From Actinomycetota bacterium (GTDB lineage Bacteria; Actinomycetota; Thermoleophilia; Gaiellales; Gaiellaceae): DNA of 64,000 nt. Below the pieces are notes generated by a model that was not told the origin of the DNA, made no database searches, and saw only the letters and a program-made list of their open reading frames with translations. Positions 1 through 64,000 of the stretch are shown one piece after another. The stretch covers positions 157,276 to 221,275 of the forward strand of contig PLBK01000021.1 in the NCBI GenBank assembly GCA_003134505.1. The letters run 5' to 3'. Each line of letters opens with the position of its first letter. Positions within the stretch are counted from its first letter, which is position 1. A program made the translations under genes and the position numbers.

Positions 1-2
1 CG

Positions 3-611
3 GTGGGCGTGCCCGGGTCGGACGCGGCTGCGGGCGACATCACGCGGCTCTACGTGGCCCATTTCATCGTGCCCCGACCGGGGACCTACACCGTCGTCGC
101 GGAGTCGACCGGGCCGAAGCCGATGCAGGCCGAGCTGCACATCCAGGTCCGGGAGCACCCTCAGGCACCGGCGGTGGGCTCGCAGGCGATCGCGTCGCAG
201 ACGCCGACGATCGCCAGCACCCACGGCAACCTGAAGGAGCTGACCACGAGGACGCCGCCCGACACCGCGCTGCTGCGCTACTCGGTCGCCGGCTCGATCG
301 CCGCCCACAAGCCGTTCGTGCTCGTCTTCGCGACGCCGAAGTTCTGCACGAGCCGTACCTGCGGGCCGGTCGTCGACGTCGTCGACGCCGTCCGCAAGCA
401 GTTCGCCGGCAGCGGTATCCGCTTCATCCACGTGGAGATCTACACGGACAACAACCCCGGGCTGCCGGTCAACAAGTGGGTGAAGCAGTGGCATCTCCCG
501 ACCGAGCCCTGGACGTTCCTCGTCGGCGCCGACGGGCGGATCAAGGCGCGCTTCGAGGGCTCGGTGTCGACGGGCGAGCTCGCGGCCGCGGTCCGGCAGT
601 ACCTGTCGTGA
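3..611 (+). CDS. thioredoxin-fold (TlpA/redoxin-like) protein; 5' end outside window
   Basis: ORF open at window edge; PFVLVFATPKFCTSRTCGPVV (CxxxC in thioredoxin-fold context) and WTFLVGADGRI strand typical of redoxin family. Confidence 0.6.
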   Translation: MGVPGSDAAAGDITRLYVAHFIVPRPGTYTVVAESTGPKPMQAELHIQVREHPQAPAVGSQAIASQTPTIASTHGNLKELTTRTPPDTALLRYSVAGSIAAHKPFVLVFATPKFCTSRTCGPVVDVVDAVRKQFAGSGIRFIHVEIYTDNNPGLPVNKWVKQWHLPTEPWTFLVGADGRIKARFEGSVSTGELAAAVRQYLS

Positions 612-617
612 TCCCGC

Positions 618-1691
618 GTGAGCCGCGGCGGCTTCGCCGCTAACGTTCAGCGCGTGGAGACGAGCACCGAGACGGTGTCGTTGACCAGCCTCGCGGTCGC
701 CGGCGGCTGTGCCGCGAAGTATGCGGCGGGGCGGCTCGAGGAGTTGCTCGCCGGGCTCGTGCCGGCGGACGCCGAGAACCTGCTCGTCGGGCTGAACCCG
801 GCCGACGACGCCGCGGTGTACCGGCTCGACGACGAGCGGGCGCTCGTGTTCACGGTCGACTTCTTCCCGCCCGTGGTCGACGATCCGGCGGACTTCGGCG
901 CGATCGCGGCGGCGAACGCTCTCAACGACGTCTTCGCCATGGGCGGCGTGCCACTGCTCGCGCTCTCCATCGCCGCCTTCCCGGAGGAGCTGCCCGTCTC
1001 GATGCTGGCAGCGATCATCGGCGCGGCCGACGAGACCGTGCGCTCGGCGGGCGCGATCCTCGCCGGCGGGCACACGATCCGGGACGACGAGCCGAAGTAC
1101 GGCCTCGCCGTCGTCGGCACCGTGCGCCCCGACGCGGTCTGGCAGAAGTCGACGGCGCGTCCCGGCGACGCGCTCTTTCTGACCAAGCCGCTCGGCACGG
1201 GCCTCGTCCTCCACGGTCACAAGCGCGGGCTCGTCGGTGACGGGGAGCGTGACGGCGCCGTCGCGTGGATGCGGATGCTGAACCGGTCGGCGGCCGACGC
1301 GGTGCGTCCGTTCGCGCCGAGCGCGGTCACCGACGTGACGGGCTTCGGCCTGCTCGGCCACGCGCACGAGACCGCGTCGCGGAGCGGCGTGAGGATCAGG
1401 ATCGAGGCCGACCGGCTCGTCGCGCTCGACGGCGCCCTCGACGTGGCGCGGGCCGGCGAGCGCACCGGCGGCGATCGTCGGAACCGCGAGTTCGTGGGCG
1501 ACCGCGCGACCGTCGCGGGCGTCGGGGACGAGCTCGTCGCGCTCGCGTTCGACCCGCAGACCTCGGGCGGGCTGCTCGCCGCCGTCTCGCCGGAGCGGGC
1601 CGCGACGCTGCAGGCGGCCTTCGACGCGGCCGGGCTGCACCTGGCCCGGATCGGCGCTGTCGAGGAAGGGGAGGGCGTTGTCCTCGCCTGA
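618..1691 (+). CDS. selD: selenide, water dikinase (selenophosphate synthetase)
   Basis: 357-aa ORF, GTG start; N-terminal SLAVAGGCAAKY loop (Cys, not Sec), DDAAVY, AGGHTI and TDVTGFGLLGH motifs typical of SelD. Confidence 0.9.
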   Translation: MSRGGFAANVQRVETSTETVSLTSLAVAGGCAAKYAAGRLEELLAGLVPADAENLLVGLNPADDAAVYRLDDERALVFTVDFFPPVVDDPADFGAIAAANALNDVFAMGGVPLLALSIAAFPEELPVSMLAAIIGAADETVRSAGAILAGGHTIRDDEPKYGLAVVGTVRPDAVWQKSTARPGDALFLTKPLGTGLVLHGHKRGLVGDGERDGAVAWMRMLNRSAADAVRPFAPSAVTDVTGFGLLGHAHETASRSGVRIRIEADRLVALDGALDVARAGERTGGDRRNREFVGDRATVAGVGDELVALAFDPQTSGGLLAAVSPERAATLQAAFDAAGLHLARIGAVEEGEGVVLA

Positions 1692-2637
1692 GCTCAGCGT
1701 CGCCTCCGGCCGCGTCGCCCGGCTGCGCTCGATCGTCGTCAGCCCGCGGGCGTTCGTCTGGCTGGCGCTCGGATCGGCCGCCAGCCTCTATCTGATCCTG
1801 ATCACCGGCGCCACGGTCCGGCTGACGGGCTCAGGGCTCGGCTGCGACAACTGGCCGGGCTGCCAGGCCGGGCAACCGTTCCCGGAGAAGGGCTACCACT
1901 CGTACATCGAGTTCGGGAACAGGCTCGTCGGCGGAGTCACGATCGCACTCGCGCTCGTCGCCGCGCTCGGCGCCTTCCGCGTCCGCGCGCTGCCGCGCCC
2001 CATGCGCCGGCTCGCGCTCGCCGTCTTCCTCGGCGCGCTCGCCCAGGCGCCGCTCGGCTACCTCACCGTCCGCTTCCATCTCAACCCGTACCTCGTGATC
2101 TCGCACTTCCTCCTCTCGGCCGTCGTGCTCGCGGGCGCCGTCGTCGTCCTGCTGGCCGCGCTCGAGCTTCGCCACGGAGGGACGGAGCCGCTCGTGCCGG
2201 TCGAGTTGCAGCGCATCGTCCAGCTCGCCGCGGTCGCCGCGCTCGCCCTGCTCGTCAGCGGCACGATCGCGACTGCGTCCGGCCCGCATCCGGGCGACTC
2301 GTCGAAGGTCCGCCGGCTCTGGCACCTCGGCAGCGCGATCTACGTGCACGCCGGGGCGACCGCCGTCTTCGGCGTGTGCTTCGTGTTCGCGCTCGGCTAC
2401 CTCGCCGCCCGCCGCGCTCGCTCGCCGCGCCTCTTCCTCGTCTCGGCCGGCGTGCTCGGCCTCCTGCTCGTCCAGATGGCGATCGGCGAGACGCAGTACC
2501 GCACGCACCTGCCGTGGTGGCTCGTACTGATCCACGTCTCGGTCGCCGGTGCCGTCTGGATCGGGATCGTGGCGCTTGCGGCGCTCTTCCGTCGGCCGCT
2601 CAGCTGGTTCGCGCCCGCGGCCAAGCCCGCCGCGTAG
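1678..2637 (+). CDS. ctaA: heme A synthase (COX15/CtaA family)
   Basis: Polytopic membrane ORF with TGSGLGCDNWPGC cysteine pair and His-bearing helices; TTG start overlaps selD stop. Confidence 0.8.
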   Translation: MSSPELSVASGRVARLRSIVVSPRAFVWLALGSAASLYLILITGATVRLTGSGLGCDNWPGCQAGQPFPEKGYHSYIEFGNRLVGGVTIALALVAALGAFRVRALPRPMRRLALAVFLGALAQAPLGYLTVRFHLNPYLVISHFLLSAVVLAGAVVVLLAALELRHGGTEPLVPVELQRIVQLAAVAALALLVSGTIATASGPHPGDSSKVRRLWHLGSAIYVHAGATAVFGVCFVFALGYLAARRARSPRLFLVSAGVLGLLLVQMAIGETQYRTHLPWWLVLIHVSVAGAVWIGIVALAALFRRPLSWFAPAAKPAA

Positions 2638-2646
2638 ACTGGGACG

Positions 2647-3534
2647 ATGCCCGGCGAGCTCACAATCGAGCATCGCCCCGAGCTCGAGCGCCCGGTCCTG
2701 ATCGCCGCCTTCCGGGGCTGGAACGACGGTGCGCAGGGGGCGTCGCTCGCCGGCGGATACCTGGCGAAGACCTGGAACGCGCAGCAGTTCGCGTCGATCG
2801 ATCCGGAGGAGTTCTACGACTTCCAGGCGACGCGGCCGATGGTCTCGCTCGTCGACGGCTTCACGCGCCGGATCGACTGGCCGGACAACGACTTCTACCA
2901 CGCCCACCCCGAGGGGCTCGGCCGCAGCGCCATGCTCCTGCTCGGAGTCGAGCCGAACCTGCGGTGGCGCCGCTTCACCAGCCTGATCGTCGATCTCGCG
3001 CGCGAGCAGAACGTGGAGATGGTCGTGACGCTGGGAGCGCTGCTCGCGGACGTCCCGCACACGCGTCCGGCCCCGGTCACCGGGACCGCGACCGACGCCG
3101 AGCTGATCGAGCGGCTCGGGCTGCAGGCCTCGCGCTACGAAGGGCCGACCGGCATCGTCGGCGTGCTCCACGACGCCTTCCGCGAAGCGTCGATCCCGTC
3201 CGTCAGCCTGTGGGCGGCCGTGCCCCACTACGTCTCACTGGCGCCGAGCCCACGGGCTGCGCTCGCGCTCTGCGAGCGGCTCGGAGACCTGCTCGACGCC
3301 AGGATCGACACGGCCGAGCTCGAGCAGGCGGTCGACGCCTACACGCAGCGCGTCACCGAGGCCGTCTCCACCGACGAGGACACGGCCGAGTACGTCCAGG
3401 AGCTCGAGCGCCGCGCCGAGATGATCGACGAGGACGACCTGCCGACCGGCGACTCGCTCGCCGCCGAGCTGACGCGCTTCCTACGCGAGCGCGACGAAGA
3501 GGACACCCCTCCCGACGTCGCCACCGACCAGTAG
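2647..3534 (+). CDS. PAC2 (proteasome assembly chaperone-like) family protein
   Basis: PVLIAAFRGWNDGAQGAS N-terminal motif, GPTGIVGVL segment, acidic C-terminal tail, as in actinobacterial PAC2 proteins. Confidence 0.8.
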   Translation: MPGELTIEHRPELERPVLIAAFRGWNDGAQGASLAGGYLAKTWNAQQFASIDPEEFYDFQATRPMVSLVDGFTRRIDWPDNDFYHAHPEGLGRSAMLLLGVEPNLRWRRFTSLIVDLAREQNVEMVVTLGALLADVPHTRPAPVTGTATDAELIERLGLQASRYEGPTGIVGVLHDAFREASIPSVSLWAAVPHYVSLAPSPRAALALCERLGDLLDARIDTAELEQAVDAYTQRVTEAVSTDEDTAEYVQELERRAEMIDEDDLPTGDSLAAELTRFLRERDEEDTPPDVATDQ

Positions 3535-3610
3535 CGAGCCGATGCCCGCTCCCGGCGCCGGCCAAGCCGGCCCCTCCGCTCATCGTTTGAGCTCCGTCGA
3601 GCCTACGCTC

Positions 3611-4183
3611 ATGCGCTGCGCGTGGTCGAGCGCCGCGAACGATCCGCTCTACCTCGCCTACCACGACGAGGAGTGGGGCGTGCCCTCGCGGGACGACCGT
3701 CACCTGTTCGAGTTGCTGGTGCTCGAGGGCGCCCAGGCCGGCCTTTCCTGGTCGACGATCCTGCACAAGCGCGAGGGCTACCGGCGAGCGTTCGCGGGCT
3801 TCGAGGTCGAGCGCGTCGCGCGGTTCGGCCCACGGGACGTCGAGCGGCTGCTCGGTGACGCGGGCATCGTCCGCAATCGGCTGAAGGTCGCCTCGGCGAT
3901 CGAGAACGCGCGCCGGGTGCTGGAGGTGCAGGCCGAGCGCGGCAGCCTCGCCGGCTATCTCTGGGAGTTCGTGGGCGGCGAGCCGATCGTCGGGCGCTTC
4001 GCCTCGCTCGCGGAGATCCCGGCCGAGACCGCCGAGTCACGAGCGATGAGCAAGGACCTGAAGCGCCGCGGCTTCCGCTTCGTCGGGCCGACGATCTGCT
4101 ACGCGTTCATGCAGGCGACGGGCATGGTCAACGACCACGTCACGTCGTGCTTCCGCTACCGGGAGCTCGCCGGCCCGAAGTAA
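3611..4183 (+). CDS. tag: DNA-3-methyladenine glycosylase I
   Basis: DPLYLAYHDEEWGVPSRDDRHLFELLVLEGAQAGLSWSTIL and CYAFMQATGMVNDH are Tag signatures; ATG at 3611 chosen inside the longer ORF 3542..4183. Confidence 0.9.
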   Translation: MRCAWSSAANDPLYLAYHDEEWGVPSRDDRHLFELLVLEGAQAGLSWSTILHKREGYRRAFAGFEVERVARFGPRDVERLLGDAGIVRNRLKVASAIENARRVLEVQAERGSLAGYLWEFVGGEPIVGRFASLAEIPAETAESRAMSKDLKRRGFRFVGPTICYAFMQATGMVNDHVTSCFRYRELAGPK

Positions 4184-4186
4184 CGT

Positions 4187-4222
4187 GGGGGCTCACGGGG
4201 GAAACCGGCTGTTTCACCCGTG
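4187..4222. repeat. 36-bp palindromic element (copy A), probable bidirectional terminator between tag and the PPOX gene
   Basis: gggggctcacgggggaaaccggctgtttcacccgtg; stem cacggggGAAAC/GTTTc.cccgtg; 34/36 identical to copy at 4858..4893. Confidence 0.8.
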
Positions 4223-4699
4223 TTTGCCCTGGTCCCAGGCGAGCCAGCGGACGGGCTCGATCACGACGGCCGTTCGCCCCTCGAACCACAGCGCTTCCTC
4301 GAACTGGGGCGGGATCGCGCCGAGGTAGCGCATCTCCATCTTCTCCGTGATCGCGCGAACGGTCGGCTCGTCCTCGACCAGCGTCGCGGTGCCGAAGCAC
4401 ACCACGGCCCGCGGTGGCTTCGTCGGGTCGTCGACCCGGGGATCGACGTCGACGCACATCGTCACGTGCGGGTCGCGGCGCATGTTCGCGAGGTGCCGCC
4501 GGCTGTTCCCGAGCGTGAGATGGAAGCGGCCGTCCTCCCAGAAGTACCAGATCGGCGTCAGGTGCGGCCAACCGTCCTCGCCGTGGGTCGCGAGCCTTCC
4601 GACGAGCTTCCGCAGGAGGAACTCATCCCGCTCCTCCACGGTCAGGGCGTTCCGCTTCGTCGCCGTCGTCAGATCGAGGAGGTCTCCGCGCTCGGTCAT
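4214..4699 (-). CDS. pyridoxamine 5'-phosphate oxidase family (F420/FMN-binding split-barrel) protein
   Basis: VGRLATHGEDGWPHLTPIWYFWEDGRFHLTLGNSRRH matches PPOX-class split beta-barrel N-terminal pattern. Confidence 0.75.
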   Translation of the reverse strand: MTERGDLLDLTTATKRNALTVEERDEFLLRKLVGRLATHGEDGWPHLTPIWYFWEDGRFHLTLGNSRRHLANMRRDPHVTMCVDVDPRVDDPTKPPRAVVCFGTATLVEDEPTVRAITEKMEMRYLGAIPPQFEEALWFEGRTAVVIEPVRWLAWDQGKHG

Positions 4700-4857
4700 C
4701 AGGGCGAACTCTATTCAGCCTGAGCCGAAGGTGAAGTGCGCTCCCGCCGGGTTGGTGTGTTCCTGAGCCGACGCCTGCGAGGCGCCGACAGATTCCGCGA
4801 AGCCCGGGCTCAGCCCGGGCGTAGCTCTGTCCTCCGGAAACCCGACCACAAGGGGAA

Positions 4858-4893
4858 GGGGGCTCACGGGGGAAACCGGCCGTTTCCCCCGTG
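4858..4893. repeat. 36-bp palindromic element (copy B), terminator-like hairpin after the DipZ-like gene
   Basis: gggggctcacgggggaaaccggccgtttcccccgtg; perfect 12-bp stem cacgggggaaac/gtttcccccgtg with 5-nt loop. Confidence 0.8.
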
Positions 4894-4896
4894 CTA

Positions 4897-6555
4897 TTAG
4901 CCGAAGGTAAAGGCGTAGGCGGAGAGGCCGGGTGTGAAGTGCAGGTCGAGCCGTCCGTCGCCGTCGTGACCCTGGTCGAGCAGGGTGTACAGCCGATCCT
5001 GCGTGACGTGCACGCGCCGCAGCAGTTTGCCGTCCAGGAACACGTCGACGTAGCCGGTCCCGCCCAGCACGAGGTGCACCCGGCGGGCGATGAAGTGGAG
5101 CGCCAGCACGGCGTTCTTGCCCGCGACGATGCGCTGTGGCCCGACGTTCCAGTAGCCGCCGTAGGCGAGCTGGCTCTGGTCGAGGACGAACGGCAGCGTG
5201 TACTTCGCCATGTGGCCGGGCTTCAGCGTCGAGCCGGCGTAGCTCGCGATCCGGTCCGACCCGAGGTAGGACTCGGGGGTGAGCGCGTAGTCCGGTGTGT
5301 GGTCGGCGAGGTGGACCGCCCTCGGCAGCGATGCGTCGCGCTCGGCGAGGAGCGACCGGATCGAGTCCTCGGTCTTCGAGTAGTTGCCCTCGCCGAAGTG
5401 CGCCTCACGGACGTGTCCGTTCGCGTCGATCAGGTACTCGGCCGGCCAGTACTGGTTGCCGTAGGCGTTCCAGGTTCCGTACTGGTTGTCGATCGCGACG
5501 GGGTAGCGCACGCCGTACTCGTGGGTCGCCTGTCGCACGTTCGAGACCTCGTGCTCGAACGCGAACTCGGGCGTGTGCACGCCGACGATGACGAACCCGT
5601 CCTTTGCGTACGTGCGGTACCAGGTCTTCAGATACGGCAGCGTGCGCAGGCAGTTGATGCACGAGTACGTCCAGAAGTCGACGAGCACGACCTTGCCGCG
5701 CAGCTTCTGGACCGTGAGCGGCTTTCCGCCCGGCGTGTTCAGCCACTGCTGGATGCCCGTGAAGCTCGGGGCGGGGCCGTAGTCCTTCAGGCCGCTCAGC
5801 GTCCGCTTCTTGTGGACGACGGGCTTGCGCTTCGTGACGTTCTTCGTCCGCGCGTAGGCGTTGGTTCCGGCGCTGCTCTTCTCCGTCTGGTCCTGCAGGG
5901 CGCTGGTGTAGTTGGGGAACCAGGTCTGGAGCCTCGTGTCGAGATCGAACACGAGCCCGAGCGCCGCTGCGACGAGGACGACGCCGAACGCAACCCGCAG
6001 CTGATCGATCCGGGCGCGCAAGCGACGCGCGAGGCGCTGCCCGCCGGCCGCGATTCCGAGCAGGACGAGTGATGCCCCGAGCGTGTAGGCGATTGCGACG
6101 CTGATCGTCTTGCCCCCGAAGTCGTGGGCCGCGGCGGAGCTCGTCACGAAGGCGAGTGCCGGCCCGGCGCACGGAACGAACACGAACCCGAGGGCGCATC
6201 CGAGCAGGAAGCCGCCGCCGAGGTCGCCCGACGGCCGGCGTGACAGGCGGCTGAGCGGTCGCTCGATGATCACGCCGAGCTGCGGAACGAGCAGCGTCGC
6301 CGCCAGCAGGAACAGCAGGCCGATCGAGACGTTGCGCAGCAGATCTTGCGGCAGCCCGAGCGCGCTCAGCACCCAGGTGGCGAACAGGATCGAGACGAGG
6401 AAGCACGTTGCGAGGCCGGCGATGATCGCGTAGGGGCGACGCCTGTTCTCGCTCATGCCGCCCCCGAGCACGATCGGGAGAACCGGGAGCACGCACGGCG
6501 AGATCGCCGTGATCAGCCCGGCGACGAACGCGAGCAGGATTGCTACGAGGATCAT
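4897..6555 (-). CDS. dipZ: DipZ-like protein: CcdA/DsbD-type membrane thiol-transfer domain fused to a thioredoxin-like domain and a C-terminal beta domain
   Basis: N-terminal LITAISPCVLPVLP and VPCAGP CcdA motifs; KVVLVDFWTYSCINCLRTLPYL thioredoxin CxxC; architecture as mycobacterial DipZ. Confidence 0.8.
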   Translation of the reverse strand: MILVAILLAFVAGLITAISPCVLPVLPIVLGGGMSENRRRPYAIIAGLATCFLVSILFATWVLSALGLPQDLLRNVSIGLLFLLAATLLVPQLGVIIERPLSRLSRRPSGDLGGGFLLGCALGFVFVPCAGPALAFVTSSAAAHDFGGKTISVAIAYTLGASLVLLGIAAGGQRLARRLRARIDQLRVAFGVVLVAAALGLVFDLDTRLQTWFPNYTSALQDQTEKSSAGTNAYARTKNVTKRKPVVHKKRTLSGLKDYGPAPSFTGIQQWLNTPGGKPLTVQKLRGKVVLVDFWTYSCINCLRTLPYLKTWYRTYAKDGFVIVGVHTPEFAFEHEVSNVRQATHEYGVRYPVAIDNQYGTWNAYGNQYWPAEYLIDANGHVREAHFGEGNYSKTEDSIRSLLAERDASLPRAVHLADHTPDYALTPESYLGSDRIASYAGSTLKPGHMAKYTLPFVLDQSQLAYGGYWNVGPQRIVAGKNAVLALHFIARRVHLVLGGTGYVDVFLDGKLLRRVHVTQDRLYTLLDQGHDGDGRLDLHFTPGLSAYAFTFG

Positions 6556-6562
6556 TCGACCG

Positions 6563-9016
6563 TTATTCGGTCGAGTCTGCCTGCCCGGTTGTTACAGACG
6601 CATTATTTGTCGGCTCGGCGGCTTCGGGCTGTGCCTCGGCCCCGGCGGCCGGCTGGGCCGTAGCTTCACCGCCGCCGCGCTTCTTGCGCCTTCGCCTCCG
6701 CCGCGACCGGCGCGGCGGCTTGGGCTCGGGCAGATCCTCGGCGAGCGCGGTTGCGATCTCCTCCACCGTCCCGATGTCCTCGCGGGCCCCCTCGAGCAGC
6801 TTCGTCGCCCGCGGCGTGTAGCCGTCTGCCGAGGCGAGCAGGGCAGCCCCGACGGGGAGGGGGAGCTCGCGAACCGCGACGACGAGCTTGGCCGCGTTCT
6901 CCTCGTGCCGGTGGCCGCGCGAGTTGGCGAGCGCGCCGAGCAGGCGCTTCGCCTCGGGATACTCGCCGCTCGCCTTGCGGTCGAGCGCCTTGCGGGCGGC
7001 GCGCGCGAGCCGCCACGTCCAGCGGGCGAGGATCTGCTCGGGCGCGTCGGGCTTGCCGGATCCGATCGCCTGCAGCAACGTGCGGACACCCGGCTGGCGG
7101 TCCTTCTCCCACGTCGGCGCCTGCGTGACCAGCGTGACCAGGTCGTCGAAGCTCGCCCGGTCGACGCGCATCGACACGCGGTCGGCGAGCGCCATCATCC
7201 GCAGCCGCCGGTTCGGGTTCTCGGCCGCGCACGTGAACAGGAACTGCTCGAGCGCGCCCTTGCTCGCGCGTCCGTCGGTGAACTTCTGGACGAAGCCGTC
7301 ACGCTCCTCGAAGCGGAGGTTGCGGCCGGCGAACGTGGCCCAGTAGCGCTGCTCGTCCTCGTCGAGGTAGCGCGGGTCGATCCGCTGCCACTCGCGTGCG
7401 ATCACGCCGAGCCGCCGCTTGACGTCGGGTGTGACCGGGACGAGCCACGGTGCCGGCGTCAGCCTGCGGCGCGCCCGGCGCTGCATCCGTCGCCGTGGCG
7501 TCGGGATCACGCGCGCGCCCTCGCGGTAGAAGTCGGCGTCGAGCAGCGAGTGCAGCGTCACGACGCGTTCCGAGTGGGTCGCGCCCTTGTTGATGAAGTC
7601 GACGACGATCCCGGCCTCCTTGCGCGGGTGGATGCGCATGATCCGGCCGATCCGCTGCTGGTAGACACGGCGGCTCGCCGTCGGGGCGAGGTGCATGATC
7701 ACGGTCGCGCGCGGCGAGTTCCAGCCCTCGGCGAGCAGCATGGCGTTGATCAGGACGTTGATCTCGCCGCGCTCGTAGGCCGCGAGCGTCTCGGCGAGCT
7801 GCACGGGGGGCGTCCGCCCCGATACGGCCACGGCCTTGAGGCCGACGGCGCGGAACTCCTGAGCGAGGTTGTAGGCGTGGTCGACGCCGGCCGCGTAGAC
7901 GATGCCGGGCGTGTCGCCGAAGCGATCGCGGTAGAGGCTCGCGGCGGCCTGGTTCAGGGCCTGGTGGTCCAGGACCTTGGCCAGCTCCTGCTGGTCGAAG
8001 TCGCCGCCGACGATCGGCACGGAGTTGATCGCCGCCACGGGCGGCACACGCAGGCAGCGGAGCGAGGCGATCAGGCCCCGCCGGGCCGCGTCCTGCAGCG
8101 GCAGGTCGTCGACCGAGGCCGGGAACACGTCCGCGACCTGCTTCGCGATCAGCTGCTCGGTCGCGGTCATGCCGATGTAGAGCGGCTCCGGGAAGCTGCG
8201 GATCGCGGCGCTCGTCTTCTCGCCGAGGGCGGTGTGCGCCTCGTCGCAGATCACGAGCTGGTACGCGTCGCGGCGGAGGTCGCCGACGTGGCGCGCGAAC
8301 CAGGCGTAGGTCTGGATCGTGATCGGGCTCGTGCTCGGCAGCGGCTTCGCGTCGACGATCTCGGGCGTGAGCCGCGCGCCGTAGCCCTCGTCGGTCAGCT
8401 CGCGCGTGAACTGGCTCACGAGCAGGCGGCGGTGCGTGAGGATCAGGACGCCGATCGAGCGGGCAGCCTCGACGAAGCCTGCGGCGGCGATCGTCTTGCC
8501 CGAGGCGGTCGGATGGCGGAAGCGGTAGCGGCGAACGGCACCCGGATCGGGCGGTGCCGCGTCCTCGATCTCCTCGAGCTCGTCGTCCAGCTCGTCGTCC
8601 TCGTCTTCGTCCTCGTCGGCCGTCGGCTCGGCGTGGCCGTTGCCGTTGTCGGGGGCCGGCTGGTTGGCCGCGATCAGCTCGGTCAGCATCCCGGCCAGCG
8701 CGTCGATCTGGTGGCGGCGGAGCTCCGTACCGGAGGCGAGGTGCGGCGGCTTCTCGCTGAGGATCCGCTCGAGCCCGAGCATGAGCGCAAAACGCACCCT
8801 CCAGTCCGGCGTCGGCTGGGCCTTGCCCGCCTCGATCTCCGCGATCGCCTCGTCGAGGGCGCGCCGCCGCGCCGTGCCCGGAGCGAGGACGACCGCAGGG
8901 TCCTCGTCCTCGTGCAGGAACGGCTCGCCGGCCCAGGTCGAGGCCCGGAGCGCCGAGGCCTCCAGGCCGTCCGCCCCGAGCGGGGGTTTCGTCGGCTGGT
9001 CGATGATCTTCTGCAT
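6563..9016 (-). CDS. DEAD/DEAH-box (SF2, Res-subunit-like) helicase with basic C-terminal tail
   Basis: Motif I HPTASGKT, motif II VICDEAH, motif III GMTAT, motif VI QRIGRIMR; C-terminal RRSRRRRRRKKRGG tail. Confidence 0.8.
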   Translation of the reverse strand: MQKIIDQPTKPPLGADGLEASALRASTWAGEPFLHEDEDPAVVLAPGTARRRALDEAIAEIEAGKAQPTPDWRVRFALMLGLERILSEKPPHLASGTELRRHQIDALAGMLTELIAANQPAPDNGNGHAEPTADEDEDEDDELDDELEEIEDAAPPDPGAVRRYRFRHPTASGKTIAAAGFVEAARSIGVLILTHRRLLVSQFTRELTDEGYGARLTPEIVDAKPLPSTSPITIQTYAWFARHVGDLRRDAYQLVICDEAHTALGEKTSAAIRSFPEPLYIGMTATEQLIAKQVADVFPASVDDLPLQDAARRGLIASLRCLRVPPVAAINSVPIVGGDFDQQELAKVLDHQALNQAAASLYRDRFGDTPGIVYAAGVDHAYNLAQEFRAVGLKAVAVSGRTPPVQLAETLAAYERGEINVLINAMLLAEGWNSPRATVIMHLAPTASRRVYQQRIGRIMRIHPRKEAGIVVDFINKGATHSERVVTLHSLLDADFYREGARVIPTPRRRMQRRARRRLTPAPWLVPVTPDVKRRLGVIAREWQRIDPRYLDEDEQRYWATFAGRNLRFEERDGFVQKFTDGRASKGALEQFLFTCAAENPNRRLRMMALADRVSMRVDRASFDDLVTLVTQAPTWEKDRQPGVRTLLQAIGSGKPDAPEQILARWTWRLARAARKALDRKASGEYPEAKRLLGALANSRGHRHEENAAKLVVAVRELPLPVGAALLASADGYTPRATKLLEGAREDIGTVEEIATALAEDLPEPKPPRRSRRRRRRKKRGGGEATAQPAAGAEAQPEAAEPTNNASVTTGQADSTE

Positions 9017-9133
9017 GCGCGCAGCACGCGCCGGTGCTGCAACTTTCGAGAAGGTGCGCCCGCGAGGCTCTGCAGGCGGCGCTCACAAAGCATAACGAAT
9101 CGAGCGGCGGACGCCGTCAATCCGTGCTGCGAA

Positions 9134-9721
9134 TCACCCGCCGATGCCGCCGAAGATCGAGAACGGATTCCGCGGCATGGCCTCCCAGACGAGCTCGCCG
9201 CCGGGCTCGACCTCACCGTGCAGCCGTTCGGCGAGCTGCTCGGCTTCCTCGCGCGAGGCTGCACCCACGACCAGGTAGCGCCAGCGCCGCACGACGTCGA
9301 CACCTTCCTGCTCCAGCCGGTCGGCGAGATCGTCCGCGTCACCATGCGATGCGCACTCGACGCGGACTTCCCAGGGTGCGTAGCCGTGCTCGCGCACCTC
9401 CTCCTCCCACGTCTCCTGCTTGGGCTCGTCGTCCCAACGCTCCTCGGGGGCCAGCCAGTGCTCGATCCGAACGACGATCGGCGCGAGGCCGGCCTCCTCC
9501 AGCTCGGCCTCGATCACCTCCTGAGCCTTCCGGGCCTGGAGCCGCGACGGCGCATAGACGAAGATCGTCTCGCCGTCTCGCGAGACGGGCAGCCGTTCCT
9601 CCTCGAGCTCCTTCGCAAGCTCGCGGGCGCGTGAGCCGAGGTCGAGGCCGAGGCGCTCGAGGAAGCCGCCGGCGCGCTCGTCGTCGAGCTCGATCCGGAT
9701 CCGCCAGTCGTCCCGTGCCAT
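9134..9721 (-). CDS. conserved-looking acidic hypothetical protein
   Basis: 195-aa ORF with ATG start and coding-like composition; no family recognised. Confidence 0.55.
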   Translation of the reverse strand: MARDDWRIRIELDDERAGGFLERLGLDLGSRARELAKELEEERLPVSRDGETIFVYAPSRLQARKAQEVIEAELEEAGLAPIVVRIEHWLAPEERWDDEPKQETWEEEVREHGYAPWEVRVECASHGDADDLADRLEQEGVDVVRRWRYLVVGAASREEAEQLAERLHGEVEPGGELVWEAMPRNPFSIFGGIGG

Positions 9722-9900
9722 GCAGGCTGCAGGCTACCCGCGACGGCGAGCATCGACGCCCGCTGTCACACATTTGGCACACCTGCGTTTCACACGCGCG
9801 ACGAATTCGTCGCTATCGTCAAAAACGGGGGCAAAGGGGCCAAAGGCCCCCGGGGGGAAGCCAAAAGGTGTGCGGAAAGCCGAGGGCCCCGGAGGAAGCA

Positions 9901-10566
9901 ATGGCACCGGACTGGGCAGCGCATTTCGAGCGTGAGCGCGGGCGGTACGAGGACGGCGTGAGCCGGCTGCCCGGGCTGGCCGACGCTGACGAGCGGCAGC
10001 GGCAGCTGACGCGGATGGGGAACGCGGCCGCCGGTGCCGGGCTGGCTCTGCTGATGGACGGCCGGCACGGCGAGGCCGGCGACTGGCTGGAGCTCGCGGC
10101 CCAGCGGTACCGCGAGAGCTTCCCCGGCGCGCCGCCCGGGAGCTGGGGACGTCCGATCGGCGTCGTCAAGGCGCGGCTCCTCGCCGGCGACGGGCTCGCG
10201 GCCGAGGAGGACGCTCGTTGGGCGCTCGCCGAGGATGCGGCGGGGTCGGATTCGCCGATCGGGCGGTACGCGGCCTGTCTCGCCCTGCTGGTGCTCGGGC
10301 GCGACCACGAGGCGCTCGGGCTCGCCGGGTCTCTGCGCGGCCGGGTCGACTTTCCCGCAGACGTGGCGGAGGCCCTGTTCGCGATCGCCGCGGCCGACCA
10401 GGACCTGTACCGCACGTCCGTCGCGGCTGTGCTCCGGTCGTTCGAGGCCCGTGAGGCGTACCTCGAGGACATCCCTGCCGCGGACACCGTCGTCGTGCTG
10501 CAGAAGCTCGCCGAGCCGCGCGGGCTGGAAGCGGAGCTCGACTCGCCGCTCCTGCCGCCGCGCTAG
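9901..10566 (+). CDS. hypothetical helical (TPR-like?) protein
   Basis: ATG at 9901 preceded by ggaggaagca RBS; upstream part of ORF 9034..10566 is antisense to the previous gene and Arg-rich junk. Confidence 0.6.
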   Translation: MAPDWAAHFERERGRYEDGVSRLPGLADADERQRQLTRMGNAAAGAGLALLMDGRHGEAGDWLELAAQRYRESFPGAPPGSWGRPIGVVKARLLAGDGLAAEEDARWALAEDAAGSDSPIGRYAACLALLVLGRDHEALGLAGSLRGRVDFPADVAEALFAIAAADQDLYRTSVAAVLRSFEAREAYLEDIPAADTVVVLQKLAEPRGLEAELDSPLLPPR

Positions 10567-11369
10567 TTGTGGCCTGCGGCGAGCTCTCGCGAGCGTTCCA
10601 TCGCCGCCTGGATCGCGTTCAGGAACGCAGCCCGCACGCCGGCTTGCTCGAGCTCGTGGATCGCGCGGATGGTCGTGCCGCCGGGCGAGGTCACCGCCTC
10701 GCGCAGCTCGACCGGGTGCATCTTCTCGTCCCGCAGGAGCACGGCCGTCCCGAGCATCGTCTGGACGACGAGCTGCGTCGAGATCTCGCGCGACAGGCCG
10801 AGCAGGATGCCGGCCTCGATCATCGCCTCGGCGAGCAGCGCGAAGTACGCAGGCCCGGAGCCCGACACCGCGGTGACGGCGTCCATGTACTCCTCCGGGA
10901 CGCGCACGACCGGGCCGAGGTGCAGGAGCACCTCCTCGGCGATCGCAACGCTCTGCTCCGAGGCGTGGGATCCGGCGCAGAGGCCGGTGATGCCCTCGTG
11001 CACCGTCGCGGGCGCGTTCGGCATCGCGCGGACGACCGGCACCTCCGGCCCGAGCCGCCGCTCGATGAATGCGGTCGGGATCGCTGCGGCCACCGACAGC
11101 ACCGTCTGCTCCTTCGTGACGGCACCGCGAATGCTCTCCAGCAGCTCGTCGAAGTCCTGCGGCTTCACCGCCAGCACGACGACGCCGGCGCCCGCGACCG
11201 CCTCGGCGTTCGACAGGGTCGCCTCGACTCCGTGCCGCTCCTTCAGCTCCGCCACGCGCTCGGCGCGTCGTCCGGTCGCGATCAGGTCGGTCGAGCCGGA
11301 GCTGAGCAGGCCGGCGAGCAGGGACTCGCCGATCTTCCCGCAGCCGAGGATGGCGACGCGGCCGTTCAC
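10563..11369 (-). CDS. proC: pyrroline-5-carboxylate reductase
   Basis: VAILGCGKIGESLLAGL Rossmann start, RAMPNAPA, VTSPGGTT motifs. Confidence 0.9.
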   Translation of the reverse strand: MNGRVAILGCGKIGESLLAGLLSSGSTDLIATGRRAERVAELKERHGVEATLSNAEAVAGAGVVVLAVKPQDFDELLESIRGAVTKEQTVLSVAAAIPTAFIERRLGPEVPVVRAMPNAPATVHEGITGLCAGSHASEQSVAIAEEVLLHLGPVVRVPEEYMDAVTAVSGSGPAYFALLAEAMIEAGILLGLSREISTQLVVQTMLGTAVLLRDEKMHPVELREAVTSPGGTTIRAIHELEQAGVRAAFLNAIQAAMERSRELAAGHN

Positions 11370-11379
11370 GCCGTGGAGT

Positions 11380-12240
11380 CTAGGCCGCGTGCCGAGCGAG
11401 CGGTGCGATCGGCAGGAGGCCGCGCGACCAGCCGGCGAGCATGTACACGCCCGCGAGCCCGGCCCATTCGCCGTACGGTGCCAGGAGCTCCTCGGTCTCC
11501 CACCCCTCGACCCGGCGGCCGCGAATCGCCGACAGCAGCTTGATCAGGCCGAGATCGCCGACCAGCCCGATGTCGTAGCGGCCGAGACCCTCGAGCGCGA
11601 CGACGCCGACCGACCAGGGACCGAGGCCGCGCTCGCGGCCGAGGCGCGCCGCCACGACCGGCGCCGGGAGATCCCGCAGGCGCTCGAGCTCGAGCGAGCC
11701 GCACACACGGACGAGCGTCGCACCCCGGCGAGCGTGCAGCCCGAGCCGGCGCAGCTCGGCGGGGGCGAGCGCCGCGAGGGCGGCCGCGGTCGGCGGAGCG
11801 TGGAGCCCACCGTGCTCCGGCATCACCGCCCGGACGATCCGGCGCTCGATCGCGCGCGCCCGCTTCGCTTCGATCAGCTGTCCGCACAGCGCGCGGACGA
11901 GGGCGCCCGCGACGGTCGGCAGGCGGAGCTGGCGCAGGCCGGCCAGACCGCGGGTCGCCGGGCCGAGCATCGAGTCGCTCCGGAAGCGCCGCAGGAACTC
12001 GCTGTGGTCGGCGTCGATCGCGAGCACGAAGCGGAGTGCCTGCAGCGATTCCTCGCTCTCGGCGGCAAGGCGCAGCGAGCCGTCGGGGAGCTGCCGCGCG
12101 GCTGCCCGCTCCGTGCCGCCGGCCGCCGGCAGCCTCGCTTCGAGCACACCGTCGCGAAACAGCCGCGTCGCGTCGCTCGCGTGCCGTGCCGTCAGAGCGA
12201 GCAAATAGGGGCCTCGTGGGCGGATGACGGCATGAATCAT
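11380..12240 (-). CDS. HhH-GPD superfamily DNA glycosylase (AlkA-like)
   Basis: LRDLPAP..GLGPWSVGVVAL helix-hairpin-helix region followed by GDLGLIKLL (catalytic Asp context). Confidence 0.75.
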   Translation of the reverse strand: MIHAVIRPRGPYLLALTARHASDATRLFRDGVLEARLPAAGGTERAAARQLPDGSLRLAAESEESLQALRFVLAIDADHSEFLRRFRSDSMLGPATRGLAGLRQLRLPTVAGALVRALCGQLIEAKRARAIERRIVRAVMPEHGGLHAPPTAAALAALAPAELRRLGLHARRGATLVRVCGSLELERLRDLPAPVVAARLGRERGLGPWSVGVVALEGLGRYDIGLVGDLGLIKLLSAIRGRRVEGWETEELLAPYGEWAGLAGVYMLAGWSRGLLPIAPLARHAA

Positions 12241-12302
12241 TGCGACAACCTAAAGATTTCCTTCGGACGGCCTCGTTACGCTCTGGCGGCGTGGGCGAGG
12301 GT

Positions 12303-12980
12303 ATGCGGACGACCTGGGACGCCGCCGCGGCCTCGGACCGCGTCGAGCACTACGTCGGCGACCCGGCCACGGCGAGGCCGGAGCTCGACTCGCTCTTCTC
12401 CCGGCTCGGCGACGATCGGCGCGGAGGCACGTGCGTCGAGGTCGGCTGCGGCCCGGGCCGGATGACCGGCTTGCTCGCCGAGCGGTTCGACCGGGTGATC
12501 GCGGTCGACGTCTCGCCGGCCATGCTCGACCTCGCCCGCCGAAGCGTGACAGCGGGGAACGTCGAGCTCCGCCTCGTCTCCGGAAGCCGGCTGGAGACCG
12601 TGGAGGATGGTATCGCGGACGTCGTGGTCTGCTACCTCGTCCTGCAGCACCTGCCTGGCCGCGAGCTCGTCGTGTCGTACCTGCGCGAGTTCGCGCGTGT
12701 GCTCGCGCCGGGCGGCCGCGCCTTCGTGCAGCTGCCCGTGCTCGGGCCCGGGCTGCGGGCTCGCGCGTGGCGCCTCGGCCGCGGGATCGCCGTCCCCGTG
12801 TTCGCGCCTTTCCGCCGCGAGGTCGCAACGCGGCCCGAGTACCGCGGCTTCCGGCTGACCGAGCCGGAGCTGGTCCGGGCGCTCTCGGCCGCCGGCCTGC
12901 GCGTGGCCGCGCGCGACGAGAGCCCGTCCTCGCCGTATCGCTACGCGCGCGAGGTCTTTCTCCGGCTGGAGCGGACGTAG
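12303..12980 (+). CDS. class I SAM-dependent methyltransferase
   Basis: CVEVGCGPGRMTGLLAERFDRVIAVDVSPAML motif I/II; ATG 12303 preferred to TTG 12240. Confidence 0.8.
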   Translation: MRTTWDAAAASDRVEHYVGDPATARPELDSLFSRLGDDRRGGTCVEVGCGPGRMTGLLAERFDRVIAVDVSPAMLDLARRSVTAGNVELRLVSGSRLETVEDGIADVVVCYLVLQHLPGRELVVSYLREFARVLAPGGRAFVQLPVLGPGLRARAWRLGRGIAVPVFAPFRREVATRPEYRGFRLTEPELVRALSAAGLRVAARDESPSSPYRYAREVFLRLERT

Positions 12981-14432
12981 GTGGCCACGGCGCTCGCCCT
13001 CGTCGTCTTCGTCGTCCTGACCGGGGCGGCGGCGCTCGCCGTCTGGCGGCGGCCGATCGCGGCGCTCTACCTCTTCCTGGTCGGCCTGGCCGCGCACAAC
13101 ATCGTCATGTCGCTGCTCTGGGGAGTCGGCGTGCGCGGGAGCTCGCTCGAGCTGATCTCGGCGTGGAAGGACATCCTGCTCGCGGTGGCCGTCGCCCGCG
13201 TCGCCCTCGACGGCCTACGGGCAAGGCGCCTGCCGTTCCGGCCCGGCCCGATCGACCTGCTCGCGCTCGCCTTCGCCGCGCTCGTTCTGGTCTACGCCGT
13301 CATCCCGCAGAGCGCGCTCGGCGGCCAGGCCGGTGGAAGCGCGATCATGCACGCGATCCGGCACGACCTCGTCCCCGTGGTCGCGTTCCTGCTCGGCCGG
13401 GCGCTCGGCATCACCGCGGAACGGGTCCGCTCGATCGCCTGGACGATGCTCGGCGCGGCTGCCGCGGTCGCGGGCTTCGGGCTGATCGAGGAGTACACGG
13501 TGAGCGTGGGGTGGTGGCACCGCTCGGGCGCGGTCGGCTACTTCGATAAGCAGCTCGGCTTCGACTACCACGGGCCTGGCGGGATGCCCGAGAACTTCGC
13601 CTTCAACACCGGCCACAACCACCTCTACCGCCGCTTGATCTCGACCTTCGTCAGCCCCCTCGCGGCTGGCTACATGCTCGTCGTCTCGCTCCTCGTCGCG
13701 CCGCTCCGCCGCCTCGCGCTCCCGCTGGCCGCGCTCGCGTTCGCGGGGCTCGTGTTCACGATCTCGCGCTCCGCCCTCACGGGGCTCGTCGCCGGCCTGA
13801 TCGTCCTCGCCGTCGCGCGGGGGGAGCTCTGGCCGGTTGCGCTCGCCGTCGTCGTCATCGGGGTCGGGATCGGATTCGACCGCACGTACACGCATCTGGC
13901 TCCCACGACGCATTTCCTCCCGTCCGAGATCAAGCAACAGGAGGAGAACGCGAAGAAGCATCCCGGCGCGAAGACCCAGCTGTTCAGCTTCAACGAGCCG
14001 TCCTGGAGAAGCCACCTCACGAACCTCCGCGACGGGCTGAGCACGGTCGTCCACCACCCGCAGGGCTACGGGCTCGGCAACGCGGGCGCGACGGCGCAGC
14101 GCTTCGGAGTGCAGCTGAAAGCCGGCGAGTCCAACTACACCGAGATCGGCGTCGAGACCGGCCTTCTCGGCATGCTCGTCTTCGTCGCCTGGAACCTGGC
14201 GCTGCTCGCCGGCCTCGTCGGCCGCGCGTGGCGGGAGCCTCCGGGGGCTGTTCGCGACGCCGCTGCCGGGGTCGCCGCCGCGCTGGCCGCGATCCTGCTC
14301 ATCGCCGTGCAGACCGACGCCTACGGCATCCCCTGGCTGGGTTACTGCCTGTGGTGGCTGGCCGGCTCGCTGACGACGTCCCTCGCCTGCGGCCGCTCCC
14401 GCCGGGCGAAGCCCGGCTCCGCCGCCGCCTGA
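12981..14432 (+). CDS. O-antigen ligase/polymerase-like (Wzy_C) membrane protein
   Basis: About 10 TM segments; FTISRSALTGLVAGL and periplasmic loop with HPQGYGLGN resemble O-antigen ligase family. Confidence 0.7.
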   Translation: MATALALVVFVVLTGAAALAVWRRPIAALYLFLVGLAAHNIVMSLLWGVGVRGSSLELISAWKDILLAVAVARVALDGLRARRLPFRPGPIDLLALAFAALVLVYAVIPQSALGGQAGGSAIMHAIRHDLVPVVAFLLGRALGITAERVRSIAWTMLGAAAAVAGFGLIEEYTVSVGWWHRSGAVGYFDKQLGFDYHGPGGMPENFAFNTGHNHLYRRLISTFVSPLAAGYMLVVSLLVAPLRRLALPLAALAFAGLVFTISRSALTGLVAGLIVLAVARGELWPVALAVVVIGVGIGFDRTYTHLAPTTHFLPSEIKQQEENAKKHPGAKTQLFSFNEPSWRSHLTNLRDGLSTVVHHPQGYGLGNAGATAQRFGVQLKAGESNYTEIGVETGLLGMLVFVAWNLALLAGLVGRAWREPPGAVRDAAAGVAAALAAILLIAVQTDAYGIPWLGYCLWWLAGSLTTSLACGRSRRAKPGSAAA

Positions 14433-14553
14433 CCCCGCTGGCGGCACGGTGCTCTCCGGCCCCGTATTGCTCATACTGTGACCTCCGGCCCCGCACCGCC
14501 AGCGGCGCCCGAGGAACGCCTCAGCGAGCCGCCGGGGGAGCGCTGACCGTGGG

Positions 14554-14874
14554 CTATTCGCGCTCGACGAGCAGGACCAGCCCCTGAAGGCCGCGCACGC
14601 GGACGAACTCGCCGACCTCCGCGCCGCCCTCGCAGCGGGCGTTCCAGATTTCGCCCCGGACGGCGACCTTGCCGAACGGCTCACAGCGGCTGACCACTCT
14701 CGCCTCGACCCCGGCGAGCGCCTCGGCACCCGTTTGCGCCCGTCGGCGCTGCGACCACCAGATCGCACCGCCGACTTGCAGGATCTCCCAGATCGCCGCC
14801 GCGCCGACCGCGATCCAGTTCCACGGCGAGTCGAGGAAGAAGATCGCGAGCAGGACCGCGAGGAAGAAGATCAC
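14554..14874 (-). CDS. NfeD-family membrane protein (short form)
   Basis: Two TM helices then OB-fold tail GKVAVRGEIWNARCEGGAEVGEFVRVRGLQGLVLLV; GTG start at 14874; rest of ORF 14554..16566 is antisense to korA. Confidence 0.7.
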   Translation of the reverse strand: MIFFLAVLLAIFFLDSPWNWIAVGAAAIWEILQVGGAIWWSQRRRAQTGAEALAGVEARVVSRCEPFGKVAVRGEIWNARCEGGAEVGEFVRVRGLQGLVLLVERE

Positions 14875-14922
14875 GCCGGCTGTCGGGGTCGTCGGTGCAT
14901 GCGCTATACCTAACGGAACAGC

Positions 14923-16764
14923 ATGGCGAAGAGCATCCAGCAGGTCGAGCAGGTCACGATCCGCTTCGCGGGCGACTCCGGCGACGGGATGCAGCTGACG
15001 GGCACCCGCTTCACGAGCGAGACGGCCGCGTTCGGGAACGACCTCTCGACGCTCCCGGACTTCCCCGCCGAGATCCGCGCGCCCGCAGGCTCGCTGCCGG
15101 GCGTCTCCGGCTTTCAGATCCACTTCGCCGACCACGACATCCTCACGCCGGGTGATCAGCCGGACGTGCTCGTGGCGATGAACCCCGCGGCGCTGAAGAC
15201 GAACCTGAAGGACCTGCGCGGGGGCGGCACGCTGATCGTCAACCGCGACGCCTTCAGCGACAAGAACCTCCAGAAGGCGTCCTACCCCTCGAACCCGCTC
15301 GAGGACGGCTCGCTCGACGACTACAACGTCCACGCGCTGCCGCTGACGACGATGACCGTCGAGGCGCTGAAGGGGATCGAGGGGATCACTCCGCGTGAGG
15401 CGGAACGGTCGAAGAACTTCTTCGCGCTCGGCCTGATGTCGTGGCTCTACGGCCGCCCGGTCGAGACGACGCTCACCTACATCGACGAGAAGTTCGGCCA
15501 GCGGGCCGAGCTGGCCGAGGCGAACTCGCGTGCCTTCAAGGCCGGCTTCAACTACGGCGAGACGAGCGAGGACTTCGTCGTCTCGTACGAGGTCAAGCCG
15601 GCGAAGCTGCCGCCCGGCCTCTACCGCCAGATCACCGGCAACCAGGCGCTCTCGCTCGGGCTGGTCGCGGCGAGCATCCAGAGCAAGCTGCCGCTCTACC
15701 TCGGCGCCTACCCGATCACGCCGGCCTCGGCGATCCTCGAGGAGCTCGCCCGCTACAAGCAGTTCGGGATCAGGACGTTCCAGGCCGAGGACGAGATCGC
15801 GGCGGCCGGCGCGGCGCTCGGCGCCGCGTTCGGCGGCGCGCTCGGCGTCTGCACCTCGGCCGGGCCCGGCATCGTCTTGAAGGGCGAGACGGTCGGCCTC
15901 GGCGTGATGCTCGAGCTGCCGCTCGTCGTCATCGACGTCCAGCGGGCAGGCCCGTCGACCGGGATGCCGACGAAGCCCGAGCAGGCCGACCTGCTGATGG
16001 TGCTCTATGGGCGCAACTCCGAGTCTCCCGTGCCCGTGCTCGCGGCCTCGACGCCGGGCGGGTGCTTCGAGATGGCGATCGAGGCGGTACGGATCGCGAT
16101 CAAGTACCGGACGCCCGTCTACCTGCTCTCGGACGCGTACCTGGCGAACGGCTCCGAGCCGTGGCTCGTCCCGGACGCGAGCGCGCTGCCCGATCTGACG
16201 GTCGAGTTCGCGACCGGGCCGAACTCCGGCGACGAGTTCCTGCCCTACCTGCGCGATCCGGTGACGCTCGCGCGGCCGTGGGCGATTCCCGGCACACCCG
16301 GCCTCGAGCACCGCATCGGCGGGCTCGAGAAGGAGGACGTGACCGGCAATGTCTCCTACGACCCGGACAACCACGACGCGATGGTCCGCCTGCGCGCTCA
16401 GAAGGTCGCCGGGATCGCCGCGGACATCCCGGAGCTGGAGGTCGACGACCCCGGCGGCGAGGCGAGGCTGCTCGTGCTCGGCTGGGGCGGCACCTACGGG
16501 CCGATCGCCGCGGCCGCCCGGCGCATCCGCAAGCAGGGACGCTCGGTCGCGCATGCCCACCTCCACTACCTGAACCCGTTCCCGCGGAATACCGGCGAGG
16601 TGCTCTCGCGCTACGAGCGCGTGCTCGTGCCGGAGATGAACCTCGGCCAGCTGCTCAAGCTGATCCGGGCCGAGTTCCTCGTCGACGCCGTCGGCTACAA
16701 CCGGGTGCGCGGCGTCCCCTTCCGCCCGAGCGAGCTCGCGGACGCGATCGAGACGATGTTGTGA
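14923..16764 (+). CDS. korA: 2-oxoglutarate/2-oxoacid:ferredoxin oxidoreductase subunit alpha
   Basis: VTIRFAGDSGDGMQLTG start, GAYPITPAS, EDEIAAAGAALGAAFGG motifs. Confidence 0.9.
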   Translation: MAKSIQQVEQVTIRFAGDSGDGMQLTGTRFTSETAAFGNDLSTLPDFPAEIRAPAGSLPGVSGFQIHFADHDILTPGDQPDVLVAMNPAALKTNLKDLRGGGTLIVNRDAFSDKNLQKASYPSNPLEDGSLDDYNVHALPLTTMTVEALKGIEGITPREAERSKNFFALGLMSWLYGRPVETTLTYIDEKFGQRAELAEANSRAFKAGFNYGETSEDFVVSYEVKPAKLPPGLYRQITGNQALSLGLVAASIQSKLPLYLGAYPITPASAILEELARYKQFGIRTFQAEDEIAAAGAALGAAFGGALGVCTSAGPGIVLKGETVGLGVMLELPLVVIDVQRAGPSTGMPTKPEQADLLMVLYGRNSESPVPVLAASTPGGCFEMAIEAVRIAIKYRTPVYLLSDAYLANGSEPWLVPDASALPDLTVEFATGPNSGDEFLPYLRDPVTLARPWAIPGTPGLEHRIGGLEKEDVTGNVSYDPDNHDAMVRLRAQKVAGIAADIPELEVDDPGGEARLLVLGWGGTYGPIAAAARRIRKQGRSVAHAHLHYLNPFPRNTGEVLSRYERVLVPEMNLGQLLKLIRAEFLVDAVGYNRVRGVPFRPSELADAIETML

Positions 16765-17801
16765 CCGAGAACGGCTCGAACGGCAAGACGAACGGCAAGA
16801 GCGGCCTCGCGCTCACGGCCAAGGACTTCAAGTCCGACCAGGAGGTGCGCTGGTGCCCGGGCTGCGGCGACTACGCCATCCTCGCCTCCGTCCAGAGCTT
16901 CATGCCGGAGCTCGGCTTCCCGCGCGAGAAGATCGTCTTCGTCTCCGGGATCGGCTGCGCCGCGCGCTTCCCGTATTACATGCAGACGTACGGGATGCAC
17001 TCGATCCACGGTCGCGCGCCCGCGATCGCGACCGGCCTGGCCACGTCTCGGCCTGACCTGTCCGTCTGGGTCGTGGGTGGCGACGGCGACATGCTCTCGA
17101 TCGGCGGCAACCACCTGATCCACGCACTGCGCCGCAACGTCAACCTGAAGCTGCTGCTCTTCAACAACCAGGTCTACGGGCTGACGAAGGGGCAGTACTC
17201 GCCGACGTCCCCGCGAGGGCAGCGGTCAGGCTCGACGCCGATGGGCTCGATCGACGAGCCGTTCAACCCGCTCGGCGTCGCGATCGGGGCCGAGGCGACC
17301 TTCGTCGCGCGCGCGATCGACACCGACCGGAAGCACCTCACCGAGGTCTTGCGCCGCGCGGCGGCACACCGTGGTGCGGCCTTCGTCGAGGTCCTCCAGA
17401 ACTGCAACATCTACAACGACGGGGCGTTCGACGCCGTCCGGGACGACGAGGCGAATCGGATCTACCTGCGCCACGGCGAGCCGGTGCGCTTCGGCGCCGA
17501 CGGGGAGCGGGGCGTCCGTGGCCTGCGTGACGGGACGGTCGAGATCGTCGACGTGGCCGAGGTGGGCGAGGACAAGCTGCTCGTGCACGACGAGCACGCG
17601 GTGCAGCCGAGCCTGGCGTTCGCGCTCAGCCGCCTGATGCTGCAGGAGGTCGGGGTGGCGCCGGTCGGCGTCTTCCGCGACGTCGAGCAGCCGGTCTACG
17701 ACGACCTGATGACCGAGCAGATCACGCAGTCGATCGAGCAGCGGGGCGAGGGGGATCTCACGTCCCTGCTGCACGGCAACGACACCTGGACGATCGGCTA
17801 G
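16761..17801 (+). CDS. korB: 2-oxoglutarate/2-oxoacid:ferredoxin oxidoreductase subunit beta
   Basis: GTG overlaps korA stop (GTGA); RWCPGCGDYAIL and TPP-binding GGDGDMLSIGGNH motifs. Confidence 0.9.
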   Translation: MTENGSNGKTNGKSGLALTAKDFKSDQEVRWCPGCGDYAILASVQSFMPELGFPREKIVFVSGIGCAARFPYYMQTYGMHSIHGRAPAIATGLATSRPDLSVWVVGGDGDMLSIGGNHLIHALRRNVNLKLLLFNNQVYGLTKGQYSPTSPRGQRSGSTPMGSIDEPFNPLGVAIGAEATFVARAIDTDRKHLTEVLRRAAAHRGAAFVEVLQNCNIYNDGAFDAVRDDEANRIYLRHGEPVRFGADGERGVRGLRDGTVEIVDVAEVGEDKLLVHDEHAVQPSLAFALSRLMLQEVGVAPVGVFRDVEQPVYDDLMTEQITQSIEQRGEGDLTSLLHGNDTWTIG

Positions 17802-18010
17802 CCCGCTCACCCGCGGAGCCCCGAGGCGACTCGGCGCGCTCCGGACACGGCCATCCAGGCCGGGTTTGCGCGCATATCCCCACCCTGGGTGGGGATTACG
17901 GCCACCCGCCACCCGCGATGAGCGTAACGACGAAGTCCGCACGTGTCTGTGCCGCAACTGTGTCAAAACTGTGACGATTCGTCCCCAGGCAAGAGCCTGC
18001 GCCCCGAAGC

Positions 18011-19642
18011 TCAGGGCACGAGTGCCATGATCGCCTGGCGCAGCACGCCGCCGACCGGGGCCACCGCCAGCGAGTAGACAGGCACGGCCTGGCCGTCGAC
18101 GAACGACGTCGAGATGTAGTCGCCGAGGAAGCGTCCTTCGGCGACCGGCAACCAGTCGAGGCGCATCGACTGAGCATCGAGCCGCTGCGGCTGCGCCCAG
18201 CTTGTGCCGCCGTCGCCGGACGTCGTCAGCCACACGTCGACGCCCGGGCAGGCAGGTCGGTTCGCGCACGCGTCCGGCAGCGAGTAGTAGGTGACGGCGA
18301 GCCGCTGATCCGGCCCGGACGTCGCCGGATCGGCCGCGAGGCCCGGGACGAGCTGGCTCGCGCCCGGGGTCGCAGGCCCGACCGGGGCCGGTGTCGACCA
18401 CACCTGCCCGTCGGCGGACGTCGACAGCAGGATCCTGTCCCGGCCGCATGACGGGTCGAGCCGGCAGTCGGGCCAGGTGACGAAGAGCCTTCCGTCGGAC
18501 GCCACGTCCGCAGACGGCAGTGGCGGAGCGCGTAGGCCGACCGTCGGGAACACCGACAGGCTCGAGACCTGGACGCTCGGCTCGAAGCTGGCGCCGCCGT
18601 CCACGGAGCGCGCCGCGAGCACCTCGTCCGAGAAGGACGGTCCCTGCGCGCCGCTCACCTCGTAGACGACGACGAGCGAGCCGTCGGGCCGCGGCAGCGG
18701 CTGCGCGCCGTTCGCCTCGACGCCCTGCGGAGGCTGGATCGAGGTCGTTGCGGGCACGCCCCAGGTCAGCCCGCCGTCGCTGCTCGTCTGCGTGACGATG
18801 AGCCCGCTCCCGACGTCGAGGTAGGACAGGTAACAGCGGCCGCGGTTCGGGCTCGAGGGCCAGTTGTCGCACGCGACCCACTCCTTGTCGAGCGTTCCGG
18901 ACGCTGCTTGCCTCGCCGTGACCGGCGGGCTCCACGAGATCCCGTCCGTGGAGCGGCTGATGAGGACCTGGAAGGTATCGGCGGCGATGCCGAGCGAGCT
19001 CGCGAGCCAGACGCCGTGGGCGGCGTCGAAGGCGACGGTCGGATCGCTCGCGCGCGGGTCCGTTCCGGGCTGCGGCGAGAACGAGGTCACGCCGGGCAGC
19101 AGGCCCGAACGCCAGTGGCGGCCTCCGTCCACGGATGTCGCTTCGCCGATCGCCGTCGCGCCGCCGCTTTCGATCCGGCCGACCTGGAAGACGGCCACGA
19201 TGGTCTGGCCGAAGGCGAAGCTGTCCGGCTCGACCTCGGTCGCATGCTGTGCGCCGCCGCCCGAGATCGTGTCCGTGGAGAGCTGGCGGCTCGTCACCTC
19301 GCAGTCGCGCGCCACCGAGTCGCCGGCATCCGCATTGACGATGTCCTTCCCGGCTCCGCAGGACACCGTGTCGCGAGCTCCGTCGCCGTTGGCCACGATC
19401 GAGTCGTTGCCCGGACCGCCGAAGATCTTGTCGCGGCCCGGCCCGCCGATCAGCAGGTCGTTGCCGCCCAGGCCGAGGATCGTGTCATTGCCGGCGGCTC
19501 CGTCGATCGTGTCGGCCTTCTGCGTGCCGACGAGACGGTCAGCGCGGCTCGTGCCCTTGATCGTCGCTGCGAAGACTCCGGCCGGCCCGGCGAGGAAGAG
19601 CAGGGTCAGCGCGGCGAGGAGCCGGAGGCGCACCGGGGGCAC
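18011..19642 (-). CDS. secreted protein: N-terminal RTX-type Ca-binding repeats plus BNR/sialidase-like beta-propeller
   Basis: Signal peptide; GTxxADxLxG..GAAGNDTILGLGGNDLLIGGPGRDKIFGGPGNDSI repeats; four SxDGGxxW/F BNR motifs (SVDGGRHW, SSDGGLTW, SVDGGASF, SGDGGTSW). Confidence 0.8.
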   Translation of the reverse strand: MPPVRLRLLAALTLLFLAGPAGVFAATIKGTSRADRLVGTQKADTIDGAAGNDTILGLGGNDLLIGGPGRDKIFGGPGNDSIVANGDGARDTVSCGAGKDIVNADAGDSVARDCEVTSRQLSTDTISGGGAQHATEVEPDSFAFGQTIVAVFQVGRIESGGATAIGEATSVDGGRHWRSGLLPGVTSFSPQPGTDPRASDPTVAFDAAHGVWLASSLGIAADTFQVLISRSTDGISWSPPVTARQAASGTLDKEWVACDNWPSSPNRGRCYLSYLDVGSGLIVTQTSSDGGLTWGVPATTSIQPPQGVEANGAQPLPRPDGSLVVVYEVSGAQGPSFSDEVLAARSVDGGASFEPSVQVSSLSVFPTVGLRAPPLPSADVASDGRLFVTWPDCRLDPSCGRDRILLSTSADGQVWSTPAPVGPATPGASQLVPGLAADPATSGPDQRLAVTYYSLPDACANRPACPGVDVWLTTSGDGGTSWAQPQRLDAQSMRLDWLPVAEGRFLGDYISTSFVDGQAVPVYSLAVAPVGGVLRQAIMALVP

Positions 19643-19703
19643 GGTAGCGAAACGGGCCCGCCGGCCGGGCAGGCCCGTTTCACGTCCTCAGTAGACGAGG
19701 CTC

Positions 19704-20210
19704 CTAGTCGCCCGTGTCCTGCGAGACGTCCGGCGAGTCGGGGCTCACGAGCACGATCTTCTCGCAGTTGCGCACCTTGATCAGGTGAGCGGCGTACTTC
19801 CGCGAGTTCACGTACGCGGTGTCGTTTCCGGCACCGCAGTCGAGGATGTCCACGGCGTTGTCGTCGGCGAGCGAGTGGAGCGCGTCGTCGCCCGGGCCGC
19901 CGTATTCGATGTCGGAGCCGAGCCCGCCCCAGATCGAGTCGTTTCCGTTTCCTCCGTACAGCACGTCGTTCCCGTCTCCGCCGTGGAGCGCGTCGTCGCC
20001 GGCGTTGCCGTAGAGGACGTCGTTGCCGGCGCGGCCGTGGACAGCGTCGTTCCCGGCCTTGCCGTACATGACGTCTGCGTTCGCCGTGCCCCAGAGCGTG
20101 TCGTTGCCCGGCGTGCCGACGATGACCGCCTTGGTGGCGCCGAACGCAGCGCCTGCGAGAGCGAGAGCGGCGACCGCCGTCACCGTGAGAGCTCCGTACT
20201 TGCCTTGCAT
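19704..20210 (-). CDS. secreted RTX-type calcium-binding repeat protein
   Basis: Signal peptide then about 8 tandem GxxGNDxLxG nonapeptide-type repeats; ATG 20210 chosen within ORF 19704..20267. Confidence 0.75.
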   Translation of the reverse strand: MQGKYGALTVTAVAALALAGAAFGATKAVIVGTPGNDTLWGTANADVMYGKAGNDAVHGRAGNDVLYGNAGDDALHGGDGNDVLYGGNGNDSIWGGLGSDIEYGGPGDDALHSLADDNAVDILDCGAGNDTAYVNSRKYAAHLIKVRNCEKIVLVSPDSPDVSQDTGD

Positions 20211-20334
20211 CGATCCACCTCCGTGGTCGTTGACGATTCGCTCACATCTGTCGTCGACGACGGTCATGGGCGTGTTCGCCCTCTGAAAGGCGTTCTGCAG
20301 CCGGCTGTAAAGCAGGCGCGAGCGGCTGCCGGAT

Positions 20335-21597
20335 TTACAGCTTGAGGTTGAGGAGGTGGGCGAGCCGCACGGCCGGCCGGTCGACCATCCGCAGCGCCAC
20401 GAAGGCGATTGCCCCCAGGGTCACCGCGCCGCCGACGGCGAACGCGAGCCCCGTGCCGCCGGTCGCGGCGAGCCAGCCGGCGAGGAGCCCTCCCACGGGC
20501 CCGGCGCCGTTGAACGCGTAGTAGTAGAGACCGATGACCCGTCCGCGCAGATGGCCCGGAGCCTCGAGCTGCAGCGTCGAGTTGGCGTTCGCCGTCCACA
20601 CTGTGAAGCTGAGGCCGACGGCGAAGAGCAGCGAGCCGGTCGCAGGCACCGAGCGAAGAGGCGCCAGCAAGAGCTCTGCGAGTCCGAAGCCAGTCATGCC
20701 GACGAGCAGCGTGCGCATGCTCGCGCGGCCGAGCGCCGCCGAGAGCAGTGCACCGACCAGCGCTCCTGCTCCGAAGCAGCCCGTGACGACGCCGAACGTG
20801 CCCGGGCCCGAGTGCAGCGTCTCCTTGGCGAGGACCGGGAGCAGGACGTTGAAGTTGAAGGCGAACGTGCTGACGACGGCGACGAGCACCAGCACGACGG
20901 CGGCCCGCGGCGTGCGTCGGACGTAGCCGAGCGCCTCGCGCGTGCCCGCCAGGAGCCGTGGCAGCTCCTCCTTCCGCCCGGTCGGGAGCAGCTCCTCCGG
21001 CCGCATGGCGAGCAGTCCGGCGAGCACCGCCAGGAAGCTCACCGCGTTGAACGCGAAGCAGAACCCCGCCCCGGCGAGCGCAACGACGACGCCGCCGAGC
21101 GCCGGGCCGACGACGCGGGCGCCGTTGAACAGGCTCGAGTTGAGCGCGACCGCGTTCGGTAGCTCCGCCGGCCCGACCATCTGGTAGGTGAGCGCCTGCC
21201 GCGACGGCGCGTCGAGCACGAGCACCGTTCCGCGCAGCCCGGCGAGCAGGTAGATGAGCCACGGCGTCGCGTGGCCGAGCAGCGTCGGGACGGCGAGTGC
21301 GGCCGCGAGCACCATCGAGGCAGCCTGTGTAGCGATCACGACCCGGCGGGGGTCGAGGCGATCGACGACCACGCCGGCGAAGAGCCCGAAGACCGTGAAC
21401 GGGAGGAACTGGCACAGCGCCAGTGCGCCGACCGCGACGGGAGAGTGGGTCAGCTGGAGGATCAGCCAGGCCATGGCGATGTTCTGCATCCACGTGCCCG
21501 TCACCGAGACGACCTGCCCGCCGAAGTAGAGGCGGTAGTTGCGGTGCGCCAGGCTGGCGAAGGTGCGCCGGTTGAGCGCGAGGAGAGCGCCGGTCAC
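20335..21597 (-). CDS. MFS transporter (EntS/MFS_3-like efflux type)
   Basis: 12 predicted TM helices, 420 aa; start overlaps upstream marR stop by 4 nt. Confidence 0.85.
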   Translation of the reverse strand: MTGALLALNRRTFASLAHRNYRLYFGGQVVSVTGTWMQNIAMAWLILQLTHSPVAVGALALCQFLPFTVFGLFAGVVVDRLDPRRVVIATQAASMVLAAALAVPTLLGHATPWLIYLLAGLRGTVLVLDAPSRQALTYQMVGPAELPNAVALNSSLFNGARVVGPALGGVVVALAGAGFCFAFNAVSFLAVLAGLLAMRPEELLPTGRKEELPRLLAGTREALGYVRRTPRAAVVLVLVAVVSTFAFNFNVLLPVLAKETLHSGPGTFGVVTGCFGAGALVGALLSAALGRASMRTLLVGMTGFGLAELLLAPLRSVPATGSLLFAVGLSFTVWTANANSTLQLEAPGHLRGRVIGLYYYAFNGAGPVGGLLAGWLAATGGTGLAFAVGGAVTLGAIAFVALRMVDRPAVRLAHLLNLKL

Positions 21598-22043
21598 GAG
21601 CGATCCTCGAGCAGCGCCGCGAGCGGCTCGATTGCCGCGTCGACGGCGGCCAGCTCGTCTGGCCCGAGCTGGTCGAGGCGGGCGGCCAGCCAGGCCGTGC
21701 GGTGCGAGCGAACACGCCGCAGCACCCGGTCACCCTCTGCCGTCAACTCGATCTCGACCCGGCGCCGGTCGCCGCTCGAGCCGGGAGCGCGGGTCACGAG
21801 CCCGGCCGCCTCGAGCCTGTCGACATGCTTGGAGATGGCCGCAGGCGACACGCCCTCGCTGGTCGCGAGCTCGCCGAGCCCGACGCGTCCATGCCGCTTG
21901 ACGACGGCGAGCAGCGTCGCCTGGCCGCCGGTGACGCCGAAGGAATGCGCCTCGCGTCGCAGCTCGCGGCTGATCCGGAGCAAGACCGGCCTCAGCCGGT
22001 TCGCAACCGACACCGCGTCGTGCGCATCCGTTGCCGTGGGCAT
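21594..22043 (-). CDS. MarR-family transcriptional regulator
   Basis: Winged-helix segment GVTGGQATLLAVVKRHGRVGLGELATSEGVSPAAISKHVDRLEAAGLV; ATG 22043 chosen. Confidence 0.85.
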   Translation of the reverse strand: MPTATDAHDAVSVANRLRPVLLRISRELRREAHSFGVTGGQATLLAVVKRHGRVGLGELATSEGVSPAAISKHVDRLEAAGLVTRAPGSSGDRRRVEIELTAEGDRVLRRVRSHRTAWLAARLDQLGPDELAAVDAAIEPLAALLEDRS

Positions 22044-22046
22044 ATC

Positions 22047-22061
22047 GTTAACTAGGTTAAC
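22047..22061. promoter_or_regulatory. candidate MarR operator (GTTAAC-TAG-GTTAAC)
   Basis: Two GTTAAC palindromes 3 bp apart immediately upstream of the marR start, in the marR / PAS-gene divergent region. Confidence 0.3.
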
Positions 22062-22116
22062 AAAATCGGACGAGGTCGCGCTGAAGCGCCCACAGGACAT
22101 AGGCTTCGCGCGAACG

Positions 22117-22515
22117 ATGACCATGCGGAAGCAGAAGAGCCTCGTGCTGATCCTGGCGCGGGAGCTGGCCACGAACCTGGCGACGCCGATCTACATCGCG
22201 GATGCGGTCGGGGACCTCGTCTACTTCAACGAGCCGGCGGAGCAGATCGCGGGCGGCCGCTTCGCCGAGCGTGGCGAGACGTCGATCAACGACTGGGTGC
22301 GGATGCTGGCACCGGAGACGGTCGACGGCAAGCCGCTCGCCCGCGAGGAGATGCCCGGAGGCATCGCATTCGCCGAGCGCCGGCCCGCGCACGGGACGAT
22401 GCGCGTCACGGGTCTCGACGGCGAGAGGCACACGGTGGAGACGACGGCGCTGCCCTTGTTCGGCCCGGACGGCGAGTTCCACGGGATCATGGCCATCTTC
22501 TGGGAACTCGCCTGA
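22117..22515 (+). CDS. single PAS-domain protein
   Basis: PIYIADAVGDLVYFNEPAEQIAG ... TALPLFGPDGEFHGIMAIFWE fits PAS fold pattern. Confidence 0.65.
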   Translation: MTMRKQKSLVLILARELATNLATPIYIADAVGDLVYFNEPAEQIAGGRFAERGETSINDWVRMLAPETVDGKPLAREEMPGGIAFAERRPAHGTMRVTGLDGERHTVETTALPLFGPDGEFHGIMAIFWELA

Positions 22516-22561
22516 ATGACGATTGGCCGGCACGTGACCGGGCCAACCGTCTAGCCGCCCG

Positions 22562-23404
22562 ATGGTCGTTCGCATCTGGGGTTGTCGTGGCTCGCTGGCG
22601 ACGCCGGGTCCCGAGACGCTGCGCTACGGGGGTAACACGTCCTGCGTGGAGGTCGAGTGCGACGACGGAACCCGGGTCATCCTCGACGCGGGGACGGGGA
22701 TCCGTGTGCTCGGCCGCGGGCTGGCAGGCAACCGCTCGGGGCCGATCCACCTCTGTCTGACCCACCTCCACCTCGACCACATCGAGGGGATCGGCTTCTT
22801 CGCGCCGATCTTCGATCCGCAGACCGAGATGCACATCTGGGGCCCGGCCTCCACCGTTCGCAGCCTCGACGAGCGGCTCGCGCGGTACCTGTCGGCGCCG
22901 CTCTTCCCCGTCGAGCTCCGCGACCTGCCGGCGACCTTCGTCTTCCACGACGTGGAGGACGAGCCGTGGGAGATCGGAGGCGCGCGCTTCGAAGCGGCGC
23001 CGATCTCGCATCCGGGAGCGACGCTCGGCTACCGGATCGAAGCCGATGGCGCCTCGATCGCATACCTTCCGGACCACGAGCCGGCGGTCGGCGTCGAGCT
23101 CGACAACCTGACGAGCGACTGGGTCTCCGGCTTCGGACTGGCGCAGGGAGTGGATCTCCTGATCCACGACGCGCAGTACACGGACGCGGAGTACCTCGAA
23201 CACGTCGGGTGGGGACACTCGAGCGTCTCGCAAGCCCTTTCGTTCGGCGCGATGACGGGCGTCGGCCGGTTGCTCCTCTTCCACCACGACCCGCTCCACT
23301 CGGACGATGAGCTCGACGCGCACCAGGCCCGCGCGCACGAGCTCTGGCGGGGCAGCGGGGCCCCGCCAGAGCTGGCATTCGAAGGCATGGAGCGGCGGAT
23401 CTAG
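22562..23404 (+). CDS. MBL-fold metallo-hydrolase
   Basis: LTHLHLDHIEG (HxHxDH) motif and downstream His/Asp ligands (FHHDP). Confidence 0.85.
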   Translation: MVVRIWGCRGSLATPGPETLRYGGNTSCVEVECDDGTRVILDAGTGIRVLGRGLAGNRSGPIHLCLTHLHLDHIEGIGFFAPIFDPQTEMHIWGPASTVRSLDERLARYLSAPLFPVELRDLPATFVFHDVEDEPWEIGGARFEAAPISHPGATLGYRIEADGASIAYLPDHEPAVGVELDNLTSDWVSGFGLAQGVDLLIHDAQYTDAEYLEHVGWGHSSVSQALSFGAMTGVGRLLLFHHDPLHSDDELDAHQARAHELWRGSGAPPELAFEGMERRI

Positions 23405-23409
23405 CTCGG

Positions 23410-24486
23410 CTATGAACCGTTCGTCGCTCGAGGCGTGGGCGGAGTCACGACCGTGAAGTCGACCGAGTTGTCGTTCGTGTCGTGGCCGTCCGGCCGGCGG
23501 ACGTCGCTCGAGCCCGGAGAGGCCGTTGCGGGCGGTGCGGGCGCGGGGCTCCCTTCGACGAAGCCGTTCGCCGCGGTCGATCCGTAGCCGACCGAGTCGA
23601 CCAGCGTCCCGGTTCCGTCGCGCAGGCCGAGACCACCGGCCGCTGCAGCCAGTCCCGTCGCGAACGACTGGTCGGCTGCGGGCGGGCCGGTGTAGCCGTT
23701 GCCGCCGAACAGGTAGAACGCTCCCGGGGCGAGCGTCGTGCCGTTCGGGACCGTGTCCAAGACGGTGTCGGTGCTACCGGTCGCAGAGCGGTAGACGAGC
23801 TTCCAGCCCGAGAGGTCGGCGGGCGCGGTGCCCGAATTGACGATCTCGACGAACTCGTTGGAGGCCGCCCCGGTGACGCCTGTCATGAACTCGTTGATAC
23901 GGACGATCGCCTGGCCGTTCGAGGCGGCGCAGGTGATGATCGCGTGGCGGGCCGAGTCGTAGGAGATGGAGATCGTGCCCGGTGTCCCCGCCGTGCAGGG
24001 CAGGCCGTTCAGGCTCTCGAAGGTCACGAGCCCGGAGCCGGGATCGCCCTTCGGTCCGGCCGGCCCCTGCGGGCCAGGCGCACCCTGGGCGCCGGCCTGG
24101 CCCTGCGGCCCGGCTGGTCCCTGACTGCCCGCGGGGCCCTGGGCTCCCTGCGGGCCTGCCGGGCCTTGTGAGCCGGCCAGGCCTCGATCGCCCTGGGGGC
24201 CGACGGGGCCGGCGTCGCCCTTGGGCCCCGGGGAACCGGTCGGGCCGGCTGCTCCCATCGGGCCCTGGATGTTCCACGCGATGGGCAGCTCGCGCTTGGT
24301 GCATTTCGACGGGTCGGAGACCACGCGCAGCAGGCCGCCGATCTTCAGCTTGCAGGCCTGGATCATGGAGCCTTCCGCAGAGCCGGATGCGGCCAGCGCC
24401 GCCAGCGCGCCTGCGCTTGCGAGAACGGCGAGGGCCGCGGCCAGCGCGAAGAGCCTGGGACGTGAGGCACGGAAAACCTGAGGCAT
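23410..24486 (-). CDS. secreted collagen-like triple-helix repeat protein with C-terminal lamin-tail domain (LTD)
   Basis: Signal peptide, 26 uninterrupted G-X-Y triplets, then [31 protein letters not shown] typical of LTD. Confidence 0.8.
24031..24264 (-). repeat. coding (G-X-Y)26 collagen-like tract
   Basis: [78 protein letters not shown]. Confidence 0.9.
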
Positions 24487-24638
24487 AACGCTCCTTTCGC
24501 TTGGGCTTTCATTGGTAGCCGCGCAGGTGTGCCGTGTCTGTGACCCGTCTGTGACAAAAGTGCAACTTCTCGCCCGGCGCCATTGACGCACGCCGTCTCG
24601 GACTGTTCTCTATCGAGACAACGACAAAGGAGGCGCGT

Positions 24639-26054
24639 GTGGCCATCTTCTGTTCTCGGCCTTCAAGGCGGTCAGTCGCCTGGAGCGCCGTCAGCATCGT
24701 CGCCGGACTGGCAGTCGTGGTTCCGCTCCTCGCGCTCACCGGAACCGCGGGCGCTAGCAAGCACCGGATCGCCGCGGCGGGCCAGTTCCTGAAGGCGACG
24801 TACCTCCCGATCAAGCTTCGGGCACCAGGCGACCCGCAGGAGATTCGCTACGACATCTCCTGCCTGCCGCCCGACGGCGACGCCGAAGGAGCGGGCGTGT
24901 GCGACGGGGGTGGAACGGTCTACTTCCGCTCGAACGCGAACCTGTCAGCGAGCGTGCCACTGCAGCTCGATCCGAATGCGCAGGTCGGCCGGTACGTGGC
25001 GGCGGTGCCGGCGAGCATCTGGAACGCGCCGTGGTTCACCTACTACGCCGTCATCCGCGACAACACGACGGGGCGGTCGATCGTCGTTCCGCAGGGCGGC
25101 AGCAGCGCGCCTCAGGTCAGCTTCTCGATGAGCGGGTCGACGATCGATCTGGGCTCTCACGCCTTCGGCGCGACCCGTCAGGCCACCGCCCGCGTGGCAA
25201 GCGCCGCCTGGGGAAGCGGAGCGGGACAGGTCGGCCTCGAGGACGGGATCGACATGCCGACCGGCGGGGCGGCCTTCGACGTCGACAACGCCGGAGACGT
25301 CTACCTGCTCGACGAGGCGAACTCCCGGCTGCTCGAGTTCGCCGGCGGAGCCGCGCCGGCGCAGATTCCTCTTCCAGGGCTCGTGGGCGTCAGGGGAGAC
25401 CTGCGCATCAGCGATGCGTCCGGCGTCGCCTATGTCCTGGAGATGGCGAACGCGTCACAGCCGAAGCCGCTCCTGCGTGCCTACACGTTGCAGGGCGGCA
25501 TCCTGGGCTCGTCCGTGGTCGCAGATGCGGCGGCGGCGCAGGTCCGGCTGTCCGGCGGCTCCGCCTACGTCTCCGAATACCCGTCCAGCATGTGGGCTCC
25601 CGTCTTCCAGAACGACGGGCGGACGCCCGTCGACACGGCAACGCAGCTGGCGCGAGCGTTCCCCGGTGCGCCCGCCGCGGACGGCAACGTCGTCGTGCTC
25701 AGCACGGGGAACGAGATCCGGATCGGCACCTACGCGGCGAACGGAGCCACGTACCAGCTGTCGACGGACCGGATCACGAGCGCCACGCCGGTGGCCGACA
25801 TCCAGCTGGCACAGACACTGCCGAGTGGGAAGCTGGCGGTCGTGTTCTCGGTCTACACGGACACGGCTCATGAGTACGAGGTGGCAGTGATCGACCCCTC
25901 GGGGGCGTTGGCGGACCAGTTCGCGCTGCCCGCGGCCGAGTGGGCCCAGTCGATGCCGCTCTCGCGCTTCCGGCTGGTCGGGTCCTCCCTCTACGAGCTG
26001 GGCTCGACCGACGCCGGCGTCTTCGTCGATCGCTACGACTTGGGGGTGAGCTAG
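24639..26054 (+). CDS. secreted hypothetical protein
   Basis: GTG start, signal-peptide-like N-terminus (VSIVAGLAVVVPLLALTGTAGA); stop abuts next ATG (TAGATG). Confidence 0.65.
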   Translation: MAIFCSRPSRRSVAWSAVSIVAGLAVVVPLLALTGTAGASKHRIAAAGQFLKATYLPIKLRAPGDPQEIRYDISCLPPDGDAEGAGVCDGGGTVYFRSNANLSASVPLQLDPNAQVGRYVAAVPASIWNAPWFTYYAVIRDNTTGRSIVVPQGGSSAPQVSFSMSGSTIDLGSHAFGATRQATARVASAAWGSGAGQVGLEDGIDMPTGGAAFDVDNAGDVYLLDEANSRLLEFAGGAAPAQIPLPGLVGVRGDLRISDASGVAYVLEMANASQPKPLLRAYTLQGGILGSSVVADAAAAQVRLSGGSAYVSEYPSSMWAPVFQNDGRTPVDTATQLARAFPGAPAADGNVVVLSTGNEIRIGTYAANGATYQLSTDRITSATPVADIQLAQTLPSGKLAVVFSVYTDTAHEYEVAVIDPSGALADQFALPAAEWAQSMPLSRFRLVGSSLYELGSTDAGVFVDRYDLGVS

Positions 26055-26417
26055 ATGTCGGCCGGACGTGATAGGTGGAAGCGAGCCAATTTCGCTCGCG
26101 TGCTGTTCCTCGTAGGGCTCTGCCTCGCGATTGCGTCGACCGCCGCAGCGAGCAGCCGTCGGGCCCAGGGGGTCCCTTCCTGGGGCGATCCGGGCGGCTG
26201 CTACTACGGAGCGAAGTCGAAGTGCTGGGTCTACTCGCACCCGGCGGACCAGGGCCAGACGACTTGCCAGGCCGTGGACGAGTACTACGACCCGGGGCAC
26301 GTCGACCCGTTCGGCTATACGCGTGCGGCCGCGACTGAGATCGCGAACATCGCGGTGGGAGAGGGATATCAGTGGGCTGGCGGGGGCTTGACGAACTCCC
26401 CTTCTTGCCGAAGATGA
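26055..26417 (+). pseudogene. 5' fragment of a secreted NlpC/P60-family hydrolase gene, truncated by insertion of the serine-recombinase element
   Basis: Signal peptide plus ..EIANIAVGEGYQWAGGGL, then 8 element-derived codons and stop; matching 3' fragment at 42367..42825. Confidence 0.6.
26379..26406 (+). other. attL (inferred): ggcgggggcttg-AC-gaactccccttctt
   Basis: Left arm mirrors right arm of attR; right arm mirrors left arm of attR (13/14). Confidence 0.6.
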
Positions 26418-26467
26418 GACGTAGAGCCGCCCGTGGGTGCGCCACGGGCGGGAGACGGAGGATAGAC

Positions 26468-27910
26468 ATGAAGTTGCTCGGCTACGTCAGACGCTCGCAG
26501 GACTCGGGAACGGGAGTCTCCGAGGAGATCCAGCGCGAGAAGATCAAGCAGTGGGCGGCGCTCTACGACCACGAGGTCAAGTTCTTGAAGCCCGATCTGG
26601 ACGAATCGTCGTGGACGCTCGACCGGCCGGGGATGCAAGCGGCGCTGAAGCTGCTGGCCGAGGGCAAGGCGCAGGGGATCGTCGCCGCGACCCAGGACAG
26701 GCTGACCCGTCGAACCCGGGACTTCTGCAACCTGCTGGAGCTGGCGGAGGAGCAGGGCTGGCACGTGTTCGCGGTCGATACCGGCCTCGACACGACGAAG
26801 GACTCGACGATGCACAAGATCATGGCCGTCTTCGCCGAGCACGAGTATCGCGACAAGAAGGAACGCGGCGACGAAGCCCGCCGGAACGCGGTCCTAAACC
26901 ACGGCGTCCACGGCGGAACGAATCCGCCCCACGGCTACGAGTGGACCCAGCGCCTTGACCCGGAGACCGGAGCGCCGAAGTTCGACCGCGAGGGCCGACC
27001 GATGCGCGGGCCGCTGCAGCCCACCGCCGACGCTCCGCGCGTGAAGGCGGCGTTCGAGGCCTTCGCCGAGGGCGCGTCATGGACGGAGGTCACGGAGATC
27101 GCGGGGATGAAGTCGCACGGCGCGACGGCCGCGATGCTGTCGAACCGGGTCTACACCGGCGAAGCACGGTCGGGCACTTTCCTGAAGGAAGGCGCGCATC
27201 CGGCGATCGTGGACAGGGTGCTGTTTAACCGGGTGCATCGGAAGCTGACGGTCCGGCGCCGCGACTACTCGTATCGGATCGACGGGCAGAAGCGGGTCGG
27301 CGCCCTCCTCGGCGGCGGGGTCATGCGCTGCGGCCACTGCGGGTACGGCCTGGTCAAGGACGGGCACCGCTACAAGTGCGTGAAGCACGGCTGCAAGAAG
27401 ATCTCCATCGGCGCCGAAGCTGCCGAGTCGTATCTGCTCCTGCACGCGCTGGGCTGGCACGTGGCGTTGAATCCGATGCACATTGCGGACATGGACGCAG
27501 CGGCGCTGCCGGTGTTCGAGGAAGCGGTCGAGGCAGCGCAGGCGGAGCTGGCGGAGGTTGAGCGGATGCATGAGGCCGGTGAGCTGACGCCTTCGGCCTA
27601 CGGGAAGGCGCTCACCGTCGCGCAGCACGCGCTGGCGGCGGCGGAGACCGCCCTGGCAGAGGCGGAGGCATCGCGCGGGTGGCTGGGGCTGGACACGAAC
27701 GCTGTCCAGCGGAAGCTGGTCGGCGAGGGCAACGACGTGCGCGACATCGCGGCCGGACGCGACTTCGTCAAGCAGATGTTGCGTGCGACGGTGAAGCCGG
27801 TCGGCAAGGGCACGCACTTGCCGGTCGCTGAGCGGATGGAGATCGAGTTCCTGACCCCGCGCCCGGCGGTGGTGCAGGACATGCTCGATGAAGGGCTGGT
27901 GGCGGCATGA
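26468..27910 (+). CDS. large serine recombinase (integrase)
   Basis: MKLLGYVRRSQDSG catalytic-Ser N-terminus, resolvase domain (IVAATQDRLTRR), recombinase domain, Cys cluster CGHCGYGL..YKCVKHGC zinc ribbon, coiled-coil C-terminus. Confidence 0.9.
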   Translation: MKLLGYVRRSQDSGTGVSEEIQREKIKQWAALYDHEVKFLKPDLDESSWTLDRPGMQAALKLLAEGKAQGIVAATQDRLTRRTRDFCNLLELAEEQGWHVFAVDTGLDTTKDSTMHKIMAVFAEHEYRDKKERGDEARRNAVLNHGVHGGTNPPHGYEWTQRLDPETGAPKFDREGRPMRGPLQPTADAPRVKAAFEAFAEGASWTEVTEIAGMKSHGATAAMLSNRVYTGEARSGTFLKEGAHPAIVDRVLFNRVHRKLTVRRRDYSYRIDGQKRVGALLGGGVMRCGHCGYGLVKDGHRYKCVKHGCKKISIGAEAAESYLLLHALGWHVALNPMHIADMDAAALPVFEEAVEAAQAELAEVERMHEAGELTPSAYGKALTVAQHALAAAETALAEAEASRGWLGLDTNAVQRKLVGEGNDVRDIAAGRDFVKQMLRATVKPVGKGTHLPVAERMEIEFLTPRPAVVQDMLDEGLVAA

Positions 27911-28107
27911 GCGCCGGGAGTCTGACGGCGACCCAGCGCGCCTACAACGTCCTGCGCGAGGAGATAGAGACGATCGACGCGCCGGAGATCGACACGCCGG
28001 AGGCTAGTCCCGAGTATCGCGCGGGCCTGGCGCGGGCAATGGCGCTCCTGCTGGAGATGGACGAGGACGCTGATCCTGGACCGTCGATCCCCGGCCGCGT
28101 CTATTGA
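27907..28107 (+). CDS. small acidic hypothetical protein (possible recombination directionality factor; speculative)
   Basis: ATGA overlap with integrase stop suggests coupling; no family recognised. Confidence 0.45.
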   Translation: MSAGSLTATQRAYNVLREEIETIDAPEIDTPEASPEYRAGLARAMALLLEMDEDADPGPSIPGRVY

Positions 28108-28214
28108 ATGGGGTTGCACTCCCTGCGGCGAAGAGTACTCTGCGATCAGGGACGCGAAACGGCAGCGTGACGGATACGCGAGTACTCGGCTAAACGTCAC
28201 GCGCCCTGCGACCG

Positions 28215-28616
28215 ATGATCCGGGGCATGAAGCCGGAGTCGCTCTTCGAGTGGGCAGTTCGCGAGTTCCTGCAGAACCCGCGCCGCCACCCGCATCCCCA
28301 GCGCCCGGCGACTCCTCCTCCCGATCCACCTCCGAAGCCTGCGTTGCCCGTGCCGTACGTGTCCCGGCGGGGGGTGCTGCCCTACGGGTGCGCGCGTTGC
28401 CCTGACGGAACGGCCACCCGCATGATCGACCACGGCTCCTATTCCGAGGCCATCTGCGACGACTGCTTCGAGCGCGAGGGACCGACCCGGCCACCTCGCG
28501 CCTGCGCGTGCGGCTGCGGCGAATCGCTGGAGGGCAAGCGGCGAGGCGCGAAGTACCTGAACCACGCGCACCAGCAGCGCGGCCAGCGTGCTCGCGACCG
28601 GCTCAGGAAGTCGTAG
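28215..28616 (+). CDS. Cys-rich (zinc-ribbon-like) hypothetical protein
   Basis: CARCPDG..CDDCF..CACGCG cysteine pairs; basic C-terminus. Confidence 0.45.
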   Translation: MIRGMKPESLFEWAVREFLQNPRRHPHPQRPATPPPDPPPKPALPVPYVSRRGVLPYGCARCPDGTATRMIDHGSYSEAICDDCFEREGPTRPPRACACGCGESLEGKRRGAKYLNHAHQQRGQRARDRLRKS

Positions 28617-28878
28617 CGGCGCGCTCAAGGCGCTGGCGGGCTTCGCGGGCTGACTCGGCGTCGAAGTAGCAGACCAGCGCGGCGTACTGACCCGTCTTCC
28701 CGGTGACGACGCCTTCCCGCCCGAGCGTGACGGGCGGGTCGCCGTTCTCGGGGAAGTAGGTGTGGAGCAGAACGGCCTCCTGGGGCGGGCGCGTGTTCTC
28801 CTCCGGGACGAAGTGCCCGGTGATGGTCTTCTTCCGGCGGCGGAGCTGATGCGGGGAACGGCCCTCAGGGTGCGGCAT
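28603..28878 (-). CDS. hypothetical protein
   Basis: ATG directly follows stop of upstream gene (28879); last gene of a minus-strand operon. Confidence 0.45.
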   Translation of the reverse strand: MPHPEGRSPHQLRRRKKTITGHFVPEENTRPPQEAVLLHTYFPENGDPPVTLGREGVVTGKTGQYAALVCYFDAESAREARQRLERAATTS

Positions 28879-29073
28879 CTAGTCCGCCCAGTCGTCGGGG
28901 AGGTCAGGAAGATGGACGTGGGCGCTCTGGGCGCCGGGGACGTCCTGCGGCTCTTCGGCGCGTTCCCAGCGCAGCAGCTCCGAGGCGGCGCGGAGGCGGA
29001 CGTTCTCGTTCTTGGACTGGAGCAGCTCGCGCAAGACGCGGATTGCCTCCGGTTCGGTCGGCGTCGGGGTCAC
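28879..29073 (-). CDS. small hypothetical protein
   Basis: GTG start overlaps upstream stop (GTGA at 29070-29073); helical EAIRVLRELLQSKNENVRLRAASELL. Confidence 0.4.
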   Translation of the reverse strand: MTPTPTEPEAIRVLRELLQSKNENVRLRAASELLRWERAEEPQDVPGAQSAHVHLPDLPDDWAD

Positions 29074-29804
29074 AGCCTGATCACCCGGAGGCGGGCGCGG
29101 CCGTCCGTGGGCACCGGGAAGCCGGGCCACTCCGGGTAGCGCGCGTCGTAGATGAGACCCCGGAGCGTCCGCTTGAGCTGGAGCAGGTCTTCGTGACCCC
29201 TGATGGCGAACATCCTCCTCCTGCCCTGGTCGGGGCAACGGATCAGCCGGTCCGTGCGGAAGCCGTAGCGCTCGCGATCGTCGGGTTCGCCGGGAATCAG
29301 CCAGCCGGTGCGGAGCAGCTCGTGCTTGAACCACAGGGCGCGCTCGGAGGACCCGGCCACGGCCTCCAGCGCTTCACGATCGAGGCAGAGGTTGAAGTTG
29401 TGCGCCTTCGGCCAGCCGCGCAGCACGAAGACGTAGCCCTCGTCCGTGGCGCGCTCGATCTGGCCACGGCCCTCCACCTCGTTCGGCGCGGTCTCCGGTG
29501 GCAACGGGTCGGAGAGCGGGTACCGGGCTGCGAGTCGCCGGGATTCCTCGACGGAGTCGAGCGGGATCTCCGTCGTCTTCGGCATCCCCGCGCGGTTGGC
29601 GGCGGCGAGCCGCTTCCGCCGCACGGCCTTCGCCTTCTGCGCGGCGGCGGCGGATTCCCGCTCGACGGCGACGGCGCGGCGAATCCGGCGCCCGACGTTC
29701 GAGACCGCGATGCCGTGCACGACCGCGAGCTGGCGGTGGGTGGCTCCGGCGCGATGCTCTTCGAGCAGTACCTCGTCGGAGACCTTCAGCTTCGTCTCGG
29801 CCAT
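29070..29804 (-). CDS. HTH-domain protein with unknown C-terminal domain (candidate element regulator)
   Basis: N-terminal LLEEHRAGATHRQLAVVHGIAVSNVGRRIRR helix-turn-helix; ATG 29804 chosen within ORF 29070..29936. Confidence 0.55.
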   Translation of the reverse strand: MAETKLKVSDEVLLEEHRAGATHRQLAVVHGIAVSNVGRRIRRAVAVERESAAAAQKAKAVRRKRLAAANRAGMPKTTEIPLDSVEESRRLAARYPLSDPLPPETAPNEVEGRGQIERATDEGYVFVLRGWPKAHNFNLCLDREALEAVAGSSERALWFKHELLRTGWLIPGEPDDRERYGFRTDRLIRCPDQGRRRMFAIRGHEDLLQLKRTLRGLIYDARYPEWPGFPVPTDGRARLRVIRL

Positions 29805-30488
29805 ATGGTCACTACACCGCCGTTGAGCACGCCGGGCCAAGCGCGAGCGCATCCCGAGCAAGCCGCCAAGCCGCCACGTTGCCCACGTCGCCGCGTGTCC
29901 GCCGCTCTCCGGGCCTCCGGCGCCCGAGCCGGGCAACCGGGCGGTCCGGCGCGAGCAACCGGGGCCGATCGGGGCCGCGTAGATGGGGTGGTTGCGCGGA
30001 ATATGGCCGTTTGCGGGGCGTTCGCGACGGCCGAACGGCCGCAGAGACCCTACCCCTTCAGGATCGCCGGGTCATGCGCGGCCCGGCGGCAAGCTGCGCG
30101 GGTGCGGCATCGTCGGGGCCGCAGGCATGGCTGAGGGCGGCGTGAAGCCAACTACCCAGTCGTCCGTCCGCTTGCGGTAGCGCTTCCAGAACGGAGGCTT
30201 TAGGTTTTTTGGTTCGTCCTTCACGGTGTCCACTCCTGACGGGCCGGTGGTCGATCCTTCTGTCTCAGGGTACAGATGAGTTCGAGACTTGGGAATCACT
30301 CGTTCGGGTATCGCGACGTGCCCCGGCCCCGGCAACGAATCCGAGGTCGAGAACTTCCCGCTAGTACCGAGCAAATGGAGAACTTACGTGCCCGCTAAAA
30401 CGCATGAATCCTGGAGATAAAAATAGGATCGTATTTCCGGGCACGATCCCATTGACGATTCGAGTACCGAGGGCGCTATCCTGGGGTT

Positions 30489-30956
30489 ATGACTGAGAAG
30501 GCCAAGCAGGTGTTCTCCAGCGGCTTCCAGCGGCTCAAGGCCCGGCACGATGCACTCCTGGCGCAGCACGCGGCCCTGACCTCCGAGCTTGCCAAGGCGC
30601 AGGCTCGCGGCGAGTCTGACGAGGCCCTACGCAAGGCCATCGTCGCGGCGGTGCCGCAGGCGAAGCTCGTGGAAATCCTCAAGGCCGCGAACATCGGCCC
30701 GATCACATCCGAGTCCAGTGTCGAGGCCGACATGCTCCGCAGTCCGGCGGTGGCAGACGCCATCGAGGACGCGACGGCACGCCGAGGTCGGCAGAACGGA
30801 CTCGGCACTTGGGCACCCGTTGTGGACTCCGCCGCAGTGAAGGCCCTGGGCGAGAAGCCGCACGTCGCGGCTGCCGCGCGGCGCAACAAGGCCGAGCACG
30901 AGCGCCAGGTCGCGGCCCTCGATCAGGCTCGCGCGAACAGGGATCGGAGGGACTGA
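30489..30956 (+). CDS. hypothetical coiled-coil protein
   Basis: First gene of plus-strand operon after AT-richer divergent region. Confidence 0.5.
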   Translation: MTEKAKQVFSSGFQRLKARHDALLAQHAALTSELAKAQARGESDEALRKAIVAAVPQAKLVEILKAANIGPITSESSVEADMLRSPAVADAIEDATARRGRQNGLGTWAPVVDSAAVKALGEKPHVAAAARRNKAEHERQVAALDQARANRDRRD

Positions 30957-31171
30957 TGGCCCGCACTGAAATCTCCGGCAACGTCGTCACCCCTGATCCG
31001 ACGGACGCCTTCCAGACGGACGTGCTCCGAAACATCGAGGCGGGCGCGACGGACAACGGCGACGGCACCTGGACGCTGACCGATCCGGCGATGGTCACGT
31101 TCCTGGCAGTCGTCAATCGCTACGGAAACTCCTTCGGCGGGCTGCCGAGCACGCCGGGACGGGGGTGTTAG
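30956..31171 (+). CDS. small hypothetical protein
   Basis: ATG overlaps previous stop (TGATG). Confidence 0.45.
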   Translation: MARTEISGNVVTPDPTDAFQTDVLRNIEAGATDNGDGTWTLTDPAMVTFLAVVNRYGNSFGGLPSTPGRGC

Positions 31172-31173
31172 AC

Positions 31174-31338
31174 GTGGCGCACAACAAGTTCCTGGACGGC
31201 GCAGGCCCGGCGACCCAAGCGCAGAAGGACGCCTGGAACGAAGGACGCAAGACCGCCTACGACGCACTCGGCAACAAGACCAGTCCACAGTTCGGCTCCG
31301 CCGAGCACGAGGTAGCGGTCAAAGAGGGCAAGGTCTAG
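31174..31338 (+). CDS. small hypothetical protein (54 aa, below ORF-track cutoff)
   Basis: GTG 2 nt after previous stop; its stop overlaps next GTG start (TAGTG); fills the operon without gaps. Confidence 0.35.
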   Translation: MAHNKFLDGAGPATQAQKDAWNEGRKTAYDALGNKTSPQFGSAEHEVAVKEGKV

Positions 31339-31763
31339 TGACCGCCGTCTCGCACGCTGACCGCCTTACGTCCCGTGCACGCCGGGCGCAGGAGTGGGGC
31401 ACGCCCGATCCGACCGCCGGAGCACGAGCACGGCAGGCGCAGCGTGAAGAGGATGACCGCATCCTCGCGCTTGCCGCAGAGGAGGCCGACCTGGCTGAGG
31501 CCAAGCTCGCTGAGAAGGTGGCGTACGTCACCGAGCACTTGCCGCCCGCTATCGAAGAATACGAGCGTGCCCGCGAGGTCTACACCGAGGCCATCGAGGC
31601 GGCGGCTCGCGCGACGATGGCGTGCAACGCGGCCCGCGTGACCTACACAGATTTGTGGTCGAAGACTTTGGCGGTGGGCCAGCCGGTTCCCGTCAGACTT
31701 GCCCCGGTCGCACTCGGGGACGCCATTCGGACTATCAATGCCTACGGGCCAGGAGCCTGTTGA
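31338..31763 (+). CDS. hypothetical protein
   Basis: 141-aa ORF tightly coupled to the upstream small ORFs. Confidence 0.5.
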   Translation: MTAVSHADRLTSRARRAQEWGTPDPTAGARARQAQREEDDRILALAAEEADLAEAKLAEKVAYVTEHLPPAIEEYERAREVYTEAIEAAARATMACNAARVTYTDLWSKTLAVGQPVPVRLAPVALGDAIRTINAYGPGAC

Positions 31764-31771
31764 AAGGATGA

Positions 31772-31954
31772 TGCGATTTAGTTGAGGGCTTGTTGAAGCC
31801 GTGCGGATTCCACAACACCGAAACAACCGACCGCCCTGACGAGTTCAAGCGTGTACGGGAGTTAGAAAGGTCAAGCGTTATTTCGTACGGGTAAGCAGTG
31901 AGTGCACCTGCGAAGCCCCCGCCGGTGGTGTCGCAAACCCTCAACTAAATCGCA
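31772..31954. repeat. 183-bp element bounded by 17-bp perfect inverted repeats (tgcgatttagttgaggg / ccctcaactaaatcgca)
   Basis: IRs extend to 20/21; interior visibly AT-richer than flanks; lies between two same-strand ORFs. Confidence 0.8.
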
Positions 31955-31961
31955 CCGTCCG

Positions 31962-32564
31962 ATGTCCGGCAATCTGACGAGCTTCAACGTTCACCGATTC
32001 GTCGGCTTCGTGGCGTCGGCCCGGAGCGGCAAGCTGGAAGCGTTCGGCGTCGAACCGGGCACGCCGGTCGAGCAAACGCTGGAGGCCATGTCCGTGTTGG
32101 GAATCGACGCCGACACGATGACGAGCCTCTCGGCGGTCACCGCACCGATGGCGAAGGCCGTGGGCACGCCGGTCGGCTGGACGGGATCGGACGGCCTGGG
32201 CGATGCACTCAAGGCCGTCCAGCAAGCTCTGCCGGACGCCTACGACGTGAAAGACCTGGCCCTGGACTTGTCGGCCTGCCTCGTGCAGTCCGACCTTGGC
32301 AGCTACTTCCGCGTGCCGCTCGCGGCGGGCCTCAAGCCCGCTGACCGCTCCGCCTGGGTCGAGGTCGAGGAGTCCACGAGCTACACCGCGAAGGCATGGA
32401 CTCGTGACCCTGCCGGGCGCTTCGCCTCGGGCGGTGGCGGTGGCGGTGCTCGGCCTCGGTCGAAGAAGCCGAAGCAGGCGCTGCCCCCCTTCCCGGCGGA
32501 CGCCACTCCGAGGATGCACGAGACGGGCAAGGGCGCGGGCACCTGGAACCCGGCAGGCACCTGA
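31962..32564 (+). CDS. hypothetical protein with Gly/Lys-rich C-terminus
   Basis: ATG 31962 immediately after the IR element; no family recognised. Confidence 0.5.
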   Translation: MSGNLTSFNVHRFVGFVASARSGKLEAFGVEPGTPVEQTLEAMSVLGIDADTMTSLSAVTAPMAKAVGTPVGWTGSDGLGDALKAVQQALPDAYDVKDLALDLSACLVQSDLGSYFRVPLAAGLKPADRSAWVEVEESTSYTAKAWTRDPAGRFASGGGGGGARPRSKKPKQALPPFPADATPRMHETGKGAGTWNPAGT

Positions 32565-32611
32565 CAGCCGACGCTGCCGACGATCCTGGCAAGTGCCCGA
32601 GGGTCTAGCAG

Positions 32612-32647
32612 GCTTGCCCGCCTCAGTCAGGCGCTCGCCCGAGCGCG
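32612..32647 (-). repeat. family-A repeat core, copy 1
   Basis: Reverse complement matches CGCGCTCGGGCGAGYGCCTGACTGAGSCGGGCGAGC (one change: ..GGGCAAGC). Confidence 0.8.
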
Positions 32648-32671
32648 AACCGCCTCGCCGCTAGAAGGTCG

Positions 32672-33304
32672 TCACTTCCACCTGATGGCTTTGAAAACGA
32701 TGATGGTGCTGAACTTCGTTCCGTCGATCTGCCAGGCATAGCAGCCGAGGGAGCGGAGCCAGGTTCCGCCCAGCCACTCGCGCCAGCCGCCTGTGCCGTT
32801 GGCGGTCGGCACCGGCGGAAGCTGCGGATCGAACAGTTCCGGCGCGCCGTCCGGTGTCTCGCCGCCGAAGGCGACCTTCCCCGCTCCATCAAGGCGGCGG
32901 CCTCGGATGAAGACCGGCCCTTGGTAGCGCGGGTAAGCGAACCAGTCGATCTTCACTACCCACCAGCCATTCTTCTCGCGGGAGAACGGGATGATGCCGT
33001 GCTTGATGTCGCCCGCTCGGTCGATCAACGGCCTGACCGAGCCGTGACCGAGCGCGACGCCACCGAACTGGTTGTTGTCAATCTCGGAGCCGGTGCTCGT
33101 CGGACACGCCCCGCCGGGGCCGAGCTTGGGCAGGTGCAGCGGGCGTCGCAGCGCGCGTGGGACGTGCCCTGGCACCGCCTGACACCCGCCGTAGAGCGTG
33201 CACGTCTGCGCGTAACTCGTCGGCGTCGGTAGCGGCGCACCAGCAGACGGGCTACCGATGGCGGTGAGTCCGAGAGCGGCAAGGAACAAAGCAAGAAGCC
33301 TCAT
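32672..33304 (-). CDS. secreted hypothetical protein
   Basis: Signal peptide MRLLALFLAALGLTAIGSPSAGA; followed 3' by repeat copy 1. Confidence 0.6.
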   Translation of the reverse strand: MRLLALFLAALGLTAIGSPSAGAPLPTPTSYAQTCTLYGGCQAVPGHVPRALRRPLHLPKLGPGGACPTSTGSEIDNNQFGGVALGHGSVRPLIDRAGDIKHGIIPFSREKNGWWVVKIDWFAYPRYQGPVFIRGRRLDGAGKVAFGGETPDGAPELFDPQLPPVPTANGTGGWREWLGGTWLRSLGCYAWQIDGTKFSTIIVFKAIRWK

Positions 33305-33346
33305 CCAAACCTCCCGACAATGATAGGTCTACCCGGCGCTACGTCC

Positions 33347-33370
33347 GTCGCCTTCCCCGCAAAAGGCGAC
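33347..33370. repeat. family-B hairpin, copy g (gtcgcc-ttccccgcaaaa-ggcgac)
   Basis: GTCGC/GCGAC stem; reverse complement gtcgccttttgcggggaaggcgac resembles other copies. Confidence 0.6.
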
Positions 33371-33447
33371 AAGGGGGACACCTCTACTCCTCACTAGGTC
33401 ACCCTTTCGGGGTTGCTCCGGCGACAAGTTCCACCGATGACTTCGGT

Positions 33448-34116
33448 ATGAAGCGATACGTCGCTCTCCTGGTTGTCGTGGGCCTGATCGCCGTTCCCGT
33501 CGCGTTCCCGGCCATCGCACGTGGCCCGCAGGTGAAGTTGACGCCGGGTGGACAGCGGATCGCAAAGACGACCCTCGTTCGGGCTTCGGACGTGCCCGGT
33601 TGGAGCGGGTTTCCAGGAGCGTCGAGCGTGGGATCAGTTCCCGGCTGCGAGGGCGCGGGAGTGACGGGGGCTGGTCTTGTGCTCAACGGGCGAGCGAGCG
33701 CGGGATTCGAGAGGCAGGCAGGTATGTACGGCCACGACCTCGTGTCCACCTCTTACGTGTTCGAGACGCCGAGCCAGGCGAGCCGTTTCATGTCAGCGAT
33801 CAGTTCGACCAATCTCAAATGCCTGCGAGCTTCTGTCGAGTTCACCAAGAACGGGACGAAAGGCAACGAGGTAAGCGCGGGCAGCAACCGGCTCCCCCAA
33901 CTTGTCGAGCACCTGGCCGACGCTCAAGTACACGTCCGTGTCGTCACCGTCAGCGAGTCGAAGTGGGTCGCGGACTGGTACTTCGAGTCGATCTACCTCC
34001 AACAAGGCCGTACCGTCGGGGAACTCGTCTACTCAAGCCTCAACCAAGCCGATCACTCTGGCAGCGTTCACTTCGCAAGCATCGTCGCCAACCGGATCAA
34101 GAGTCACGCGCGATAG
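33448..34116 (+). CDS. secreted hypothetical protein
   Basis: Signal peptide MKRYVALLVVVGLIAVPVAFPAIA. Confidence 0.6.
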   Translation: MKRYVALLVVVGLIAVPVAFPAIARGPQVKLTPGGQRIAKTTLVRASDVPGWSGFPGASSVGSVPGCEGAGVTGAGLVLNGRASAGFERQAGMYGHDLVSTSYVFETPSQASRFMSAISSTNLKCLRASVEFTKNGTKGNEVSAGSNRLPQLVEHLADAQVHVRVVTVSESKWVADWYFESIYLQQGRTVGELVYSSLNQADHSGSVHFASIVANRIKSHAR

Positions 34117-34240
34117 ACCGCGAGCAGACGCGGCTGGCAAACGGCTATCTCCGCAAGCGCCTCCGCACCCACACGACTACCACTCCGCCGCCGCTTCGCC
34201 AAAACGGTTCGCCAAGCCCTCCTCGTAGTCTGTTACCGCT

Positions 34241-34276
34241 GCTCGCCCGGCTCAGTCAGGCGCTCGCCCGAGCGCG
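34241..34276 (-). repeat. family-A repeat core, copy 2 (extended unit about 34195..34293)
   Basis: gctcgcccggctcagtcaggcgctcgcccgagcgcg; about 100-bp unit nearly identical to copy 3. Confidence 0.85.
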
Positions 34277-34294
34277 GGTCGTGGCGCTCGCGGC

Positions 34295-34495
34295 TTAGTT
34301 CGCTTGGGCGCTCGTGAGCACTTCGCGGGCAGTCGCCAAATCAGACTCTTCGACCAGAATCTCCCGCCAGGTCTGGACGGTTCCAACCGGGTCAGCCTCC
34401 CGGTCGAAGCACTCGATTCCAGCCGTGCGAAGAAAAGAGCGAATCACGTCGGCCTCACCCTGGCTCCCTGCGACCGTGAGACGCACAAGACTCAT
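34295..34495 (-). CDS. small DUF2007-like (putative signal-transducing) protein; tentative
   Basis: 66 aa; LTVAGSQGEADVIRSFLRTAGIEC resembles DUF2007 pattern; flanked on both sides by family-A repeats. Confidence 0.5.
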   Translation of the reverse strand: MSLVRLTVAGSQGEADVIRSFLRTAGIECFDREADPVGTVQTWREILVEESDLATAREVLTSAQAN

Positions 34496-34547
34496 CCCGT
34501 ACGAGTTTCGCCAAGCGTTTCGCCAATCCCTCCTCGTAGTCCGACCT

Positions 34548-34583
34548 GCTCGCCCGGATCAGTCAGGCACTCGCCCGAGCGCG
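34548..34583 (-). repeat. family-A repeat core, copy 3 (extended unit about 34503..34600)
   Basis: gctcgcccggatcagtcaggcactcgcccgagcgcg plus shared flanks ..cctcctcgtagtc.. and ..gggtcgtggcgctcgcggc. Confidence 0.85.
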
Positions 34584-34611
34584 GGTCGTGGCGCTCGCGG
34601 CGAAGTTGTCG

Positions 34612-35079
34612 TTAGTGGGCGGCTACGCGGATGTAGAAGTCGTACGTCCGCGTCTGTGCTCCATGGATCAAGTGCGCCACAACCTTCCAGCAGCCGGGCG
34701 ACGAGAACGTGAGTGCTGAAACCTGGAAGCCGATGGTTCCGTAGCCGTACGTGATTTCGGCTTTCAGTGGTGGGGCTTTGGCGTCCAACCGTGATCCGGA
34801 GACGCGCAGCCGACCCGGCGTCTCCCGATACCACGCGATCTTCATACCTCTCGGATCGGCCACGAAGTTGTGATCGCCCCGGCTATAGGCCATCCAGAGG
34901 TTGCCCTGCCGGAGCCAATGGATCGAGAGGCCACCCATGTACGCGCTCGGCGGTCTGGGCGAGACAGGTGTGAGGCGACAAGCGTTCGTCGAGCGCGACG
35001 TGCTGTCGGTCGCGTCCGCGACTGCAACACCCGTGATCGCAAGCACGATCATCGACGTTATGACCATGCGAAGACCCAC
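34612..35079 (-). CDS. secreted hypothetical protein
   Basis: N-terminal hydrophobic signal (MVITSMIVLAITGVAVA); flanked by repeat copies 3 and 4. Confidence 0.55.
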   Translation of the reverse strand: MGLRMVITSMIVLAITGVAVADATDSTSRSTNACRLTPVSPRPPSAYMGGLSIHWLRQGNLWMAYSRGDHNFVADPRGMKIAWYRETPGRLRVSGSRLDAKAPPLKAEITYGYGTIGFQVSALTFSSPGCWKVVAHLIHGAQTRTYDFYIRVAAH

Positions 35080-35120
35080 GTAAGAATCGTATCAAGGCGT
35101 TTCGCCAGCGCCACCACGAA

Positions 35121-35156
35121 GCTCGCCCGGCTCAGTCAGGCGCTCACCTGAGCGTG
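35121..35156 (-). repeat. family-A repeat core, copy 4 (diverged)
   Basis: gctcgcccggctcagtcaggcgctcacctgagcgtg. Confidence 0.75.
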
Positions 35157-35158
35157 AC

Positions 35159-35184
35159 TGTCGTGGTTCCAGCAGAAGACGACA
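35159..35184. repeat. family-B hairpin, copy f
   Basis: Reverse complement tgtcgtcttctgctggaaccacgaca; first 16 nt identical to copy c at 60715. Confidence 0.75.
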
Positions 35185-35282
35185 CGCCCGAGCTAAGACG
35201 AAGTGCAGGGATGTGCCCGCGACAGCCTGTAGACGATCCTCCCGGTGAGCTTGTTTGCTGACGTTCAACCGGCGAGGAGCGC

Positions 35283-35849
35283 CTAATCCACGAACTTCTG
35301 CGCGAAGTAGAACTCGCTCACCCGGCCACGGCGGATGTAGATGAAGAACCACGGCTTGAGGAAGTTCGCCACCCCCGCGTGAAGCGACTGCGCTGCGAGG
35401 CCGACCTTGACCCAGCACTGGCACGGTTTCTCTTTCCTCCATGCGTTCCAGATGAAGCCGTGCCAGCGGTGCTCGCACCGACTCGTTGCTGTTCGATGAC
35501 ACGGCCCGAACGGGATGATGCTTCCAACTCCGAATCCGCTCTTCGTCCGGTAGTAGCGAGTCGTGAAGTCGAGTTCGTTGACGCGGCCATCCTCGAACGT
35601 CACATACACCCGGCTTCCGTGGAGCCGGTAGTAGCCCTGGATGATGCCGCTGACCCGATCAAGCACGTGGTAGCCATGCCCTTCTGACCCATACTCCCGT
35701 TCCACATGCGCCTTCGACTCGCCCAGCGCGATATCGCCAATCTTGTGCCACGGAACGAGAACCGGCGGGTCGCTCCTGCCGGGACTGCTTGAGGCGATCC
35801 CCGTGACGGCGAACGAGGCGAGCAGTGCGAGAACGAGAGTCCTCCGCAT
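35283..35849 (-). CDS. secreted hypothetical protein
   Basis: Signal peptide MRRTLVLALLASFAVTGIASS; Cys-containing mature part. Confidence 0.6.
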   Translation of the reverse strand: MRRTLVLALLASFAVTGIASSSPGRSDPPVLVPWHKIGDIALGESKAHVEREYGSEGHGYHVLDRVSGIIQGYYRLHGSRVYVTFEDGRVNELDFTTRYYRTKSGFGVGSIIPFGPCHRTATSRCEHRWHGFIWNAWRKEKPCQCWVKVGLAAQSLHAGVANFLKPWFFIYIRRGRVSEFYFAQKFVD

Positions 35850-36039
35850 CAGAACTCAGTATCGGTGCATCAGCACGTGACGCGTAGCCCTCTTTGTAGG
35901 GCTGTCGCGCTTCCACCAGTCTGCGTCATCCGCGCCACGACCTAGCGCCCGCTAATCGGGCACCAAGCTCTGCATGACCACGGGCAACGCCGCAGTCGCG
36001 AACGACCCGAGGTTGCTCTTGTCGCTTTCTATTCAACCG

Positions 36040-36090
36040 CCAGGGTGAGGTGCGGAGGGAAGCCGTGGACGGGGACTCCCTCCGCCCTGG
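36040..36090. other. strong extended hairpin (9-bp core stem gcggaggga/tccctccgc, outer ccagg/cctgg)
   Basis: Read directly; lies in the 340-bp gap between oppositely oriented gene blocks. Confidence 0.7.
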
Positions 36091-36188
36091 GTGCCGACAT
36101 GACGCGGCGGTGAACCTAGTCCCACACTACCCAGTCCCACCTCCGGGCCTTAAGGCGGGACGACGCCACTCGGTAGAACAACAGATAG

Positions 36189-36653
36189 ATGCCCAGCATG
36201 GACTCCTACCGCCGGATTAGCCGCGAAGCAGAGCTGCTCGCAGGCGTCATCATCAAGCGGCTCAGGCACGAAGGCTGCACCGACGAGGAGATCGTTCAGT
36301 ATCTGAAGGCGATCGTCTCCCCGGCGGCGCCGACAAGCTCCGCCGTCTCCAGCGCGATCGGCAAGGCGCTGCGGAACCCCGGCTTCGCCGTCCGCATCAG
36401 CGACGAGGGCACCAGGGTCACCGACCACCGGCCCTTCGCGCTGATTCACCATCCCAGCGTCGAGGTGCCGACCGGCGATCCCCGCAACGACCTGGCGAAG
36501 TCGCTCTTCGACCCGAAGCGCATGGAGAAGGACACCCTCGCCGACATGGAGAAGCACCAGCTCCACAAGGCCCGCGCCAACCAGCTCGACGCCGCAGACC
36601 AGCACGATTTGACCGCGCGCATCCGCAAGCGGCGCGCGAAGGAACAGGGCTAA
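36189..36653 (+). CDS. hypothetical protein
   Basis: 154-aa ORF, first of a coupled plus-strand block. Confidence 0.5.
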   Translation: MPSMDSYRRISREAELLAGVIIKRLRHEGCTDEEIVQYLKAIVSPAAPTSSAVSSAIGKALRNPGFAVRISDEGTRVTDHRPFALIHHPSVEVPTGDPRNDLAKSLFDPKRMEKDTLADMEKHQLHKARANQLDAADQHDLTARIRKRRAKEQG

Positions 36654-36916
36654 TGGCCATCACCGCGATCAAGCGCGACCGCTCGAACGGCACCTGGCTG
36701 GTGGCCGGTCTCGTCTCAGACTTCGCGGGCTACCCGCACTCCAGCGATGCCCACGGAGGCATCAAGGCGCAGACGTCATGGGCCGATCAGGTCGATGGCG
36801 CACAGGCCGTGCTCGACGTTGACGGCGGCATCCTGCCGCCCAGCGCAACGCCGACCTGGATCATCCCCGACTGCCTGGCTCAGGATCTGGGCCTGATCGC
36901 GGAGGACTCCCCGTGA
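36653..36916 (+). CDS. hypothetical protein
   Basis: ATG overlaps previous stop (TAATG). Confidence 0.5.
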   Translation: MAITAIKRDRSNGTWLVAGLVSDFAGYPHSSDAHGGIKAQTSWADQVDGAQAVLDVDGGILPPSATPTWIIPDCLAQDLGLIAEDSP

Positions 36917-37557
36917 GCGTCTCCGCCGAGATCTTCGCCGAGGGCCTGATCAGGGTCGATGGGCGCTGGGTCGAAGACCCCGCGTTCGACCCGCACCGGA
37001 TCATCCGTCCCGAGGACGAGGAGCAGGAGAGCGAAGCAGCCGCACGCGCACGCGCTGTGGCGGCAGAGGACGCTGACCACGAGACGCGCGAACGGGCCGA
37101 GCTGACCGCTGGCGATCTTGTCCGCGTCGTGGACGAGAAGGGAGCGCGCTGGGTGGAACCTGGCCGCGCACCTGGCTCGATGTCCGGCGCGATGGAGGCG
37201 CTACACGCCGAGATGAAGGAGCTGGACGAGCTGTCCCAGCGCGTCATCCTGGCGCCCAAGGCGAAGAAGCGCCTGGCCGAACTGCCGGGCCTGATCGCCG
37301 CCATCCACCGGCGCGAGGAAGAGGCGGCGCAGGCGAAGGAATCTGACGATGCCGAGTTCCGGGAGCACTACGAGGGGGCGGTGCAGGAGTACCTCACCGC
37401 GCTGCGGGCATTCGTGGACGCGAAGGACGACGTGGATCGCATCCGCCTGGACGCGATGGCGCGCGGCATCTACCTGGAGAAGATCGAAGTTCGGGCCAGC
37501 CAGGACAGGACCCTCTACAAGCTTCTCGAACGTGCTCGCGCGACGGCGCTGGCCTAG
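36913..37557 (+). CDS. hypothetical coiled-coil, acidic protein
   Basis: GTGA overlap with previous gene. Confidence 0.5.
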   Translation: MSVSAEIFAEGLIRVDGRWVEDPAFDPHRIIRPEDEEQESEAAARARAVAAEDADHETRERAELTAGDLVRVVDEKGARWVEPGRAPGSMSGAMEALHAEMKELDELSQRVILAPKAKKRLAELPGLIAAIHRREEEAAQAKESDDAEFREHYEGAVQEYLTALRAFVDAKDDVDRIRLDAMARGIYLEKIEVRASQDRTLYKLLERARATALA

Positions 37558-37564
37558 AGCGCTG

Positions 37565-37903
37565 ATGCCGACCAGTCCGTTCTCGAAAGCCGTGCTCCAG
37601 AAGCTGGAGCAGATGCGGATGGACGAGGTCTCCGGCGTGGATGCCGGGGCCAACCTGATCGACGGCTGGATGGTCATGAAGAACCGGCAGCGCGTCGAAA
37701 AGGCGCTGACGGACCTGATCGACAAGACCGACGTCCGGGCCGACCGTCACGCAGTCCGGCACCCGAGCACCGGCCGCTACGTCCCGAAGCCGAAGCCGGA
37801 GGACGAGATCGACGGCGCAGCGGCGGCATCCGCCAACGGCGCCATGAAGACGGTCCTGCCGTGGCGGCACGGCGGGCTTCCGCTTCTCTGCTTCCGCCGC
37901 TGA
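37565..37903 (+). CDS. hypothetical protein; N-terminal EVSGVDAGAN motif faintly reminiscent of phage head-maturation/scaffold proteins
   Basis: ATG 37565 inside ORF 37349..37903; motif similarity is weak and from memory. Confidence 0.35.
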   Translation: MPTSPFSKAVLQKLEQMRMDEVSGVDAGANLIDGWMVMKNRQRVEKALTDLIDKTDVRADRHAVRHPSTGRYVPKPKPEDEIDGAAAASANGAMKTVLPWRHGGLPLLCFRR

Positions 37904-38062
37904 TCAGGCGGCTGCCGCTGCACGCTGTCAGCTCCCGCGCGGCAGTACCAGCCACGAAGGCGCTCATTCAATGGCCAGAGCTTGGTTCGCTCGGCGAACG
38001 CGCGTACCTGGCCGAGGATCCCTGGCGATCTCCGGCCCGCTTCGCCACGTCCAAAAAGAGGA

Positions 38063-38854
38063 CTAGAGAAGCTGCTTCGCGCGAGACTGGAACAACCCAA
38101 TCTCGTAGCCGACGTCGTATTCGAGCTGCGCGACGGTATAGGGCTTGCCCTTGGGGCCGAAGACTGCGCAGGTGTCAATGACGACGAGCACCTCAGTGCG
38201 CTGCGAGGCGGCGAGCAGGCAGTGTCCCACAGGAACCCGCCGTACGCGAAACCGAATAGCCATGCCAAGCGGAGGTGTCGCGGTCGGCTTCAAGCACGAC
38301 GTTGGTGGGCAGCTCTTCGCGAAGACGCTCACCGCATTAGCAGCGGAGTTGAAGAGGTAGACGGAGATGATCGCCTCTGGTCTGTTCAGTCCCCGATCCC
38401 GATACGTCGCTCTCGCGCCGCCGACGAATCCGGCCCATAACGATCCGATTCTGTTGACGGACGATCGTGTGTCGTACTCCGCCTTGCTCGCCGTGGGAAA
38501 AATGGCGATTGCCGTGGCGGCGGTTATCCGTTTGGTCCCCGACGGTGCCGTGTAGTAGGTGAGATGTCCGCTCGGCGGGCAGTCGAACCCATACTTGTGG
38601 TACTCGGGATTACCGACCTTGCAGAACTCGCCCGCATGGAGGCACTTCTCACCCCAGCTCAACTGCGCGTCAACGAAGCCGGGTGGGCATGTCTTGAGCG
38701 TGTGGGCGGGATGGTCTGCGCGGAACTGGTGCGCCGAGCCTGCGAGGGCTGTCCCACTTGCGAAAGCCGTCCCGGTCGCAAGAGCCACGGTCGCGATGAG
38801 TGCGCCGATCCGAGATCGAGTGGAGATCTTCGTCGTCAGGGTCTTGTACGTCAC
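38063..38854 (-). CDS. secreted Cys-rich hypothetical protein
   Basis: GTG 38854 overlaps upstream stop (GTGA); signal peptide IGALIATVALATGTAFASGTALA. Confidence 0.5.
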   Translation of the reverse strand: MTYKTLTTKISTRSRIGALIATVALATGTAFASGTALAGSAHQFRADHPAHTLKTCPPGFVDAQLSWGEKCLHAGEFCKVGNPEYHKYGFDCPPSGHLTYYTAPSGTKRITAATAIAIFPTASKAEYDTRSSVNRIGSLWAGFVGGARATYRDRGLNRPEAIISVYLFNSAANAVSVFAKSCPPTSCLKPTATPPLGMAIRFRVRRVPVGHCLLAASQRTEVLVVIDTCAVFGPKGKPYTVAQLEYDVGYEIGLFQSRAKQLL

Positions 38855-39504
38855 GAAGCCGACAGCGCAGGAGGCGATGGCTTGACCGAATCCAGTGCTG
38901 CGAGGTCTTGTTGTAGTTGGGCGATGAGAGCTGGTACCTCGCCTCGGTAGTGGGCTAGAGCGAGGTCTAGCCGGAAGTCGAACCAGCCCGAGACTTGGGG
39001 GCCATAGTGGACGGTCGTCGGTTTCTGCCGATTTGAGACCGAAAAAATCGTTGAGCCGTCCGCGGTGTGCTGGAAGCCGACCATCTTGTCGAAGCGGCAT
39101 TCCCTTGTCTGCTTAGCCCCCTGGAAAACCACGCGCTGATTGGTGACGTAGACGGTCCCCAAATCAATCGCTGTCGGAACCGGCGCGCCCTGAACGAAGT
39201 GGCCTCTTGACGAACCAACGCGGTAGCGGATCGAGCGTCCGCCGATGCTGCCGATGGGGAACGACACACCGCTGGAGCGGCCCTGCCACTGACCCGCGCC
39301 CCGTCGGTCCTCGATGAGACCCGCACCGGTGATAAGCGCGAAGACCGCCTCGCCACGCTTCAGCATGATGCCGTTGGATGCCTCGCCGGAGTAGGTCTGT
39401 GCAAGCGCCAGAAGAGCGGCAGAGGCATCGCGCTGTTCCTTCCAGTGCGCCAACTGCGCGTTGTACTGCTTTGCAGCCCTCTTTGCTCGATACTTTTCAA
39501 ACAT
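38851..39504 (-). CDS. hypothetical protein with bacterial PH-like (YokE/GRAM-like) C-terminal domain; tentative
   Basis: GTVYVTNQRVVFQGAKQTRECRFDKMVGF pattern typical of bacterial PH-like domains. Confidence 0.5.
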   Translation of the reverse strand: MFEKYRAKRAAKQYNAQLAHWKEQRDASAALLALAQTYSGEASNGIMLKRGEAVFALITGAGLIEDRRGAGQWQGRSSGVSFPIGSIGGRSIRYRVGSSRGHFVQGAPVPTAIDLGTVYVTNQRVVFQGAKQTRECRFDKMVGFQHTADGSTIFSVSNRQKPTTVHYGPQVSGWFDFRLDLALAHYRGEVPALIAQLQQDLAALDSVKPSPPALSAS

Positions 39505-39657
39505 CTCCGCTTCGACCCTGTTCGGAGCCTAGTCGGCTCGACGGTAGTCCGAACCGCCCAGGTAGCACTCGGCGTGAAACATCGAGCCAAACCCTACAAG
39601 GCTTGTCGTCGCCCTGTGTTGACGCCGCCCAGCCCGTCGTGGAAGAGTCTCGCTGGC

Positions 39658-40170
39658 ATGGGCCGGAGAATCGCCCACGTCGCACTCCTTCTCGCAGTCG
39701 TCGCCGCCATCGCTGCGACCGCCTCGGCTGCTCGCAGGCCCATCCTGACCGAGTTCGGGGCTACGCGGAAGGTTTGGTTCGCTCACCACGTTCTCGACGC
39801 AAACCCGAAGCTCGAGCGCGGGTGCTGCTTCCTACCGCGGCAGCGCGACGGAACCGATCAGTACATCACGGTCCAATACGGGGCGGGCACTCACGTCGAC
39901 ATGTTCGAGATGGACTTCGCGCCTACCATCTCGATCGCATATGCGCGACAAGTCGTGCTTCGTGAAGCCGGGCCTGGGGCGAAGCTCGTTTACGACTTGA
40001 AACCGGCAGGTTGCGAGCAGATCGAATACCGCAGCTCGCTGCTCAGTCGAGCAGTCGGCGGCGCCATGTTCGCCGAACTCTCACGGAACGGTAGCGGCGG
40101 CGCGCCGAAAGGCCATGTCGGCGACGTTCTCTTCATCGCGCTTTCCGTAGGCGCCCATCCCGGCTGTTAG
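39658..40170 (+). CDS. secreted hypothetical protein
   Basis: Signal peptide MGRRIAHVALLLAVVAAIAATASA. Confidence 0.55.
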   Translation: MGRRIAHVALLLAVVAAIAATASAARRPILTEFGATRKVWFAHHVLDANPKLERGCCFLPRQRDGTDQYITVQYGAGTHVDMFEMDFAPTISIAYARQVVLREAGPGAKLVYDLKPAGCEQIEYRSSLLSRAVGGAMFAELSRNGSGGAPKGHVGDVLFIALSVGAHPGC

Positions 40171-40180
40171 AGGTGTGAAA

Positions 40181-40693
40181 ATGAACGGAGAGCCGACGCC
40201 AAAGCAGGCAGTGAGGGACCGGAAGACCGGCGATCTGCTCTACAAGGGATACAACGGAAACCTCGTCCTGACCGATCGCGGCGTGGTCGTCCAGCGTGGC
40301 GCGAAGGGACTCCTGCTGCAGCAGTCACTCCGAGGCGAGAAAGAGATTCCCTACGACTCGATCGTTGCCGTCCAGTTCAAGAAGGGCGGCATGATGGCGG
40401 GTTATATCCAGCTCTCTCTTCGTGGAGGCAGTGAGGCGAAGCGAGGGATCAACGAAGCACTGAAGGACGAGAACACCGTCTCCTTCCAGTTCACGAGCAA
40501 CGGCCGCTTCCAGGAGGCGAGGGAGATCATCAACTACCGAGTTGAGCGCACGAAGAATCAGGAGCAGAGCGGCAGCCCCCGCGATGCTGATCCGGTGGCC
40601 AGGCTCCGTGAGCTTGCGGAGCTGCGCGACCAGGGAGTACTCAACGAGGAGGAGTTCCTGGCGGCCAAGAAGCGATTACTGGGTCAGCTCTAG
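40181..40693 (+). CDS. PH-like (DUF4429-type) domain protein with C-terminal SHOCT domain
   Basis: LVLTDRGVVVQRG..IPYDSIVAVQFKKGGMMAGYIQLSL plus C-terminal LRELAELRDQGVLNEEEFLAAKKRLL (SHOCT). Confidence 0.65.
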   Translation: MNGEPTPKQAVRDRKTGDLLYKGYNGNLVLTDRGVVVQRGAKGLLLQQSLRGEKEIPYDSIVAVQFKKGGMMAGYIQLSLRGGSEAKRGINEALKDENTVSFQFTSNGRFQEAREIINYRVERTKNQEQSGSPRDADPVARLRELAELRDQGVLNEEEFLAAKKRLLGQL

Positions 40694-40819
40694 CCACCGG
40701 GTCGGTACGAAGTCGTGGCGGTTCCTCGAATGTCCGAAGGGGCCATTCCCTTCTTGCCGTACCAGAGCTAGTCGTACGCGGGACGGCCTCCGCCGGAGGC
40801 CACGGACAAGGAGGGCGAG

Positions 40820-41083
40820 ATGCCCGCAACGAAGATCTCCGGCCGCCAGGCGATCCAGCAGGTGTTGGCGGACGGCAAGCCGCGCAAGGCCAAGGCCATC
40901 GTCACGGCAGCCGCCGAGATCGCCACCGGCCTCAAAGGCAAGACGCCGGAGGCCACGCTCAGCGCGATGCTCTACGTGGAGGCCAAGAAGCCGGTCGGGA
41001 TCGTCGTCCGCACCCAGAACAAGGGCGAGTTCAAGCTGCGCCCGCAGCGCCAGGCCCGCGTGAAGAGGCCGCCCGCCGCGTAG
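40820..41083 (+). CDS. small winged-helix (HARE-HTH-like) protein; tentative
   Basis: 87 aa; ISGRQAIQQVLADGKPRKAKAIV..TPEATLSAMLY..GEFKL pattern. Confidence 0.4.
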   Translation: MPATKISGRQAIQQVLADGKPRKAKAIVTAAAEIATGLKGKTPEATLSAMLYVEAKKPVGIVVRTQNKGEFKLRPQRQARVKRPPAA

Positions 41084-41226
41084 GCCCGCAGCGCCAACCT
41101 GTCGAAGAAGGGGCCGCGAGGCCTCTTCCTCGTCGCCGGGCCACAGCGCGACGGTCCAAACCCGTCATGCGGCTGGGCTCCCCTTCGAGGCGATGATTCG
41201 GAGCGCCTGGAGCTTGCTCAACCAGG

Positions 41227-41553
41227 GTGCCTACGCCTATTCGCTGGCGACGTTTTACCTTCTTCGTCCTCGGCATCTGGTGGCTGGCTGAGCGCTCCGT
41301 GGAGTGCATGAAGTGGCTGATGGGGTGGCGGCGGGCATCCACGGCCGTCGCGCCGCTCCCGATGTTCGGCGAGGGAGTCGTCGGGGAGATGCCGATGCCG
41401 GGCCGGTCGCGGCACCAGCGCAGGACCTACGGCACGCTGATGCCGCCTCGTCGGCCCGGCTTGAGGCTCGGCGGCTCGGCCGCGTCCTCGGTCATCGCGT
41501 ATAGCTCGCCTGTCGGCGGGATCATGCTCGGCGGTTCTGGCTTCGGCGGCTGA
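41227..41553 (+). CDS. possible membrane-anchored Gly-rich protein
   Basis: Third-codon positions mostly G/C when read by hand in this frame; one hydrophobic segment FTFFVLGIWWLA; competing antisense ORFs overlap real genes. Confidence 0.3.
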   Translation: MPTPIRWRRFTFFVLGIWWLAERSVECMKWLMGWRRASTAVAPLPMFGEGVVGEMPMPGRSRHQRRTYGTLMPPRRPGLRLGGSAASSVIAYSSPVGGIMLGGSGFGG

Positions 41554-41643
41554 GCGCCCAGCCCTTCTCCAAGCCGCAGGGTCGGCACGCGGTCCCGGGG
41601 TGCAGAGGCGCCCGCAACCCCTGCGAGCGCCACTGCCTGTGCT

Positions 41644-42096
41644 CTACGCCGCCTGCTGCAGCGGCTGGGTCGGGAGGACGCTGAACGGCAGCGACCAGCC
41701 CTCGTCGTTGTGGCCGTCGATGAACGGCCGCCACTCGTAGATCTTCCCCGGCTCAAGGGGAAGCCCCGGCGGAACGTTCACCGCGAAGGCCCAGCCGAGC
41801 GACATGCCCGGCTTGACATGCGGTGCGATGTTCGGCCGGTACGGAGGCGAGTCGATGGCGAGCGGCTTCGGCTCCTCGTCCGGCTGCTGCTGGACGCAGA
41901 ACGGCTCGCCGTCGGCGTCGATCAGCTCCAGGCGGAACGTGTGCCACGAGGTGGCTTCGCTCCACGGGATGTCGATGATCCCGGCGACCGCGAACGGCCC
42001 GCCGGGGATGATGAAGGACCAGCCTCCACCGAGGACGCTGAGCTTGCCGTCGTAGCACTGGGCCGAGTCGGCAAGCATGAGGTTGACCTTGTACAA
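41644..42096 (-). CDS. hypothetical protein (last gene before attR)
   Basis: TTG 42096 six nt after GGAAGGAGA RBS (alternative ATG 42078); no family recognised. Confidence 0.5.
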   Translation of the reverse strand: MYKVNLMLADSAQCYDGKLSVLGGGWSFIIPGGPFAVAGIIDIPWSEATSWHTFRLELIDADGEPFCVQQQPDEEPKPLAIDSPPYRPNIAPHVKPGMSLGWAFAVNVPPGLPLEPGKIYEWRPFIDGHNDEGWSLPFSVLPTQPLQQAA

Positions 42097-42358
42097 CGGA
42101 AGTCTCCTTCCATCCGCAGTTTCCGACCCCCGGCGAACCGGGTGGGGTTGTCGGGCTGGCCCTGCGGCCAACAGGAGGGATAGTGACGGCGGGGTCGGAT
42201 GGTGCGCCGAGTTCCGGCCGTGCTAGCGTCCGACTCGCACCATCCGCACATGCCCCTCCGCCACACCGAGGAGGCTTCGGTCAGGGGTTGCAGGGGTGCA
42301 GCCCCTGACCATTTCTGCACCTAATCCCGGTCGGCACGCGGTCGGCGGCTCCTAGAAG

Positions 42359-42387
42359 AAGAAGGGGTGTTCTCGAATCCCCCGGGC
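42359..42387 (+). other. attR (inferred): aagaaggggtgttc-TC-gaatcccccgggc
   Basis: See attL; half-site swap regenerates two dyad-symmetric sites. Confidence 0.6.
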
Positions 42388-42825
42388 GGCTGCTTCGACA
42401 ACGACGACCATGACCCGAAGCCCAACGCGTATCCGCGAGAGACGAAGTCGACGCTCGGTGCGGGGCCTGATTGCTCAGGTCTCGTCTGGCGCGTCTGGCG
42501 CGAGTCGAACGTTCCCTACCCCCACGACAACCGGTTCTACTTCTGGCAGCGCTCGACGTACGACCACGGCCCCTACAACACGTTCGGGTTCAAGAACAAG
42601 ACGAAGGACGACGGGGCCCCGCACGTCAAGTACGACAAGGGCAGCATCATCACGATGGACGCGCTGGTGAGCGATAGCCACATCGCGCTCGAGCAGTTCC
42701 GGATCGACAGCGGCAGCGACTTCATGTGGGAGGCGCTCGGCGAGGCGTACGGAACCAACGAGTGGGTCGAGAGCTACCGGGCGCAGCCCGCGTTCAGCGG
42801 CGTGCGTCGTCTGGCGTGGGGATGA
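42367..42825 (+). pseudogene. 3' fragment of the split NlpC/P60-family hydrolase gene (catalytic domain)
   Basis: GAGPDCSGLVWRVW (catalytic Cys) and SDSHIAL (His); no RBS or credible start; in frame with 26055 fragment across reconstructed attB. Confidence 0.65.
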
Positions 42826-43508
42826 GCCGGAACAGCACGTTGAGAGGCAGAGGGGCGCTGACCGCGTCCCTCTGCCTCCTCGCCGTGGCGCCGGCGATCC
42901 CAGCCGCCGCCGGTGGGGCGGCTGCCGGCGCTCCACGGCATCTCGTCGACGGCTCCGTCCCGCGTCCCGTTCCGCCGGCCCTGCGGGCCCAGGGCGGGAC
43001 CTTGGTCATGACGACGGCTCGCCTCGGGAAGGTGAAGGACATACGTCGCCTGATCTCGACCTGTGTGCCGGGCGAACGGCTGCCAGCCGGAGAGACGGTC
43101 GTGGAACGGATCGGGGTCAACGGACGCGATCTCACCTTCCTCGCACCCGGTTCCTCGGTCGAAGGGTGCGATCGCAGCCCACGGGCAAGCCGCCGGCCGT
43201 GGTGCGGCGGCGCCGGCTGGATCCTTCGCCACGGCCGGGTCTCGGATGCTCGGCTCGACGTTTGCCTCGGCGGACGCGGCCGACTGGTCGTCGCGTTCGC
43301 CTGGATCAATCCGCTGCCGCACGCCCGCTGGATCGTCGTCGGTCAACCTGGCTTCCGCGAGGTGTACACCGTCGCGGCCGGCCTGCCGGTTCGCGTATCG
43401 ACTGTCTCCCTGATCGACCCGTCCCGCACCGTCTTCCACACGGCGCAATACGACCCGAACGGCGTGCTGCTCGCCCGCCGAACGATCATCGCCGCTGTCG
43501 CGAGCTAG
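42822..43508 (+). CDS. secreted hypothetical protein
   Basis: ATGA overlap with hydrolase fragment stop; signal peptide LTASLCLLAVAPAIPAAAG. Confidence 0.6.
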   Translation: MSRNSTLRGRGALTASLCLLAVAPAIPAAAGGAAAGAPRHLVDGSVPRPVPPALRAQGGTLVMTTARLGKVKDIRRLISTCVPGERLPAGETVVERIGVNGRDLTFLAPGSSVEGCDRSPRASRRPWCGGAGWILRHGRVSDARLDVCLGGRGRLVVAFAWINPLPHARWIVVGQPGFREVYTVAAGLPVRVSTVSLIDPSRTVFHTAQYDPNGVLLARRTIIAAVAS

Positions 43509-43885
43509 GGGAACCGCCTCGGCGCAGGCCCGTCCGGCACGAACGGGCCGAGCCTGTCCCGGTGCTCGGCGACGAGCCCGTAGACCCGTTCGATCGGCCC
43601 CTCGACACGGCCCAGCGCAGCGGCCGGCCGCTCGAAGCCGAGCGCGCGCAAGAGCTCGACGCCTGCGGCGCCCCGGGACGCTATTCGCCCGTCCGGCCGC
43701 ACGAGGTGCCAGGAAGCACGCTGGTCGTGCTCCGGGAGCGAAGCGAGGAGGGACTGGGCAGCCTCGTCCTCGAGCGGCAGGAGCGCGACGCGCCTGTCGC
43801 GGTCGAGGGTTGCGGCGGCACGCGCCGCGAAGCGGCAGAGGCGTCAACCTCCGTCGTACAGCAGCACCGGTCGTGACAGCTCCAC
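43505..43885 (-). CDS. DCC1-like (DUF393) thiol-disulfide oxidoreductase with in-frame TGA at first redox Cys: candidate selenoprotein (UxxC)
   Basis: Reads VELSRPVLLYDGG-TGA-RLCRFAARAAATLDRDRRVALLPLE.. continuous with ORF 43505..43702; family motif is YDGxCxLC; TGA at 43844-43846. Confidence 0.55.
43815..43828 (-). promoter_or_regulatory. candidate SECIS-like hairpin GCGGC-GCGU-GCCGC, 19-32 nt downstream of the UGA
   Basis: Hairpin read directly; overlapping alternative GCCGC-UUC-GCGGC at +11..+23. Confidence 0.3.
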
Positions 43886-43924
43886 CCGTCCATTCTGCCC
43901 GGCCCCCACCCCTAGACTGGCCCG

Positions 43925-44524
43925 GTGTCGAACCTGATCGATCATCACCAGTCGTGGGCGCTGGTGCTGCTCTTCCTGCTGATCGCGGTCGAGTCGGCGG
44001 GAGTGCCGCTGCCCGGCGAGACGGCGCTCGTGGCCTCCGGTGTGCTCGCGTCGCAGGGGAAGCTGAGCATCGTCGCCGTCATCGCCGTCGCCTCCGCCGG
44101 GGCGATCATCGGCGACAACGGCGGCTACTGGGTCGGCAGAAAGGGTGGCCGGAAGCTGCTCGAGCGCTGGTCGCTCGTGAACAGGCACGCGCAGAAGGTG
44201 CTGCCGCGCGCCGAGCGGATCTTCGCCAAGCACGGCGGCAAGACCGTCTTCTTCGGCCGTTTCATCGCCATCCTGCGCATCACGGCCGCCTGGATGGCGG
44301 GCATCTCGCGCATGACCTGGTGGCGCTTCCTGGTCTTCAACGCGGCCGGCGGCATCCTCTGGGCAACGCTGGTCGGGCTCGTCGCCTACTACAGCGGTCA
44401 CGCCGCGGCAACCGCCATTCAAACGTACGGCCTCTACGCCGCCGGGGCGATCGCGGTAGCGGTGGTAGCCGTCGTGCTCGGCCTGCGCTGGTGGGAGCGG
44501 CGCGTGGTCGCGAACGAGGAGTAG
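43925..44524 (+). CDS. DedA-family membrane protein
   Basis: LLIAVESAGVPLPGETALVASG and FGRFIAILR motifs. Confidence 0.85.
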   Translation: MSNLIDHHQSWALVLLFLLIAVESAGVPLPGETALVASGVLASQGKLSIVAVIAVASAGAIIGDNGGYWVGRKGGRKLLERWSLVNRHAQKVLPRAERIFAKHGGKTVFFGRFIAILRITAAWMAGISRMTWWRFLVFNAAGGILWATLVGLVAYYSGHAAATAIQTYGLYAAGAIAVAVVAVVLGLRWWERRVVANEE

Positions 44525-44566
44525 GGCCGGGGCGCGCCGGGCGGCTCCGGCTACCATGGCCGTCGG

Positions 44567-45688
44567 GTGGGTCGTTCGTTCGCCGGCAGCGTCTGTCGTC
44601 TCCTCATCGCGGCCGTCCTGATTGCGACGGCGCTCGGGGCGGCTTCTGCGCGACCCGCAACGCGGGCAGCGGCACGGGTGACGATCTTCGGAGACTCGGC
44701 GGCCGAGGTGCTCGACTACGTCACCGACGCGAAGGACTATCTCGCGCAGGGGCTCGACGTGAACTGGCAGCTGAAGGTCTGCCGACGGCTCGTGCAGCTC
44801 AGCTGTCCGTACGAGGGAGTCCGGCCGCCGACGGTGCTCGACGTCGTCCGGGCCTCGCCACAGGGGTCGCTCGGCACGATCGCGGTTGTCGACGTCGGCT
44901 ACAACGACTACGTCGACCAGTACCAGAGCGACATGGACGCCGTGGTCGAGGCGCTGATCGCCAAGGGCGTCGAGCACATCATCTGGACGACGTTGCGCGA
45001 GGTGCGTGACAGCTACCGCACCATCAACGCGACGATCCGGTCCGAGGCCGGGAAATGGCCGCAGATCGTGGTCGCCGACTGGAACGCGGCCGCTCAGGGT
45101 CAGGACTGGTTCAACTCCGACGGCATCCACCTGAGCTCGGCGGGCGCCTGGGGCCTCGCGCGACTCCTGCGTCCACCGATCCTGGCCGCCTGCGGCGACC
45201 CGTGCCAGCCGCCGCCCGCTCCAGCTCCGTCCCGCTCCTTCGTGATCAGAGCGAGCGCGGCAGCGATCAGGATCGGCCCGTACACGGCCTGGAGGCCCCC
45301 GCTGCGCGGAACGTACGCGCAGGCGACGGCCGCGTTCGGACGAGCAACGAGCTGCCGCCTGCTCGCGGGCCGGAAGAGCCGCGCCGCCTGGCCGACGCTC
45401 GGCCTCGCCATGCAGTTCATCTCGGCTCCGGGGAGCATCTGCTCGACATCCACGGGAACGGTCGTGCAGGCGCTCAGCCTGACCGGTGCACGCTGGCGAA
45501 CGTCGAACGGGCTCACGGTGGGCGATCCCCTCTCGAAGCTCCAGCAGCTCTACCCGACTGCCACCGCGCATCCGGCGGGCTACTGGCTCGTGAAGGCCGA
45601 TCGCGCCGGCAGCCACACGCTGCTCACGGCCGTCATCCGTTCCGGGCGCGTCTCGGGCTTCTCGCTGGTCGTCCGGGTCGGGCCCTGA
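44567..45688 (+). CDS. secreted SGNH/GDSL-family hydrolase with extra C-terminal domain
   Basis: Signal peptide; block I VTIFGDSAAE, block III GYNDY, block V DGIHLS. Confidence 0.75.
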   Translation: MGRSFAGSVCRLLIAAVLIATALGAASARPATRAAARVTIFGDSAAEVLDYVTDAKDYLAQGLDVNWQLKVCRRLVQLSCPYEGVRPPTVLDVVRASPQGSLGTIAVVDVGYNDYVDQYQSDMDAVVEALIAKGVEHIIWTTLREVRDSYRTINATIRSEAGKWPQIVVADWNAAAQGQDWFNSDGIHLSSAGAWGLARLLRPPILAACGDPCQPPPAPAPSRSFVIRASAAAIRIGPYTAWRPPLRGTYAQATAAFGRATSCRLLAGRKSRAAWPTLGLAMQFISAPGSICSTSTGTVVQALSLTGARWRTSNGLTVGDPLSKLQQLYPTATAHPAGYWLVKADRAGSHTLLTAVIRSGRVSGFSLVVRVGP

Positions 45689-45732
45689 CGGACCCGGTCC
45701 CCTATCCCGCGCTCAAGAGCCTGACGGACAAG

Positions 45733-46320
45733 GTGCTCGCTGTCTCGCTGCTCCTGCTCGCCTCGCCCATCGGGCTCGCCGCGTTCGCTGCGATGGCGAT
45801 CGACATGCTGCTCGTGCCGCGCGACCGCGGCCCGTTCTTCCATCGCGAGCGCCGCATCTCTCGGGGACGCGAGTTCGACCTGCTCAAGCTCAGGATGCTC
45901 CGCGCCGACGTGCTCGCCGGGCTCGGTGCCGACGACTACGTCCGCATTCCCGAGGCCGACCCCGGCAACCTGACCCGGGCCGGTCGTCTGCTCAAGCGCT
46001 GGTACCTCGACGAGCTGCCGCAGCTCGCGAACATCCTGCGCGGCGACATGAGCCTGGTCGGCCCGCGGCCCTGGCCGATCGCGATGGTGAGCGAGCAGGT
46101 CGCGGCGGGGCTCGACTACCGCAACCTCGTCACGGCGGGCTGGACGGGGCCGGCCCAGGTGACGAAGGGAGCGCCCGATCCGGTCGGCTACGCCGAGCTC
46201 GACCTCGCCTACGTCGAGGGCTGCCGGACCTGGAGCGCACCCAGGCTCGTCCGCTACGACCTCGGGATCCTCGTCCGCACCGCGGGAGTGATCCTCCGCG
46301 GCCAGGGCCTGCGGTACTAG
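45733..46320 (+). CDS. bacterial sugar transferase (polyprenyl-phosphate hexose-1-phosphate transferase, WbaP/WcaJ C-terminal type); true start probably upstream and non-canonical
   Basis: RGPFFHRERRISRGREFDLLKLRMLR, LDELPQLANILRGDMSLVGPRP motifs; first canonical in-frame start is GTG 45733. Confidence 0.8.
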   Translation: MLAVSLLLLASPIGLAAFAAMAIDMLLVPRDRGPFFHRERRISRGREFDLLKLRMLRADVLAGLGADDYVRIPEADPGNLTRAGRLLKRWYLDELPQLANILRGDMSLVGPRPWPIAMVSEQVAAGLDYRNLVTAGWTGPAQVTKGAPDPVGYAELDLAYVEGCRTWSAPRLVRYDLGILVRTAGVILRGQGLRY

Positions 46321-46362
46321 TAGTAGCAGCCCAGATCGACCCTCTCGCTAGGCTCAGGATTC

Positions 46363-48162
46363 GTGGCGACGCTACGTGAGCTGGTCGAGATGAGGACGGC
46401 CGTGCCGGCGGACCTGGCCCCGGACGGCTCGTCGGCGCTCGTCACCTCTGACCTCGGCGGGACGATGCAGCTCTACCTGCACGAGGACGGCGTGCGCGAC
46501 CTCGTCCAGCTCACCGACATGCCCGAGCCGGTCGGGGGCTTCTTCCTGCCGGCGAGCGGGCGCATCCTGCTCCAGATGGACGAGGGAGGGAACGAGCTCG
46601 AGCAGCTGTACGTGGTGGACCCCGAGCCGGGTGCGGCACCGCAGCCGCTCGTCGTCGAGCCCGGCTACTTCCACCGGACGCCCAGTGCGAGCCGCGATGG
46701 AAGGCTGCTCGCCTACGCGTCGAACCGCCGGAACGGCGTCGACTTCGACATCTACGTGCGCGAGCTGGATTCGGGTCAGGAGCGCCTCGTGTTCGCGCCG
46801 GGAGGCTGGTGCGACGTCGCCGGCTTCTCGCCGGACGGCTCGTTGCTCGCCGTCCTCGTGGCGACCGAGCGGAGCGGGGACAACGACCTCCATCTCGTCG
46901 ACGTGGAGAGCGGCGAGTCGTTCTCCGCCGTTCCGCACGACGACGACTCCGAGATCGGGCCGCCGGCGTGGCTGCCCGAGGGCGACGCGTTCCTGTTCGC
47001 GACCAGCGTCGGGCGGGACACGATCGCGATTGCGCGCTACGACCTCTCCGAGCGGAGCTGGCGCTACGTGATCGAGGCCGAGTGGGATCTCCGCTGCGCG
47101 ATCGACGAGGCGGGCCGAACGCTCCTCGTCGACAGGAACGCCGACGGGTATTCGCGGCTCGAGCTTCGCGACCCGCGCTCCTTCGAGCTTCGCCGTGAGG
47201 TCGAGCTTCCCGGCCGGGGCGTCGCGGCTGCCTTCGTCTTCTCGCGGGACGGCCGCCGGCTCGCCTACCACTTCACCTCGCCGCTGGTCGCCGGCGACGT
47301 CTGGATCTGCGACACCGGGACGGGCGCGAGCGAGCGGCTGACCGAGAGCCCGAGCGGGGTGTCCGCGGGAGAGCTCGTCGAGCCGGAGCTCCACCGCTTC
47401 GCCTCGTTCGACGGCGAGTCGGTGCCCGTGTTCCTGTACCGCCCGCCCGGCGAGGGCCCGTTTCCTGTCGTGATCATGATCCACGGCGGTCCCGAGGCGC
47501 AGCTCCGGCCGATCTTCAACCCGCTCGCCCAGTACTTCGTCACCAACGGCTATGCGGTGGCCGCCCCGAACGTGCGCGGGTCGACGGGCTACGGGAAGCG
47601 CTACGAGCACCTGGACGACGTCCGCAAGCGGCTCGACTCGGTGCGCGACCTCGTCGCGCTGCACGACTGGCTGGGCACCGTCGACCGGGTCGATGCCGGG
47701 CGGGCGATCCTCTACGGCGGCTCCTACGGCGGCTACATGGTGCTCGCGGGCCTCGCCTTCCATCCGGAGCGCTGGGCGGCGGGGATCGACATCGTCGGAG
47801 TCTCGAGCCTGGTCACCTTCCTCGAGCACACCGCTCCCTGGCGGCGCGCCTTCCGGGAGCGCGAGTACGGCTCGCTCGAGCGCGACCGCGAGTTCCTGCT
47901 CGACGTGTCGCCGCTCACGCACGTCGATCGGATCCGCGTGCCGCTGTTCATCATCCACGGGGCGAACGACCCACGCGTTCCGGTCGGCGAGGCGAGGCAG
48001 ATCCACAGCTCGCTGGCCGAGCGTGGCATCCCCTGCGAGCTGCTCGTGTACGACGACGAGGGGCACGGCCTCAAGCGGCTCCCGAACCGTCTGGACGCCT
48101 ACCCGCGCGCGATCGCGTTCCTCGAGCGCGCGTGCTGGCCGGGGCGCGGTAACGTGCCTTGA
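46363..48162 (+). CDS. S9-family serine peptidase (prolyl oligopeptidase/acylaminoacyl peptidase type)
   Basis: N-terminal beta-propeller region; GGSYGGYM nucleophile elbow; HGANDPRV and DDEGHG catalytic Asp/His contexts. Confidence 0.9.
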   Translation: MATLRELVEMRTAVPADLAPDGSSALVTSDLGGTMQLYLHEDGVRDLVQLTDMPEPVGGFFLPASGRILLQMDEGGNELEQLYVVDPEPGAAPQPLVVEPGYFHRTPSASRDGRLLAYASNRRNGVDFDIYVRELDSGQERLVFAPGGWCDVAGFSPDGSLLAVLVATERSGDNDLHLVDVESGESFSAVPHDDDSEIGPPAWLPEGDAFLFATSVGRDTIAIARYDLSERSWRYVIEAEWDLRCAIDEAGRTLLVDRNADGYSRLELRDPRSFELRREVELPGRGVAAAFVFSRDGRRLAYHFTSPLVAGDVWICDTGTGASERLTESPSGVSAGELVEPELHRFASFDGESVPVFLYRPPGEGPFPVVIMIHGGPEAQLRPIFNPLAQYFVTNGYAVAAPNVRGSTGYGKRYEHLDDVRKRLDSVRDLVALHDWLGTVDRVDAGRAILYGGSYGGYMVLAGLAFHPERWAAGIDIVGVSSLVTFLEHTAPWRRAFREREYGSLERDREFLLDVSPLTHVDRIRVPLFIIHGANDPRVPVGEARQIHSSLAERGIPCELLVYDDEGHGLKRLPNRLDAYPRAIAFLERACWPGRGNVP

Positions 48163-48497
48163 TGGACGCCGATCGGGCACGCGAGCTCCTCGCCGCAGAG
48201 CGTCGACGGATCGAGCACGAGCTTGCCGGCCTCGGACACGAGGACGACAGCGAGCCGGCCGACGAGTACGACGCGGCGAACCTGGCCTCCGACCTGTACC
48301 AGGACGAGCTCGACGAGGGCCGTGCAGACGACCTGCGTGAGCAACTCGCCGCCGTCGCGCGGGCCGAGGAGCGGCTCGCCGCCGGGACCTACGGCCTCTC
48401 GATCGAAAGCGGCCTGCCGATTCCCGACGAACGTCTCGAGGCGGTCCCGACCGCCGAGCTGACGGCGGAAGAGGAGCGCGCGCGGTCCGAGCTCTGA
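48162..48497 (+). CDS. DksA/TraR-like protein lacking the C4 zinc-finger cysteines
   Basis: Coiled-coil region then GTYGLSIESGLPIPDERLEAVP where family members have GxCxxCGxxI..RL.A.P; TGATG overlap with peptidase stop. Confidence 0.55.
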   Translation: MDADRARELLAAERRRIEHELAGLGHEDDSEPADEYDAANLASDLYQDELDEGRADDLREQLAAVARAEERLAAGTYGLSIESGLPIPDERLEAVPTAELTAEEERARSEL

Positions 48498-48552
48498 CCG
48501 ATGCTGTGGTTCCACGCTCCCCTTTTCCCGCGGTGCGAGATGCCCGTGTAGG

Positions 48553-48987
48553 TCAGCCGCCCCGCCTCGTGAGCGTCCCGTCTTCGTCGACTGTGACATG
48601 GGTGATGGGAAGCGGGAAGCGAGCCTGGGCTGTTTCGCCACTGCCCTCCTCCAGCCAGCCTGCCTGGTCGTCGGGACGAGTGGCGATGATGATCTCGTCG
48701 GCAGGGAACGTGCGAAGGGCATCTTCGATCGCTCTCACAGGGTCGGAGTCGCCCACTTGCGCTTCGACGTTCGTGGTGGGCGTCGCTGCGGCTGTCTTGT
48801 CTGCGATCGAAGCCGCTTCGGCGTGGGCGTCGTCCTCGGCGTTCGTCAGCCAGTCGAGGCGTGAAATCTCCGAGGCCGGTGCGACGACCAGCATCTCGGC
48901 GTCATCGCCTCCAACGCTGCGCACGAGATCGCGCAGCGTCTTGTCGGCGACACGGGTTGTGACCACAACAAGCAGACGGCGGGGCAT
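48553..48987 (-). CDS. hypothetical protein (possibly USP-like alpha/beta fold)
   Basis: ATG 48987 preceded by caggagaagg RBS. Confidence 0.55.
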   Translation of the reverse strand: MPRRLLVVVTTRVADKTLRDLVRSVGGDDAEMLVVAPASEISRLDWLTNAEDDAHAEAASIADKTAAATPTTNVEAQVGDSDPVRAIEDALRTFPADEIIIATRPDDQAGWLEEGSGETAQARFPLPITHVTVDEDGTLTRRGG

Positions 48988-49099
48988 GTCCTTCTCCTGA
49001 CGACGAATCCATCGTGGACGATCGGTGCGTGCGACGAGCGCGGTCGGATGGTCGGTCTGGGCGGGAGCTTGCTGCCTCCCGCCCAGGAACGCCACCTTG

Positions 49100-49264
49100 C
49101 TAACGCGTCTTGGCCTTCACGCGCTTCTTCGCGTCTTTGAGCGTGGTCTTCGCCTTGACCTTGGCCTGGTCCAGGTGGCCCGCTACCTCGAGGCGCTTGT
49201 TGCCCGTCGCTGCCCCGGTAACCACCTTCGCCCTGCCCTTTGCTTTGTCGAGTTTTGCGCCCAT
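49100..49264 (-). CDS. CsbD-family stress protein (54 aa, below ORF-track cutoff)
   Basis: MGAKLDKAKGRAKVVTGAATGNKRLEVAGHLDQAKVKAKTTLKDAKKRVKAKTR; strong RBS ggaaggaagg 5 nt upstream. Confidence 0.6.
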   Translation of the reverse strand: MGAKLDKAKGRAKVVTGAATGNKRLEVAGHLDQAKVKAKTTLKDAKKRVKAKTR

Positions 49265-49295
49265 ATCAGCCTTCCTTCCAGTTGAGTGGTAAGTC

Positions 49296-49373
49296 CTAGC
49301 GTCTGCTGAAGCGGAACCCGCCGAAGACGAAAAGCACGAGCACGATGATCAAGATCAGCATCCAGAGCGACAT
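49296..49373 (-). CDS. 25-aa hydrophobic peptide
   Basis: MSLWMLILIIVLVLFVFGGFRFSRR; AAGAGG RBS 7 nt upstream; sits between two small stress/membrane genes on the same strand. Confidence 0.35.
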   Translation of the reverse strand: MSLWMLILIIVLVLFVFGGFRFSRR

Positions 49374-49412
49374 CTGTGGCCTCTTTTCTTCGTTTTCCGG
49401 GATAGCAGGCGA

Positions 49413-49634
49413 TCAGCGCTCGACAACGGTCGTGTTGCCGCCACCGCTTCGGCTGGCGCCGCCGAAGCCGCCCCAGCTCGACCAGAAGACGATCGAGAGC
49501 ACGAGTCCTACGGCACCGACCACCATCAGGATGATCCCCACGGTGTGGATGCTGAAACCCGTCGCGGTCGTGCTGACCGCCCAGGCCATGATCGCACCAG
49601 CTGCGATCATGAGAAGACTGACTGCTGTACCCAT
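49413..49634 (-). CDS. small two-TM membrane protein with Gly-rich tail
   Basis: 73 aa, two hydrophobic helices. Confidence 0.6.
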   Translation of the reverse strand: MGTAVSLLMIAAGAIMAWAVSTTATGFSIHTVGIILMVVGAVGLVLSIVFWSSWGGFGGASRSGGGNTTVVER

Positions 49635-49935
49635 CAGTGCCCCCTTTGATTTGGTGTTTTGTCGCCCGGCCTAGAAACACAACCAGCCGGGATTGCCCGG
49701 CGGATGCATTCATCTCGTGCTTCGAACGGGCTCATCTATCCGTCCTCCTGGTCAAATGGACGGCGGCGGAGAATCTGCCGACCGGCTCCGACCGAAAGGG
49801 CTGACGGACGGACTGCGGGAGTCACGGTTGTTCGGACTCCAAACTGCAAGCGCTTCGTGATAAACGCTACCAGCCTAAGGTAGCACAAGCGTACCGGCCA
49901 CGCATCGGGCGAAAGCCTGACCGCGTTGCCTCAAA

Positions 49936-50550
49936 CTACGCCCCGACCGTTGATGGAGGTGCCTGCGTCGGCAGCGGGGGCAGCAGCAGAAGGTGGCTCT
50001 CGACGATCGCTTCGGCGACGTTGACGAGCTTGCGCCCGTTGTGTTGTGAGTAGGAGCGGAGCATCTCGAACGCTCGTTCTTGGTTGATCGCGTGCCGTGC
50101 CATCAGAATCCCCTTCGCCTGCTCGATCACGGCTCGGCGTCCGAACGCCCCTTCGAGGTTGTGGAACTCCGCGAAGCGGCGCAGGACGATGTCGATCGCA
50201 CTCTCGAGTTGCTCCGAGTCGGTGTCGGTGATGTAGGCGAAGACACCGCGCCTGGCAGCCTCGTGCACGTAGGCCTGGTCGCGCGCTTCGAGCAGCGTGA
50301 TCACGGGGCAGGCGGCCTCGTGGACGATCTTCGAGATCAGCTCGAGCGCGTGCTCCGAGCTCGCGCCGAGACCGACGAGCGCGACGTCGGGCCGCACCTC
50401 GCGGGTGACCTGACCAACCTCCGATACCTCGAGCTGGCGCGCGATCACCTCATGTCCGAGGCCGGCGACGATCAACGCGACCCGCTCCAGCCTGTCAGGC
50501 CGCTCGTTCGCGATCAGAACACGGAGATGACCTACCGGGTCGCTAGGCAT
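49936..50550 (-). CDS. ANTAR-domain response-regulator-like RNA-binding antiterminator
   Basis: REC-like N-terminus (RVLIANERPD..DVALVGL) and C-terminal ANTAR (RAVIEQAKGILMARHAINQERAFEMLRSYSQHNGRKLVNVAEAIV). Confidence 0.85.
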   Translation of the reverse strand: MPSDPVGHLRVLIANERPDRLERVALIVAGLGHEVIARQLEVSEVGQVTREVRPDVALVGLGASSEHALELISKIVHEAACPVITLLEARDQAYVHEAARRGVFAYITDTDSEQLESAIDIVLRRFAEFHNLEGAFGRRAVIEQAKGILMARHAINQERAFEMLRSYSQHNGRKLVNVAEAIVESHLLLLPPLPTQAPPSTVGA

Positions 50551-50810
50551 AGCTCCTCCACGAAGAGGCTATCGCCTCTATCGTCTGTGCTGGGTAAAAC
50601 CCGTGGAGTCGCAAACCCTCGTCAACCACTCAGCTCAGTGTGTTCCCTGATGTGGGGTCGGCGTCGTTGCGCAACTGTGGTCGTACGAGGCGCGCGAGTC
50701 GGACACTCATGTCCGCTGTGCGCTCAGTAGACCGCCGCACCGGTCTTGTTCCCTAGCTGGATTCAGCGTTACGTGGGAACGGAGCGTGGCGGGGTCGGAG
50801 AAGGAGCGTT

Positions 50811-51149
50811 ATGTCCCTGTATATGTCGACCTTCGAGTACAAGCCCGAGGTCTGGTCCGAGCTGATCAGCAACCCGGAGAACCGCACCGAGACCGTCAGC
50901 CGTCTGCTCGAGAGCGCAGGCTGCAAGCTGAAGGGCCTCTGGTACGCGTTCGGCAAGAGTGACGGTTTCGCCCTGATCGAGGCGCCGAACAACGTGACCA
51001 GCGCCAGCCTGATGATCGCGATCAGCGCCAGCGGAGCATTCAGCAAGTTCGAGACGACCGTTCTGATGACGCAGGACGAGCTCCTCAAGGCGCTCGAGCA
51101 GGCGCAGGACGTCGAGTACGTGGCGCCCGGCGCGGCCGTTCACGCCTAA
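50811..51149 (+). CDS. GYD-domain protein
   Basis: MSLYMSTFEYKPE..GLWYAFGKSDGFALIEAPNN pattern of the GYD family. Confidence 0.8.
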   Translation: MSLYMSTFEYKPEVWSELISNPENRTETVSRLLESAGCKLKGLWYAFGKSDGFALIEAPNNVTSASLMIAISASGAFSKFETTVLMTQDELLKALEQAQDVEYVAPGAAVHA

Positions 51150-51262
51150 CAGTTGACCGCCGACGGGAGTCGGGCCGACCAGGCCCGGCTCCCGTCCTGG
51201 CACCGGTTCGAGCGTTCGACTCGTGCCGGATGATCGTTTCCTTGAAAAGAAGGAGAAGCACG

Positions 51263-51415
51263 ATGGAGTGCAACCGATGTCATGGCAACACACCGATCCT
51301 CGTGAACGAGAGCGATCTCTGCTGGGCGTGCGCGTTTCCGCGCCCGTTTGACCTCGCTGCCCAACAGCACGCCCTCGCCGACGAGCGGCAGGCGGTTGTA
51401 GCGAAGGCAGCGTGA
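51263..51415 (+). CDS. 50-aa zinc-ribbon-like peptide
   Basis: MECNRCHG..DLCWAC (two CxxC pairs); AAGGAG RBS 8 nt upstream of ATG 51263. Confidence 0.4.
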   Translation: MECNRCHGNTPILVNESDLCWACAFPRPFDLAAQQHALADERQAVVAKAA

Positions 51416-51514
51416 TCCTCCAGGATCGCGAGGCGTTCTCAAAGGACCTCAGGTCAGGACGCCAGGGCAGCGTTCCGGGCGCAGAAAGGGCCTAGCTACC
51501 AGGTCTGTTCGAGA

Positions 51515-51556
51515 CGGGAGCGACGGGACTCGAACCCGCGACCTCCGGCGTGACAG
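51515..51556 (-). pseudogene. orphan 3' half of tRNA-Asp(GUC): anticodon loop to discriminator base, no 5' half
   Basis: Minus strand reads CTGTCAC-GCCGG-AGGTC-GCGGG-TTCGAGT-CCCGT-CGCTCCC-G; upstream sequence cannot pair as anticodon stem, D arm or acceptor. Confidence 0.7.
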
Positions 51557-52156
51557 GTGAGCGTCGGCCTTTGCCGTTAGTCGCCGTTGTTCGCCGATCG
51601 GGCTTGTTTCGGCGGATCTGGCGGTCGCGGATGGGGTCGGGTTCGCCGTTGGTTGCCACCGCTGCGTTCCAGCTTGGTTCCACAGTGCGCTCGCCCGGCC
51701 TGGGTCTTTCGTCACACCTGATCGGGCGGGCTAGTGCGGTGATGGTCGAGCAGCCTTCGGGGACGTTCCCCCTGGTCTTCACTGATGATTGAGGGGGCGA
51801 CCGGTTTCTGCACGAGCTCGGTCAGGGCGCCTAACAGGATGCCCTCGAGAGCATCGGCGGATCGTCCGCGAGTCGTTCGCCTGCCACGGTGGCTACCAGG
51901 TCACTACGACGGCGACGCCGCTACACCGATCCGGAGTACGTTGGTACGTCGCGCGGATCTACTGCGTGAACATGAACCGCGAGTCCGCCGAGTACTTCCA
52001 GGTGTACGGCATCGCCGCGTAGCACGGCTTGTTGATGAATTGTTTCGACAATTTCGACGCGACGAACTGCCTGTAAAACATGGGGCTTCAACGTCTTGAC
52101 CAACAAGTGGCAGGCGGCACGCGCAATTTAGGACCCACTCGTGCGGTGAGATACAA

Positions 52157-52545
52157 TTCTCGCGCTATGGGCGATCGCTCATCAGGAGACCCTTCTGTAC
52201 GCCGCTGCCTGCTGGTGAGGCGATGGCGAACGTGCTTGCGACGTTCGCGAAGTTCGAGCGCCGCCTGATTTCTCTCGTCGCTGTGTCGCAGTTCCAGCGA
52301 AGTGCGACGTGCGCTCACCCACCTCGGCTTCGGTCGCCGCAGGCGCTAGCCGCGTCTGAGTGGTGGCAGCCCGTGAACTCGATGGGTCGAGCATCAGGTC
52401 GGCCAGCGGACGCGGGACGCGCTGGCGGTGAAGCGATCGCAGGGAGTGAGGCTCGGGCGTTCTGTGACCCTGCCGCCGAATATCGCGCGTCGAGTCCAGC
52501 GGGAGCGAGCGGGGCGTCGCAGCGTTGTCTGTCAAGGTGCTAACT
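52157..52545 (+). pseudogene. decayed small serine recombinase (resolvase/invertase) gene
   Basis: FSRYGRSL..TPLPAGEAMANVLATFAKFERRLIS resembles the resolvase core; a second frame near 52470-52545 gives LPPNIARRVQRERAG.. (HTH region); frameshifted, no catalytic N-terminus. Confidence 0.45.
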
Positions 52546-53586
52546 GTTTGGTGTGGGGATGGGGCCGGTCGCGGGCAGGGTGATGTCGAGGGGTTTGTAG
52601 TCGGGGAGGGCTTTGGCGAGGAGACCGTCGCGGTGGAGTTGGCCTCCGTTGATGTAGGTGCAGATGTAGGTCCAGCCGTTGGTTCCTGGGTCGCAGTGGA
52701 TGTTGCTGTTGGCGAGGTTGGCGGCGAGGATGCTGGTTGCTTGCTGGACTGTGAAGCCGGGGTTGGCGGCGGGAGATTCGTTCGTGTGCGGGGGGACGCG
52801 GCGCGCAGGTGGGAGCGCGGGCCAGGTTGAGTGGGTGGGTGCGGGTGGCGGTTCGAGGTAGGTGCGGAGGTCGCAGTTGATGCCGATGGCGGTGGCGTCG
52901 TTGGTGGCTGCTGCTGCGTACCCGCTGGCTAGGCCGCGGTCTGTTTGGGTGAGGTTGAGTGGTTGCTGTTTGAGCACGGCTTGGTGCAGGGTGTAGAGAC
53001 TGAACTCGTAGTCGAGGAACTGGCTGAAGAAGCGCGACGCGCCGAGGCCGCCGCTTCGGGGCGGGATGTTGGCGACGGGGACGAGGGCGGCCTCGAAGCG
53101 TTGTTCGATGGGGAGAAGCCGGGCGGTCTGCTGGAGGCTAGGAAGTCGCGGGAGGGCGACGATGGCTTGTGCGCGCCGCAGGCAGGCTCTGTCAGCGGCA
53201 GCGACGAACTCGCTCAGGGTCGCGAACGGTGGCTCGGAGTTGACCTCGGTGACGGTGCCGTCACGGTTCGTTCGTACCTCGATCGCGCCTGCCTCCCCGG
53301 AGTTGAGACCGGTGGGGCCGTAGGCGAGGAACGTGCAGCGGACGATCGACGGGTAGTTCGCCTCGGTGGCGCAACGCAGGTCACGCCGGAGGCGCGGGTA
53401 CTCCTGCCATACGAGGCGGCGTGCCTGGGCGCGCGTCAACGGTGTCGAGTGGCCTGTGGCGATCAACTGGCCGGGCGTGAGCATCGGGTCGGCCTTGATC
53501 GCGCTGTGCGAAGACCGAAGCCAGCTGTGTTGGACAACCCAGACGACGACCAAGCAGGCGACGATCACTCCAACGAGACCACGCAT
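52540..53586 (-). CDS. membrane-anchored hypothetical exoprotein
   Basis: ATG 53586 gives MRGLVGVIVACLVVVWVV anchor; no family recognised. Confidence 0.55.
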   Translation of the reverse strand: MRGLVGVIVACLVVVWVVQHSWLRSSHSAIKADPMLTPGQLIATGHSTPLTRAQARRLVWQEYPRLRRDLRCATEANYPSIVRCTFLAYGPTGLNSGEAGAIEVRTNRDGTVTEVNSEPPFATLSEFVAAADRACLRRAQAIVALPRLPSLQQTARLLPIEQRFEAALVPVANIPPRSGGLGASRFFSQFLDYEFSLYTLHQAVLKQQPLNLTQTDRGLASGYAAAATNDATAIGINCDLRTYLEPPPAPTHSTWPALPPARRVPPHTNESPAANPGFTVQQATSILAANLANSNIHCDPGTNGWTYICTYINGGQLHRDGLLAKALPDYKPLDITLPATGPIPTPNS

Positions 53587-53781
53587 CACTAGAGAGATGA
53601 TCGGCACCAGCGCGCGGCAACCCAAGCCGCGAAGCTCGCTCGTCCGGGTGGTGAAGTGCCTGTTCAAGACTCCAGGGGTCTGCTCGCGAGGCAGCCGCCA
53701 CGGCTGAAACCAAATGCGCTGCGCTCAACCGAGGGACGCGGCAGCCTCGTTGAGATCACCCTCACTTCCGATAACGACTAC

Positions 53782-54291
53782 ATGCGGGGACTCGTCGCAC
53801 TCGCCGTCGTGGTAGTGGTCGGCGGCTTCGTGTGGAAGCACCTGCCAGGCGGAGGCGTGATCGCCGTGGGTAGTGGCCCGCGCCCCGCCAACTGGAACCA
53901 GGTCAACCACGGCAGCCTGCCGCCGATCACACCCCCCACACTTGGGTCGAATCACGCTATCTCGTCAATCGTGGCCGGGAACTACGAAGACAGCTACCGG
54001 CGAGGGCCGACCGCAGCTCCCAACTCCGTTGACTGTCCATCAGTGTCCAGCCCTTCTCTCGACACGGAACGAGCAAGCTGGGGCGCGACCGGCTCGTTCT
54101 ACGACTGCTCGATCACACTGGCCGACGGGTCCCAGACAACGGAGTGCTGGTTCCAATCCGGCAGCAACTACCGAATGGCCTTCATCGTCCCCCCGGCTGC
54201 ACCCGGGCCGATCCAGCCACCGATCAAGGGGTCGTGCGAGTTCTTCGCGCAGACGACGAGCCGCGTCGACTTCACCGAAGTAGTCCCGTAG
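53782..54291 (+). CDS. membrane-anchored hypothetical exoprotein
   Basis: MRGLVALAVVVVVGGFVW anchor; Cys-containing ectodomain; followed by family-B hairpin. Confidence 0.55.
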   Translation: MRGLVALAVVVVVGGFVWKHLPGGGVIAVGSGPRPANWNQVNHGSLPPITPPTLGSNHAISSIVAGNYEDSYRRGPTAAPNSVDCPSVSSPSLDTERASWGATGSFYDCSITLADGSQTTECWFQSGSNYRMAFIVPPAAPGPIQPPIKGSCEFFAQTTSRVDFTEVVP

Positions 54292-54355
54292 CCGCCTGGC
54301 CGTTTCTTCGGCAGCCGTCGCCCGGATACATACGCTGAAAGCCACGAACGCGCGT

Positions 54356-54380
54356 GTCGCGTTTTGCTGGAAAAAGCGAC
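54356..54380. repeat. family-B hairpin, copy a (gtcgcgtttt-gctgg-aaaaagcgac)
   Basis: 65 nt after the stop at 54291. Confidence 0.75.
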
Positions 54381-54472
54381 CGCCAGGATCGCGTCCCAGC
54401 GTCGGAGGAGAGTAGGCTGTTGAGCGTGCGCCAACCTCTCGCTTAGTTGGGGCGTCTAACTGGGTGACGGCG

Positions 54473-55681
54473 ATGAAGTGGTTGGTTCGAGTCACCCTCG
54501 TTGCCGCACTCGCGTGTTGTGCGGTGGGGGCCGGTTACGCCTCGTCTGCGGAGCGGAGTATTTGGGTCGTGACCGATCTGCTCCGGCAGGCAAGGCACGA
54601 CTTCCCTAACTACGCGGGGATCAGTCTCGTTGGGATGACCGCGACCGATCAAGTGTTGTGGACGGCGTATCCGGCGGTGAACGACGCTCACAGCGTCCGC
54701 GATGTGTTCCGCTGGGAGAACGGGACGATCCGCAACCTCGGCGCTCTGCCTGCGGGCATGAACACGCCCGCGTTCAACAACAACAGTGAGATTGCAGGCA
54801 CCGACTTCAACCCGCACAGCATCCCGATACCCGTCGCCTCCTTCGCTCGATTCCCCCGTGTCCATGCCTTCCTGTGGGAGCCGGGAAAGGTGACGATGCT
54901 AAGCACGCTCGGGCGAGGCTTCGGTTCCGTCGTTGGCTTGAACGACCGAGGGCAGGTGGCGGAGACGGGGATGGGGAGCGTGTCTCGGCGGTTTCGGGGG
55001 CTGCTTTGGCAAGACGGGAAAGTGACCGACCTCGGGACGCTTGGCGGCAAGAGCAGTTTCGCGACCGCGATCAGCGCCAGTGGTCAGGTGATCGGGAATA
55101 GCTGGCTTCCGAACGGAACCTCGCACGGGTTCCTGTGGCAGGACGGCAGGATGCGCGACCTCGGCGGTATCCCCGGCGCGACCTACGGCCCCGCCGCAAT
55201 CAACGACCACAGCCAGATCGTCGGCACGTGGACGAAGGCGAAAGACCGGGCGCCGGAGCGGGCGTTCCTGTGGCAGAACGGCAAGATCATCGACCTCGGC
55301 GCACCCGCAGGCCAGTTGATCGACACGATCACGATCAACAACCGTGGGCAGGTGATCTGGACGAGCCAGAACGGCTCCGGCCCCGTCATGCATGGCTTCC
55401 TTTGGCAGCGCGGGAAGTTGACCAACCTCGGCACGCTCAACGGCATGTCTATCGCCGTGTCTGCGATCAACGACCGAGGCCAGATCGTCGGCACCAACGC
55501 CCCCGCTAGCAAGCCCTTCAACAAGCAACACGCCTTCATCTGGCAGAACGGCACCATGACGCAGCTGCCTGGCCCGGCGATCAAGGCGTACACGATGGAC
55601 ATCGACCAGACCGGCACCCACATTGTCCTCGGCGGCCCCTGCTGCCAACGCCAACTCCTCCTCTGGACACGGCGCGGCTGA
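54473..55681 (+). CDS. secreted HAF-family extracellular repeat protein
   Basis: Signal peptide; about 8 repeats of the form (H)(A/G)FLWQ(D/N)GxxxDLGTLGG. Confidence 0.7.
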   Translation: MKWLVRVTLVAALACCAVGAGYASSAERSIWVVTDLLRQARHDFPNYAGISLVGMTATDQVLWTAYPAVNDAHSVRDVFRWENGTIRNLGALPAGMNTPAFNNNSEIAGTDFNPHSIPIPVASFARFPRVHAFLWEPGKVTMLSTLGRGFGSVVGLNDRGQVAETGMGSVSRRFRGLLWQDGKVTDLGTLGGKSSFATAISASGQVIGNSWLPNGTSHGFLWQDGRMRDLGGIPGATYGPAAINDHSQIVGTWTKAKDRAPERAFLWQNGKIIDLGAPAGQLIDTITINNRGQVIWTSQNGSGPVMHGFLWQRGKLTNLGTLNGMSIAVSAINDRGQIVGTNAPASKPFNKQHAFIWQNGTMTQLPGPAIKAYTMDIDQTGTHIVLGGPCCQRQLLLWTRRG

Positions 55682-55907
55682 CGTAAGTGTTTGACGGCAC
55701 GGTTGGCGTAACGGCACTCTTTGTGGAGTGGGACTCTTGCATTGGCTCGCAGAGAGACACCGCGCCAAGAAGGCGGAGCATGAAGCCATCGAGCAAGCGG
55801 CGGAAGAGATGCACCGGGCTGGCGAGGAGGAGGAGCCGCGCGAAGGTATCGGTGCCAGCGTCTACCCCTGGATGAAGGGCGATGCTTAGGCTGCGAGCGG
55901 CAAGGCT

Positions 55908-55943
55908 CGCGCTCGGGCGAGTGCCTGACTGAGGCGGGCGAGC
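55908..55943 (+). repeat. family-A repeat core, copy 5
   Basis: cgcgctcgggcgagtgcctgactgaggcgggcgagc, preceded by hairpin gcgagc-ggcaag-gctcgc. Confidence 0.85.
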
Positions 55944-55944
55944 A

Positions 55945-55970
55945 TGTCGTGGAATGGTGGAGAGGCGACA
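55945..55970. repeat. family-B hairpin, copy e (diverged), abutting repeat copy 5
   Basis: tgtcgtggaatggtggagaggcgaca. Confidence 0.6.
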
Positions 55971-56001
55971 GCCCCGCCGGGCTTGTGTCACCATCAAAGT
56001 G

Positions 56002-57219
56002 ATGAAGCGCGTTGCCTTGTTGGCGTGCGCTGCCGCGTTCGGTCTGGCTGGTCTTGCCTCGGCTGCGGCGCAGCGCCCGGCACTCCTGGCGGTGGTTGGG
56101 ACGAAAGCCTCAGTGGCGGTTGTCAGACTTGACCCGCTGACGCTTCGTCGCGTCGGTTCGGCAAGGGTGTCCCTTGGTTCGTTTGGCGGAGCGTGGGGAC
56201 GCTCGCCGGACGGTTCTCGTCTCGCGCTGGCAACTGGTGCGGCGGTGAGATTCGTTGATGCTCGGCGGCTGCGACTAACGGGCACGTTCGGGCTCGGGAA
56301 GGGCAGCCAGGTCAATGTGATTGCTTGGGTTGCCCCGCGCACTGTGATCGCTGTGTACGACGACACCTTCGTGGTCGGTATCGATCCTGTCTCCCTGCAC
56401 GCTCTCTGGCGCAAGAGCCTGCCCACGATCCCCTCCGACGATCTTGTCCGGTCAGCCTCCGGGCTCGTGTTCATCTTCCCTCCGCTCGACGGGAGCGTCG
56501 GCCCGACAACGCTGACCACTCTCAACCAGAACGGTCGGATGCGCTCAGTCGTCCTCACGAAGGTGCAGACCGGCGCACAAGAGGACGCCTCCGGCTCATC
56601 GAACCTGACCGGCTCGCAAGGCTCCCTGACCGTCGATCCCGCGAGCAACACGGCATACGTCTACGCGGTGGGTGACCCGGTCGCACAAGTCGATTTGGGT
56701 TCGCTCACGGTCGGCTACCACACGCTGCCCAAGCGCACGCTTGCCTCCACCCAGTACGGGATCACCGGCCCCGAGCCGCTCATCGTCTGGCTCGGAAGTG
56801 GACTGATCGCCATCACCGGCAGAAGCGGCAGCACTGCCACCGACTCCCAAGGCATCCAGCACCCCGTCGAGACGCCAGCCGGACTGAGCATCCTCAACAC
56901 CGGCACCTGGACGACCCGCTCAGTCGATCAAACCTCAAGCGCAGTAATCCAGACGGGCGGCCTCCTCCTTGCCTACAGCCAACTGTTCGGCTACTCCGGT
57001 CGAATCACGTTCACGGGCGACGGGCTATCCGCATACGGGCTCGACGGAACCTCCAAGTACCACCTGTTCGGACAAGACCCAATCTCAGACGTGCAGGCGG
57101 CGAACGGGCTCGCCTACATCGGGGGCAACGTCGTCAACGTCATCACGGTCGCCTCAGGAAAGACCGTCAAGGCTCGCGTTCCCGGACTTCTGAAACTCCT
57201 GATCGACCCTCCCCTGTAG
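56002..57219 (+). CDS. secreted hypothetical protein (beta-rich, propeller-like?)
   Basis: Signal peptide MKRVALLACAAAFGLAGLASAAA. Confidence 0.6.
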   Translation: MKRVALLACAAAFGLAGLASAAAQRPALLAVVGTKASVAVVRLDPLTLRRVGSARVSLGSFGGAWGRSPDGSRLALATGAAVRFVDARRLRLTGTFGLGKGSQVNVIAWVAPRTVIAVYDDTFVVGIDPVSLHALWRKSLPTIPSDDLVRSASGLVFIFPPLDGSVGPTTLTTLNQNGRMRSVVLTKVQTGAQEDASGSSNLTGSQGSLTVDPASNTAYVYAVGDPVAQVDLGSLTVGYHTLPKRTLASTQYGITGPEPLIVWLGSGLIAITGRSGSTATDSQGIQHPVETPAGLSILNTGTWTTRSVDQTSSAVIQTGGLLLAYSQLFGYSGRITFTGDGLSAYGLDGTSKYHLFGQDPISDVQAANGLAYIGGNVVNVITVASGKTVKARVPGLLKLLIDPPL

Positions 57220-57224
57220 CGCAC

Positions 57225-57252
57225 CTGTCGCTCTTTGCTGGAAGGGCGACAG
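57225..57252. repeat. family-B hairpin, copy b (ctgtcgctctt-tgctgg-aagggcgacag)
   Basis: 5 nt after the stop at 57219, shared by convergent genes. Confidence 0.75.
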
Positions 57253-57254
57253 GC

Positions 57255-58169
57255 TTACTGGATGTAGCCGGTCTTGCGTAGGAAGTGTTTGAGCGCGTGG
57301 ATGTAGGCGACCGGGTTACGCGGAGGCTGGTCGAAGGGGCCGGGAACGAGGTCGCCTCTTCGTAGTGCTTGGGCGAGCGTGCGGTCAACCGCTCTGCTCT
57401 GGCCGAGCATGTACTTGTCCGCAGCCCAGGCAGCCAAGATGTAGCGCGCCTCGCCGCGAGGGCGCTTGCGGCGATCATCGAGGTATAGACGCCAGAGAGA
57501 AACGGCGTCCTTCTGGATCAGCTTTGGGTACCGCCGCGTGATGTCGTTGAATGTGCCGTGGTCATATGACCAGAGCCGGATCGGCTCGACAACCCCGACG
57601 TAGGCCGTGAGGGCCGCGAAGCGGTCGTCCTCGGAAACGAACTCCAGGCGTCCATCCCCGTTGAGGTCACGGAGAGAGGGAGCGGCGCGATTTCCACCCC
57701 AAAAGTGATTGGTGGGAACGTAGGTGTTGCGTGCAGCGTCGAACCGGTAGATACGCGACCAATAGCAGCACTGGGTTCCGCCCCAGAAGAGCAGGAGACT
57801 GACCTCGGGCTCACCGTCACCGTCAAGATCGCGCACAACGAACCACCCAGGTAAGCCCCCCAACTCCACTCTGTAGACACGCGTTCCGGCCACCTCCTTC
57901 GGCACGGTTTCTGCGAAGATTTGCCTTCCGCCACGCGAGATGCGGATGCGCGGGTTCGCAGGCGTGCCGATGCCGTAGCTGTCCACCAAGTTCTCGTACA
58001 AGAGGACGGCCCGTGTCGAACCCGCATGGGCGACCCTCCGGGCTGGAACGACGCGCACCGCGGTCGAGCCGGATGCCCGAACCGTGGTCGCAGCAACTGG
58101 AGCCATGACCGCGACCATCGCTGCCGCCCCGACGGCAGCAAGACCAAGGCCGTGATACTTGCGGCGCAC
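57255..58169 (-). CDS. secreted protein with FG-GAP/VCBS-like Ca-binding loops
   Basis: Signal peptide; VRDLDGDGEPEV and LRDLNGDGRLEF motifs; GTG 58169 chosen. Confidence 0.55.
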   Translation of the reverse strand: MRRKYHGLGLAAVGAAAMVAVMAPVAATTVRASGSTAVRVVPARRVAHAGSTRAVLLYENLVDSYGIGTPANPRIRISRGGRQIFAETVPKEVAGTRVYRVELGGLPGWFVVRDLDGDGEPEVSLLLFWGGTQCCYWSRIYRFDAARNTYVPTNHFWGGNRAAPSLRDLNGDGRLEFVSEDDRFAALTAYVGVVEPIRLWSYDHGTFNDITRRYPKLIQKDAVSLWRLYLDDRRKRPRGEARYILAAWAADKYMLGQSRAVDRTLAQALRRGDLVPGPFDQPPRNPVAYIHALKHFLRKTGYIQ

Positions 58170-58256
58170 GGAACAGGTGTACCGCCTTCCGCTGCTCGCC
58201 GCAATCCCTCGGGTGGGTCGGCCCCCGTCGCACTTTGCGGGAACCACGACAGATGG

Positions 58257-58976
58257 TCAGTGTGTGAGAGTTTGGGTTGTGCCGTTGGTGTAGTGGACGG
58301 TGATTGACCTGAGGGCTTGGTTGCGTCCTTCGTAGGCCCAGACGTTGTTCTTGACCGGCACGGTTGTCTCTTTGCCTTCGGCGATGAAGGAGACGGCGGT
58401 GATGCCGTCTTGAGCAATGCCGTAGCTGAGTGGGGGGGTAGCGCCGGGGCCGTTCACCACACGATCAAACGTCGCGACGGTGGTCGGCTCAGATTGGGTG
58501 AGCGGCTTGCCGCAGGATTCGAGTTCAAGCTTGGCCTGGTTGGTTACCACGATGCAGAGCGCGTTCGTGGTTGTCGTGATGACGTAGATTCGCGCGCTGC
58601 CTGGAAGCTGACCAACGAGGCGAGAGGTGTCAAAGAGGAAGGGGCTTCCAGGCAGTGGATGAGCCTCAAGCCAAGTGACGACTGTCGGGTCGAGCACGTC
58701 TTGCGCTGTTTGCGCGTGGTTGGCGGTGGCGATCCCAGCGAACGGCCCCCATCCCCGTGTTCCGGCGACAGCCGCCCCGCCGACCACGAGGACAACAAGA
58801 ACGACGGCGGCGATCAGGAGGCGTCTACGGTCGCGCAGGCCCGCTCCCAGCCTTCCGGCAGGCCGTCTCGCCGTGACGCCTGCGTCCCGGAGCACGCTTT
58901 GCCAGTCGGGCTGAGCGACCGGGGCCGGGAACAGGCGGGCAAGCTCGCTTCTGAGCAACGACTCCGTTTCGATCAT
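58257..58976 (-). CDS. single-pass membrane protein, anti-sigma-factor-like (module A)
   Basis: ATGA overlap with the ECF sigma gene; cytoplasmic DWQSVLRDAG motif, one TM helix, extracytoplasmic domain. Confidence 0.6.
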   Translation of the reverse strand: MIETESLLRSELARLFPAPVAQPDWQSVLRDAGVTARRPAGRLGAGLRDRRRLLIAAVVLVVLVVGGAAVAGTRGWGPFAGIATANHAQTAQDVLDPTVVTWLEAHPLPGSPFLFDTSRLVGQLPGSARIYVITTTTNALCIVVTNQAKLELESCGKPLTQSEPTTVATFDRVVNGPGATPPLSYGIAQDGITAVSFIAEGKETTVPVKNNVWAYEGRNQALRSITVHYTNGTTQTLTH

Positions 58977-59467
58977 CTCTCCACCTCCTGTTGTTTCAAG
59001 GCGCGCAGGCGCGCGTGAGCGGCGCTCAACGTTGCCGACACCGTTCCCACCTCGATCCCCAGCACCGAGGCGATGCCCTGGTAGTCAAGATCAGCGAAGT
59101 AGCGCAGGAACACGACCGTGCGCTGCCGCTCCGGTAGCGATGCGAGCCAGGGGCGTAGAGCCAGCGGATCGTCGCTGCTGCCGTTCACCGACGGCGTATC
59201 CTCGCACGACTCTGGCGTCCACTCATCGTCGGTCGTAGCGGAGCGCCGACGGTCACGGGCTGCGTTGACGACGATCTGCCACACCCATGCCTCCACGGGT
59301 GCTTCGCGGCGGTACGACGCTCGTGACCGGATCGCCCGCACAAACGCGTCGTGAACCGCGTCAGCGCCCAACGCCTCGTCGCCCGCGATCACCGAAGCAA
59401 CCCGCAGGAACCGCTCGTAGCCGTCCCGGTACACCGCTTCGAGTTCGTCAAGTTCCACAGTCACCAA
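58973..59467 (-). CDS. ECF-type RNA polymerase sigma-70 factor (module A)
   Basis: Region 2 DAVHDAFVRAIRS..VEAWVWQIVVNAARD; region 4 LPERQRTVVFLRYFADLDYQGIASVLGIEVGTVSATLSAAHARL. Confidence 0.85.
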   Translation of the reverse strand: MVTVELDELEAVYRDGYERFLRVASVIAGDEALGADAVHDAFVRAIRSRASYRREAPVEAWVWQIVVNAARDRRRSATTDDEWTPESCEDTPSVNGSSDDPLALRPWLASLPERQRTVVFLRYFADLDYQGIASVLGIEVGTVSATLSAAHARLRALKQQEVER

Positions 59468-59553
59468 CAGTCTCTACCTACAAGACTGCATGGACTGCCT
59501 GGTTTGTTTAGAGCGGTTGATTGTCTACGCCGTCCGGGCAGCGAGCTACGGCT

Positions 59554-59589
59554 CGCGCTCGGGCGTTCGCCTGACTGAGGCGGGCGAGC
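59554..59589 (+). repeat. family-A repeat core, copy 6
   Basis: cgcgctcgggcgttcgcctgactgaggcgggcgagc, preceded by hairpin gcgagc-tacg-gctcgc. Confidence 0.85.
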
Positions 59590-59590
59590 A

Positions 59591-59613
59591 TGTCGCGTTC
59601 TGGAACTGCGACA
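59591..59613. repeat. family-B hairpin, copy d, abutting repeat copy 6
   Basis: tgtcgc-gttc-tg-gaac-t-gcgaca. Confidence 0.7.
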
Positions 59614-59637
59614 CCTTGGCACGCTTGCAAGAGCGAA

Positions 59638-59790
59638 TCAGAAGCCTCTCCCTGGGTAGATGGCGATGACTCGGCCCTGGGCGTCGTAGGCGACGAGGTT
59701 GAACGGATAGAGCGTCGCAACGGCGGTCGAGCTCGCTGGAACGCATCGTCCCGACGCCCGCAGATCGAATCGGTCTCGATCAAGCACCAT
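59638..59790 (-). pseudogene. 50-aa mini-ORF: remnant of the C-terminus of an anti-sigma-like paralogue
   Basis: ..YPFNLVAYDAQGRVIAIYPGRGF* versus end of 60759..62093 ..YPVNMVAYDAQDRVVAVDPWSGF*; nucleotide similarity also visible. Confidence 0.4.
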
Positions 59791-59851
59791 TTCTACAATG
59801 CACATTCAAGCCCGGACACGTGCCCTTATGCTAGGAAGTGCCACTCTACTC

Positions 59852-60553
59852 TCATAGTCTCTCGCTGAAACTACCTCCGTTGCTAATCGCGGCATTGAGA
59901 GTACAGTCAGACGCCTTCAGGCTTGCGTCAGGTGCGACCCAGGTCACGGTATCTCCGGACAGGCTGGCCGAGTAACTTCCTGCTCCACAGCTCAAGGTGA
60001 CACTCGTGACTTCTGGAGCAACATGTCCGAAGAGAACGACAGGCAGCAGGCCCTTCGGGCCATCAAAGTCCGAGGTACTGACCTGAACCGGCAAAGCCTG
60101 ACCAGGAGCACCAATGGCTGGCGCATGAGCCCAGCAATCCCCGTTGCCAAGTAGGAAATAGCAGCTGCCCGCATTCCCTCTATCAACTCCGTAGACGGTT
60201 AGTCCAGCAAATGAGCCACTTGAGGCTGAAAACGTATAGACCGCCTGCGTAGTAGCGATCACCGCCGGCGTGAGGTCCAGCTGCGAGCGGGTCTCGACGC
60301 TCATGCCCGCGAGACTTGCCTGGGCTTCCGCCACACTTCGCCAGCCAAGCGAGGGAGGCGGCAGCGTTGTTCTGGTCAACGGCTTCGCCTTGGTCGTTGG
60401 CGACTCGGCCCCTGCCAACCGATGCAGAGCGTACCGCGCTGGACGGATAGCGGCCTTGCGGACAGAGTTGCTCGGCGCGGCGAGGGCTCCAGCAGCTGCG
60501 CCAGCGCTGGCCAAGACGATTGCGGCGATCACGATGCGACTCTTGCTTGGCAT
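59852..60553 (-). CDS. secreted hypothetical protein
   Basis: Signal peptide MPSKSRIVIAAIVLASAGAAAGALA. Confidence 0.6.
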   Translation of the reverse strand: MPSKSRIVIAAIVLASAGAAAGALAAPSNSVRKAAIRPARYALHRLAGAESPTTKAKPLTRTTLPPPSLGWRSVAEAQASLAGMSVETRSQLDLTPAVIATTQAVYTFSASSGSFAGLTVYGVDRGNAGSCYFLLGNGDCWAHAPAIGAPGQALPVQVSTSDFDGPKGLLPVVLFGHVAPEVTSVTLSCGAGSYSASLSGDTVTWVAPDASLKASDCTLNAAISNGGSFSERL

Positions 60554-60714
60554 CTCTCTACCTCCTGGTCGTTGACGAGCTTGCGGTAGTGCTCGCCGCT
60601 GAGCAGAGCGCGGCGAGGGTCAGGGAGAAGACGAGTGCAGCACGGCGCATTGGAGAACCTCCCGAAAGGCTGGCGCGTACCCGGAGTCTAGTCGTCAGGG
60701 GATCAGCCCTCGCG

Positions 60715-60740
60715 TGTCGTCTTCTGCTGGGAAGGCGACA
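60715..60740. repeat. family-B hairpin, copy c (tgtcgtcttc-tgctgg-gaaggcgaca)
   Basis: 19 nt after the stop at 60759 of the anti-sigma-like gene. Confidence 0.75.
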
Positions 60741-60758
60741 GTCGTTCTGGGGGATGGA

Positions 60759-62093
60759 TCAGAAGCCGCTCCAGGGATCGACGGCGACGACTCGGTCTTG
60801 AGCGTCGTAGGCAACCATGTTGACGGGGTACTGGGCGCGGGGGACTTGGATGGCGAAGGCGTTGTCCTTGAGCGGCACGGGCCAGCGTTCGCCATCTGAG
60901 AGGAAGAGGACGAGGCGCGTGATCTGATCGCTGGCGACACCCGATAGGAGCGAGAACTGGTCGCCGCCAAATGCTTGCGAGAGTTCGGCGTCCAGGGGGC
61001 CATGAGAGAGGACGCTGCAGCCTCCACCGCCGCTGTCGCCAACGACCGTGTCTACGCAGAGGTTGTGCCGCTTGCCGACTTGGAGAATGACGATGCGTAC
61101 GTTGCTGAGTGGATCGGGTTGGATTACGCGAGCGAAGTGTTCTCGGCTCAGGTGGTATCCGACGATGGAGGTGGCTGGGATGTGCGCTGCGGCGAGTGAC
61201 AGCCCACGTGGCTCGTGGCGGTTGACCCAGCGGATCGTCCAATGGGTAAGCACGTGCTCGACCTTTGTGGGGCCGGGCGCTGGCTGGTTCGTGTTGAGCC
61301 GGTGGAGGGGAGCGAAGCCGAATGGGGCTGCGGCTACGGGCACAGGGAGCCGATGGCTCTGAGTGTCGAAGGCGAAGACGTGTCGGACGCGGCTGCCGAG
61401 CGGTGGATGCTGGCGGATGGCAAGGAAGGCGTTGTTTGCGACGATGGCTTGTTGGCGGTAGCTGCCGCTGACAAGTTCGATCCGCCTGACGCTGTCGGCG
61501 GCGAACCCGAAGCTCGCTGACGCCATCGGAGCGGTGAACCGCTTCCCTGGCGCAGGCTTGCCGGGGCCAAAGGCCCAGTCAACTGCCGCGACCTGCGCGG
61601 GACTGTGCGCCCGCTCCAACGCAACGCGGGGGACACAACTCATCCAAGGCTGTCCGCCGATGCCTTGAGCGACAAGTCGCAGGCAAAGCTGGTCGCCAGA
61701 GCGGAAACCGTACAAGCGGTAGACAGCACCGCCGACCCGTGTCTCGATCAGGCGACGCAGCTTCGTGCCAGGCGGGAAGCCTGCGTACGAACGGGAGTTG
61801 GCAGCACCGAAAGTTGCCTGTTCGGCTGGGGATGCAGGGGTTCCGGGCGACCCTGTCAACCAGTGCGAGAAGCCGCCGACTGTGGCAGCCAACGTCACCC
61901 CGACAGCAAGCGTGAGAACCACCAGCGCGAACGCAAGCACGAGCGCCCTGCGGGGAGGATGCAGCCGTCGCGCCCAAGCGGGCCGCCTTGTCTCGCCTGC
62001 GCGTCTGAGCACGTCAGCCCAGTCCGAGTCATCGACGTGGTTCGTGACTGCGGCGAACCGCTCGGCGATCAGGTCGTCGGCGAAGCTGGTCAT
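60759..62093 (-). CDS. single-pass membrane protein, anti-sigma-factor-like with large extracytoplasmic domain (module B)
   Basis: ATGA overlap with sigma gene; DWADVLRRAG motif, one TM helix (LVLAFALVVLTLAVGVTLAA). Confidence 0.6.
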   Translation of the reverse strand: MTSFADDLIAERFAAVTNHVDDSDWADVLRRAGETRRPAWARRLHPPRRALVLAFALVVLTLAVGVTLAATVGGFSHWLTGSPGTPASPAEQATFGAANSRSYAGFPPGTKLRRLIETRVGGAVYRLYGFRSGDQLCLRLVAQGIGGQPWMSCVPRVALERAHSPAQVAAVDWAFGPGKPAPGKRFTAPMASASFGFAADSVRRIELVSGSYRQQAIVANNAFLAIRQHPPLGSRVRHVFAFDTQSHRLPVPVAAAPFGFAPLHRLNTNQPAPGPTKVEHVLTHWTIRWVNRHEPRGLSLAAAHIPATSIVGYHLSREHFARVIQPDPLSNVRIVILQVGKRHNLCVDTVVGDSGGGGCSVLSHGPLDAELSQAFGGDQFSLLSGVASDQITRLVLFLSDGERWPVPLKDNAFAIQVPRAQYPVNMVAYDAQDRVVAVDPWSGF

Positions 62094-62581
62094 GCTCCCA
62101 CTTCCTTTCGGTCGAGCACAGCGAGCAAGTCAGCCCGCGCCTGCGCAAGAGTCGCCGCTACCGTCCCCTCGCTGATACCGCAGACCCCGGCGATCTCCCC
62201 GTACGGGAGGTCAGCGAAGTAGTGCAAGAAGACAACCAGCCTTCGGCGAGGAGGAAGCCCCCGAAGCGCGTCAGCAAGCTCCGAGTCGAGCGACGGCTCA
62301 ACCAGACCGGGCTCCGGAAACGCTGTCAGCGGAACGACGCACTGTCGCTGCATGAAGACGCTGCATGAAGACAGCGCAGTGCGGAACGCGATTCGCCACA
62401 CCCACGCCTCCAACGACCCATCGCCCCGGAACGTCTCACGCCGCCGCAGCGCCTGAGCGAACGCCTCCTGCACGACATCTCGCGCCGTCTCGTAGCTTCC
62501 GGTCGTGGTCGCCAGCACATTCCGAAACGCCACATACCGGCGACGGTACAAATCCTCGATCTGCTCAAGCGTCGCGGCCAC
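62090..62581 (-). CDS. ECF-type RNA polymerase sigma-70 factor (module B)
   Basis: Region 2 DVVQEAFAQALRR..LEAWVWRIAFRTAL; region 4 LPPRRRLVVFLHYFADLPYGEIAGVCGISEGTVAATLAQARADL. Confidence 0.85.
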   Translation of the reverse strand: MAATLEQIEDLYRRRYVAFRNVLATTTGSYETARDVVQEAFAQALRRRETFRGDGSLEAWVWRIAFRTALSSCSVFMQRQCVVPLTAFPEPGLVEPSLDSELADALRGLPPRRRLVVFLHYFADLPYGEIAGVCGISEGTVAATLAQARADLLAVLDRKEVGA

Positions 62582-62738
62582 CTACTCATACAGAGGGTAG
62601 AGCGCGCCGAAACCTTTATCGGCAGGAGACGATTCCGTTCCGTCGGCGAGCGTCGGGCCAGACCTGGCCCCTTGCCGCCCGGTGATGGTAGTGCGACGGC
62701 CCACCCAACCTTTTGCCTGCCCGGTGCCACTTATATAG

Positions 62739-63299
62739 GTGACGATGGAGATTCCCCTGACGGAGATACACCCGCGCGCGGATCGGGATGAGCGTTCCAG
62801 GGAGGCGCTGTTGGCCGAACTTCGACCGCTCGTGGTGCGGACGGTTCGTCTTGTCGTCGGCGCTGGCTCAACCGTTGCTGAGGATGCTGCGCAAGAGGCG
62901 CTGCTCGAACTGAGCAGGGCGCTGCCGCGACTCAGAAACAGCGGAGCCGCACCGGCCTTCGCCGCGCGGATCGCCGCTCGTGTCGCGCTCGAAATGGTGA
63001 AGAGGGAGAGGCGGTTTCCTCTACTCGACATTCGCGCTCGTCGTTCGGTTGAATCGCTGGCCGGTGATCAGCCGGGAGAGCTGCTCGAACTCAAGGAGGC
63101 GTTCGATCAACTGCCGCCCGGCCAGCGCGCGACCGCTGTCCTACGGCTCTACGTTGGCCTGAGCGAGCAGGAAACCGCCGATGCCCTCGGCTGCTCGGTC
63201 GGAACGGTGAAGCACCAACTCCACGACGCCCGGCACGCCCTCGGGATGTACCTCGACCGGAGCAGGCCGAGGGAACGACGAAAGAGAGGAACGAGATGA
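62739..63299 (+). CDS. ECF-type RNA polymerase sigma-70 factor (module C)
   Basis: Region 2 EDAAQEALLELSRAL; region 4 LPPGQRATAVLRLYVGLSEQETADALGCSVGTVKHQLHDARHAL. Confidence 0.85.
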   Translation: MTMEIPLTEIHPRADRDERSREALLAELRPLVVRTVRLVVGAGSTVAEDAAQEALLELSRALPRLRNSGAAPAFAARIAARVALEMVKRERRFPLLDIRARRSVESLAGDQPGELLELKEAFDQLPPGQRATAVLRLYVGLSEQETADALGCSVGTVKHQLHDARHALGMYLDRSRPRERRKRGTR

Positions 63300-64000
63300 A
63301 CCTACGTCACACGCAGGCCAAACCCACGACGGTCTCCGACGACGACATCCGAGCGATGCTCGAAGCATTCGCCGGGCCAGCCGATCCGATTCCGCGCACG
63401 AGCAGGAGCCGACGGCGCAGCGCGTCTCGCCGTACGCTCGTCCTGGCCGGTGCGGGCATCGTCGCGCTCGGCGTCGCTGTGCCGGGGTCGCTGGCATTGC
63501 TCGGCCAGTTCTCCGAGACACCCCATCAGTTCATTGGCGACGCAAGCCAGCCCCTGAACGCGAGGAAAGCGATCGAGCAGTTCATCAGCCACAAGCCAGG
63601 ATTCGAGGCGACGCTGACGGATGTGCGGCGGGTCGTCACCGCGAACACACCCGATGGTGAGTACGGCGTCTACGAACTGCTGTTCACCGGCGGCATCAAG
63701 GGAACAGCGGTCATCAGTTCAGCAACCGGCGGGATCGCAGGCATGTCCTACGGGCCTCCCCAAGCCTGCCCGGCTGGATGGGCGCTGCAGGGGGGCGGCT
63801 CGATGGTGGCATTGCCAGGAAAGAGCCCCCTTTACATCACCGGTCAGACCTCAGACGCTGTGGCATCCGTCGATGTCGTCTACCCCGACGGACACTCGAC
63901 GCCCGCCGCCGTATCGAATGGCTACTTCCTCGCGTGGGTCGTACCACTGCCGGGAGCGCCGAACGCCCGCACGGGCTTCTCACCGCCTGTCACGCTCGTC
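63296..64000 (+). CDS. single-pass membrane protein, anti-sigma-factor-like (module C); 3' end outside window
   Basis: ATGA overlap with sigma gene; basic stretch then TM helix LVLAGAGIVALGVAV; frame open to window end. Confidence 0.55.
   Translation, partial: MNLRHTQAKPTTVSDDDIRAMLEAFAGPADPIPRTSRSRRRSASRRTLVLAGAGIVALGVAVPGSLALLGQFSETPHQFIGDASQPLNARKAIEQFISHKPGFEATLTDVRRVVTANTPDGEYGVYELLFTGGIKGTAVISSATGGIAGMSYGPPQACPAGWALQGGGSMVALPGKSPLYITGQTSDAVASVDVVYPDGHSTPAAVSNGYFLAWVVPLPGAPNARTGFSPPVTLV

Follow-up and report, generated by a model that had tools for sequence, protein, structure and literature searches.

Phage-type large serine recombinases (LSRs), such as those of phiC31, Bxb1, phiBT1 and SPbeta (SprA), combine a resolvase catalytic domain with a recombinase domain and a Cys4 zinc-ribbon-type motif, are encoded next to attP, and integrate into conserved coding sequence by means of an attP of ~50 bp, in which the arms of an imperfect inverted repeat flank a non-palindromic central dinucleotide, and of a short, less symmetric attB; their excision is expected to require a recombination directionality factor (RDF) (PMC12286644, PMC1470463, PMC3836970). 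The element described here resembles them in each of these architectural features, but it has no recognisable phage genes, and its predicted integrase is ~26% identical to theirs. A second group comprises serine-recombinase elements that interrupt a coding region and restore it precisely on excision, namely, skin (SpoIVCA) in sigK, SPbeta (SprA-SprB) in spsM, gin (GirC-GirX) in gerE and the fdxN element (XisF). Our element likewise interrupts a coding region, precise restoration of the reading frame is predicted for it, and gin similarly carries no phage-related genes (PMC5595907). In contrast to this group, no conservation of the insertion across strains was seen, and regulated excision would be purely hypothetical; the host lineage is actinobacterial and does not sporulate, and the interrupted gene codes for a secreted hydrolase-like protein. 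An LSR element inside a gene is in itself an ordinary kind of event. We conclude that a 16,006-bp LSR integrative element very probably entered a secreted CHAP/NlpC-P60-like gene in the genome of an uncultured soil member of the Gaiellaceae through attP x attB recombination.

The locus lies in a window of 64,000 nt, the whole stretch of DNA that we analysed. The target gene is the second of three consecutive forward-strand genes. The first (24639..26054, 471 aa), outside the element, encodes a product with a signal-peptide-like N-terminus that matched no Pfam family. The 5' part of the target (26055..26380, forward strand) encodes a signal peptide, residues 1-108 and two bases of the Gly109 codon; its ORF (26055..26417) enters the element and ends in a stop at 26417 after 10 foreign residues. 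The 3' part (42385..42825, forward strand) encodes residues 109-254, including the invariant Cys138 (GPDCSG) and His207, and lacks its own signal peptide, start codon and ribosome-binding site. The third gene (42822..43508, forward strand, 228 aa, signal-peptide-like N-terminus) overlaps the target stop codon with its start (ATGA). The first-pass annotation had read ORFs 26055..26417 and 42367..42825 as halves of one gene in a split three-gene operon, and had named in advance the comparison that could refute this, a search for uninterrupted colinear orthologues and empty sites. Both were found. Full-length colinear homologues align across both halves, and 45 full-length matches, the best at 84-87% identity, are uninterrupted; such orthologues occur in many Gaiellaceae genomes and are syntenic. 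At one syntenic empty site (L001) the six neighbouring genes are identical in kind, a 472-aa counterpart of the first gene lies immediately upstream of the intact target, and the third gene shows the identical ATGA overlap, so that the operon arrangement is kept. About 70 genomic loci are uninterrupted at GAGGGnTAYCAGTGGGnnGGnGGnTGY. The GC content is 62-65% within the element versus ~70% outside.

The insertion lies in EGYQW-A-GG-C, the most conserved coding block of the gene. It leaves the signal peptide and residues 1-108 on one side and the putatively catalytic Cys/His portion on the other, which inactivates the target. The translationally coupled third gene is now 16 kb away from the 5' end of the operon and has probably been severed from the operon promoter; no promoter-like site was seen in 41000-43000, although this is weak evidence.

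Orthologue comparison defines the breakpoints as a common 5-bp core, GGCGG, at 26379-26383 and 42385-42389, which gives an element of 16,006 bp. The earlier view of a serine-recombinase element within a gene for a secreted hydrolase-like protein holds in that taking the element out brings the two halves back into frame: joining at the core (26383|42390) yields 254 aa, the length of the orthologue P0001. Both breakpoints are adjoined by a 26-nt inverted repeat (I13, 26381-26406 / 42359-42384, 81%). Based on the orthologue-defined breakpoint, this repeat and a register scan, attL (26353..26406, forward strand) consists of the B half site (26353-26378), a central GG (26379-26380) and the P' arm (26381-26406), whose motif is kept in relatives where the adjoining flanks are unrelated, and attR (42359..42412, forward strand) consists of the P arm (42359-42384), a central GG (42385-42386) and the B' half site (42387-42412). 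The rebuilt attP, AAGAAGGGGTGTTCTCGAATCCCCCG-GG-CGGGGGCTTGACGAACTCCCCTTCTT, has 54 bp, with two 26-bp arms symmetric at 21/26 positions around GG, and the rebuilt attB reads ...GGGATATCAGTGGGCT-GG-CGGCTGCTTCGACAACGAC... The value of 21/26 for P:P' is reached only with GG at 26379-80 / 42385-86, while other registers give 5-10/26; in the GG register P and B' are identical at 9/12 inner bases, and the B half site is weakly similar to the remaining three. The arm motif occurs in the 64 kb only at these two att sites, with 0 occurrences expected by chance. Judging from the symmetry, the crossover most probably took place at the first GG of GGCGG, the exact centre of attP.

The earlier reconstruction had placed the crossover at 26391-92 / 42373-74, with an element of 15,982 bp that a post-integration mutation of the central dinucleotide (AC versus TC) might lock in place, an attB of ggcgggggcttg-NN-gaatcccccgggc and an attP of aagaaggggtgttc-NN-gaactccccttctt. 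The junction strings that it quoted are where it put them, both rebuilt sites appear to have dyad symmetry, and its join keeps the reading frame. However, both symmetries are the trivial outcome of halving one 26-bp inverted repeat. The join 26392|42375 produces a 262-aa protein with eight extra residues, GGGLTNPP, that occur in 0 of 120 aligned homologues, in all of which EGYQWAGGC is contiguous, and in 0 of ~70 genomic empty sites. Furthermore, in a relative (L002, recombinase 65% identical) the supposed attB half GGGGG[CG]TTG has gone along with the recombinase to a place with an unrelated flank; there the arm GGGGGGTTGTGGAATTCCCCTTTT stands beside transposase-like sequence. The former "attB" halves, gggggcttg / gaatccccc, are therefore element DNA from the inner portion of the attP arms. 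Because one long inverted repeat had been split into an outer "attP" and an inner "attB", the sites were wrong by 12 bp per side, and the size, attB, attP, junction peptide and locking change were wrong in consequence. The AC/TC difference is a mismatch within the imperfect attP arms, away from the crossover, and arose because the position was read 12 bp inside the element arm. After correction attL and attR have GG in common, inside the identical 5-bp core; the earlier model requires an additional mutation that the corrected one does not, and nothing in the corrected sites points to a locked element. We regard the earlier crossover as extremely improbable, and the att sites that go with it as no more credible. 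Alternatively, the eight residues may be an ancestral lineage-specific insertion, the native uninterrupted gene reading ...QWAGGGLTNPPGGCF..., given that the nearest empty site has 87% protein identity; the arm in L002 argues against this.

The LSR gene (26468..27910, forward strand, 480 aa) lies just inside the left junction, beside the attachment site, as first described. Its product carries Ser10 in YVRRSQDSG, a resolvase catalytic domain (PF00239, E=1.5e-21, residues 4-142) and a Recombinase domain (PF07508, E=1.5e-4; 22.4 bits, with the threshold at 21.1), and matches the PHROG 95 integrase (E=2.6e-47, residues 1-462). Across 12 relatives no variation is seen in Ser10, in Arg8 or in the YxRRSQDSG motif around them. 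C288, C291, C304 and C309, also invariant in the alignment, form a zinc-ribbon-type motif; PF13408 (zinc ribbon with embedded coiled coil) was not reported for the protein at E<=0.01 and is precomputed for several of its homologues. To deposited phage integrases the protein is only ~26% identical, over at most ~71% of the query. The PDB sequence search returned no solved LSR structure, its sole match being Tn3 resolvase (E=2.6e-4); the similarity to NCBIfam XisF is weak (E=2e-10, far under the cut-off), and no relative of the recombinase was found in IMG/VR.

Inverted repeats at each end, flanked by a 5-bp direct repeat, would also be expected of a transposon that is bounded by 26-bp terminal inverted repeats, duplicates GGCGG at its target site and is moved by a transposase instead of by conservative site-specific recombination. 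Nevertheless, the cargo ORFs gave no match to DDE, rve or any further transposase family, and the sole recombinase is the LSR, whose gene adjoins the element end. Once the ends are joined, exactly 2 bp separate the inverted repeats, and identical attP/attB cores longer than 2 bp are common among serine integrases. In addition, more distant relatives (48-55% identity) share an AA[CGT]TCC arm motif whose spacing from the host boundary is constant, and this boundary falls in the Walker A codons, so that an ABC-ATPase gene is split there. That different ABC-ATPase genes are hit at the identical position of one conserved motif points to site-specific rather than duplicative insertion. We therefore consider a transposon highly improbable and retain integration by the LSR.

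Two small features accompany the recombinase gene. A leader stem-loop (26427..26451, forward strand; CCGCCCGTGG-GTGCG-CCACGGGCGG) stands 16 nt 5' of the ATG, directly before a GGAGG ribosome-binding site. It recurs with other sequence in L002, L003, L005, L008 and L009, with compensatory changes in 4/10 pairs (n=6 sequences), and could be a transcriptional insulator or operator. At the other end, the ATG of a small acidic ORF (27907..28107, forward strand, 66 aa) overlaps the recombinase stop codon (ATGA). ORFs of 64-65 aa with matching position and overlap are present in the P0060 contig and in L005, and the ORF at this position in L002 leaves the contig end and has the N-terminal motif in common. 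Since a small ORF over the recombinase stop recurs in relatives, 27907..28107 is by its position a possible partner protein or RDF.

The cargo (28108..42358, both strands) comprises ~20 ORFs, nearly all without a family match. The exceptions are a SHOCT/DUF4429 protein (40175-40693), a weak HARE-HTH match (40820-41083) and a DUF6941 protein (41644-42171, minus strand). A 33-nt hairpin repeat occurs within the cargo in four copies (32613, 34242, 34549 and 35122). A PHROGs search of 20 ORFs returned the integrase and one weak match of unknown function, and no virion structural, packaging or lysis genes. Likewise, no cargo ORF had a Pfam or NCBIfam match to an FtsK/TraB-type translocase, type IV secretion, a relaxase or Rep, and the element DNA had no megablast match in phage and plasmid collections. 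By gene content, the element would be classed neither as a prophage nor as an integrative conjugative element or AICE; it might be a satellite, a defective prophage or a mobilisable island.

A cargo without phage or conjugation genes would also suit a domesticated gene-intervening element, that is, a regulatory switch excised under certain conditions to rebuild the hydrolase gene and its operon, for which skin, SPbeta and gin are precedents in Firmicutes (PMC4191935, PMC5499854, PMC5595907). In support of it, the recombinase ORF (26468..27910) and both att sites look intact, so the element may still be active, and excision, given an RDF, would restore the 254-aa gene exactly. On the other hand, the insertion was seen in one genome only, and every other species representative or metagenome homologue that we inspected has the gene intact; there is therefore no sign of vertical retention. 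Nor was excision evident in the source contigs or IMG/VR: neither an excised circle, a free attP nor an empty allele from the source population was found, the three recorded contigs of the source all carry the integrated form, and the attP string is not in IMG/VR. To our knowledge, no developmental programme has been described in Gaiellaceae. A gene-intervening switch is thus very unlikely. Slightly less likely still is its most elaborate form, in which a non-phage, non-conjugative island would serve this non-sporulating soil actinobacterium as a reversible on/off switch for the operon of a secreted cell-wall hydrolase, with the leader hairpin and the 66-aa ORF linking expression of the recombinase and the RDF to read-through out of that operon.

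The interrupted protein belongs to a family of 730 members, every one annotated as hypothetical and essentially all from Gaiellales/Thermoleophilia. Its assignment to an NlpC/P60 core holds only as a remote CHAP/NlpC-P60-like resemblance. C138, in a G-x-DCSG-[LF] motif, and H207 downstream of it are invariant across 121 sequences, and the invariant Cys, downstream His and signal peptide recall the NlpC/P60 and CHAP peptidoglycan hydrolases of the papain-like cysteine peptidase clan; unlike these, the family scores under Pfam thresholds and has its own conserved EGYQWxGGC block. The corrected 254-aa protein fails the PF00877 gathering score of 23 bits (it scores 12.6, E=0.14), the earlier 262-aa join gave no PF00877 match at E<=0.01, 2/21 members match PF00877, and 3/21 match CHAP (E>=0.024). 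With the AF2 model (pLDDT 70.8), CHAP or NlpC/P60 hydrolases take Foldseek ranks 1-5, 7, 8, 10 and 12, the top matches being the CHAP domains of LysK, LysGH15 and PlyPy, and NlpC/P60 proteins (E 0.04-0.3, none <=0.001; probability mostly 0.6-0.95, 3m1u lower; TM 0.36-0.52). The best PDB sequence match is LytE, at the Cys motif.

In terms of method, these results indicate that inferring att sites from symmetry alone can misregister them, because inner and outer parts of attP arms mimic a separate attB and attP, and that comparison with empty sites settles the register at once. They add a large serine integrase distant from the characterised phage enzymes with both att sites defined within a few bases, which is the information needed for testing it as a genome-engineering tool. 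They also draw attention to an unannotated family of secreted Cys/His proteins that has ~730 members and is essentially confined to Gaiellales/Thermoleophilia, and to a family of enzymes in soil Actinomycetota that targets highly conserved coding motifs, the EGYQWxGGC block in our case and, in relatives, the Walker A codons of ABC-ATPases.

The two junction strings reported by the first-pass annotation, which proposed a serine-recombinase element inserted into a secreted NlpC/P60 hydrolase gene, are both present in the window, ggcgggggcttg-AC-gaactccccttctt at 26379-26406 and aagaaggggtgttc-TC-gaatcccccgggc at 42359-42387. The features described around them were also recovered: ORF 26055..26417 is an N-terminal fragment with a signal peptide, ORF 42367..42825 is a C-terminal fragment containing GAGPDCSGLVWRVW and SDSHIAL, and a large serine recombinase (LSR) gene with Pfam and PHROG matches lies just inside the left junction (26468..27910). 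GC content is about 70% in the flanks but 62-65% inside the element, and the third-position GC phase differs by one between the two fragments of the interrupted (target) gene, which fits an inserted length of 1 mod 3. An assembly chimera is unlikely, since a single codon of one gene is hit at both junctions, which carry a reciprocal 26-bp inverted repeat. A transposon reading, with terminal inverted repeats and a target-site duplication, was considered and rejected. We conclude that the insertion of an LSR element into a coding sequence is real and ordinary in kind. The integrated state alone is on record, as all three contigs with the recombinase also hold the truncated N-terminal fragment.

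When the two fragments were joined as originally proposed, the resulting 262-aa protein retrieved about 45 matches, each a single full-length protein of 248-254 aa encoded in Gaiellaceae-type metagenomes or MAGs (at most 84% identity), in line with the orthologue check that had been suggested. However, this join is 8 residues too long, reading EGYQWA-GGGLTNPP-GGCFD versus EGYQWA-GGC[YF]D in every aligned homologue, and we rejected it because of this insertion at the exact join; it also had no Pfam match. The closest target orthologue (P0001) lies in a syntenic locus with an empty site (L001), where the gene order is Lactamase_B, Collagen/LTD (opposite strand), a 472-aa gene, the target, a 231-aa gene whose start overlaps the end of the target, a VTT-domain gene and a 377-aa gene. 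These neighbours are the same as those around the target in the window, so the three-gene arrangement described earlier has its match here (472-aa gene, target, 231-aa gene). The host gene adjoining the operon (23410-24591, minus strand), which encodes collagen triple-helix repeats and a lamin-tail domain, is conserved in L001 as well. Across the insertion site L001 reads uninterrupted CAGTGGGCCGGCGGTTGCTTCGAC, and the window reads CAGTGGGCTGGCGG|GGGCTTGACG... at the left junction and ...AATCCCCCGGGCGG|CTGCTTCGAC at the right one. Joining the fragments at the shared GGCGG (26383|42390) yields 765 nt encoding 254 aa, equal in length to P0001 and 87% identical to it, and the pattern GAGGGnTAYCAGTGGGnnGGnGGnTGY is unbroken in about 70 further species-representative genomes of Gaiellales/Thermoleophilia. 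Based on the 254-aa join and the uninterrupted orthologous loci, the element size is corrected from 15,982 bp to 16,006 bp, and sequence comparison places the breakpoints in a 5-bp core that the two junctions share, at 26379-26383 and 42385-42389.

A repeat finder independently identified the element arms as inverted repeat I13 (26381-26406 versus 42359-42384; 26 nt, 81% complementary). Nowhere else in the 64-kb window does the arm motif occur, and the number of chance occurrences expected is zero. Joining the element ends through the core leaves exactly two bases between the arms, giving a 54-bp reconstructed attP, AAGAAGGGGTGTTCTCGAATCCCCCG-GG-CGGGGGCTTGACGAACTCCCCTTCTT (42359-42386 joined to 26381-26406, junction GTGTTCTCGAATCCCCCGGGCGGGGGCTTGACGAACTCC); the corresponding attB of about 50 bp (26353-26380 joined to 42387-42412) has the reconstructed junction GGGATATCAGTGGGCTGGCGGCTGCTTCGACAACGAC. 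Following the half-site alignment approach taken with other LSRs (PMC12286644), we compared all 2-bp crossover registers that fit in or near the core. The element arms P and P' are symmetric at 21/26 positions only with GG at 26379-80 / 42385-86, versus 5-10/26 in other registers, and in the GG register P and the host half site B' agree at 9 of the inner 12 bases. This central dinucleotide is identical in attL and attR and non-palindromic, as the serine-integrase mechanism requires. The earlier 'attB half sites' (gggggcttg / gaatccccc) turn out to be the inner 9-12 bases of P' and P, and the earlier 'attP' the outer 14 bases of those arms; each belongs to a single palindrome, hence the apparent dyad symmetry of both. 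Likewise, the AC versus TC difference, which had been read as a change that could lock the element in place, is one of five arm mismatches and lies 12 bp from the predicted crossover; we therefore see no sign of a locked element. Placing each end 12 bp out of register is what produced the in-frame junction peptide, the dyad-symmetric attB and the 'locked' dinucleotide. The intact attP string was not found in IMG/VR.

The assignment of the target to NlpC/P60 could not be maintained, as the original join has no Pfam match at E<=0.01 and PF00877 scores 12.6 bits on the corrected protein versus a cut-off of 23. A profile search returned 730 relatives, all 'hypothetical' and none with a Pfam domain. 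CHAP matches, at E>=0.024, occur in a few members of the family. Scanning the GTDB representative genomes gave 241 relatives, and the best 80 of these 241 loci belong almost all to Gaiellales, Thermoleophilia or unclassified Actinomycetota MAGs. Residues C138 (in G-P-DCSG) and H207, the EGYQWxGGC block and several others are invariant in 121 aligned sequences, and a sequence search of the PDB hit LytE only, at the Cys motif (E about 0.1). An AF2 model built on a 21-sequence alignment was unusable (pLDDT 54), so we used the one built on 121 sequences (pLDDT 70.8). Its top structure matches were CHAP domains (LysK, LysGH15, PlyPy) and NlpC/P60 proteins with a probability of about 0.9, but with E-values of 0.04-0.3 and TM-scores of 0.36-0.52. 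Judging from the model and the invariant residues, the target is probably a secreted, papain-like Cys/His hydrolase of a new family, whose remote relation to CHAP/NlpC-P60 is one of resemblance, not membership. Several database 'homologues' (P0046, P0054 and P0056; 227-314 aa) result from a frameshift that reads on into a neighbouring gene. They are likely due to faulty assembly or gene calling in metagenome contigs and are not fusion proteins.

The element separates the signal peptide plus N-terminal domain (residues 1-108) from the catalytic part, so that neither piece can work on its own. As in L001, the stop codon of the target overlaps the start of the third operon gene (42822..43508; ATGA), which is now 16 kb from the 5' end of the operon; since no promoter-like site was found near attR, we infer a polar effect on this gene. 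The mechanism is standard serine-integrase integration into a coding sequence, and the element resembles SPbeta in spsM, skin in sigK and gin in gerE in this respect (PMC4191935, PMC5499854, PMC5595907). A role of the element as a regulatory switch is unlikely, with nothing to support it, since the insertion is seen in one genome only.

Among the roughly 20 cargo ORFs, picked by third-position GC, we found no phage structural or lysis genes and no conjugation or replication genes. Searches of PADLOC, NCBIfam and PHROGs returned no families for them, Pfam matched only a SHOCT/DUF4429 protein, a weak HARE-HTH and a DUF6941 protein, and megablast of the element DNA against deposited phages and plasmids gave zero matches. 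Accordingly, the element may be a satellite, a decayed prophage or a mobilisable island. The cargo contains a relatively AT-rich (GGATGATGCGATTTAGTTGAGGGCTTG) inverted repeat of 27 nt (31766-31792 / 31934-31960; 89% complementary, arms 141 nt apart), with the left arm intergenic before ORF 31902..32564 and the right arm just inside it, which may be an operator or origin-like site. A 33-nt repeat, CTCGCCCGGCTCAGTCAGGCGCTCGCCCGAGCG, with a GCGCTCG-CCC-GAGCGC hairpin and part of a longer unit of about 95 nt, occurs six times in the window versus 0 expected by chance: four plus-strand copies are intergenic in the cargo (32613-32645, 34242-34274, 34549-34581 and 35122-35154), and two minus-strand copies lie outside the element (55910-55942 and 59556-59588). 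Either this repeat connects the element with the 49-64 kb region, or it is of a REP-like kind found throughout the genome. That region (about 49000-64000) is a second low-GC stretch (62-66% versus about 70%) with many ORFs lacking a family match; only ANTAR, a weak LppP/LprE and FG-GAP were matched and no mobility genes were detected there. It may be another horizontally acquired island.

Two domains were identified in the 480-aa recombinase, Resolvase (E=1.5e-21) and Recombinase (22.4 bits, cut-off 21.1), and its residues 1-462 align with PHROG 95 'integrase' (E=2.6e-47). Compared with homologues its ORF shows no truncation and retains every invariant residue. The protein is about 26% identical to actinophage integrases, and a PDB sequence search matched Tn3 resolvase only; the enzyme is distant from characterised ones, and its host lineage is uncultured. 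An acidic 66-aa ORF (27907-28107) starts on the recombinase stop codon (ATGA). ORFs of 64 and 65 aa occupy the same position in the contig of the closest recombinase relative, P0060 (70% identical; 10,748-bp contig of JGI 3300047160), and in L005, a related recombinase locus, and the one in L002, which runs off the contig, has an N-terminal motif in common with the 66-aa ORF. RDFs are not recognisable by sequence (PMC12286644), and we consider this ORF a positional candidate for a recombinase partner or RDF. A stem-loop (26427-26451) lies directly upstream of the recombinase ribosome-binding site and is kept with different sequences in L002, L003, L005, L008 and L009, with compensatory changes in 4/10 pairs among only six sequences; it could insulate the integrase gene from host-gene read-through or serve as an operator.

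The nearest retrievable relative (P0061, at L002) is 65% identical, and L002 carries GGGGGGTTGTGGAATTCCCCTTTT versus GGGGGCTTGACGAACTCCCCTTCTT in the window, at equal distance upstream of the recombinase gene. As the L002 flank is the 3' end of a transposase-like ORF, unlike the hydrolase gene in the window, the G-run-TTG sequence is part of the element. Metagenomes yielded ten relatives that are more distant (44-59% identity) and IMG/VR none, and the related loci have no cargo ORFs in common with the element. In each related locus the contig ends before the far junction (attR), and in all distant relatives the host/element boundary, anchored on a conserved AA[CGT]TCC arm motif, lies at a constant distance. 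At L004, L005/L006, L010 and L012, where the recombinases are 47-50% identical and the sequence backgrounds at least three, the flank encodes a DrrA-like ABC-transporter ATPase with an abrupt start at ...PNGAGK[ST]T, which puts the insertion in the Walker A (GPNGAGKST) codons. Read from these flanks, the Walker A codons of ABC-ATPase genes are a recurrent, highly conserved predicted attB. The insertions in four distinct loci thus indicate that this recombinase clade repeatedly targets short, highly conserved coding motifs.

Follow-up and report, generated by a model that had tools for sequence, protein, structure and literature searches.

The closest described systems are the REP and BIME repeats of Enterobacteria and Pseudomonas, among which are REPs tagged with GTAG or CGTC (PMC3733652, PMC3116915), and a 2013 survey recorded tagged REPs in other phyla as well, with Actinobacteria unmentioned (PMC3733652). 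A limited literature search gave us no description of short interspersed repeats in Thermoleophilia or Gaiellales. These lineages consist of abundant, almost uncultured soil actinobacteria. Other short mobile or repeated elements offer partial parallels. Members of the IS200/IS605 family and their miniature derivatives move by single-strand HUH/Y1 transposition and insert beside a target tetranucleotide. The Correia elements, which are MITEs of Neisseria, are small, non-autonomous and intergenic, have a TA-containing target and can possess terminator or promoter activity. The MIRUs of Mycobacterium were reportedly described by Supply and colleagues in 1997 as intergenic repeats oriented with the operon. 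They form tandem arrays with small ORFs that overlap the stop and start codons of their neighbours.

In this study we analyzed a repeat family, here termed A, within a 64-kb stretch of DNA (the window) and the 8 kb past its right end, together 72 kb of one scaffold, from an uncultured soil bacterium of the Gaiellaceae with a genomic G+C content of ~70% and with its best named homologues in Gaiellaceae MAGs. On balance, we regard A as an intergenic repeat of the REP/BIME kind, dispersed, non-autonomous and specific to its lineage, that lands at TA-containing stop sites, with a terminator or 3'-UTR role being secondary and the copies acting as recombination substrates. Its 36-base core is most likely one motif of a short mosaic intergenic repeat family and not a gene-cassette recombination site. 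Copy counts of A and of its companion module B cover the 72 kb of the source genome; copies c1-c6 belong to the window, c7-c9 to the adjoining 8 kb, and L039, L040 and L041 are metagenome contigs.

Six copies of the core are present in the window, compared with none expected from 100 shuffles, and three further copies, one of them decayed, lie in the 8 kb past its right end, whereas a profile search of the window for weaker core copies found none. The original prediction listed four minus-strand copies, at 32612, 34241, 34548 and 35121, all of which are real (1, 0, 1 and 3 mismatches to its consensus, respectively), but it missed two plus-strand copies at 55908 and 59554. The proximity to gene ends that it described holds, with core-to-stop distances of 24, 18, 28 and 126 nt, and the unit shared by c2 and c3 was confirmed at 106 bp and 88% identity, with the motif GACTACGAGGAGGGMTTGGCGAAMCG found in these two copies only. 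Direct reading of the sequence also shows the hairpin before the core, two CGGGCGAGC motifs spaced by about 22 nt, and TGAcTGA. The copies of the window are as follows:

32605..32675, minus strand: A copy c1, core 32612-32647
34195..34300, minus strand: A copy c2, long form A+C, core 34241-34276, module C 34195-34235
34507..34607, minus strand: A copy c3, long form A+C, core 34548-34583
35115..35185, minus strand: A copy c4, B+A, core 35121-35156, module B 35158-35185
55881..55971, plus strand: A copy c5, A+B, core 55908-55943, module B 55945-55971
59528..59614, plus strand: A copy c6, A+B, core 59554-59589, module B 59591-59614

Copy c1 lies between convergent genes, 10 nt past the TGA stop of the gene 32672..33304. 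The hairpin of c2 begins right after the TAA stop of a DUF2007 gene. Copy c3 starts 10 nt beyond the TAA that ends the gene 34612..35079, and 53 nt separate its far end from the DUF2007 start. In c4, the core carries three substitutions, two of which preserve the palindrome GCTCR-GG-YGAGC, module B stands in place of the usual hairpin, and a partial module C is found at 35093-35107. On the plus strand, c5 adjoins the TAG of a small ORF (55728..55889) 58 nt upstream of a secreted-protein gene that starts near 56001, and c6, the sole intact copy without a co-oriented gene before it, precedes an ECF sigma operon and runs antisense to a gene fragment. All nine copies of this genome lie outside ORFs, as do those on L039 and L041, where the flanks are readable. 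A co-oriented gene precedes seven of the eight intact copies, and in five of these its stop is only about 0-22 nt away, so that A, like REPs, is extragenic and placed mostly downstream of genes.

In the 32.6-35.9 kb stretch, four of the five genes are co-oriented and followed by A, and the inverted gene has no copy of its own. The four minus-strand ORFs that had been predicted there are present, with GC3 of coding type:

32672..33304, minus strand: 210-aa gene, N-terminal signal-like segment, no family match
33448..34116, plus strand: 222-aa gene, signal-like segment, the sole gene of the stretch on the opposite strand
34295..34495, minus strand: 66-aa DUF2007 gene, with the 106-bp A+C unit on either side
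34612..35079, minus strand: 155-aa gene, signal-like segment, no family match
35283..35849, minus strand: 188-aa gene, signal-like segment

Their description as secreted-protein genes stands for three of the four and extends to the plus-strand gene 33448..34116, all with N-terminal hydrophobic signal-like segments as judged by eye, but it fails for the 66-aa gene, which encodes a cytoplasmic-type DUF2007 protein. The 188-aa gene is a member of a large uncharacterised metagenomic family with at least 358 homologues, and those in four related contigs are flanked by module B and have no A. When 34 window proteins were compared all against all by BLASTP, there were no matches and thus no sign of paralogy among the flanking genes, and an exact look-up of the DUF2007 protein returned no record.

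The unit A is 60-70 nt long and consists of a YTAR tetranucleotide, a GCGAGC-loop-GCTCGC hairpin and the 36-nt core, which itself contains the palindrome GCGCTCG-GG-CGAGCGC (7+2+7) and a weaker 6-bp CGCCTG/CGGGCG hairpin. Across 10 copies, 23 of the 36 core positions are invariant, with the 'loop' positions conserved as well, and the core is identical in this genome and in other metagenome contigs. Five GCGAGC/GCTCGC half-sites are contained within ~65 nt. The folding energies of A are not unusual for its base composition (z mostly near zero), neither candidate structure of the core has significant covariation, and the DNA and RNA folds vary among copies, with a consensus fold of two small local hairpins. 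Taken together, the conservation of the core including its loops, the lack of significant covariation and the ordinary folding fit protein recognition or recent spread better than a role as an RNA hairpin.

Module B has the stable stem-loop, built from an imperfect palindrome of 20-40 nt, that is expected of REPs. It represents a true palindromic hairpin family, TGTCGC..CTTTGCTGGAAG..GCGACAG, of which the 72 kb contain at least 12 copies, with strong hairpins (11-13 bp stem, folding z -2.1 to -4.9). It starts with TGTC, which here belongs to the stem and which the 2013 survey counts as a variant of CGTC (PMC3733652). The modules are combined in different orders, A+B in c5, c6, c8 and c9, B+A in c4 and A+C in c2 and c3, and module B also occurs without A at three sites:

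57225..57252, no strand assigned: module B alone, 13-bp-stem hairpin between convergent genes, z = -4.9
60714..60741, no strand assigned: module B alone, ~15 nt past the stop of the gene 60759..62093
33347..33371, minus strand: module B-like hairpin between the divergent genes 32672..33304 and 33448..34116

A, B and C therefore form a mosaic of several motif types in varying order at intergenic sites, which is what defines BIMEs. The original prediction had compared the pattern to cassette arrays or BIME/REP mosaics, and the latter comparison is borne out by at least three motifs in varying order, by copies beyond the supposed array in opposite orientation, by unrelated contexts and by decay, whereas the former, understood as an integron-type cassette array, is not.

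The edge of A carries YTAR (CTAG, CTAA or TTAG) in 7 of 12 copies and GTAG once, in L040. The tetranucleotide, whose frequency is 1.5 per kb, directly adjoins the hairpin in c1, c2, c5, c7 and c8 and lies 8-10 nt off in c3 and c4. Given that TAA or TAG make up about half of the stop codons here, part of this association is a by-product of stop-codon adjacency; in c1 and c8, however, YTAR is not simply the stop codon, since there the gene itself ends at a TGA lying farther upstream. A tag of the REP type (GTAG or CGTC) at one end is not a conserved feature of A. The ends of the element are direct and not inverted repeats, with CTAG clear at both edges in c1 only, as the 3' CTAG of c7 may be that of an adjacent IS, and the terminal inverted repeats that characterize MITEs are absent from A when its ends are read directly.

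As to how A spreads, by which enzyme and with what effects on RNA, we infer that new copies arise beside YTAR, which is rare at ~70% G+C and located mostly in TAA and TAG stops, so that they would land just 3' of genes. Insertions in the opposite orientation would disrupt the reading frame and be lost, leaving survivors co-oriented with the upstream gene, and the lower-GC and TA-richer islands would gather most of the copies. Once settled, the copies probably become part of transcribed 3' UTRs, in which A and the strong B hairpins may terminate or stabilise transcripts, and they could also provide the recombination homology through which neighbouring genes are reshuffled. No transposase is linked to A, and neither a Y1/HUH gene nor a RAYT gene was found in the 72 kb.

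The resemblance to REPs and BIMEs extends to short extragenic repeats that lie mainly just 3' of coding regions and are presumably co-transcribed with these, to the combination of palindromic units (here module B) with non-palindromic motifs in variable order and orientation, to a conserved edge tetranucleotide beside a hairpin, and to the occurrence of decayed copies and of copies as recombination substrates. A differs from REPs in its tag, which is YTAR versus GTAG or CGTC, in a 36-nt core that is mostly not a simple stem-loop, in that inverted doublets (REPINs) and a RAYT gene were not seen for A in 72 kb, in its host, an actinobacterial Thermoleophilia lineage, and in the apparent rarity of the family. 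The tetranucleotide directly 5' of a subterminal hairpin and the lack of terminal inverted repeats and of a regular target duplication may liken A to IS200/IS605 elements, but neither a Y1 transposase nor a TnpB gene is nearby, and the orientation of A tracks genes without lagging-strand bias. A resembles Correia elements and other MITEs in its small size, its intergenic sites, its non-autonomous nature and a target that contains TA, although it has no terminal inverted repeats and a clear target duplication in one copy only (c1, CTAG). It shares with MIRUs an actinobacterial host, an intergenic and gene-oriented placement and stop codons at its edges, but its copies are single, and its antisense mini-ORF (MLARLSQALARAR..LAA*), with a start codon in c5, c6, L039 and L041, failed a codon-position test and was rejected as a gene (of ~14 distinct changes, classified by hand, only ~4 hit third codon positions, as expected by chance).

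Copies c1-c4 are located within an integrated island:

26389..42384, no strand assigned: integrated island with c1-c4, 16 kb, not present in a syntenic relative

This island has a serine recombinase gene at 26468-27910, junction repeats GGCGGGGGCT and GGGCGGCTGCT, and a junction core GGCGG(G/C)(G/T)GCT at 26379-26388 and 42384-42394. The proposal that A is the att site of this large serine recombinase was rejected, as the junction and empty-site sequence is unrelated to A. A prophage origin of the island was rejected, as 10 island proteins had no PHROG match and the recombinase has no relative in IMG/VR. The right-hand A-bearing region is likewise absent from two other relatives. An even spread through the genome, which the original prediction had set against its cassette idea, was not observed, as all nine copies of the 72 kb sit in two strain-specific, lower-GC islands, but this bias is not significant (P ~0.08) when scaled to YTAR density (2.4 per kb vs about 0.7 per kb) and therefore vanishes once the density of the likely target is allowed for. 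The suggested strain comparison of gene-plus-repeat units did not reveal any cassette-level difference; the sole empty-site relative is without the entire island. Evidence for recombination between copies comes from c5 and c8, which are homologous over 239 bp with A as the least similar part; identity rises from ~86% over A+B to ~99% across the following 150 nt, which indicates a mosaic recombination junction inside B. Apart from c2/c3 and c5/c8, the copies have unrelated flanks and sharp edges at 60-70 nt.

Several narrower candidates were tried and rejected. A CRISPR-like array does not agree with the irregular spacings of 1629, 307 and 573 nt. There is no T tract for a canonical U-tract terminator, and a scan of 32000-36500, which targets a hairpin plus T run and has U-tract-less 'I-shaped' terminators outside its reach, gave 2 sites versus 2.3 expected, none overlapping A. 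No sigma-70-like site supports a promoter, and two copies lie between convergent genes. As for a known RNA family, Rfam 15 gave no match at gathering score in 64 kb, and searching 32400-36100 at E up to 10 returned a single chance snoRNA match only.

It could be argued that A is primarily a host cis-element that binds a protein or acts in the 3' UTR as terminator, insulator or mRNA stabiliser, that selection has kept it where accessory genes end, and that it spread only incidentally. The highly conserved core with its invariant positions and its identity across contigs, the five half-sites, the palindrome-preserving substitutions of c4, an AG-to-TT change in c6 that gives the second hairpin 9 pairs where it otherwise has 6, and the orientation of seven of the eight intact copies with the upstream gene, near its stop, would all suit such an element, which we nevertheless consider unlikely, as a U-tract terminator is found at no copy, covariation is not significant with folding z mostly near zero, c7, c8 and c9 show decay or indels, c6 runs antisense to the genes on either side, the homologues of the 188-aa gene in relatives manage without A, and Rfam offers no meaningful match even at E up to 10. 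That the copies are immobile and functionless remnants of a segmental duplication of one ancestral intergenic region is very improbable. While c2/c3 (106 bp) and c5/c8 (239 bp) are clearly duplications or conversions, the remaining copies share just their 60-70 nt with sharp edges and unrelated flanks, the element occurs near unrelated genes in contigs of other organisms, and A is the part in which c5 and c8 agree least.

The gene-repeat-gene-repeat layout of c1-c4, with single and mostly co-oriented genes, recalls integron attC sites and CALINs, in which a repeated site also lies 3' of several co-oriented single genes and the sites are alike within an array. If A were a recombination site that builds such single-gene cassette arrays in an integron-like manner with an unrecognised recombinase, this would agree with the 106-bp direct repeats around the DUF2007 gene alone (c3-DUF2007-c2), as site-specific cassette insertion would leave, with a closer resemblance among adjacent copies (c2-c4 have module C, c5-c9 have module B) than among remote ones, with both clusters pointing outward from the central region, and with c5/c8 homology that begins exactly at the 5' (YTAR) edge of A. 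We find this improbable in view of the Pfam scan, which comprised 60 GC3-supported ORFs across the window and precomputed Pfam labels for the 8-kb extension and yielded no tyrosine recombinase: Phage_integrase domains were absent from the 60 ORFs, and the labels of the extension were those of DDE transposases only. The sole recombinase found is of the large serine type and is separated by 6 kb from the distal array end, and its att (GGCGG..GCT) is unlike A. Moreover, a regular-expression search of both strands of the 72 kb found no RYYYAAC...GTTRRRY pair at the expected spacing of 50-140 nt, no conserved AAC or GTT exists at the element edges, single copies of A occur in other contexts (c6, L039, L041), some copies are decayed, and the strain comparison described above involved an entire island and not cassettes. 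Identity with an integron attC was rejected, as A has neither R''/L''/L'/R' inverted repeats nor GTTRRRY nor a spanning hairpin, with no IntI among the scanned ORFs and copies that are also solitary elsewhere; a missing integrase alone does not exclude attC, since CALINs have none. Even less probable, in our opinion, is that A together with B delimits single-gene modules, with an enzyme that has escaped recognition cutting beside YTAR at stops and carrying the modules from island to island; this might be, for example, a transposase of the HUH/Y1 or another type whose gene lies elsewhere in the genome. What lends this proposal some plausibility are the 106-bp repeats around one gene, the c5/c8 homology at the A edge and the B modules that bracket members of the 188-aa family in several genomes, and, if true, Gaiellaceae islands would assemble secreted-protein gene arrays by an integron-independent cassette mechanism.

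If A is instead a dispersed repeat of the REP/BIME kind, as we favor, its copies would account for short-read assembly breaks inside islands, one Logan contig indeed terminating within c2, and could be exploited as strain-typing markers, TA-containing stops in very high-GC genomes would become landing pads for repeats, and the repeats would serve as recombination joints that shuffle accessory secreted-protein genes. Current concepts would remain unchanged, with the REP/BIME theme being extended to a new lineage with a new motif.

Beyond this scaffold, a pattern scan of metagenomes located A in three other soil-metagenome contigs next to unrelated genes, with copies following one ORF that resembles RNase II/R, as judged by eye from its translation, and another that resembles a histidine kinase. 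Given that just three other contigs were obtained, the family appears to be rare or narrowly distributed. The representative genomes searched for the element gave chance matches only, in LysR 'LTEAGE' codons, and the plasmid and phage searches gave no matches, while in IMG/VR there was one candidate match to a short 21-base pattern.

The 36-nt core CGCGCTCGGGCGAGYGCCTGACTGAGSCGGGCGAGC lies on the minus strand at four positions, as the original prediction had it, with mismatches of 1, 0, 1 and 3 in map order, and the four minus-strand ORFs proposed alongside are present with third-position G+C of the coding type. The unit described as common to the second and third copies is 106 bp long at 88% identity, and the motif GACTACGAGGAGGGMTTGGCGAAMCG assigned to it is limited to these two copies, apart from a fragment beside the fourth. 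Two further copies were found on the plus strand. A profile made from the copies detected no weaker ones in the window, and the core had 0 occurrences in 100 dinucleotide-preserving shuffles. An ENA metagenome scaffold (WOOD18-1_SAMN07124964 scaffold_363), 100% identical to window positions 50759-64000 and continuing for 8 kb more, extends the sequence to 72 kb (the extension is referred to here as L049) and adds three copies.

Copies of element A (c1 to c9)
32612, minus strand: core of c1
34241, minus strand: core of c2
34548, minus strand: core of c3
35121, minus strand: core of c4
55908, plus strand: core of c5
59554, plus strand: core of c6
equivalent of 64634-64698, plus strand: full copy c7, in the extension beyond the window
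equivalent of 68066-68132, plus strand: full copy c8, in the extension beyond the window
equivalent of 66323-66364: decayed copy c9, in the extension beyond the window

Alignment of all copies defines a unit of 60-70 nt, termed A, which has four parts. A TA-containing tetranucleotide (YTAR) comes first, as CTAG in c1 and c7, CTAA in c2 and c8 and TTAG in c5 and c9; in c3 and c4 it stands 8-10 nt off and does not abut the element. It is followed by a hairpin (GCGAGC, a loop of 4-10 nt, GCTCGC), by the core, of which 23 of the 36 positions are invariant across ten copies, and by a sharp 3' edge, similarity stopping directly past GGGCGAG(C/G). The core contains a palindrome, GCGCTCG-GG-CGAGCGC, and a possible CGCCTG/CGGGCG hairpin, which overlap and are mutually exclusive. 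Of the three substitutions of c4, two (G-to-A and C-to-T) preserve the palindrome, one such event being seen in 50 of 500 shuffles. No double change among the copies affects the second hairpin, RNAalifold found no covarying pairs in the A alignment, and folds differ from copy to copy, being clearly better than shuffles in c6 only. Since neither the palindrome nor the covariation and folding tests give a clear structural signal, the core is conserved as sequence and not demonstrably as structure. Antisense to A, an ORF of 19-21 codons with a start codon is present in c5 and c6 (55940-55946 and 59586-59592) and on two metagenome contigs that carry A (L039 and L041). It reads M-L-A-R-L-S-Q-A-L-A-R-A-R-..-L-A-A-stop, and the two commonest core polymorphisms are synonymous in it; a peptide gene was rejected because the substitutions, counted by hand, lack third-position bias.

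All copies of A are intergenic, and a same-strand gene precedes 7 of the 8 intact ones. The distance from the upstream stop to the hairpin is 0-1 nt in c2, c5 and c7, 10 nt in c1 and c3, 22 nt in c8 and about 100 nt in c4, where the palindromic motif B intervenes. The exception is c6, which precedes an ECF sigma operon and runs antisense to a gene fragment. The 55-aa ORF at this site (59638-59805, minus strand) resembles the C-terminus (60759-60823, minus strand; ...AYDAQGRV...) of a 444-aa protein encoded beside an ECF sigma gene, and is probably a fragment left by rearrangement. YTAR is rare, with a density of 1.5 per kb, and a random 12-nt window contains it at 1.4% of positions. With TAA or TAG serving as the stop in 33 of 62 cases, its association with A is in part mere proximity to stops. 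In c1 and c8, however, the stop of the gene is a more distant TGA, and A is nonetheless abutted by a CTAG or CTAA distinct from it; the homology between c5 and c8 also begins at the tetranucleotide. On these grounds YTAR is treated as a property of the 5' edge of A, either its target or its first bases.

A does not stand alone. Motif B (TGTCG-N-CTGGAA-N-CGACAG) has 8 pattern matches in the window against 2.3 expected and at least 12 copies in the 72 kb; the best are (C)TGTCGCnCTTTGCTGGAAGnGCGACAG, forming hairpins of 11-13 bp (z -2.1 to -4.9), and stem pairing is preserved despite differences between copies. B adjoins the core immediately on its 3' side in c5, c6, c8 and c9, and on its 5' side in c4. 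The sites of B are gene ends and positions upstream of secreted-protein genes, and the motif is also found on three related Gaiellaceae contigs (L044, L054 and L055), on which homologues of the 188-aa gene next to c4 have it at their flanks.

Copies of motif B in the window
33347-33371: alone, between divergent genes
57225-57252: alone, between convergent genes
60714-60741: alone, past the gene that ends at 60759
35158-35185: paired with c4
55945-55971: paired with c5
59591-59614: paired with c6
52284-52308, 54355-54380 and 58227-58252: other copies

A third motif, C, occurs 3' of A in c2 and c3 only, with a fragment (C') beside c4, so that the stretch covered by the original prediction is ordered A - gene - B - gene (inverted) - C·A - DUF2007 - C·A - gene - C'·A·B - gene - B-like, DUF2007 being a 66-aa gene. 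A BIME-type mosaic is by definition made of motifs at intergenic sites in varying order and orientation. A, B and C are likewise joined at intergenic sites with order and orientation varying; they therefore form a mosaic of this type, in agreement with the BIME/REP picture, one of the two suggested from the sequence at the outset.

Ordinary chromosome makes up the left third of the window, with genes for an AIR-synthase-related protein, CtaA, PAC2, Tag, ProC and 2-oxoacid:ferredoxin oxidoreductase, and two core proteins have their closest named homologues in Gaiellaceae MAGs of the class Thermoleophilia. ARAGORN calls a tRNA-Ser(CGA) at 1436-1529, inside the AIR-synthase-related ORF (618..1691, with a Pfam match to residue 355 of 357), which is probably a false positive. 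The close relative CAKYPE010000019.1, whose S9 peptidase is 89% identical to that of the window, is collinear with 21412-26388 and then directly with 42385-46320. As it joins both flanks directly, the intervening 16.0 kb are an insertion.

26389-42384: 16-kb island, starting 80 bp ahead of a large serine recombinase gene (26468-27910)

The island splits a 239-aa gene into 26055..26417 and 42367..42825 and is bounded by the imperfect direct repeats GGCGGGGGCT (26379-26388) and GGGCGGCTGCT (42384-42394), the empty site being GGCGGGTGCT; its cargo, which includes c1 to c4, has no PHROG or Pfam phage hallmarks. A was rejected as an att site of the serine recombinase because the junction repeats do not resemble it. 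To the right of the S9 peptidase gene, where two other relatives carry different genes, the window has a lower-GC region with ECF sigma genes, and this region holds c5 to c9. Three ECF sigma genes (58973-59467, 62090-62581 and 62739-63299) fall within 5 kb there, among secreted-protein genes, and paralogous membrane or anti-sigma-like genes (58257..58976 and 60759..62093) come after two of them. Beyond the window (L049 1-890, 2888-3784 and 6503-7369) this right-hand island carries a SIR2_2-domain gene (1002 aa) and transposases of the IS256 and IS5 (DDE_Tnp_1) types; the IS5-type element is situated between c7 and c9 and is bordered by CTAG and TTAG on its two sides. All nine copies of A are in islands, and 36 kb of sequence from these relatives contains 0 copies. 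About 84 of 111 YTAR sites are also in islands, and since P is about 0.08 once these are considered, we claim no island bias beyond target density.

The copies differ in their state of preservation. About one third of the core positions are lost in c9, while c7 has a 1-nt deletion within the invariant GACTGA and c8 has changes in both palindrome arms. A 239-bp duplication links c5 (window 55884-56122) and c8 (L049 3790-4030, equivalent to 68067-68303), spanning A and B, the 5' UTR and the first ~40 codons of a gene for a 421-aa secreted protein; an IS256-type transposase gene cuts the duplicate on the c8 side short at one of its ends. Identity is about 86% over A and B and about 99% over the next 150 nt (5' UTR and signal-peptide codons), where a 1-nt deletion on the c8 side is the sole difference, and the jump falls inside B. 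At several sites of difference c8 agrees with other A copies and not with c5. Most simply, these patterns would result if the downstream segment, recently copied, had become attached to another A copy of greater age, the mosaic junction falling inside B; on this reading the repeats act as recombination joints. The high similarity of c2 and c3, the presence of C in c2-c4 and that of B in c5-c9 fit local duplication or gene conversion.

Outside this genome, a scan of JGI metagenome contigs recovered the full element, hairpin included, on three contigs: about 200 nt 3' of an ORF whose translation, judged by eye, is RNase II/R-like, about 270 nt past a histidine-kinase-like ORF, and at a contig end. 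The cores of two of them (L040 and L041) equal that of c2 except at the last position, where L041 has G and the L040 contig has already ended. A pattern scan of 185,579 representative genomes, the source species not among them, gave chance matches only, in LysR-type 'LTEAGE' codons. There was no match among annotated phage and plasmid records, which led us to reject a phage or plasmid sequence, and IMG/VR gave a single match, to a short 21-base pattern. At least 358 homologues were found for the 188-aa gene beside c4, a member of a large uncharacterized family. Its homologues at five loci of relatives (75-77% identity) lack A, and two closer loci, L054 (83% identity) and L055 (74-77%), carry B, without A, on both sides of the gene or gene pair. 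On this comparison A is not tied to the genes beside it, and B is the older of the two partners and the more widespread.

Known classes of element were considered for A. Irregular spacing rules out a CRISPR, the absence of a T tract a canonical terminator, the absence of an Rfam match a known RNA family and the absence of terminal inverted repeats a MITE. An integron was rejected, as there is no tyrosine recombinase among the 60 ORFs scanned, no RYYYAAC...GTTRRRY pair in the 72 kb and no hairpin joining the ends of the A site. A recombination site of some other cassette system would account for the 106-bp direct repeats that bracket one gene and for c5/c8 homology that is precise at the A edge, but no recombinase, site structure or cassette polymorphism supports it, and we consider it improbable. 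Mere segmental duplication is a very remote prospect, since the flanks are unrelated and other organisms have copies too. A somewhat better candidate, though still an unlikely one, is a selected cis-element, namely a protein site or a 3'-UTR RNA: conservation of A at the sequence level fits, whereas the decayed copies, the antisense copy and the A-free homologues fit less well.

The sequences themselves show how A is built, its mosaic joining with other motifs, where the copies lie, their YTAR edge and island location, the occurrence in other contexts, the decay of some copies and one mosaic junction. We lean, by a small margin over even confidence, towards A as a non-autonomous dispersed repeat of the REP/BIME kind, with the following mechanism taken as a whole. 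Copies would arise beside YTAR, through an insertion process and an enzyme that we infer. In a genome of 70% G+C, YTAR would mostly represent TAA or TAG stops, so copies would land just 3' of genes. Insertions of opposite orientation at the same site would hit the reading frame and be removed, and co-orientation could thus be explained without a function. TA-richer islands would gather copies, and these would recombine with one another, moving adjacent genes. A, and especially the strong hairpins of B, would become part of the RNA made from the upstream gene and would probably contribute to its termination or protection.

Repeats of the REP/BIME type are familiar from Proteobacteria and from some other phyla as well. 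Actinobacteria do not figure in a 2013 survey of tagged palindromic repeats (PMC3733652), and a limited literature search found nothing on such repeats in Gaiellales. A is a new family, from a lineage new to such repeats. Its YTAR edge is unusual and its core is long and of non-hairpin form, and it stays within the REP/BIME kind.

Other features of the window may be recorded. The stretch 18011-20267 encodes a neighbouring pair of RTX/haemolysin-type calcium-binding repeat proteins, of which one also has BNR repeats, and 23410-24591 a separate protein that has collagen-triple-helix and lamin-tail domains; a same-sample Logan contig breaks near 17383, a short way 5' of the RTX genes. Between 51000 and 54000 the plus strand has a strong G-over-C skew of 0.15-0.17 (2-kb windows), far above the remaining window, and convincing ORFs are few. 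The segment 54464-55681 encodes a secreted protein of 405 aa whose five HAF repeats (TIGR02913) are visible in the DNA as periodic repeats of 129-135 bp.

Follow-up and report, generated by a model that had tools for sequence, protein, structure and literature searches.

A gene on the minus strand of the analyzed window (the whole stretch of 64,000 nucleotides of an Actinomycetota contig) encodes a small DCC1-like protein and is interrupted by an in-frame UGA at codon 14, which is very probably a genuine selenocysteine (Sec) codon. This conclusion is drawn from the comparison of sequences, and Sec decoding is favoured because the comparative signature of the UGA and of the region around it is hard to explain otherwise.

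An in-frame UGA in a DCC1-like gene

With the exception of the TGA, the minus-strand frame is uninterrupted from its GTG start to its TAG stop (Table 1); it reads VELSRPVLLYDGG-TGA-RLCRFAARAAATLDRDRRVALLPLEDE...VPDGPAPRRFP-TAG and contains no further stop. The assignment of the GTG as the start codon is backed by an in-frame TAG directly 5' of the same GTG in orthologue L001, and also by Cys-form orthologues, which begin with MELERPVLLYDGGC.

The mechanical list of open reading frames contains just a 65-aa fragment at this locus (43505..43702), and downstream of the TGA there is no in-frame ATG, GTG or TTG before codon 62 of the window gene. Public gene calls for loci with the TGA are likewise fragments of 91-102 aa, with internal starts that differ among orthologues. 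These fragments cover only the C-terminal three quarters of the protein and are without a Pfam match; about a quarter of the closest database clusters consist of such fragments without a domain match, and the NCBI-sourced copies of the protein are truncated and unnamed. The initial annotation of this DNA had described the TGA-interrupted frame without any other stop, had remarked that the ORF track held only the 65-aa ORF, and had anticipated that automated callers would truncate the gene; the same frame was recovered at the same coordinates, the fragment is indeed the sole entry in the list, and the public calls are truncated as expected.

Table 1. Features at and around the DCC1-like locus, in coordinates of the 64-kb window
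Feature	Position	Strand	Remarks
selD, selenophosphate synthetase, Cys form	618..1691	+	motif AGGCAAK; 42 kb from the predicted selenoprotein gene
Full CDS, predicted DCC1-like selenoprotein	43505..43885	-	126 codons including one UGA
Stop codon TAG of the DCC1-like CDS	43505-43507	-	
Candidate SECIS hairpin	43812..43828	-	nt +19..+35 (U of UGA = 1), begins 16 nt after the UGA
Candidate SECIS, 3' arm CGCCGC	43817-43812	-	
Candidate SECIS, loop CGUGC	43822-43818	-	
Candidate SECIS, 5' arm GCGGCG	43828-43823	-	
Alternative hairpin UGCCGC-UUC-GCGGCG	43823..43837	-	nt +10..+24; mutually exclusive with the candidate SECIS hairpin, shares its GCGGCG arm
TGC, second (resolving) Cys of UxxC	43835..43837	-	codon 17
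In-frame UGA, read as Sec codon	43844..43846	-	codon 14, first UxxC position (YDGG-U-RLC-RF)
Start codon GTG of the DCC1-like CDS	43883-43885	-	
CAGAAT, -10-like hexamer	43892..43897	-	6 nt upstream of the GTG start
DedA/VTT-domain membrane protein gene	43925..44524	+	PF09335, E=6.7e-21; divergent, 39 bp from the start of the predicted selenoprotein gene

The protein family and the position of the predicted Sec

When U is read as C, the protein matches the Pfam family PF04134 (DCC1-like, formerly DUF393) with 53.2 bits (cut-off 27.8, E=8.6e-14), and the match spans residues 8-112, corresponding to profile positions 1-110 of 113. The motif in the window is Y-D-G-G-U-R-L-C, in which D, the second C and the R that follows occupy invariant columns of the family, and the TGA coincides with the first Cys of DxxCxxC. 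Thus, the original proposal that the TGA replaces the first redox Cys of a DCC protein is borne out by the PF04134 match and by the alignment of orthologues. The second Cys of UxxC, Cys17, is kept throughout the clade (33 Sec-form and 11 Cys-form sequences), and is invariant in an alignment of 66 proteins. Cys-form DCC1-like proteins (PF04134/DUF393), such as Bacillus YuxK and Arabidopsis DCC1, have the same domain from end to end and the DxxCxxC motif at the same position, but the window gene differs from them in having UGA for the first Cys and a hairpin within the reading frame. The Arabidopsis protein serves as a thioredoxin in mitochondria. Searches with the DCC1-like protein retrieved no matching model among the NCBIfam profiles and no solved-structure relative among the PDB sequences.

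An AlphaFold model of the Cys orthologue P0001 (pLDDT 91.6; 66-sequence alignment), which is 74% identical to the window protein, shows the order b1-a1-b2-a2-b3-b4-a3, which is thioredoxin/glutaredoxin-like and is followed by extra C-terminal helices. Cys14 of the model immediately precedes the helix formed by residues 15-27, so that the motif lies at the N-terminus of helix 1. A Foldseek search with this model gave weak matches (best E 0.017, none at or below 0.001), and the top matches all have the thioredoxin fold: a GST N-terminal domain, NrdH, Grx2 and BC3987. In view of the thioredoxin-like topology with residue 14 in front of helix 1, the modelled fold would place Sec where a CxxC redox centre has its attacking Cys.

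Conservation of the UGA among orthologues

The protein search yielded two length classes, full-length proteins of about 126 aa with the motif YDGxCRxCRF and fragments of 91-102 aa. For two of the fragments the gene was inspected in its contig, and in both cases an in-frame TGA was found at the same codon, preceded by VELxRPVLLYDG. A metagenome scan led to 73 loci, and across all loci the motif was found in 66. At the motif codon of these 66, an in-frame stop is present in 34 distinct sequences, which are orthologues from independent metagenome contigs, and it is TGA every time and never TAA or TAG; the remaining motif loci have TGC, and two very close relatives of the window gene have TGT. The residue homologous to the UGA is always Cys, and never Trp or Gly. 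The contigs with TGA-form members come from high-G+C actinobacterial soil and wood metagenomes.

Pairwise identities within the Sec set range from 43 to 99%, with a median of 58%, and in every Sec-type gene the frame is intact as far as the common C-terminus PDGPAPRRFP. Upstream of the UGA, RPVLLYD is kept at the amino acid level while third positions drift freely, with Arg encoded by CGG, CGC, CGA or CGT, and Pro and Val by four codons each. This combination of amino acid conservation and synonymous drift indicates that the 13 N-terminal codons are translated in this frame. The comparison of orthologues that had been suggested at the outset thus yields 34 distinct sequences with TGA at this codon, and others with TGC or TGT, and the possibility that had been raised against a selenoprotein, a nonsense mutation specific to one strain, is excluded by the occurrence of TGA at the same codon in diverse orthologues. 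A sequencing error is likewise excluded by the pattern of recurrence across orthologues.

In a neighbour-joining tree, the Sec forms are confined to the clade with the PDGPAPRRFP tail and are mixed there with Cys forms, a pattern known from other Sec/Cys families, and the more distant CGFCRW clade has TGC throughout. The Cys forms closest to the window protein, P0001 and P0004 (the latter with 65% identity), both use TGT and have an intact hairpin, of the type described below. TGT is one substitution away from TGA and is an unusual codon in a G+C-rich setting. In the Cys form P0011, which has TGC, the 3' arm of the hairpin is lost. On the basis of the codon and the retained hairpin, these observations suggest that P0001 and P0004 are recent Sec-to-Cys conversions which retain a fossil SECIS.

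A candidate SECIS hairpin in the coding sequence

The DNA immediately 3' of the TGA is unusually well conserved, and a hairpin at nt +19 to +35 is likely to be the functional SECIS. Across orthologues, nt 19-24 (GCGGCG) pair with nt 30-35 (CGYCGY), enclosing a 5-nt loop that is usually CGUGY. All six pairs can form in 32 of the 34 Sec sequences and five of the six in the other two, and complete pairing is found in none of the 28 Cys sequences from the scan; the mean hairpin energy is -7.1 kcal/mol for Sec forms and +2.0 for Cys forms. RNAalifold independently picks the same hairpin. In this register 99% of the cells are paired, and the only changes are from G-C to G-U. In covariation tests of three hairpin registers no compensatory double substitutions were found and shuffles reached the observed values; as there are no double substitutions, covariation neither supports nor refutes the hairpin.

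The five codons underlying the hairpin (Ala-Ala-Arg-Val/Ala-Val/Ala) average 0.15 bit of third-position entropy in the Sec forms, less than any other five-codon stretch of the gene (gene mean 1.20), and the Cys forms of this clade average 1.27 bit at the same codons. The two Ala residues are encoded by GCG in 64 of 64 cases in Sec forms, while GCG accounts for 46% of the Ala codons elsewhere in the genes, and in Cys forms GCC, GCA and GCT occur there besides GCG. The constraint acts on the nucleotides rather than on the protein, and it does so only when TGA is present upstream, which is the signature expected of a bacterial SECIS.

The initial annotation had pointed to a hairpin GCGGC-GCGU-GCCGC after the UGA and had named the lack of a conserved structure downstream of the TGA as an argument against a selenoprotein. 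The hairpin is present and is kept in the TGA forms, but the register that is conserved has 6 bp and a 5-nt loop instead of 5 bp and a 4-nt loop: the shorter stem is paired in 94% of the cells and broken in L017, L018, L024 and L030, and the 6-bp register was preferred.

It should be noted that the signal in the single sequence is barely above chance, and that the case rests on the comparison of orthologues. Folding of the region from the window alone gave a z-score of +0.57, which is no better than shuffles in this DNA of 70% G+C, and the window contains 5 copies of the bare hairpin motif, with 1.5 expected; the combination of TGA and hairpin motif at the fixed spacing occurs once, with 0.03 expected. 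The hairpin is part of the minimum-energy fold of 7 of the 34 free RNAs, and of 12 of the 34 when the first 15 nt are masked. Rfam searches at the gathering threshold and at E values up to 10 gave no match to a SECIS family; to our knowledge Rfam covers few bacterial SECIS types, and thus this result says little.

Criteria of the bSECISearch type require that the loop lies 16-37 nt after the UGA, measures 3-14 nt and has a G among its first two bases, and that the upper stem comprises at least 4 bp; the candidate, with its 6-bp stem and a loop CGUGY that begins 21 nt after the UGA, agrees with these values. The SECIS of E. coli fdhF is likewise a short stem-loop in the coding sequence at a fixed distance after the UGA, with a G-U in the apical loop. 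In fdhF this G-U is found at +23/+24 (G23-U24), and the G-U of the candidate loop is located close to this, at +26/+27. The candidate is much shorter (17 nt) than the fdhF element, and a bulged U and a lower helix were not detected by RNAalifold.

It is also conceivable, though rather unlikely, that Sec is inserted but that the SECIS is the overlapping upstream hairpin at +10 to +24 (UGCCGC-UUC/UGG-GCGGCG), or that the two mutually exclusive hairpins form a switch. The upstream hairpin is paired in 96% of the cells, it is part of the minimum-energy fold in 15 of 34 sequences, compared with 7 of 34 for the downstream hairpin, it has the higher mean pair probability (0.42 versus 0.15), and the frozen GCG GCG codons are common to both structures. 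However, in 8 of 33 sequences the upstream hairpin has lost its closing pair, its 5' arm contains an Arg wobble base that varies freely (entropy 1.08 bit), and its UUC loop consists of only 3 nt without a G, whereas the downstream hairpin has two 3'-arm wobble bases that show no variation among Sec forms, and among these only; RNAalifold also favours the downstream hairpin over the one at +10 to +24. Judged by the geometry of the E. coli SECIS, a stem beginning 6 nt downstream of the UGA is enclosed by the ribosome while the UGA occupies the A site. The wobble bases frozen only in Sec forms and the broken closing pair upstream, together with the fdhF-like G-U at +26/+27 and the ribosome geometry, therefore favour the hairpin at +19 to +35.

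Sec machinery and decoding of the UGA

The initial annotation had further argued that selD in the same window makes selenophosphate available. The gene is confirmed by TIGR00476 with 337 bits (cut-off 125), and NF002098 is matched with 300 bits (cut-off 299), but its presence alone is no proof of Sec decoding, because actinobacteria with an 'orphan SelD' are known (PMC5029168). Neither selA, selB nor a gene for tRNA-Sec was found in the 64-kb window (ARAGORN, Rfam, and Pfam on 30 window ORFs), in the 2.9 kb upstream or the approximately 8 kb downstream of it, or in about 460 kb of related loci (ARAGORN on 47 loci, and regular expressions). The regular expressions were applied to the fetched DNA and represented the PLP motif of SelA and the G1 motif of translational GTPases, of which SelB is one; the sole matches to the GTPase expression were BipA-like. 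Rfam, at the gathering threshold and at E values up to 10, gave no tRNA-Sec, and a 'tRNA-Ser(cga)' that ARAGORN placed within selD was judged spurious. The flanking stretches of 2.9 kb and about 8 kb contain only transposases, sigma factors and a SIR2-like gene.

The negative outcome of the search for selA, selB and selC in the window, the flanks and the related loci would also fit a decoding of the UGA by other means, that is, readthrough, reassignment to Trp, Gly or Cys, or low-level suppression, and a reassignment of UGA to Trp has been reported in some Actinomycetota of the family Eggerthellaceae (PMC13462651). Nevertheless, we regard such a decoding as very unlikely. TGA terminates many ordinary and well-supported genes of the window, for example, that of an S9 peptidase (46327-48162), so that the standard code applies and a reassigned code is excluded. 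In addition, the homologous residue, as noted above, is Cys without exception, this single codon alone is affected, a hairpin specific to the TGA forms would have no role under simple reassignment, and selD is present in the window. A search across the window for a second gene with an in-frame TGA revealed nothing convincing.

That the TGA is a true stop, and the locus a pseudogene or a split gene from which at most a downstream fragment is made from an internal start, is extremely improbable: the annotated fragments at TGA loci and the fact that no Sec machinery other than selD was seen in the window, the flanks and the related loci would agree with it, but TGA is the only stop seen and occupies one and the same codon in 34 distinct sequences, whose median identity is 58%, the 13 upstream codons show amino acid conservation with synonymous drift, the internal starts chosen by the callers are inconsistent among orthologues, and an internal start at codon 62, before which no start codon is available, would yield a product that lacks the redox motif as well as half of the fold.

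Genomic context

A scan for promoters and terminators detected no full sigma-70 consensus promoter and no terminator. The sequence GGGCAGAATG upstream of the start is conserved across the sub-clade to which the window belongs, and the -10-like hexamer CAGAAT so close to the GTG suggests, as far as can be read from the DNA, that the transcript may be leaderless. The divergent DedA gene is adjacent to the DCC1-like gene throughout this sub-clade, in Sec and Cys forms alike, and is absent at 17 other TGA loci; a functional link between the two genes was rejected, as the adjacency is limited to one sub-clade and includes both Cys and Sec forms.

Discussion

We propose that the gene encodes a 126-residue protein of the DCC1-like family (DUF393/YuxK) with a thioredoxin fold, in which the nucleophilic first Cys would be replaced by Sec within D-G-G-U-R-L-C. 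During translation, codon 14 (UGA) would be recoded, with SelB and Sec-tRNA(Sec) being recruited by the G+C-rich hairpin in the coding sequence with its 6-bp stem and its 5-nt loop CGUGY, and the SelD of the same genome would supply selenophosphate. The mature protein may then cycle between the selenolate/thiol form and a selenenylsulfide formed by U14 and C17, as is thought for the Sec forms of thioredoxin, glutaredoxin and DsbA-like proteins. In this scheme, the actual insertion of Sec, the hairpin that SelB would bind, and the chemistry and substrate of the redox reaction are inferred.

We found no publication that connects selenocysteine with DUF393, DCC, YuxK or PF04134. PF04134 is absent from the full 119-entry inventory of selenoprotein families and subfamilies of May 2026 (PMC13188914), from the family table of 2022 (PMC9312934), from the GOS survey and from the new families of deep-Sep, and it does not occur in the main text of BSepDB. 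The Sec form of the DCC1-like protein (Sec-DCC) thus appears to represent a selenoprotein family that is new but of a well-known type, with a thioredoxin fold and UxxC. Like the UxxC thioredoxin-fold selenoproteins already listed (among others thioredoxin, glutaredoxin and DsbA-like proteins; PMC13188914, Table 1), it is small, has its predicted Sec at the N-terminus of helix 1, is interleaved with abundant Cys homologues and has a candidate SECIS in the coding sequence just after the UGA. It differs from them in belonging to PF04134, in the signature D-x-x-U-x-x-C, in the extra C-terminal helices and in the invariant PDGPAPRRFP tail, and its contigs are from high-G+C actinobacteria of soil and wood, not from Deltaproteobacteria, Clostridia or marine samples. 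On balance, we are inclined to view Sec-DCC as an uncatalogued family that is the prevailing form across a clade of uncultured high-G+C soil Actinomycetota and that makes use of a minimal SECIS of 17 nt.

New Sec families are found regularly, and Sec-DCC is distinguished by its abundance in contigs of soil actinobacteria, its systematic mis-annotation, its compact candidate SECIS and its switches between Sec and Cys. It exposes a systematic annotation error at TGA loci, and, if our interpretation is correct, public databases systematically hold the protein in truncated form. The position of the predicted Sec would identify the catalytic nucleophile as the first Cys of the DCC motif, and the TGT forms with their fossil hairpins would record very recent reversions from Sec to Cys. 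The compact candidate SECIS, the natural Sec/Cys pairs and the fossil hairpins could be used for the study of SelB recognition in high-G+C bacteria. Sec-DCC would add to the bacterial selenoproteome a family from soil Actinomycetota, a habitat and a phylum that are poorly represented in surveys, and it would mean that Sec decoding is common in a lineage in which it has hardly been described.

Genomic setting of the DCC gene

The intergenic DNA between the divergent DedA and DCC genes contains the conserved element GGGCAGAATG, with CAGAAT located 6 nt 5' of the GTG start, and CCAGTCTAGGG is found further upstream of the DCC start across the sub-clade. The lack of a Shine-Dalgarno sequence in this stretch before the DCC gene suggests that the mRNA is leaderless, so that the UGA would lie only 39 nt from its 5' end; a consensus promoter scan found none.

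In the window, the metallo-beta-lactamase, MFS and BNR genes are about 20 kb away from the DCC gene; in L081, a syntenic locus with the Cys form, the distance is about 4 kb. The extra DNA, which is lower in G+C and encodes a serine recombinase and many ORFs without a Pfam match, is probably an integrated mobile element; the G+C content is 62-68% over window positions ~30-41 kb, versus 70-73% before ~22 kb. The far end of the window and its continuation in L085 look like a variable or accessory region, with repeated ECF-sigma genes and two transposases (Transposase_mut and DDE_Tnp_1), along with a SIR2_2-domain protein and numerous ORFs that match no family.

A gene for a 307-aa protein stops 7 nt 5' of selD, and the two may share one transcript. 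Its product had no match in Pfam or NCBIfam and carries the motif FATPKFCTSRTCGP, which in sequence looks like a thioredoxin-type CxxxxC. The tRNA called within selD, and called again by ARAGORN in the identical Logan contig L080, is almost certainly spurious, because Rfam, with E values allowed up to 10, matched no tRNA at this position; it is not tRNA-Sec.

Coordinates of features in the window and in related loci
Feature	Location	Strand	Remarks
307-aa protein gene	window 3-611 (partial); L080 1989-2912 (full length)	+	5' of selD
'tRNA-Ser (cga)', 94 nt	window 1436-1529	+	ARAGORN call inside selD coding sequence
Extra DNA relative to L081	window ~23500-43500		comparison with L081
Resolvase (serine recombinase)	window 26339-27910		in extra DNA
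Intergenic stretch	window 43886-43924		between DedA and DCC starts
Lower-G+C stretch, ~64%	window 48000-64000; L085 1-10000 (past window end)
Cys-form DCC gene, broken frame	L005 10001-10380		MAG CAVXVO010000004.1, genome representative
Cys-form DCC orthologues	L082 769-1149; L083 206-586; L084 289-669

Variant DCC orthologues

Counted from nine codons ahead of the Sec/Cys codon, full-length DCC genes have 122 codons and a shorter group has 103 (L033, L035-L041, L043, L047, L058 and L073). The shorter genes form one sub-clade, in which Sec forms are in the majority; an internal deletion has removed about 19 codons and left the UxxC motif in place, together with the hairpin and the PDGPAPRR[FY]P C-terminus. 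The Cys-form gene of L005 loses its frame soon after the CxxC motif; the gene is a pseudogene or else the assembly contains an indel.

The Cys forms of L082, L083 and L084, which share 65-74% identity with the window protein, have TGT at the Sec position and nevertheless keep the whole GCGGCG-N5-CGYCGC hairpin. Their sequences suggest that a switch from Sec to Cys took place recently and that the hairpin is a fossil SECIS.
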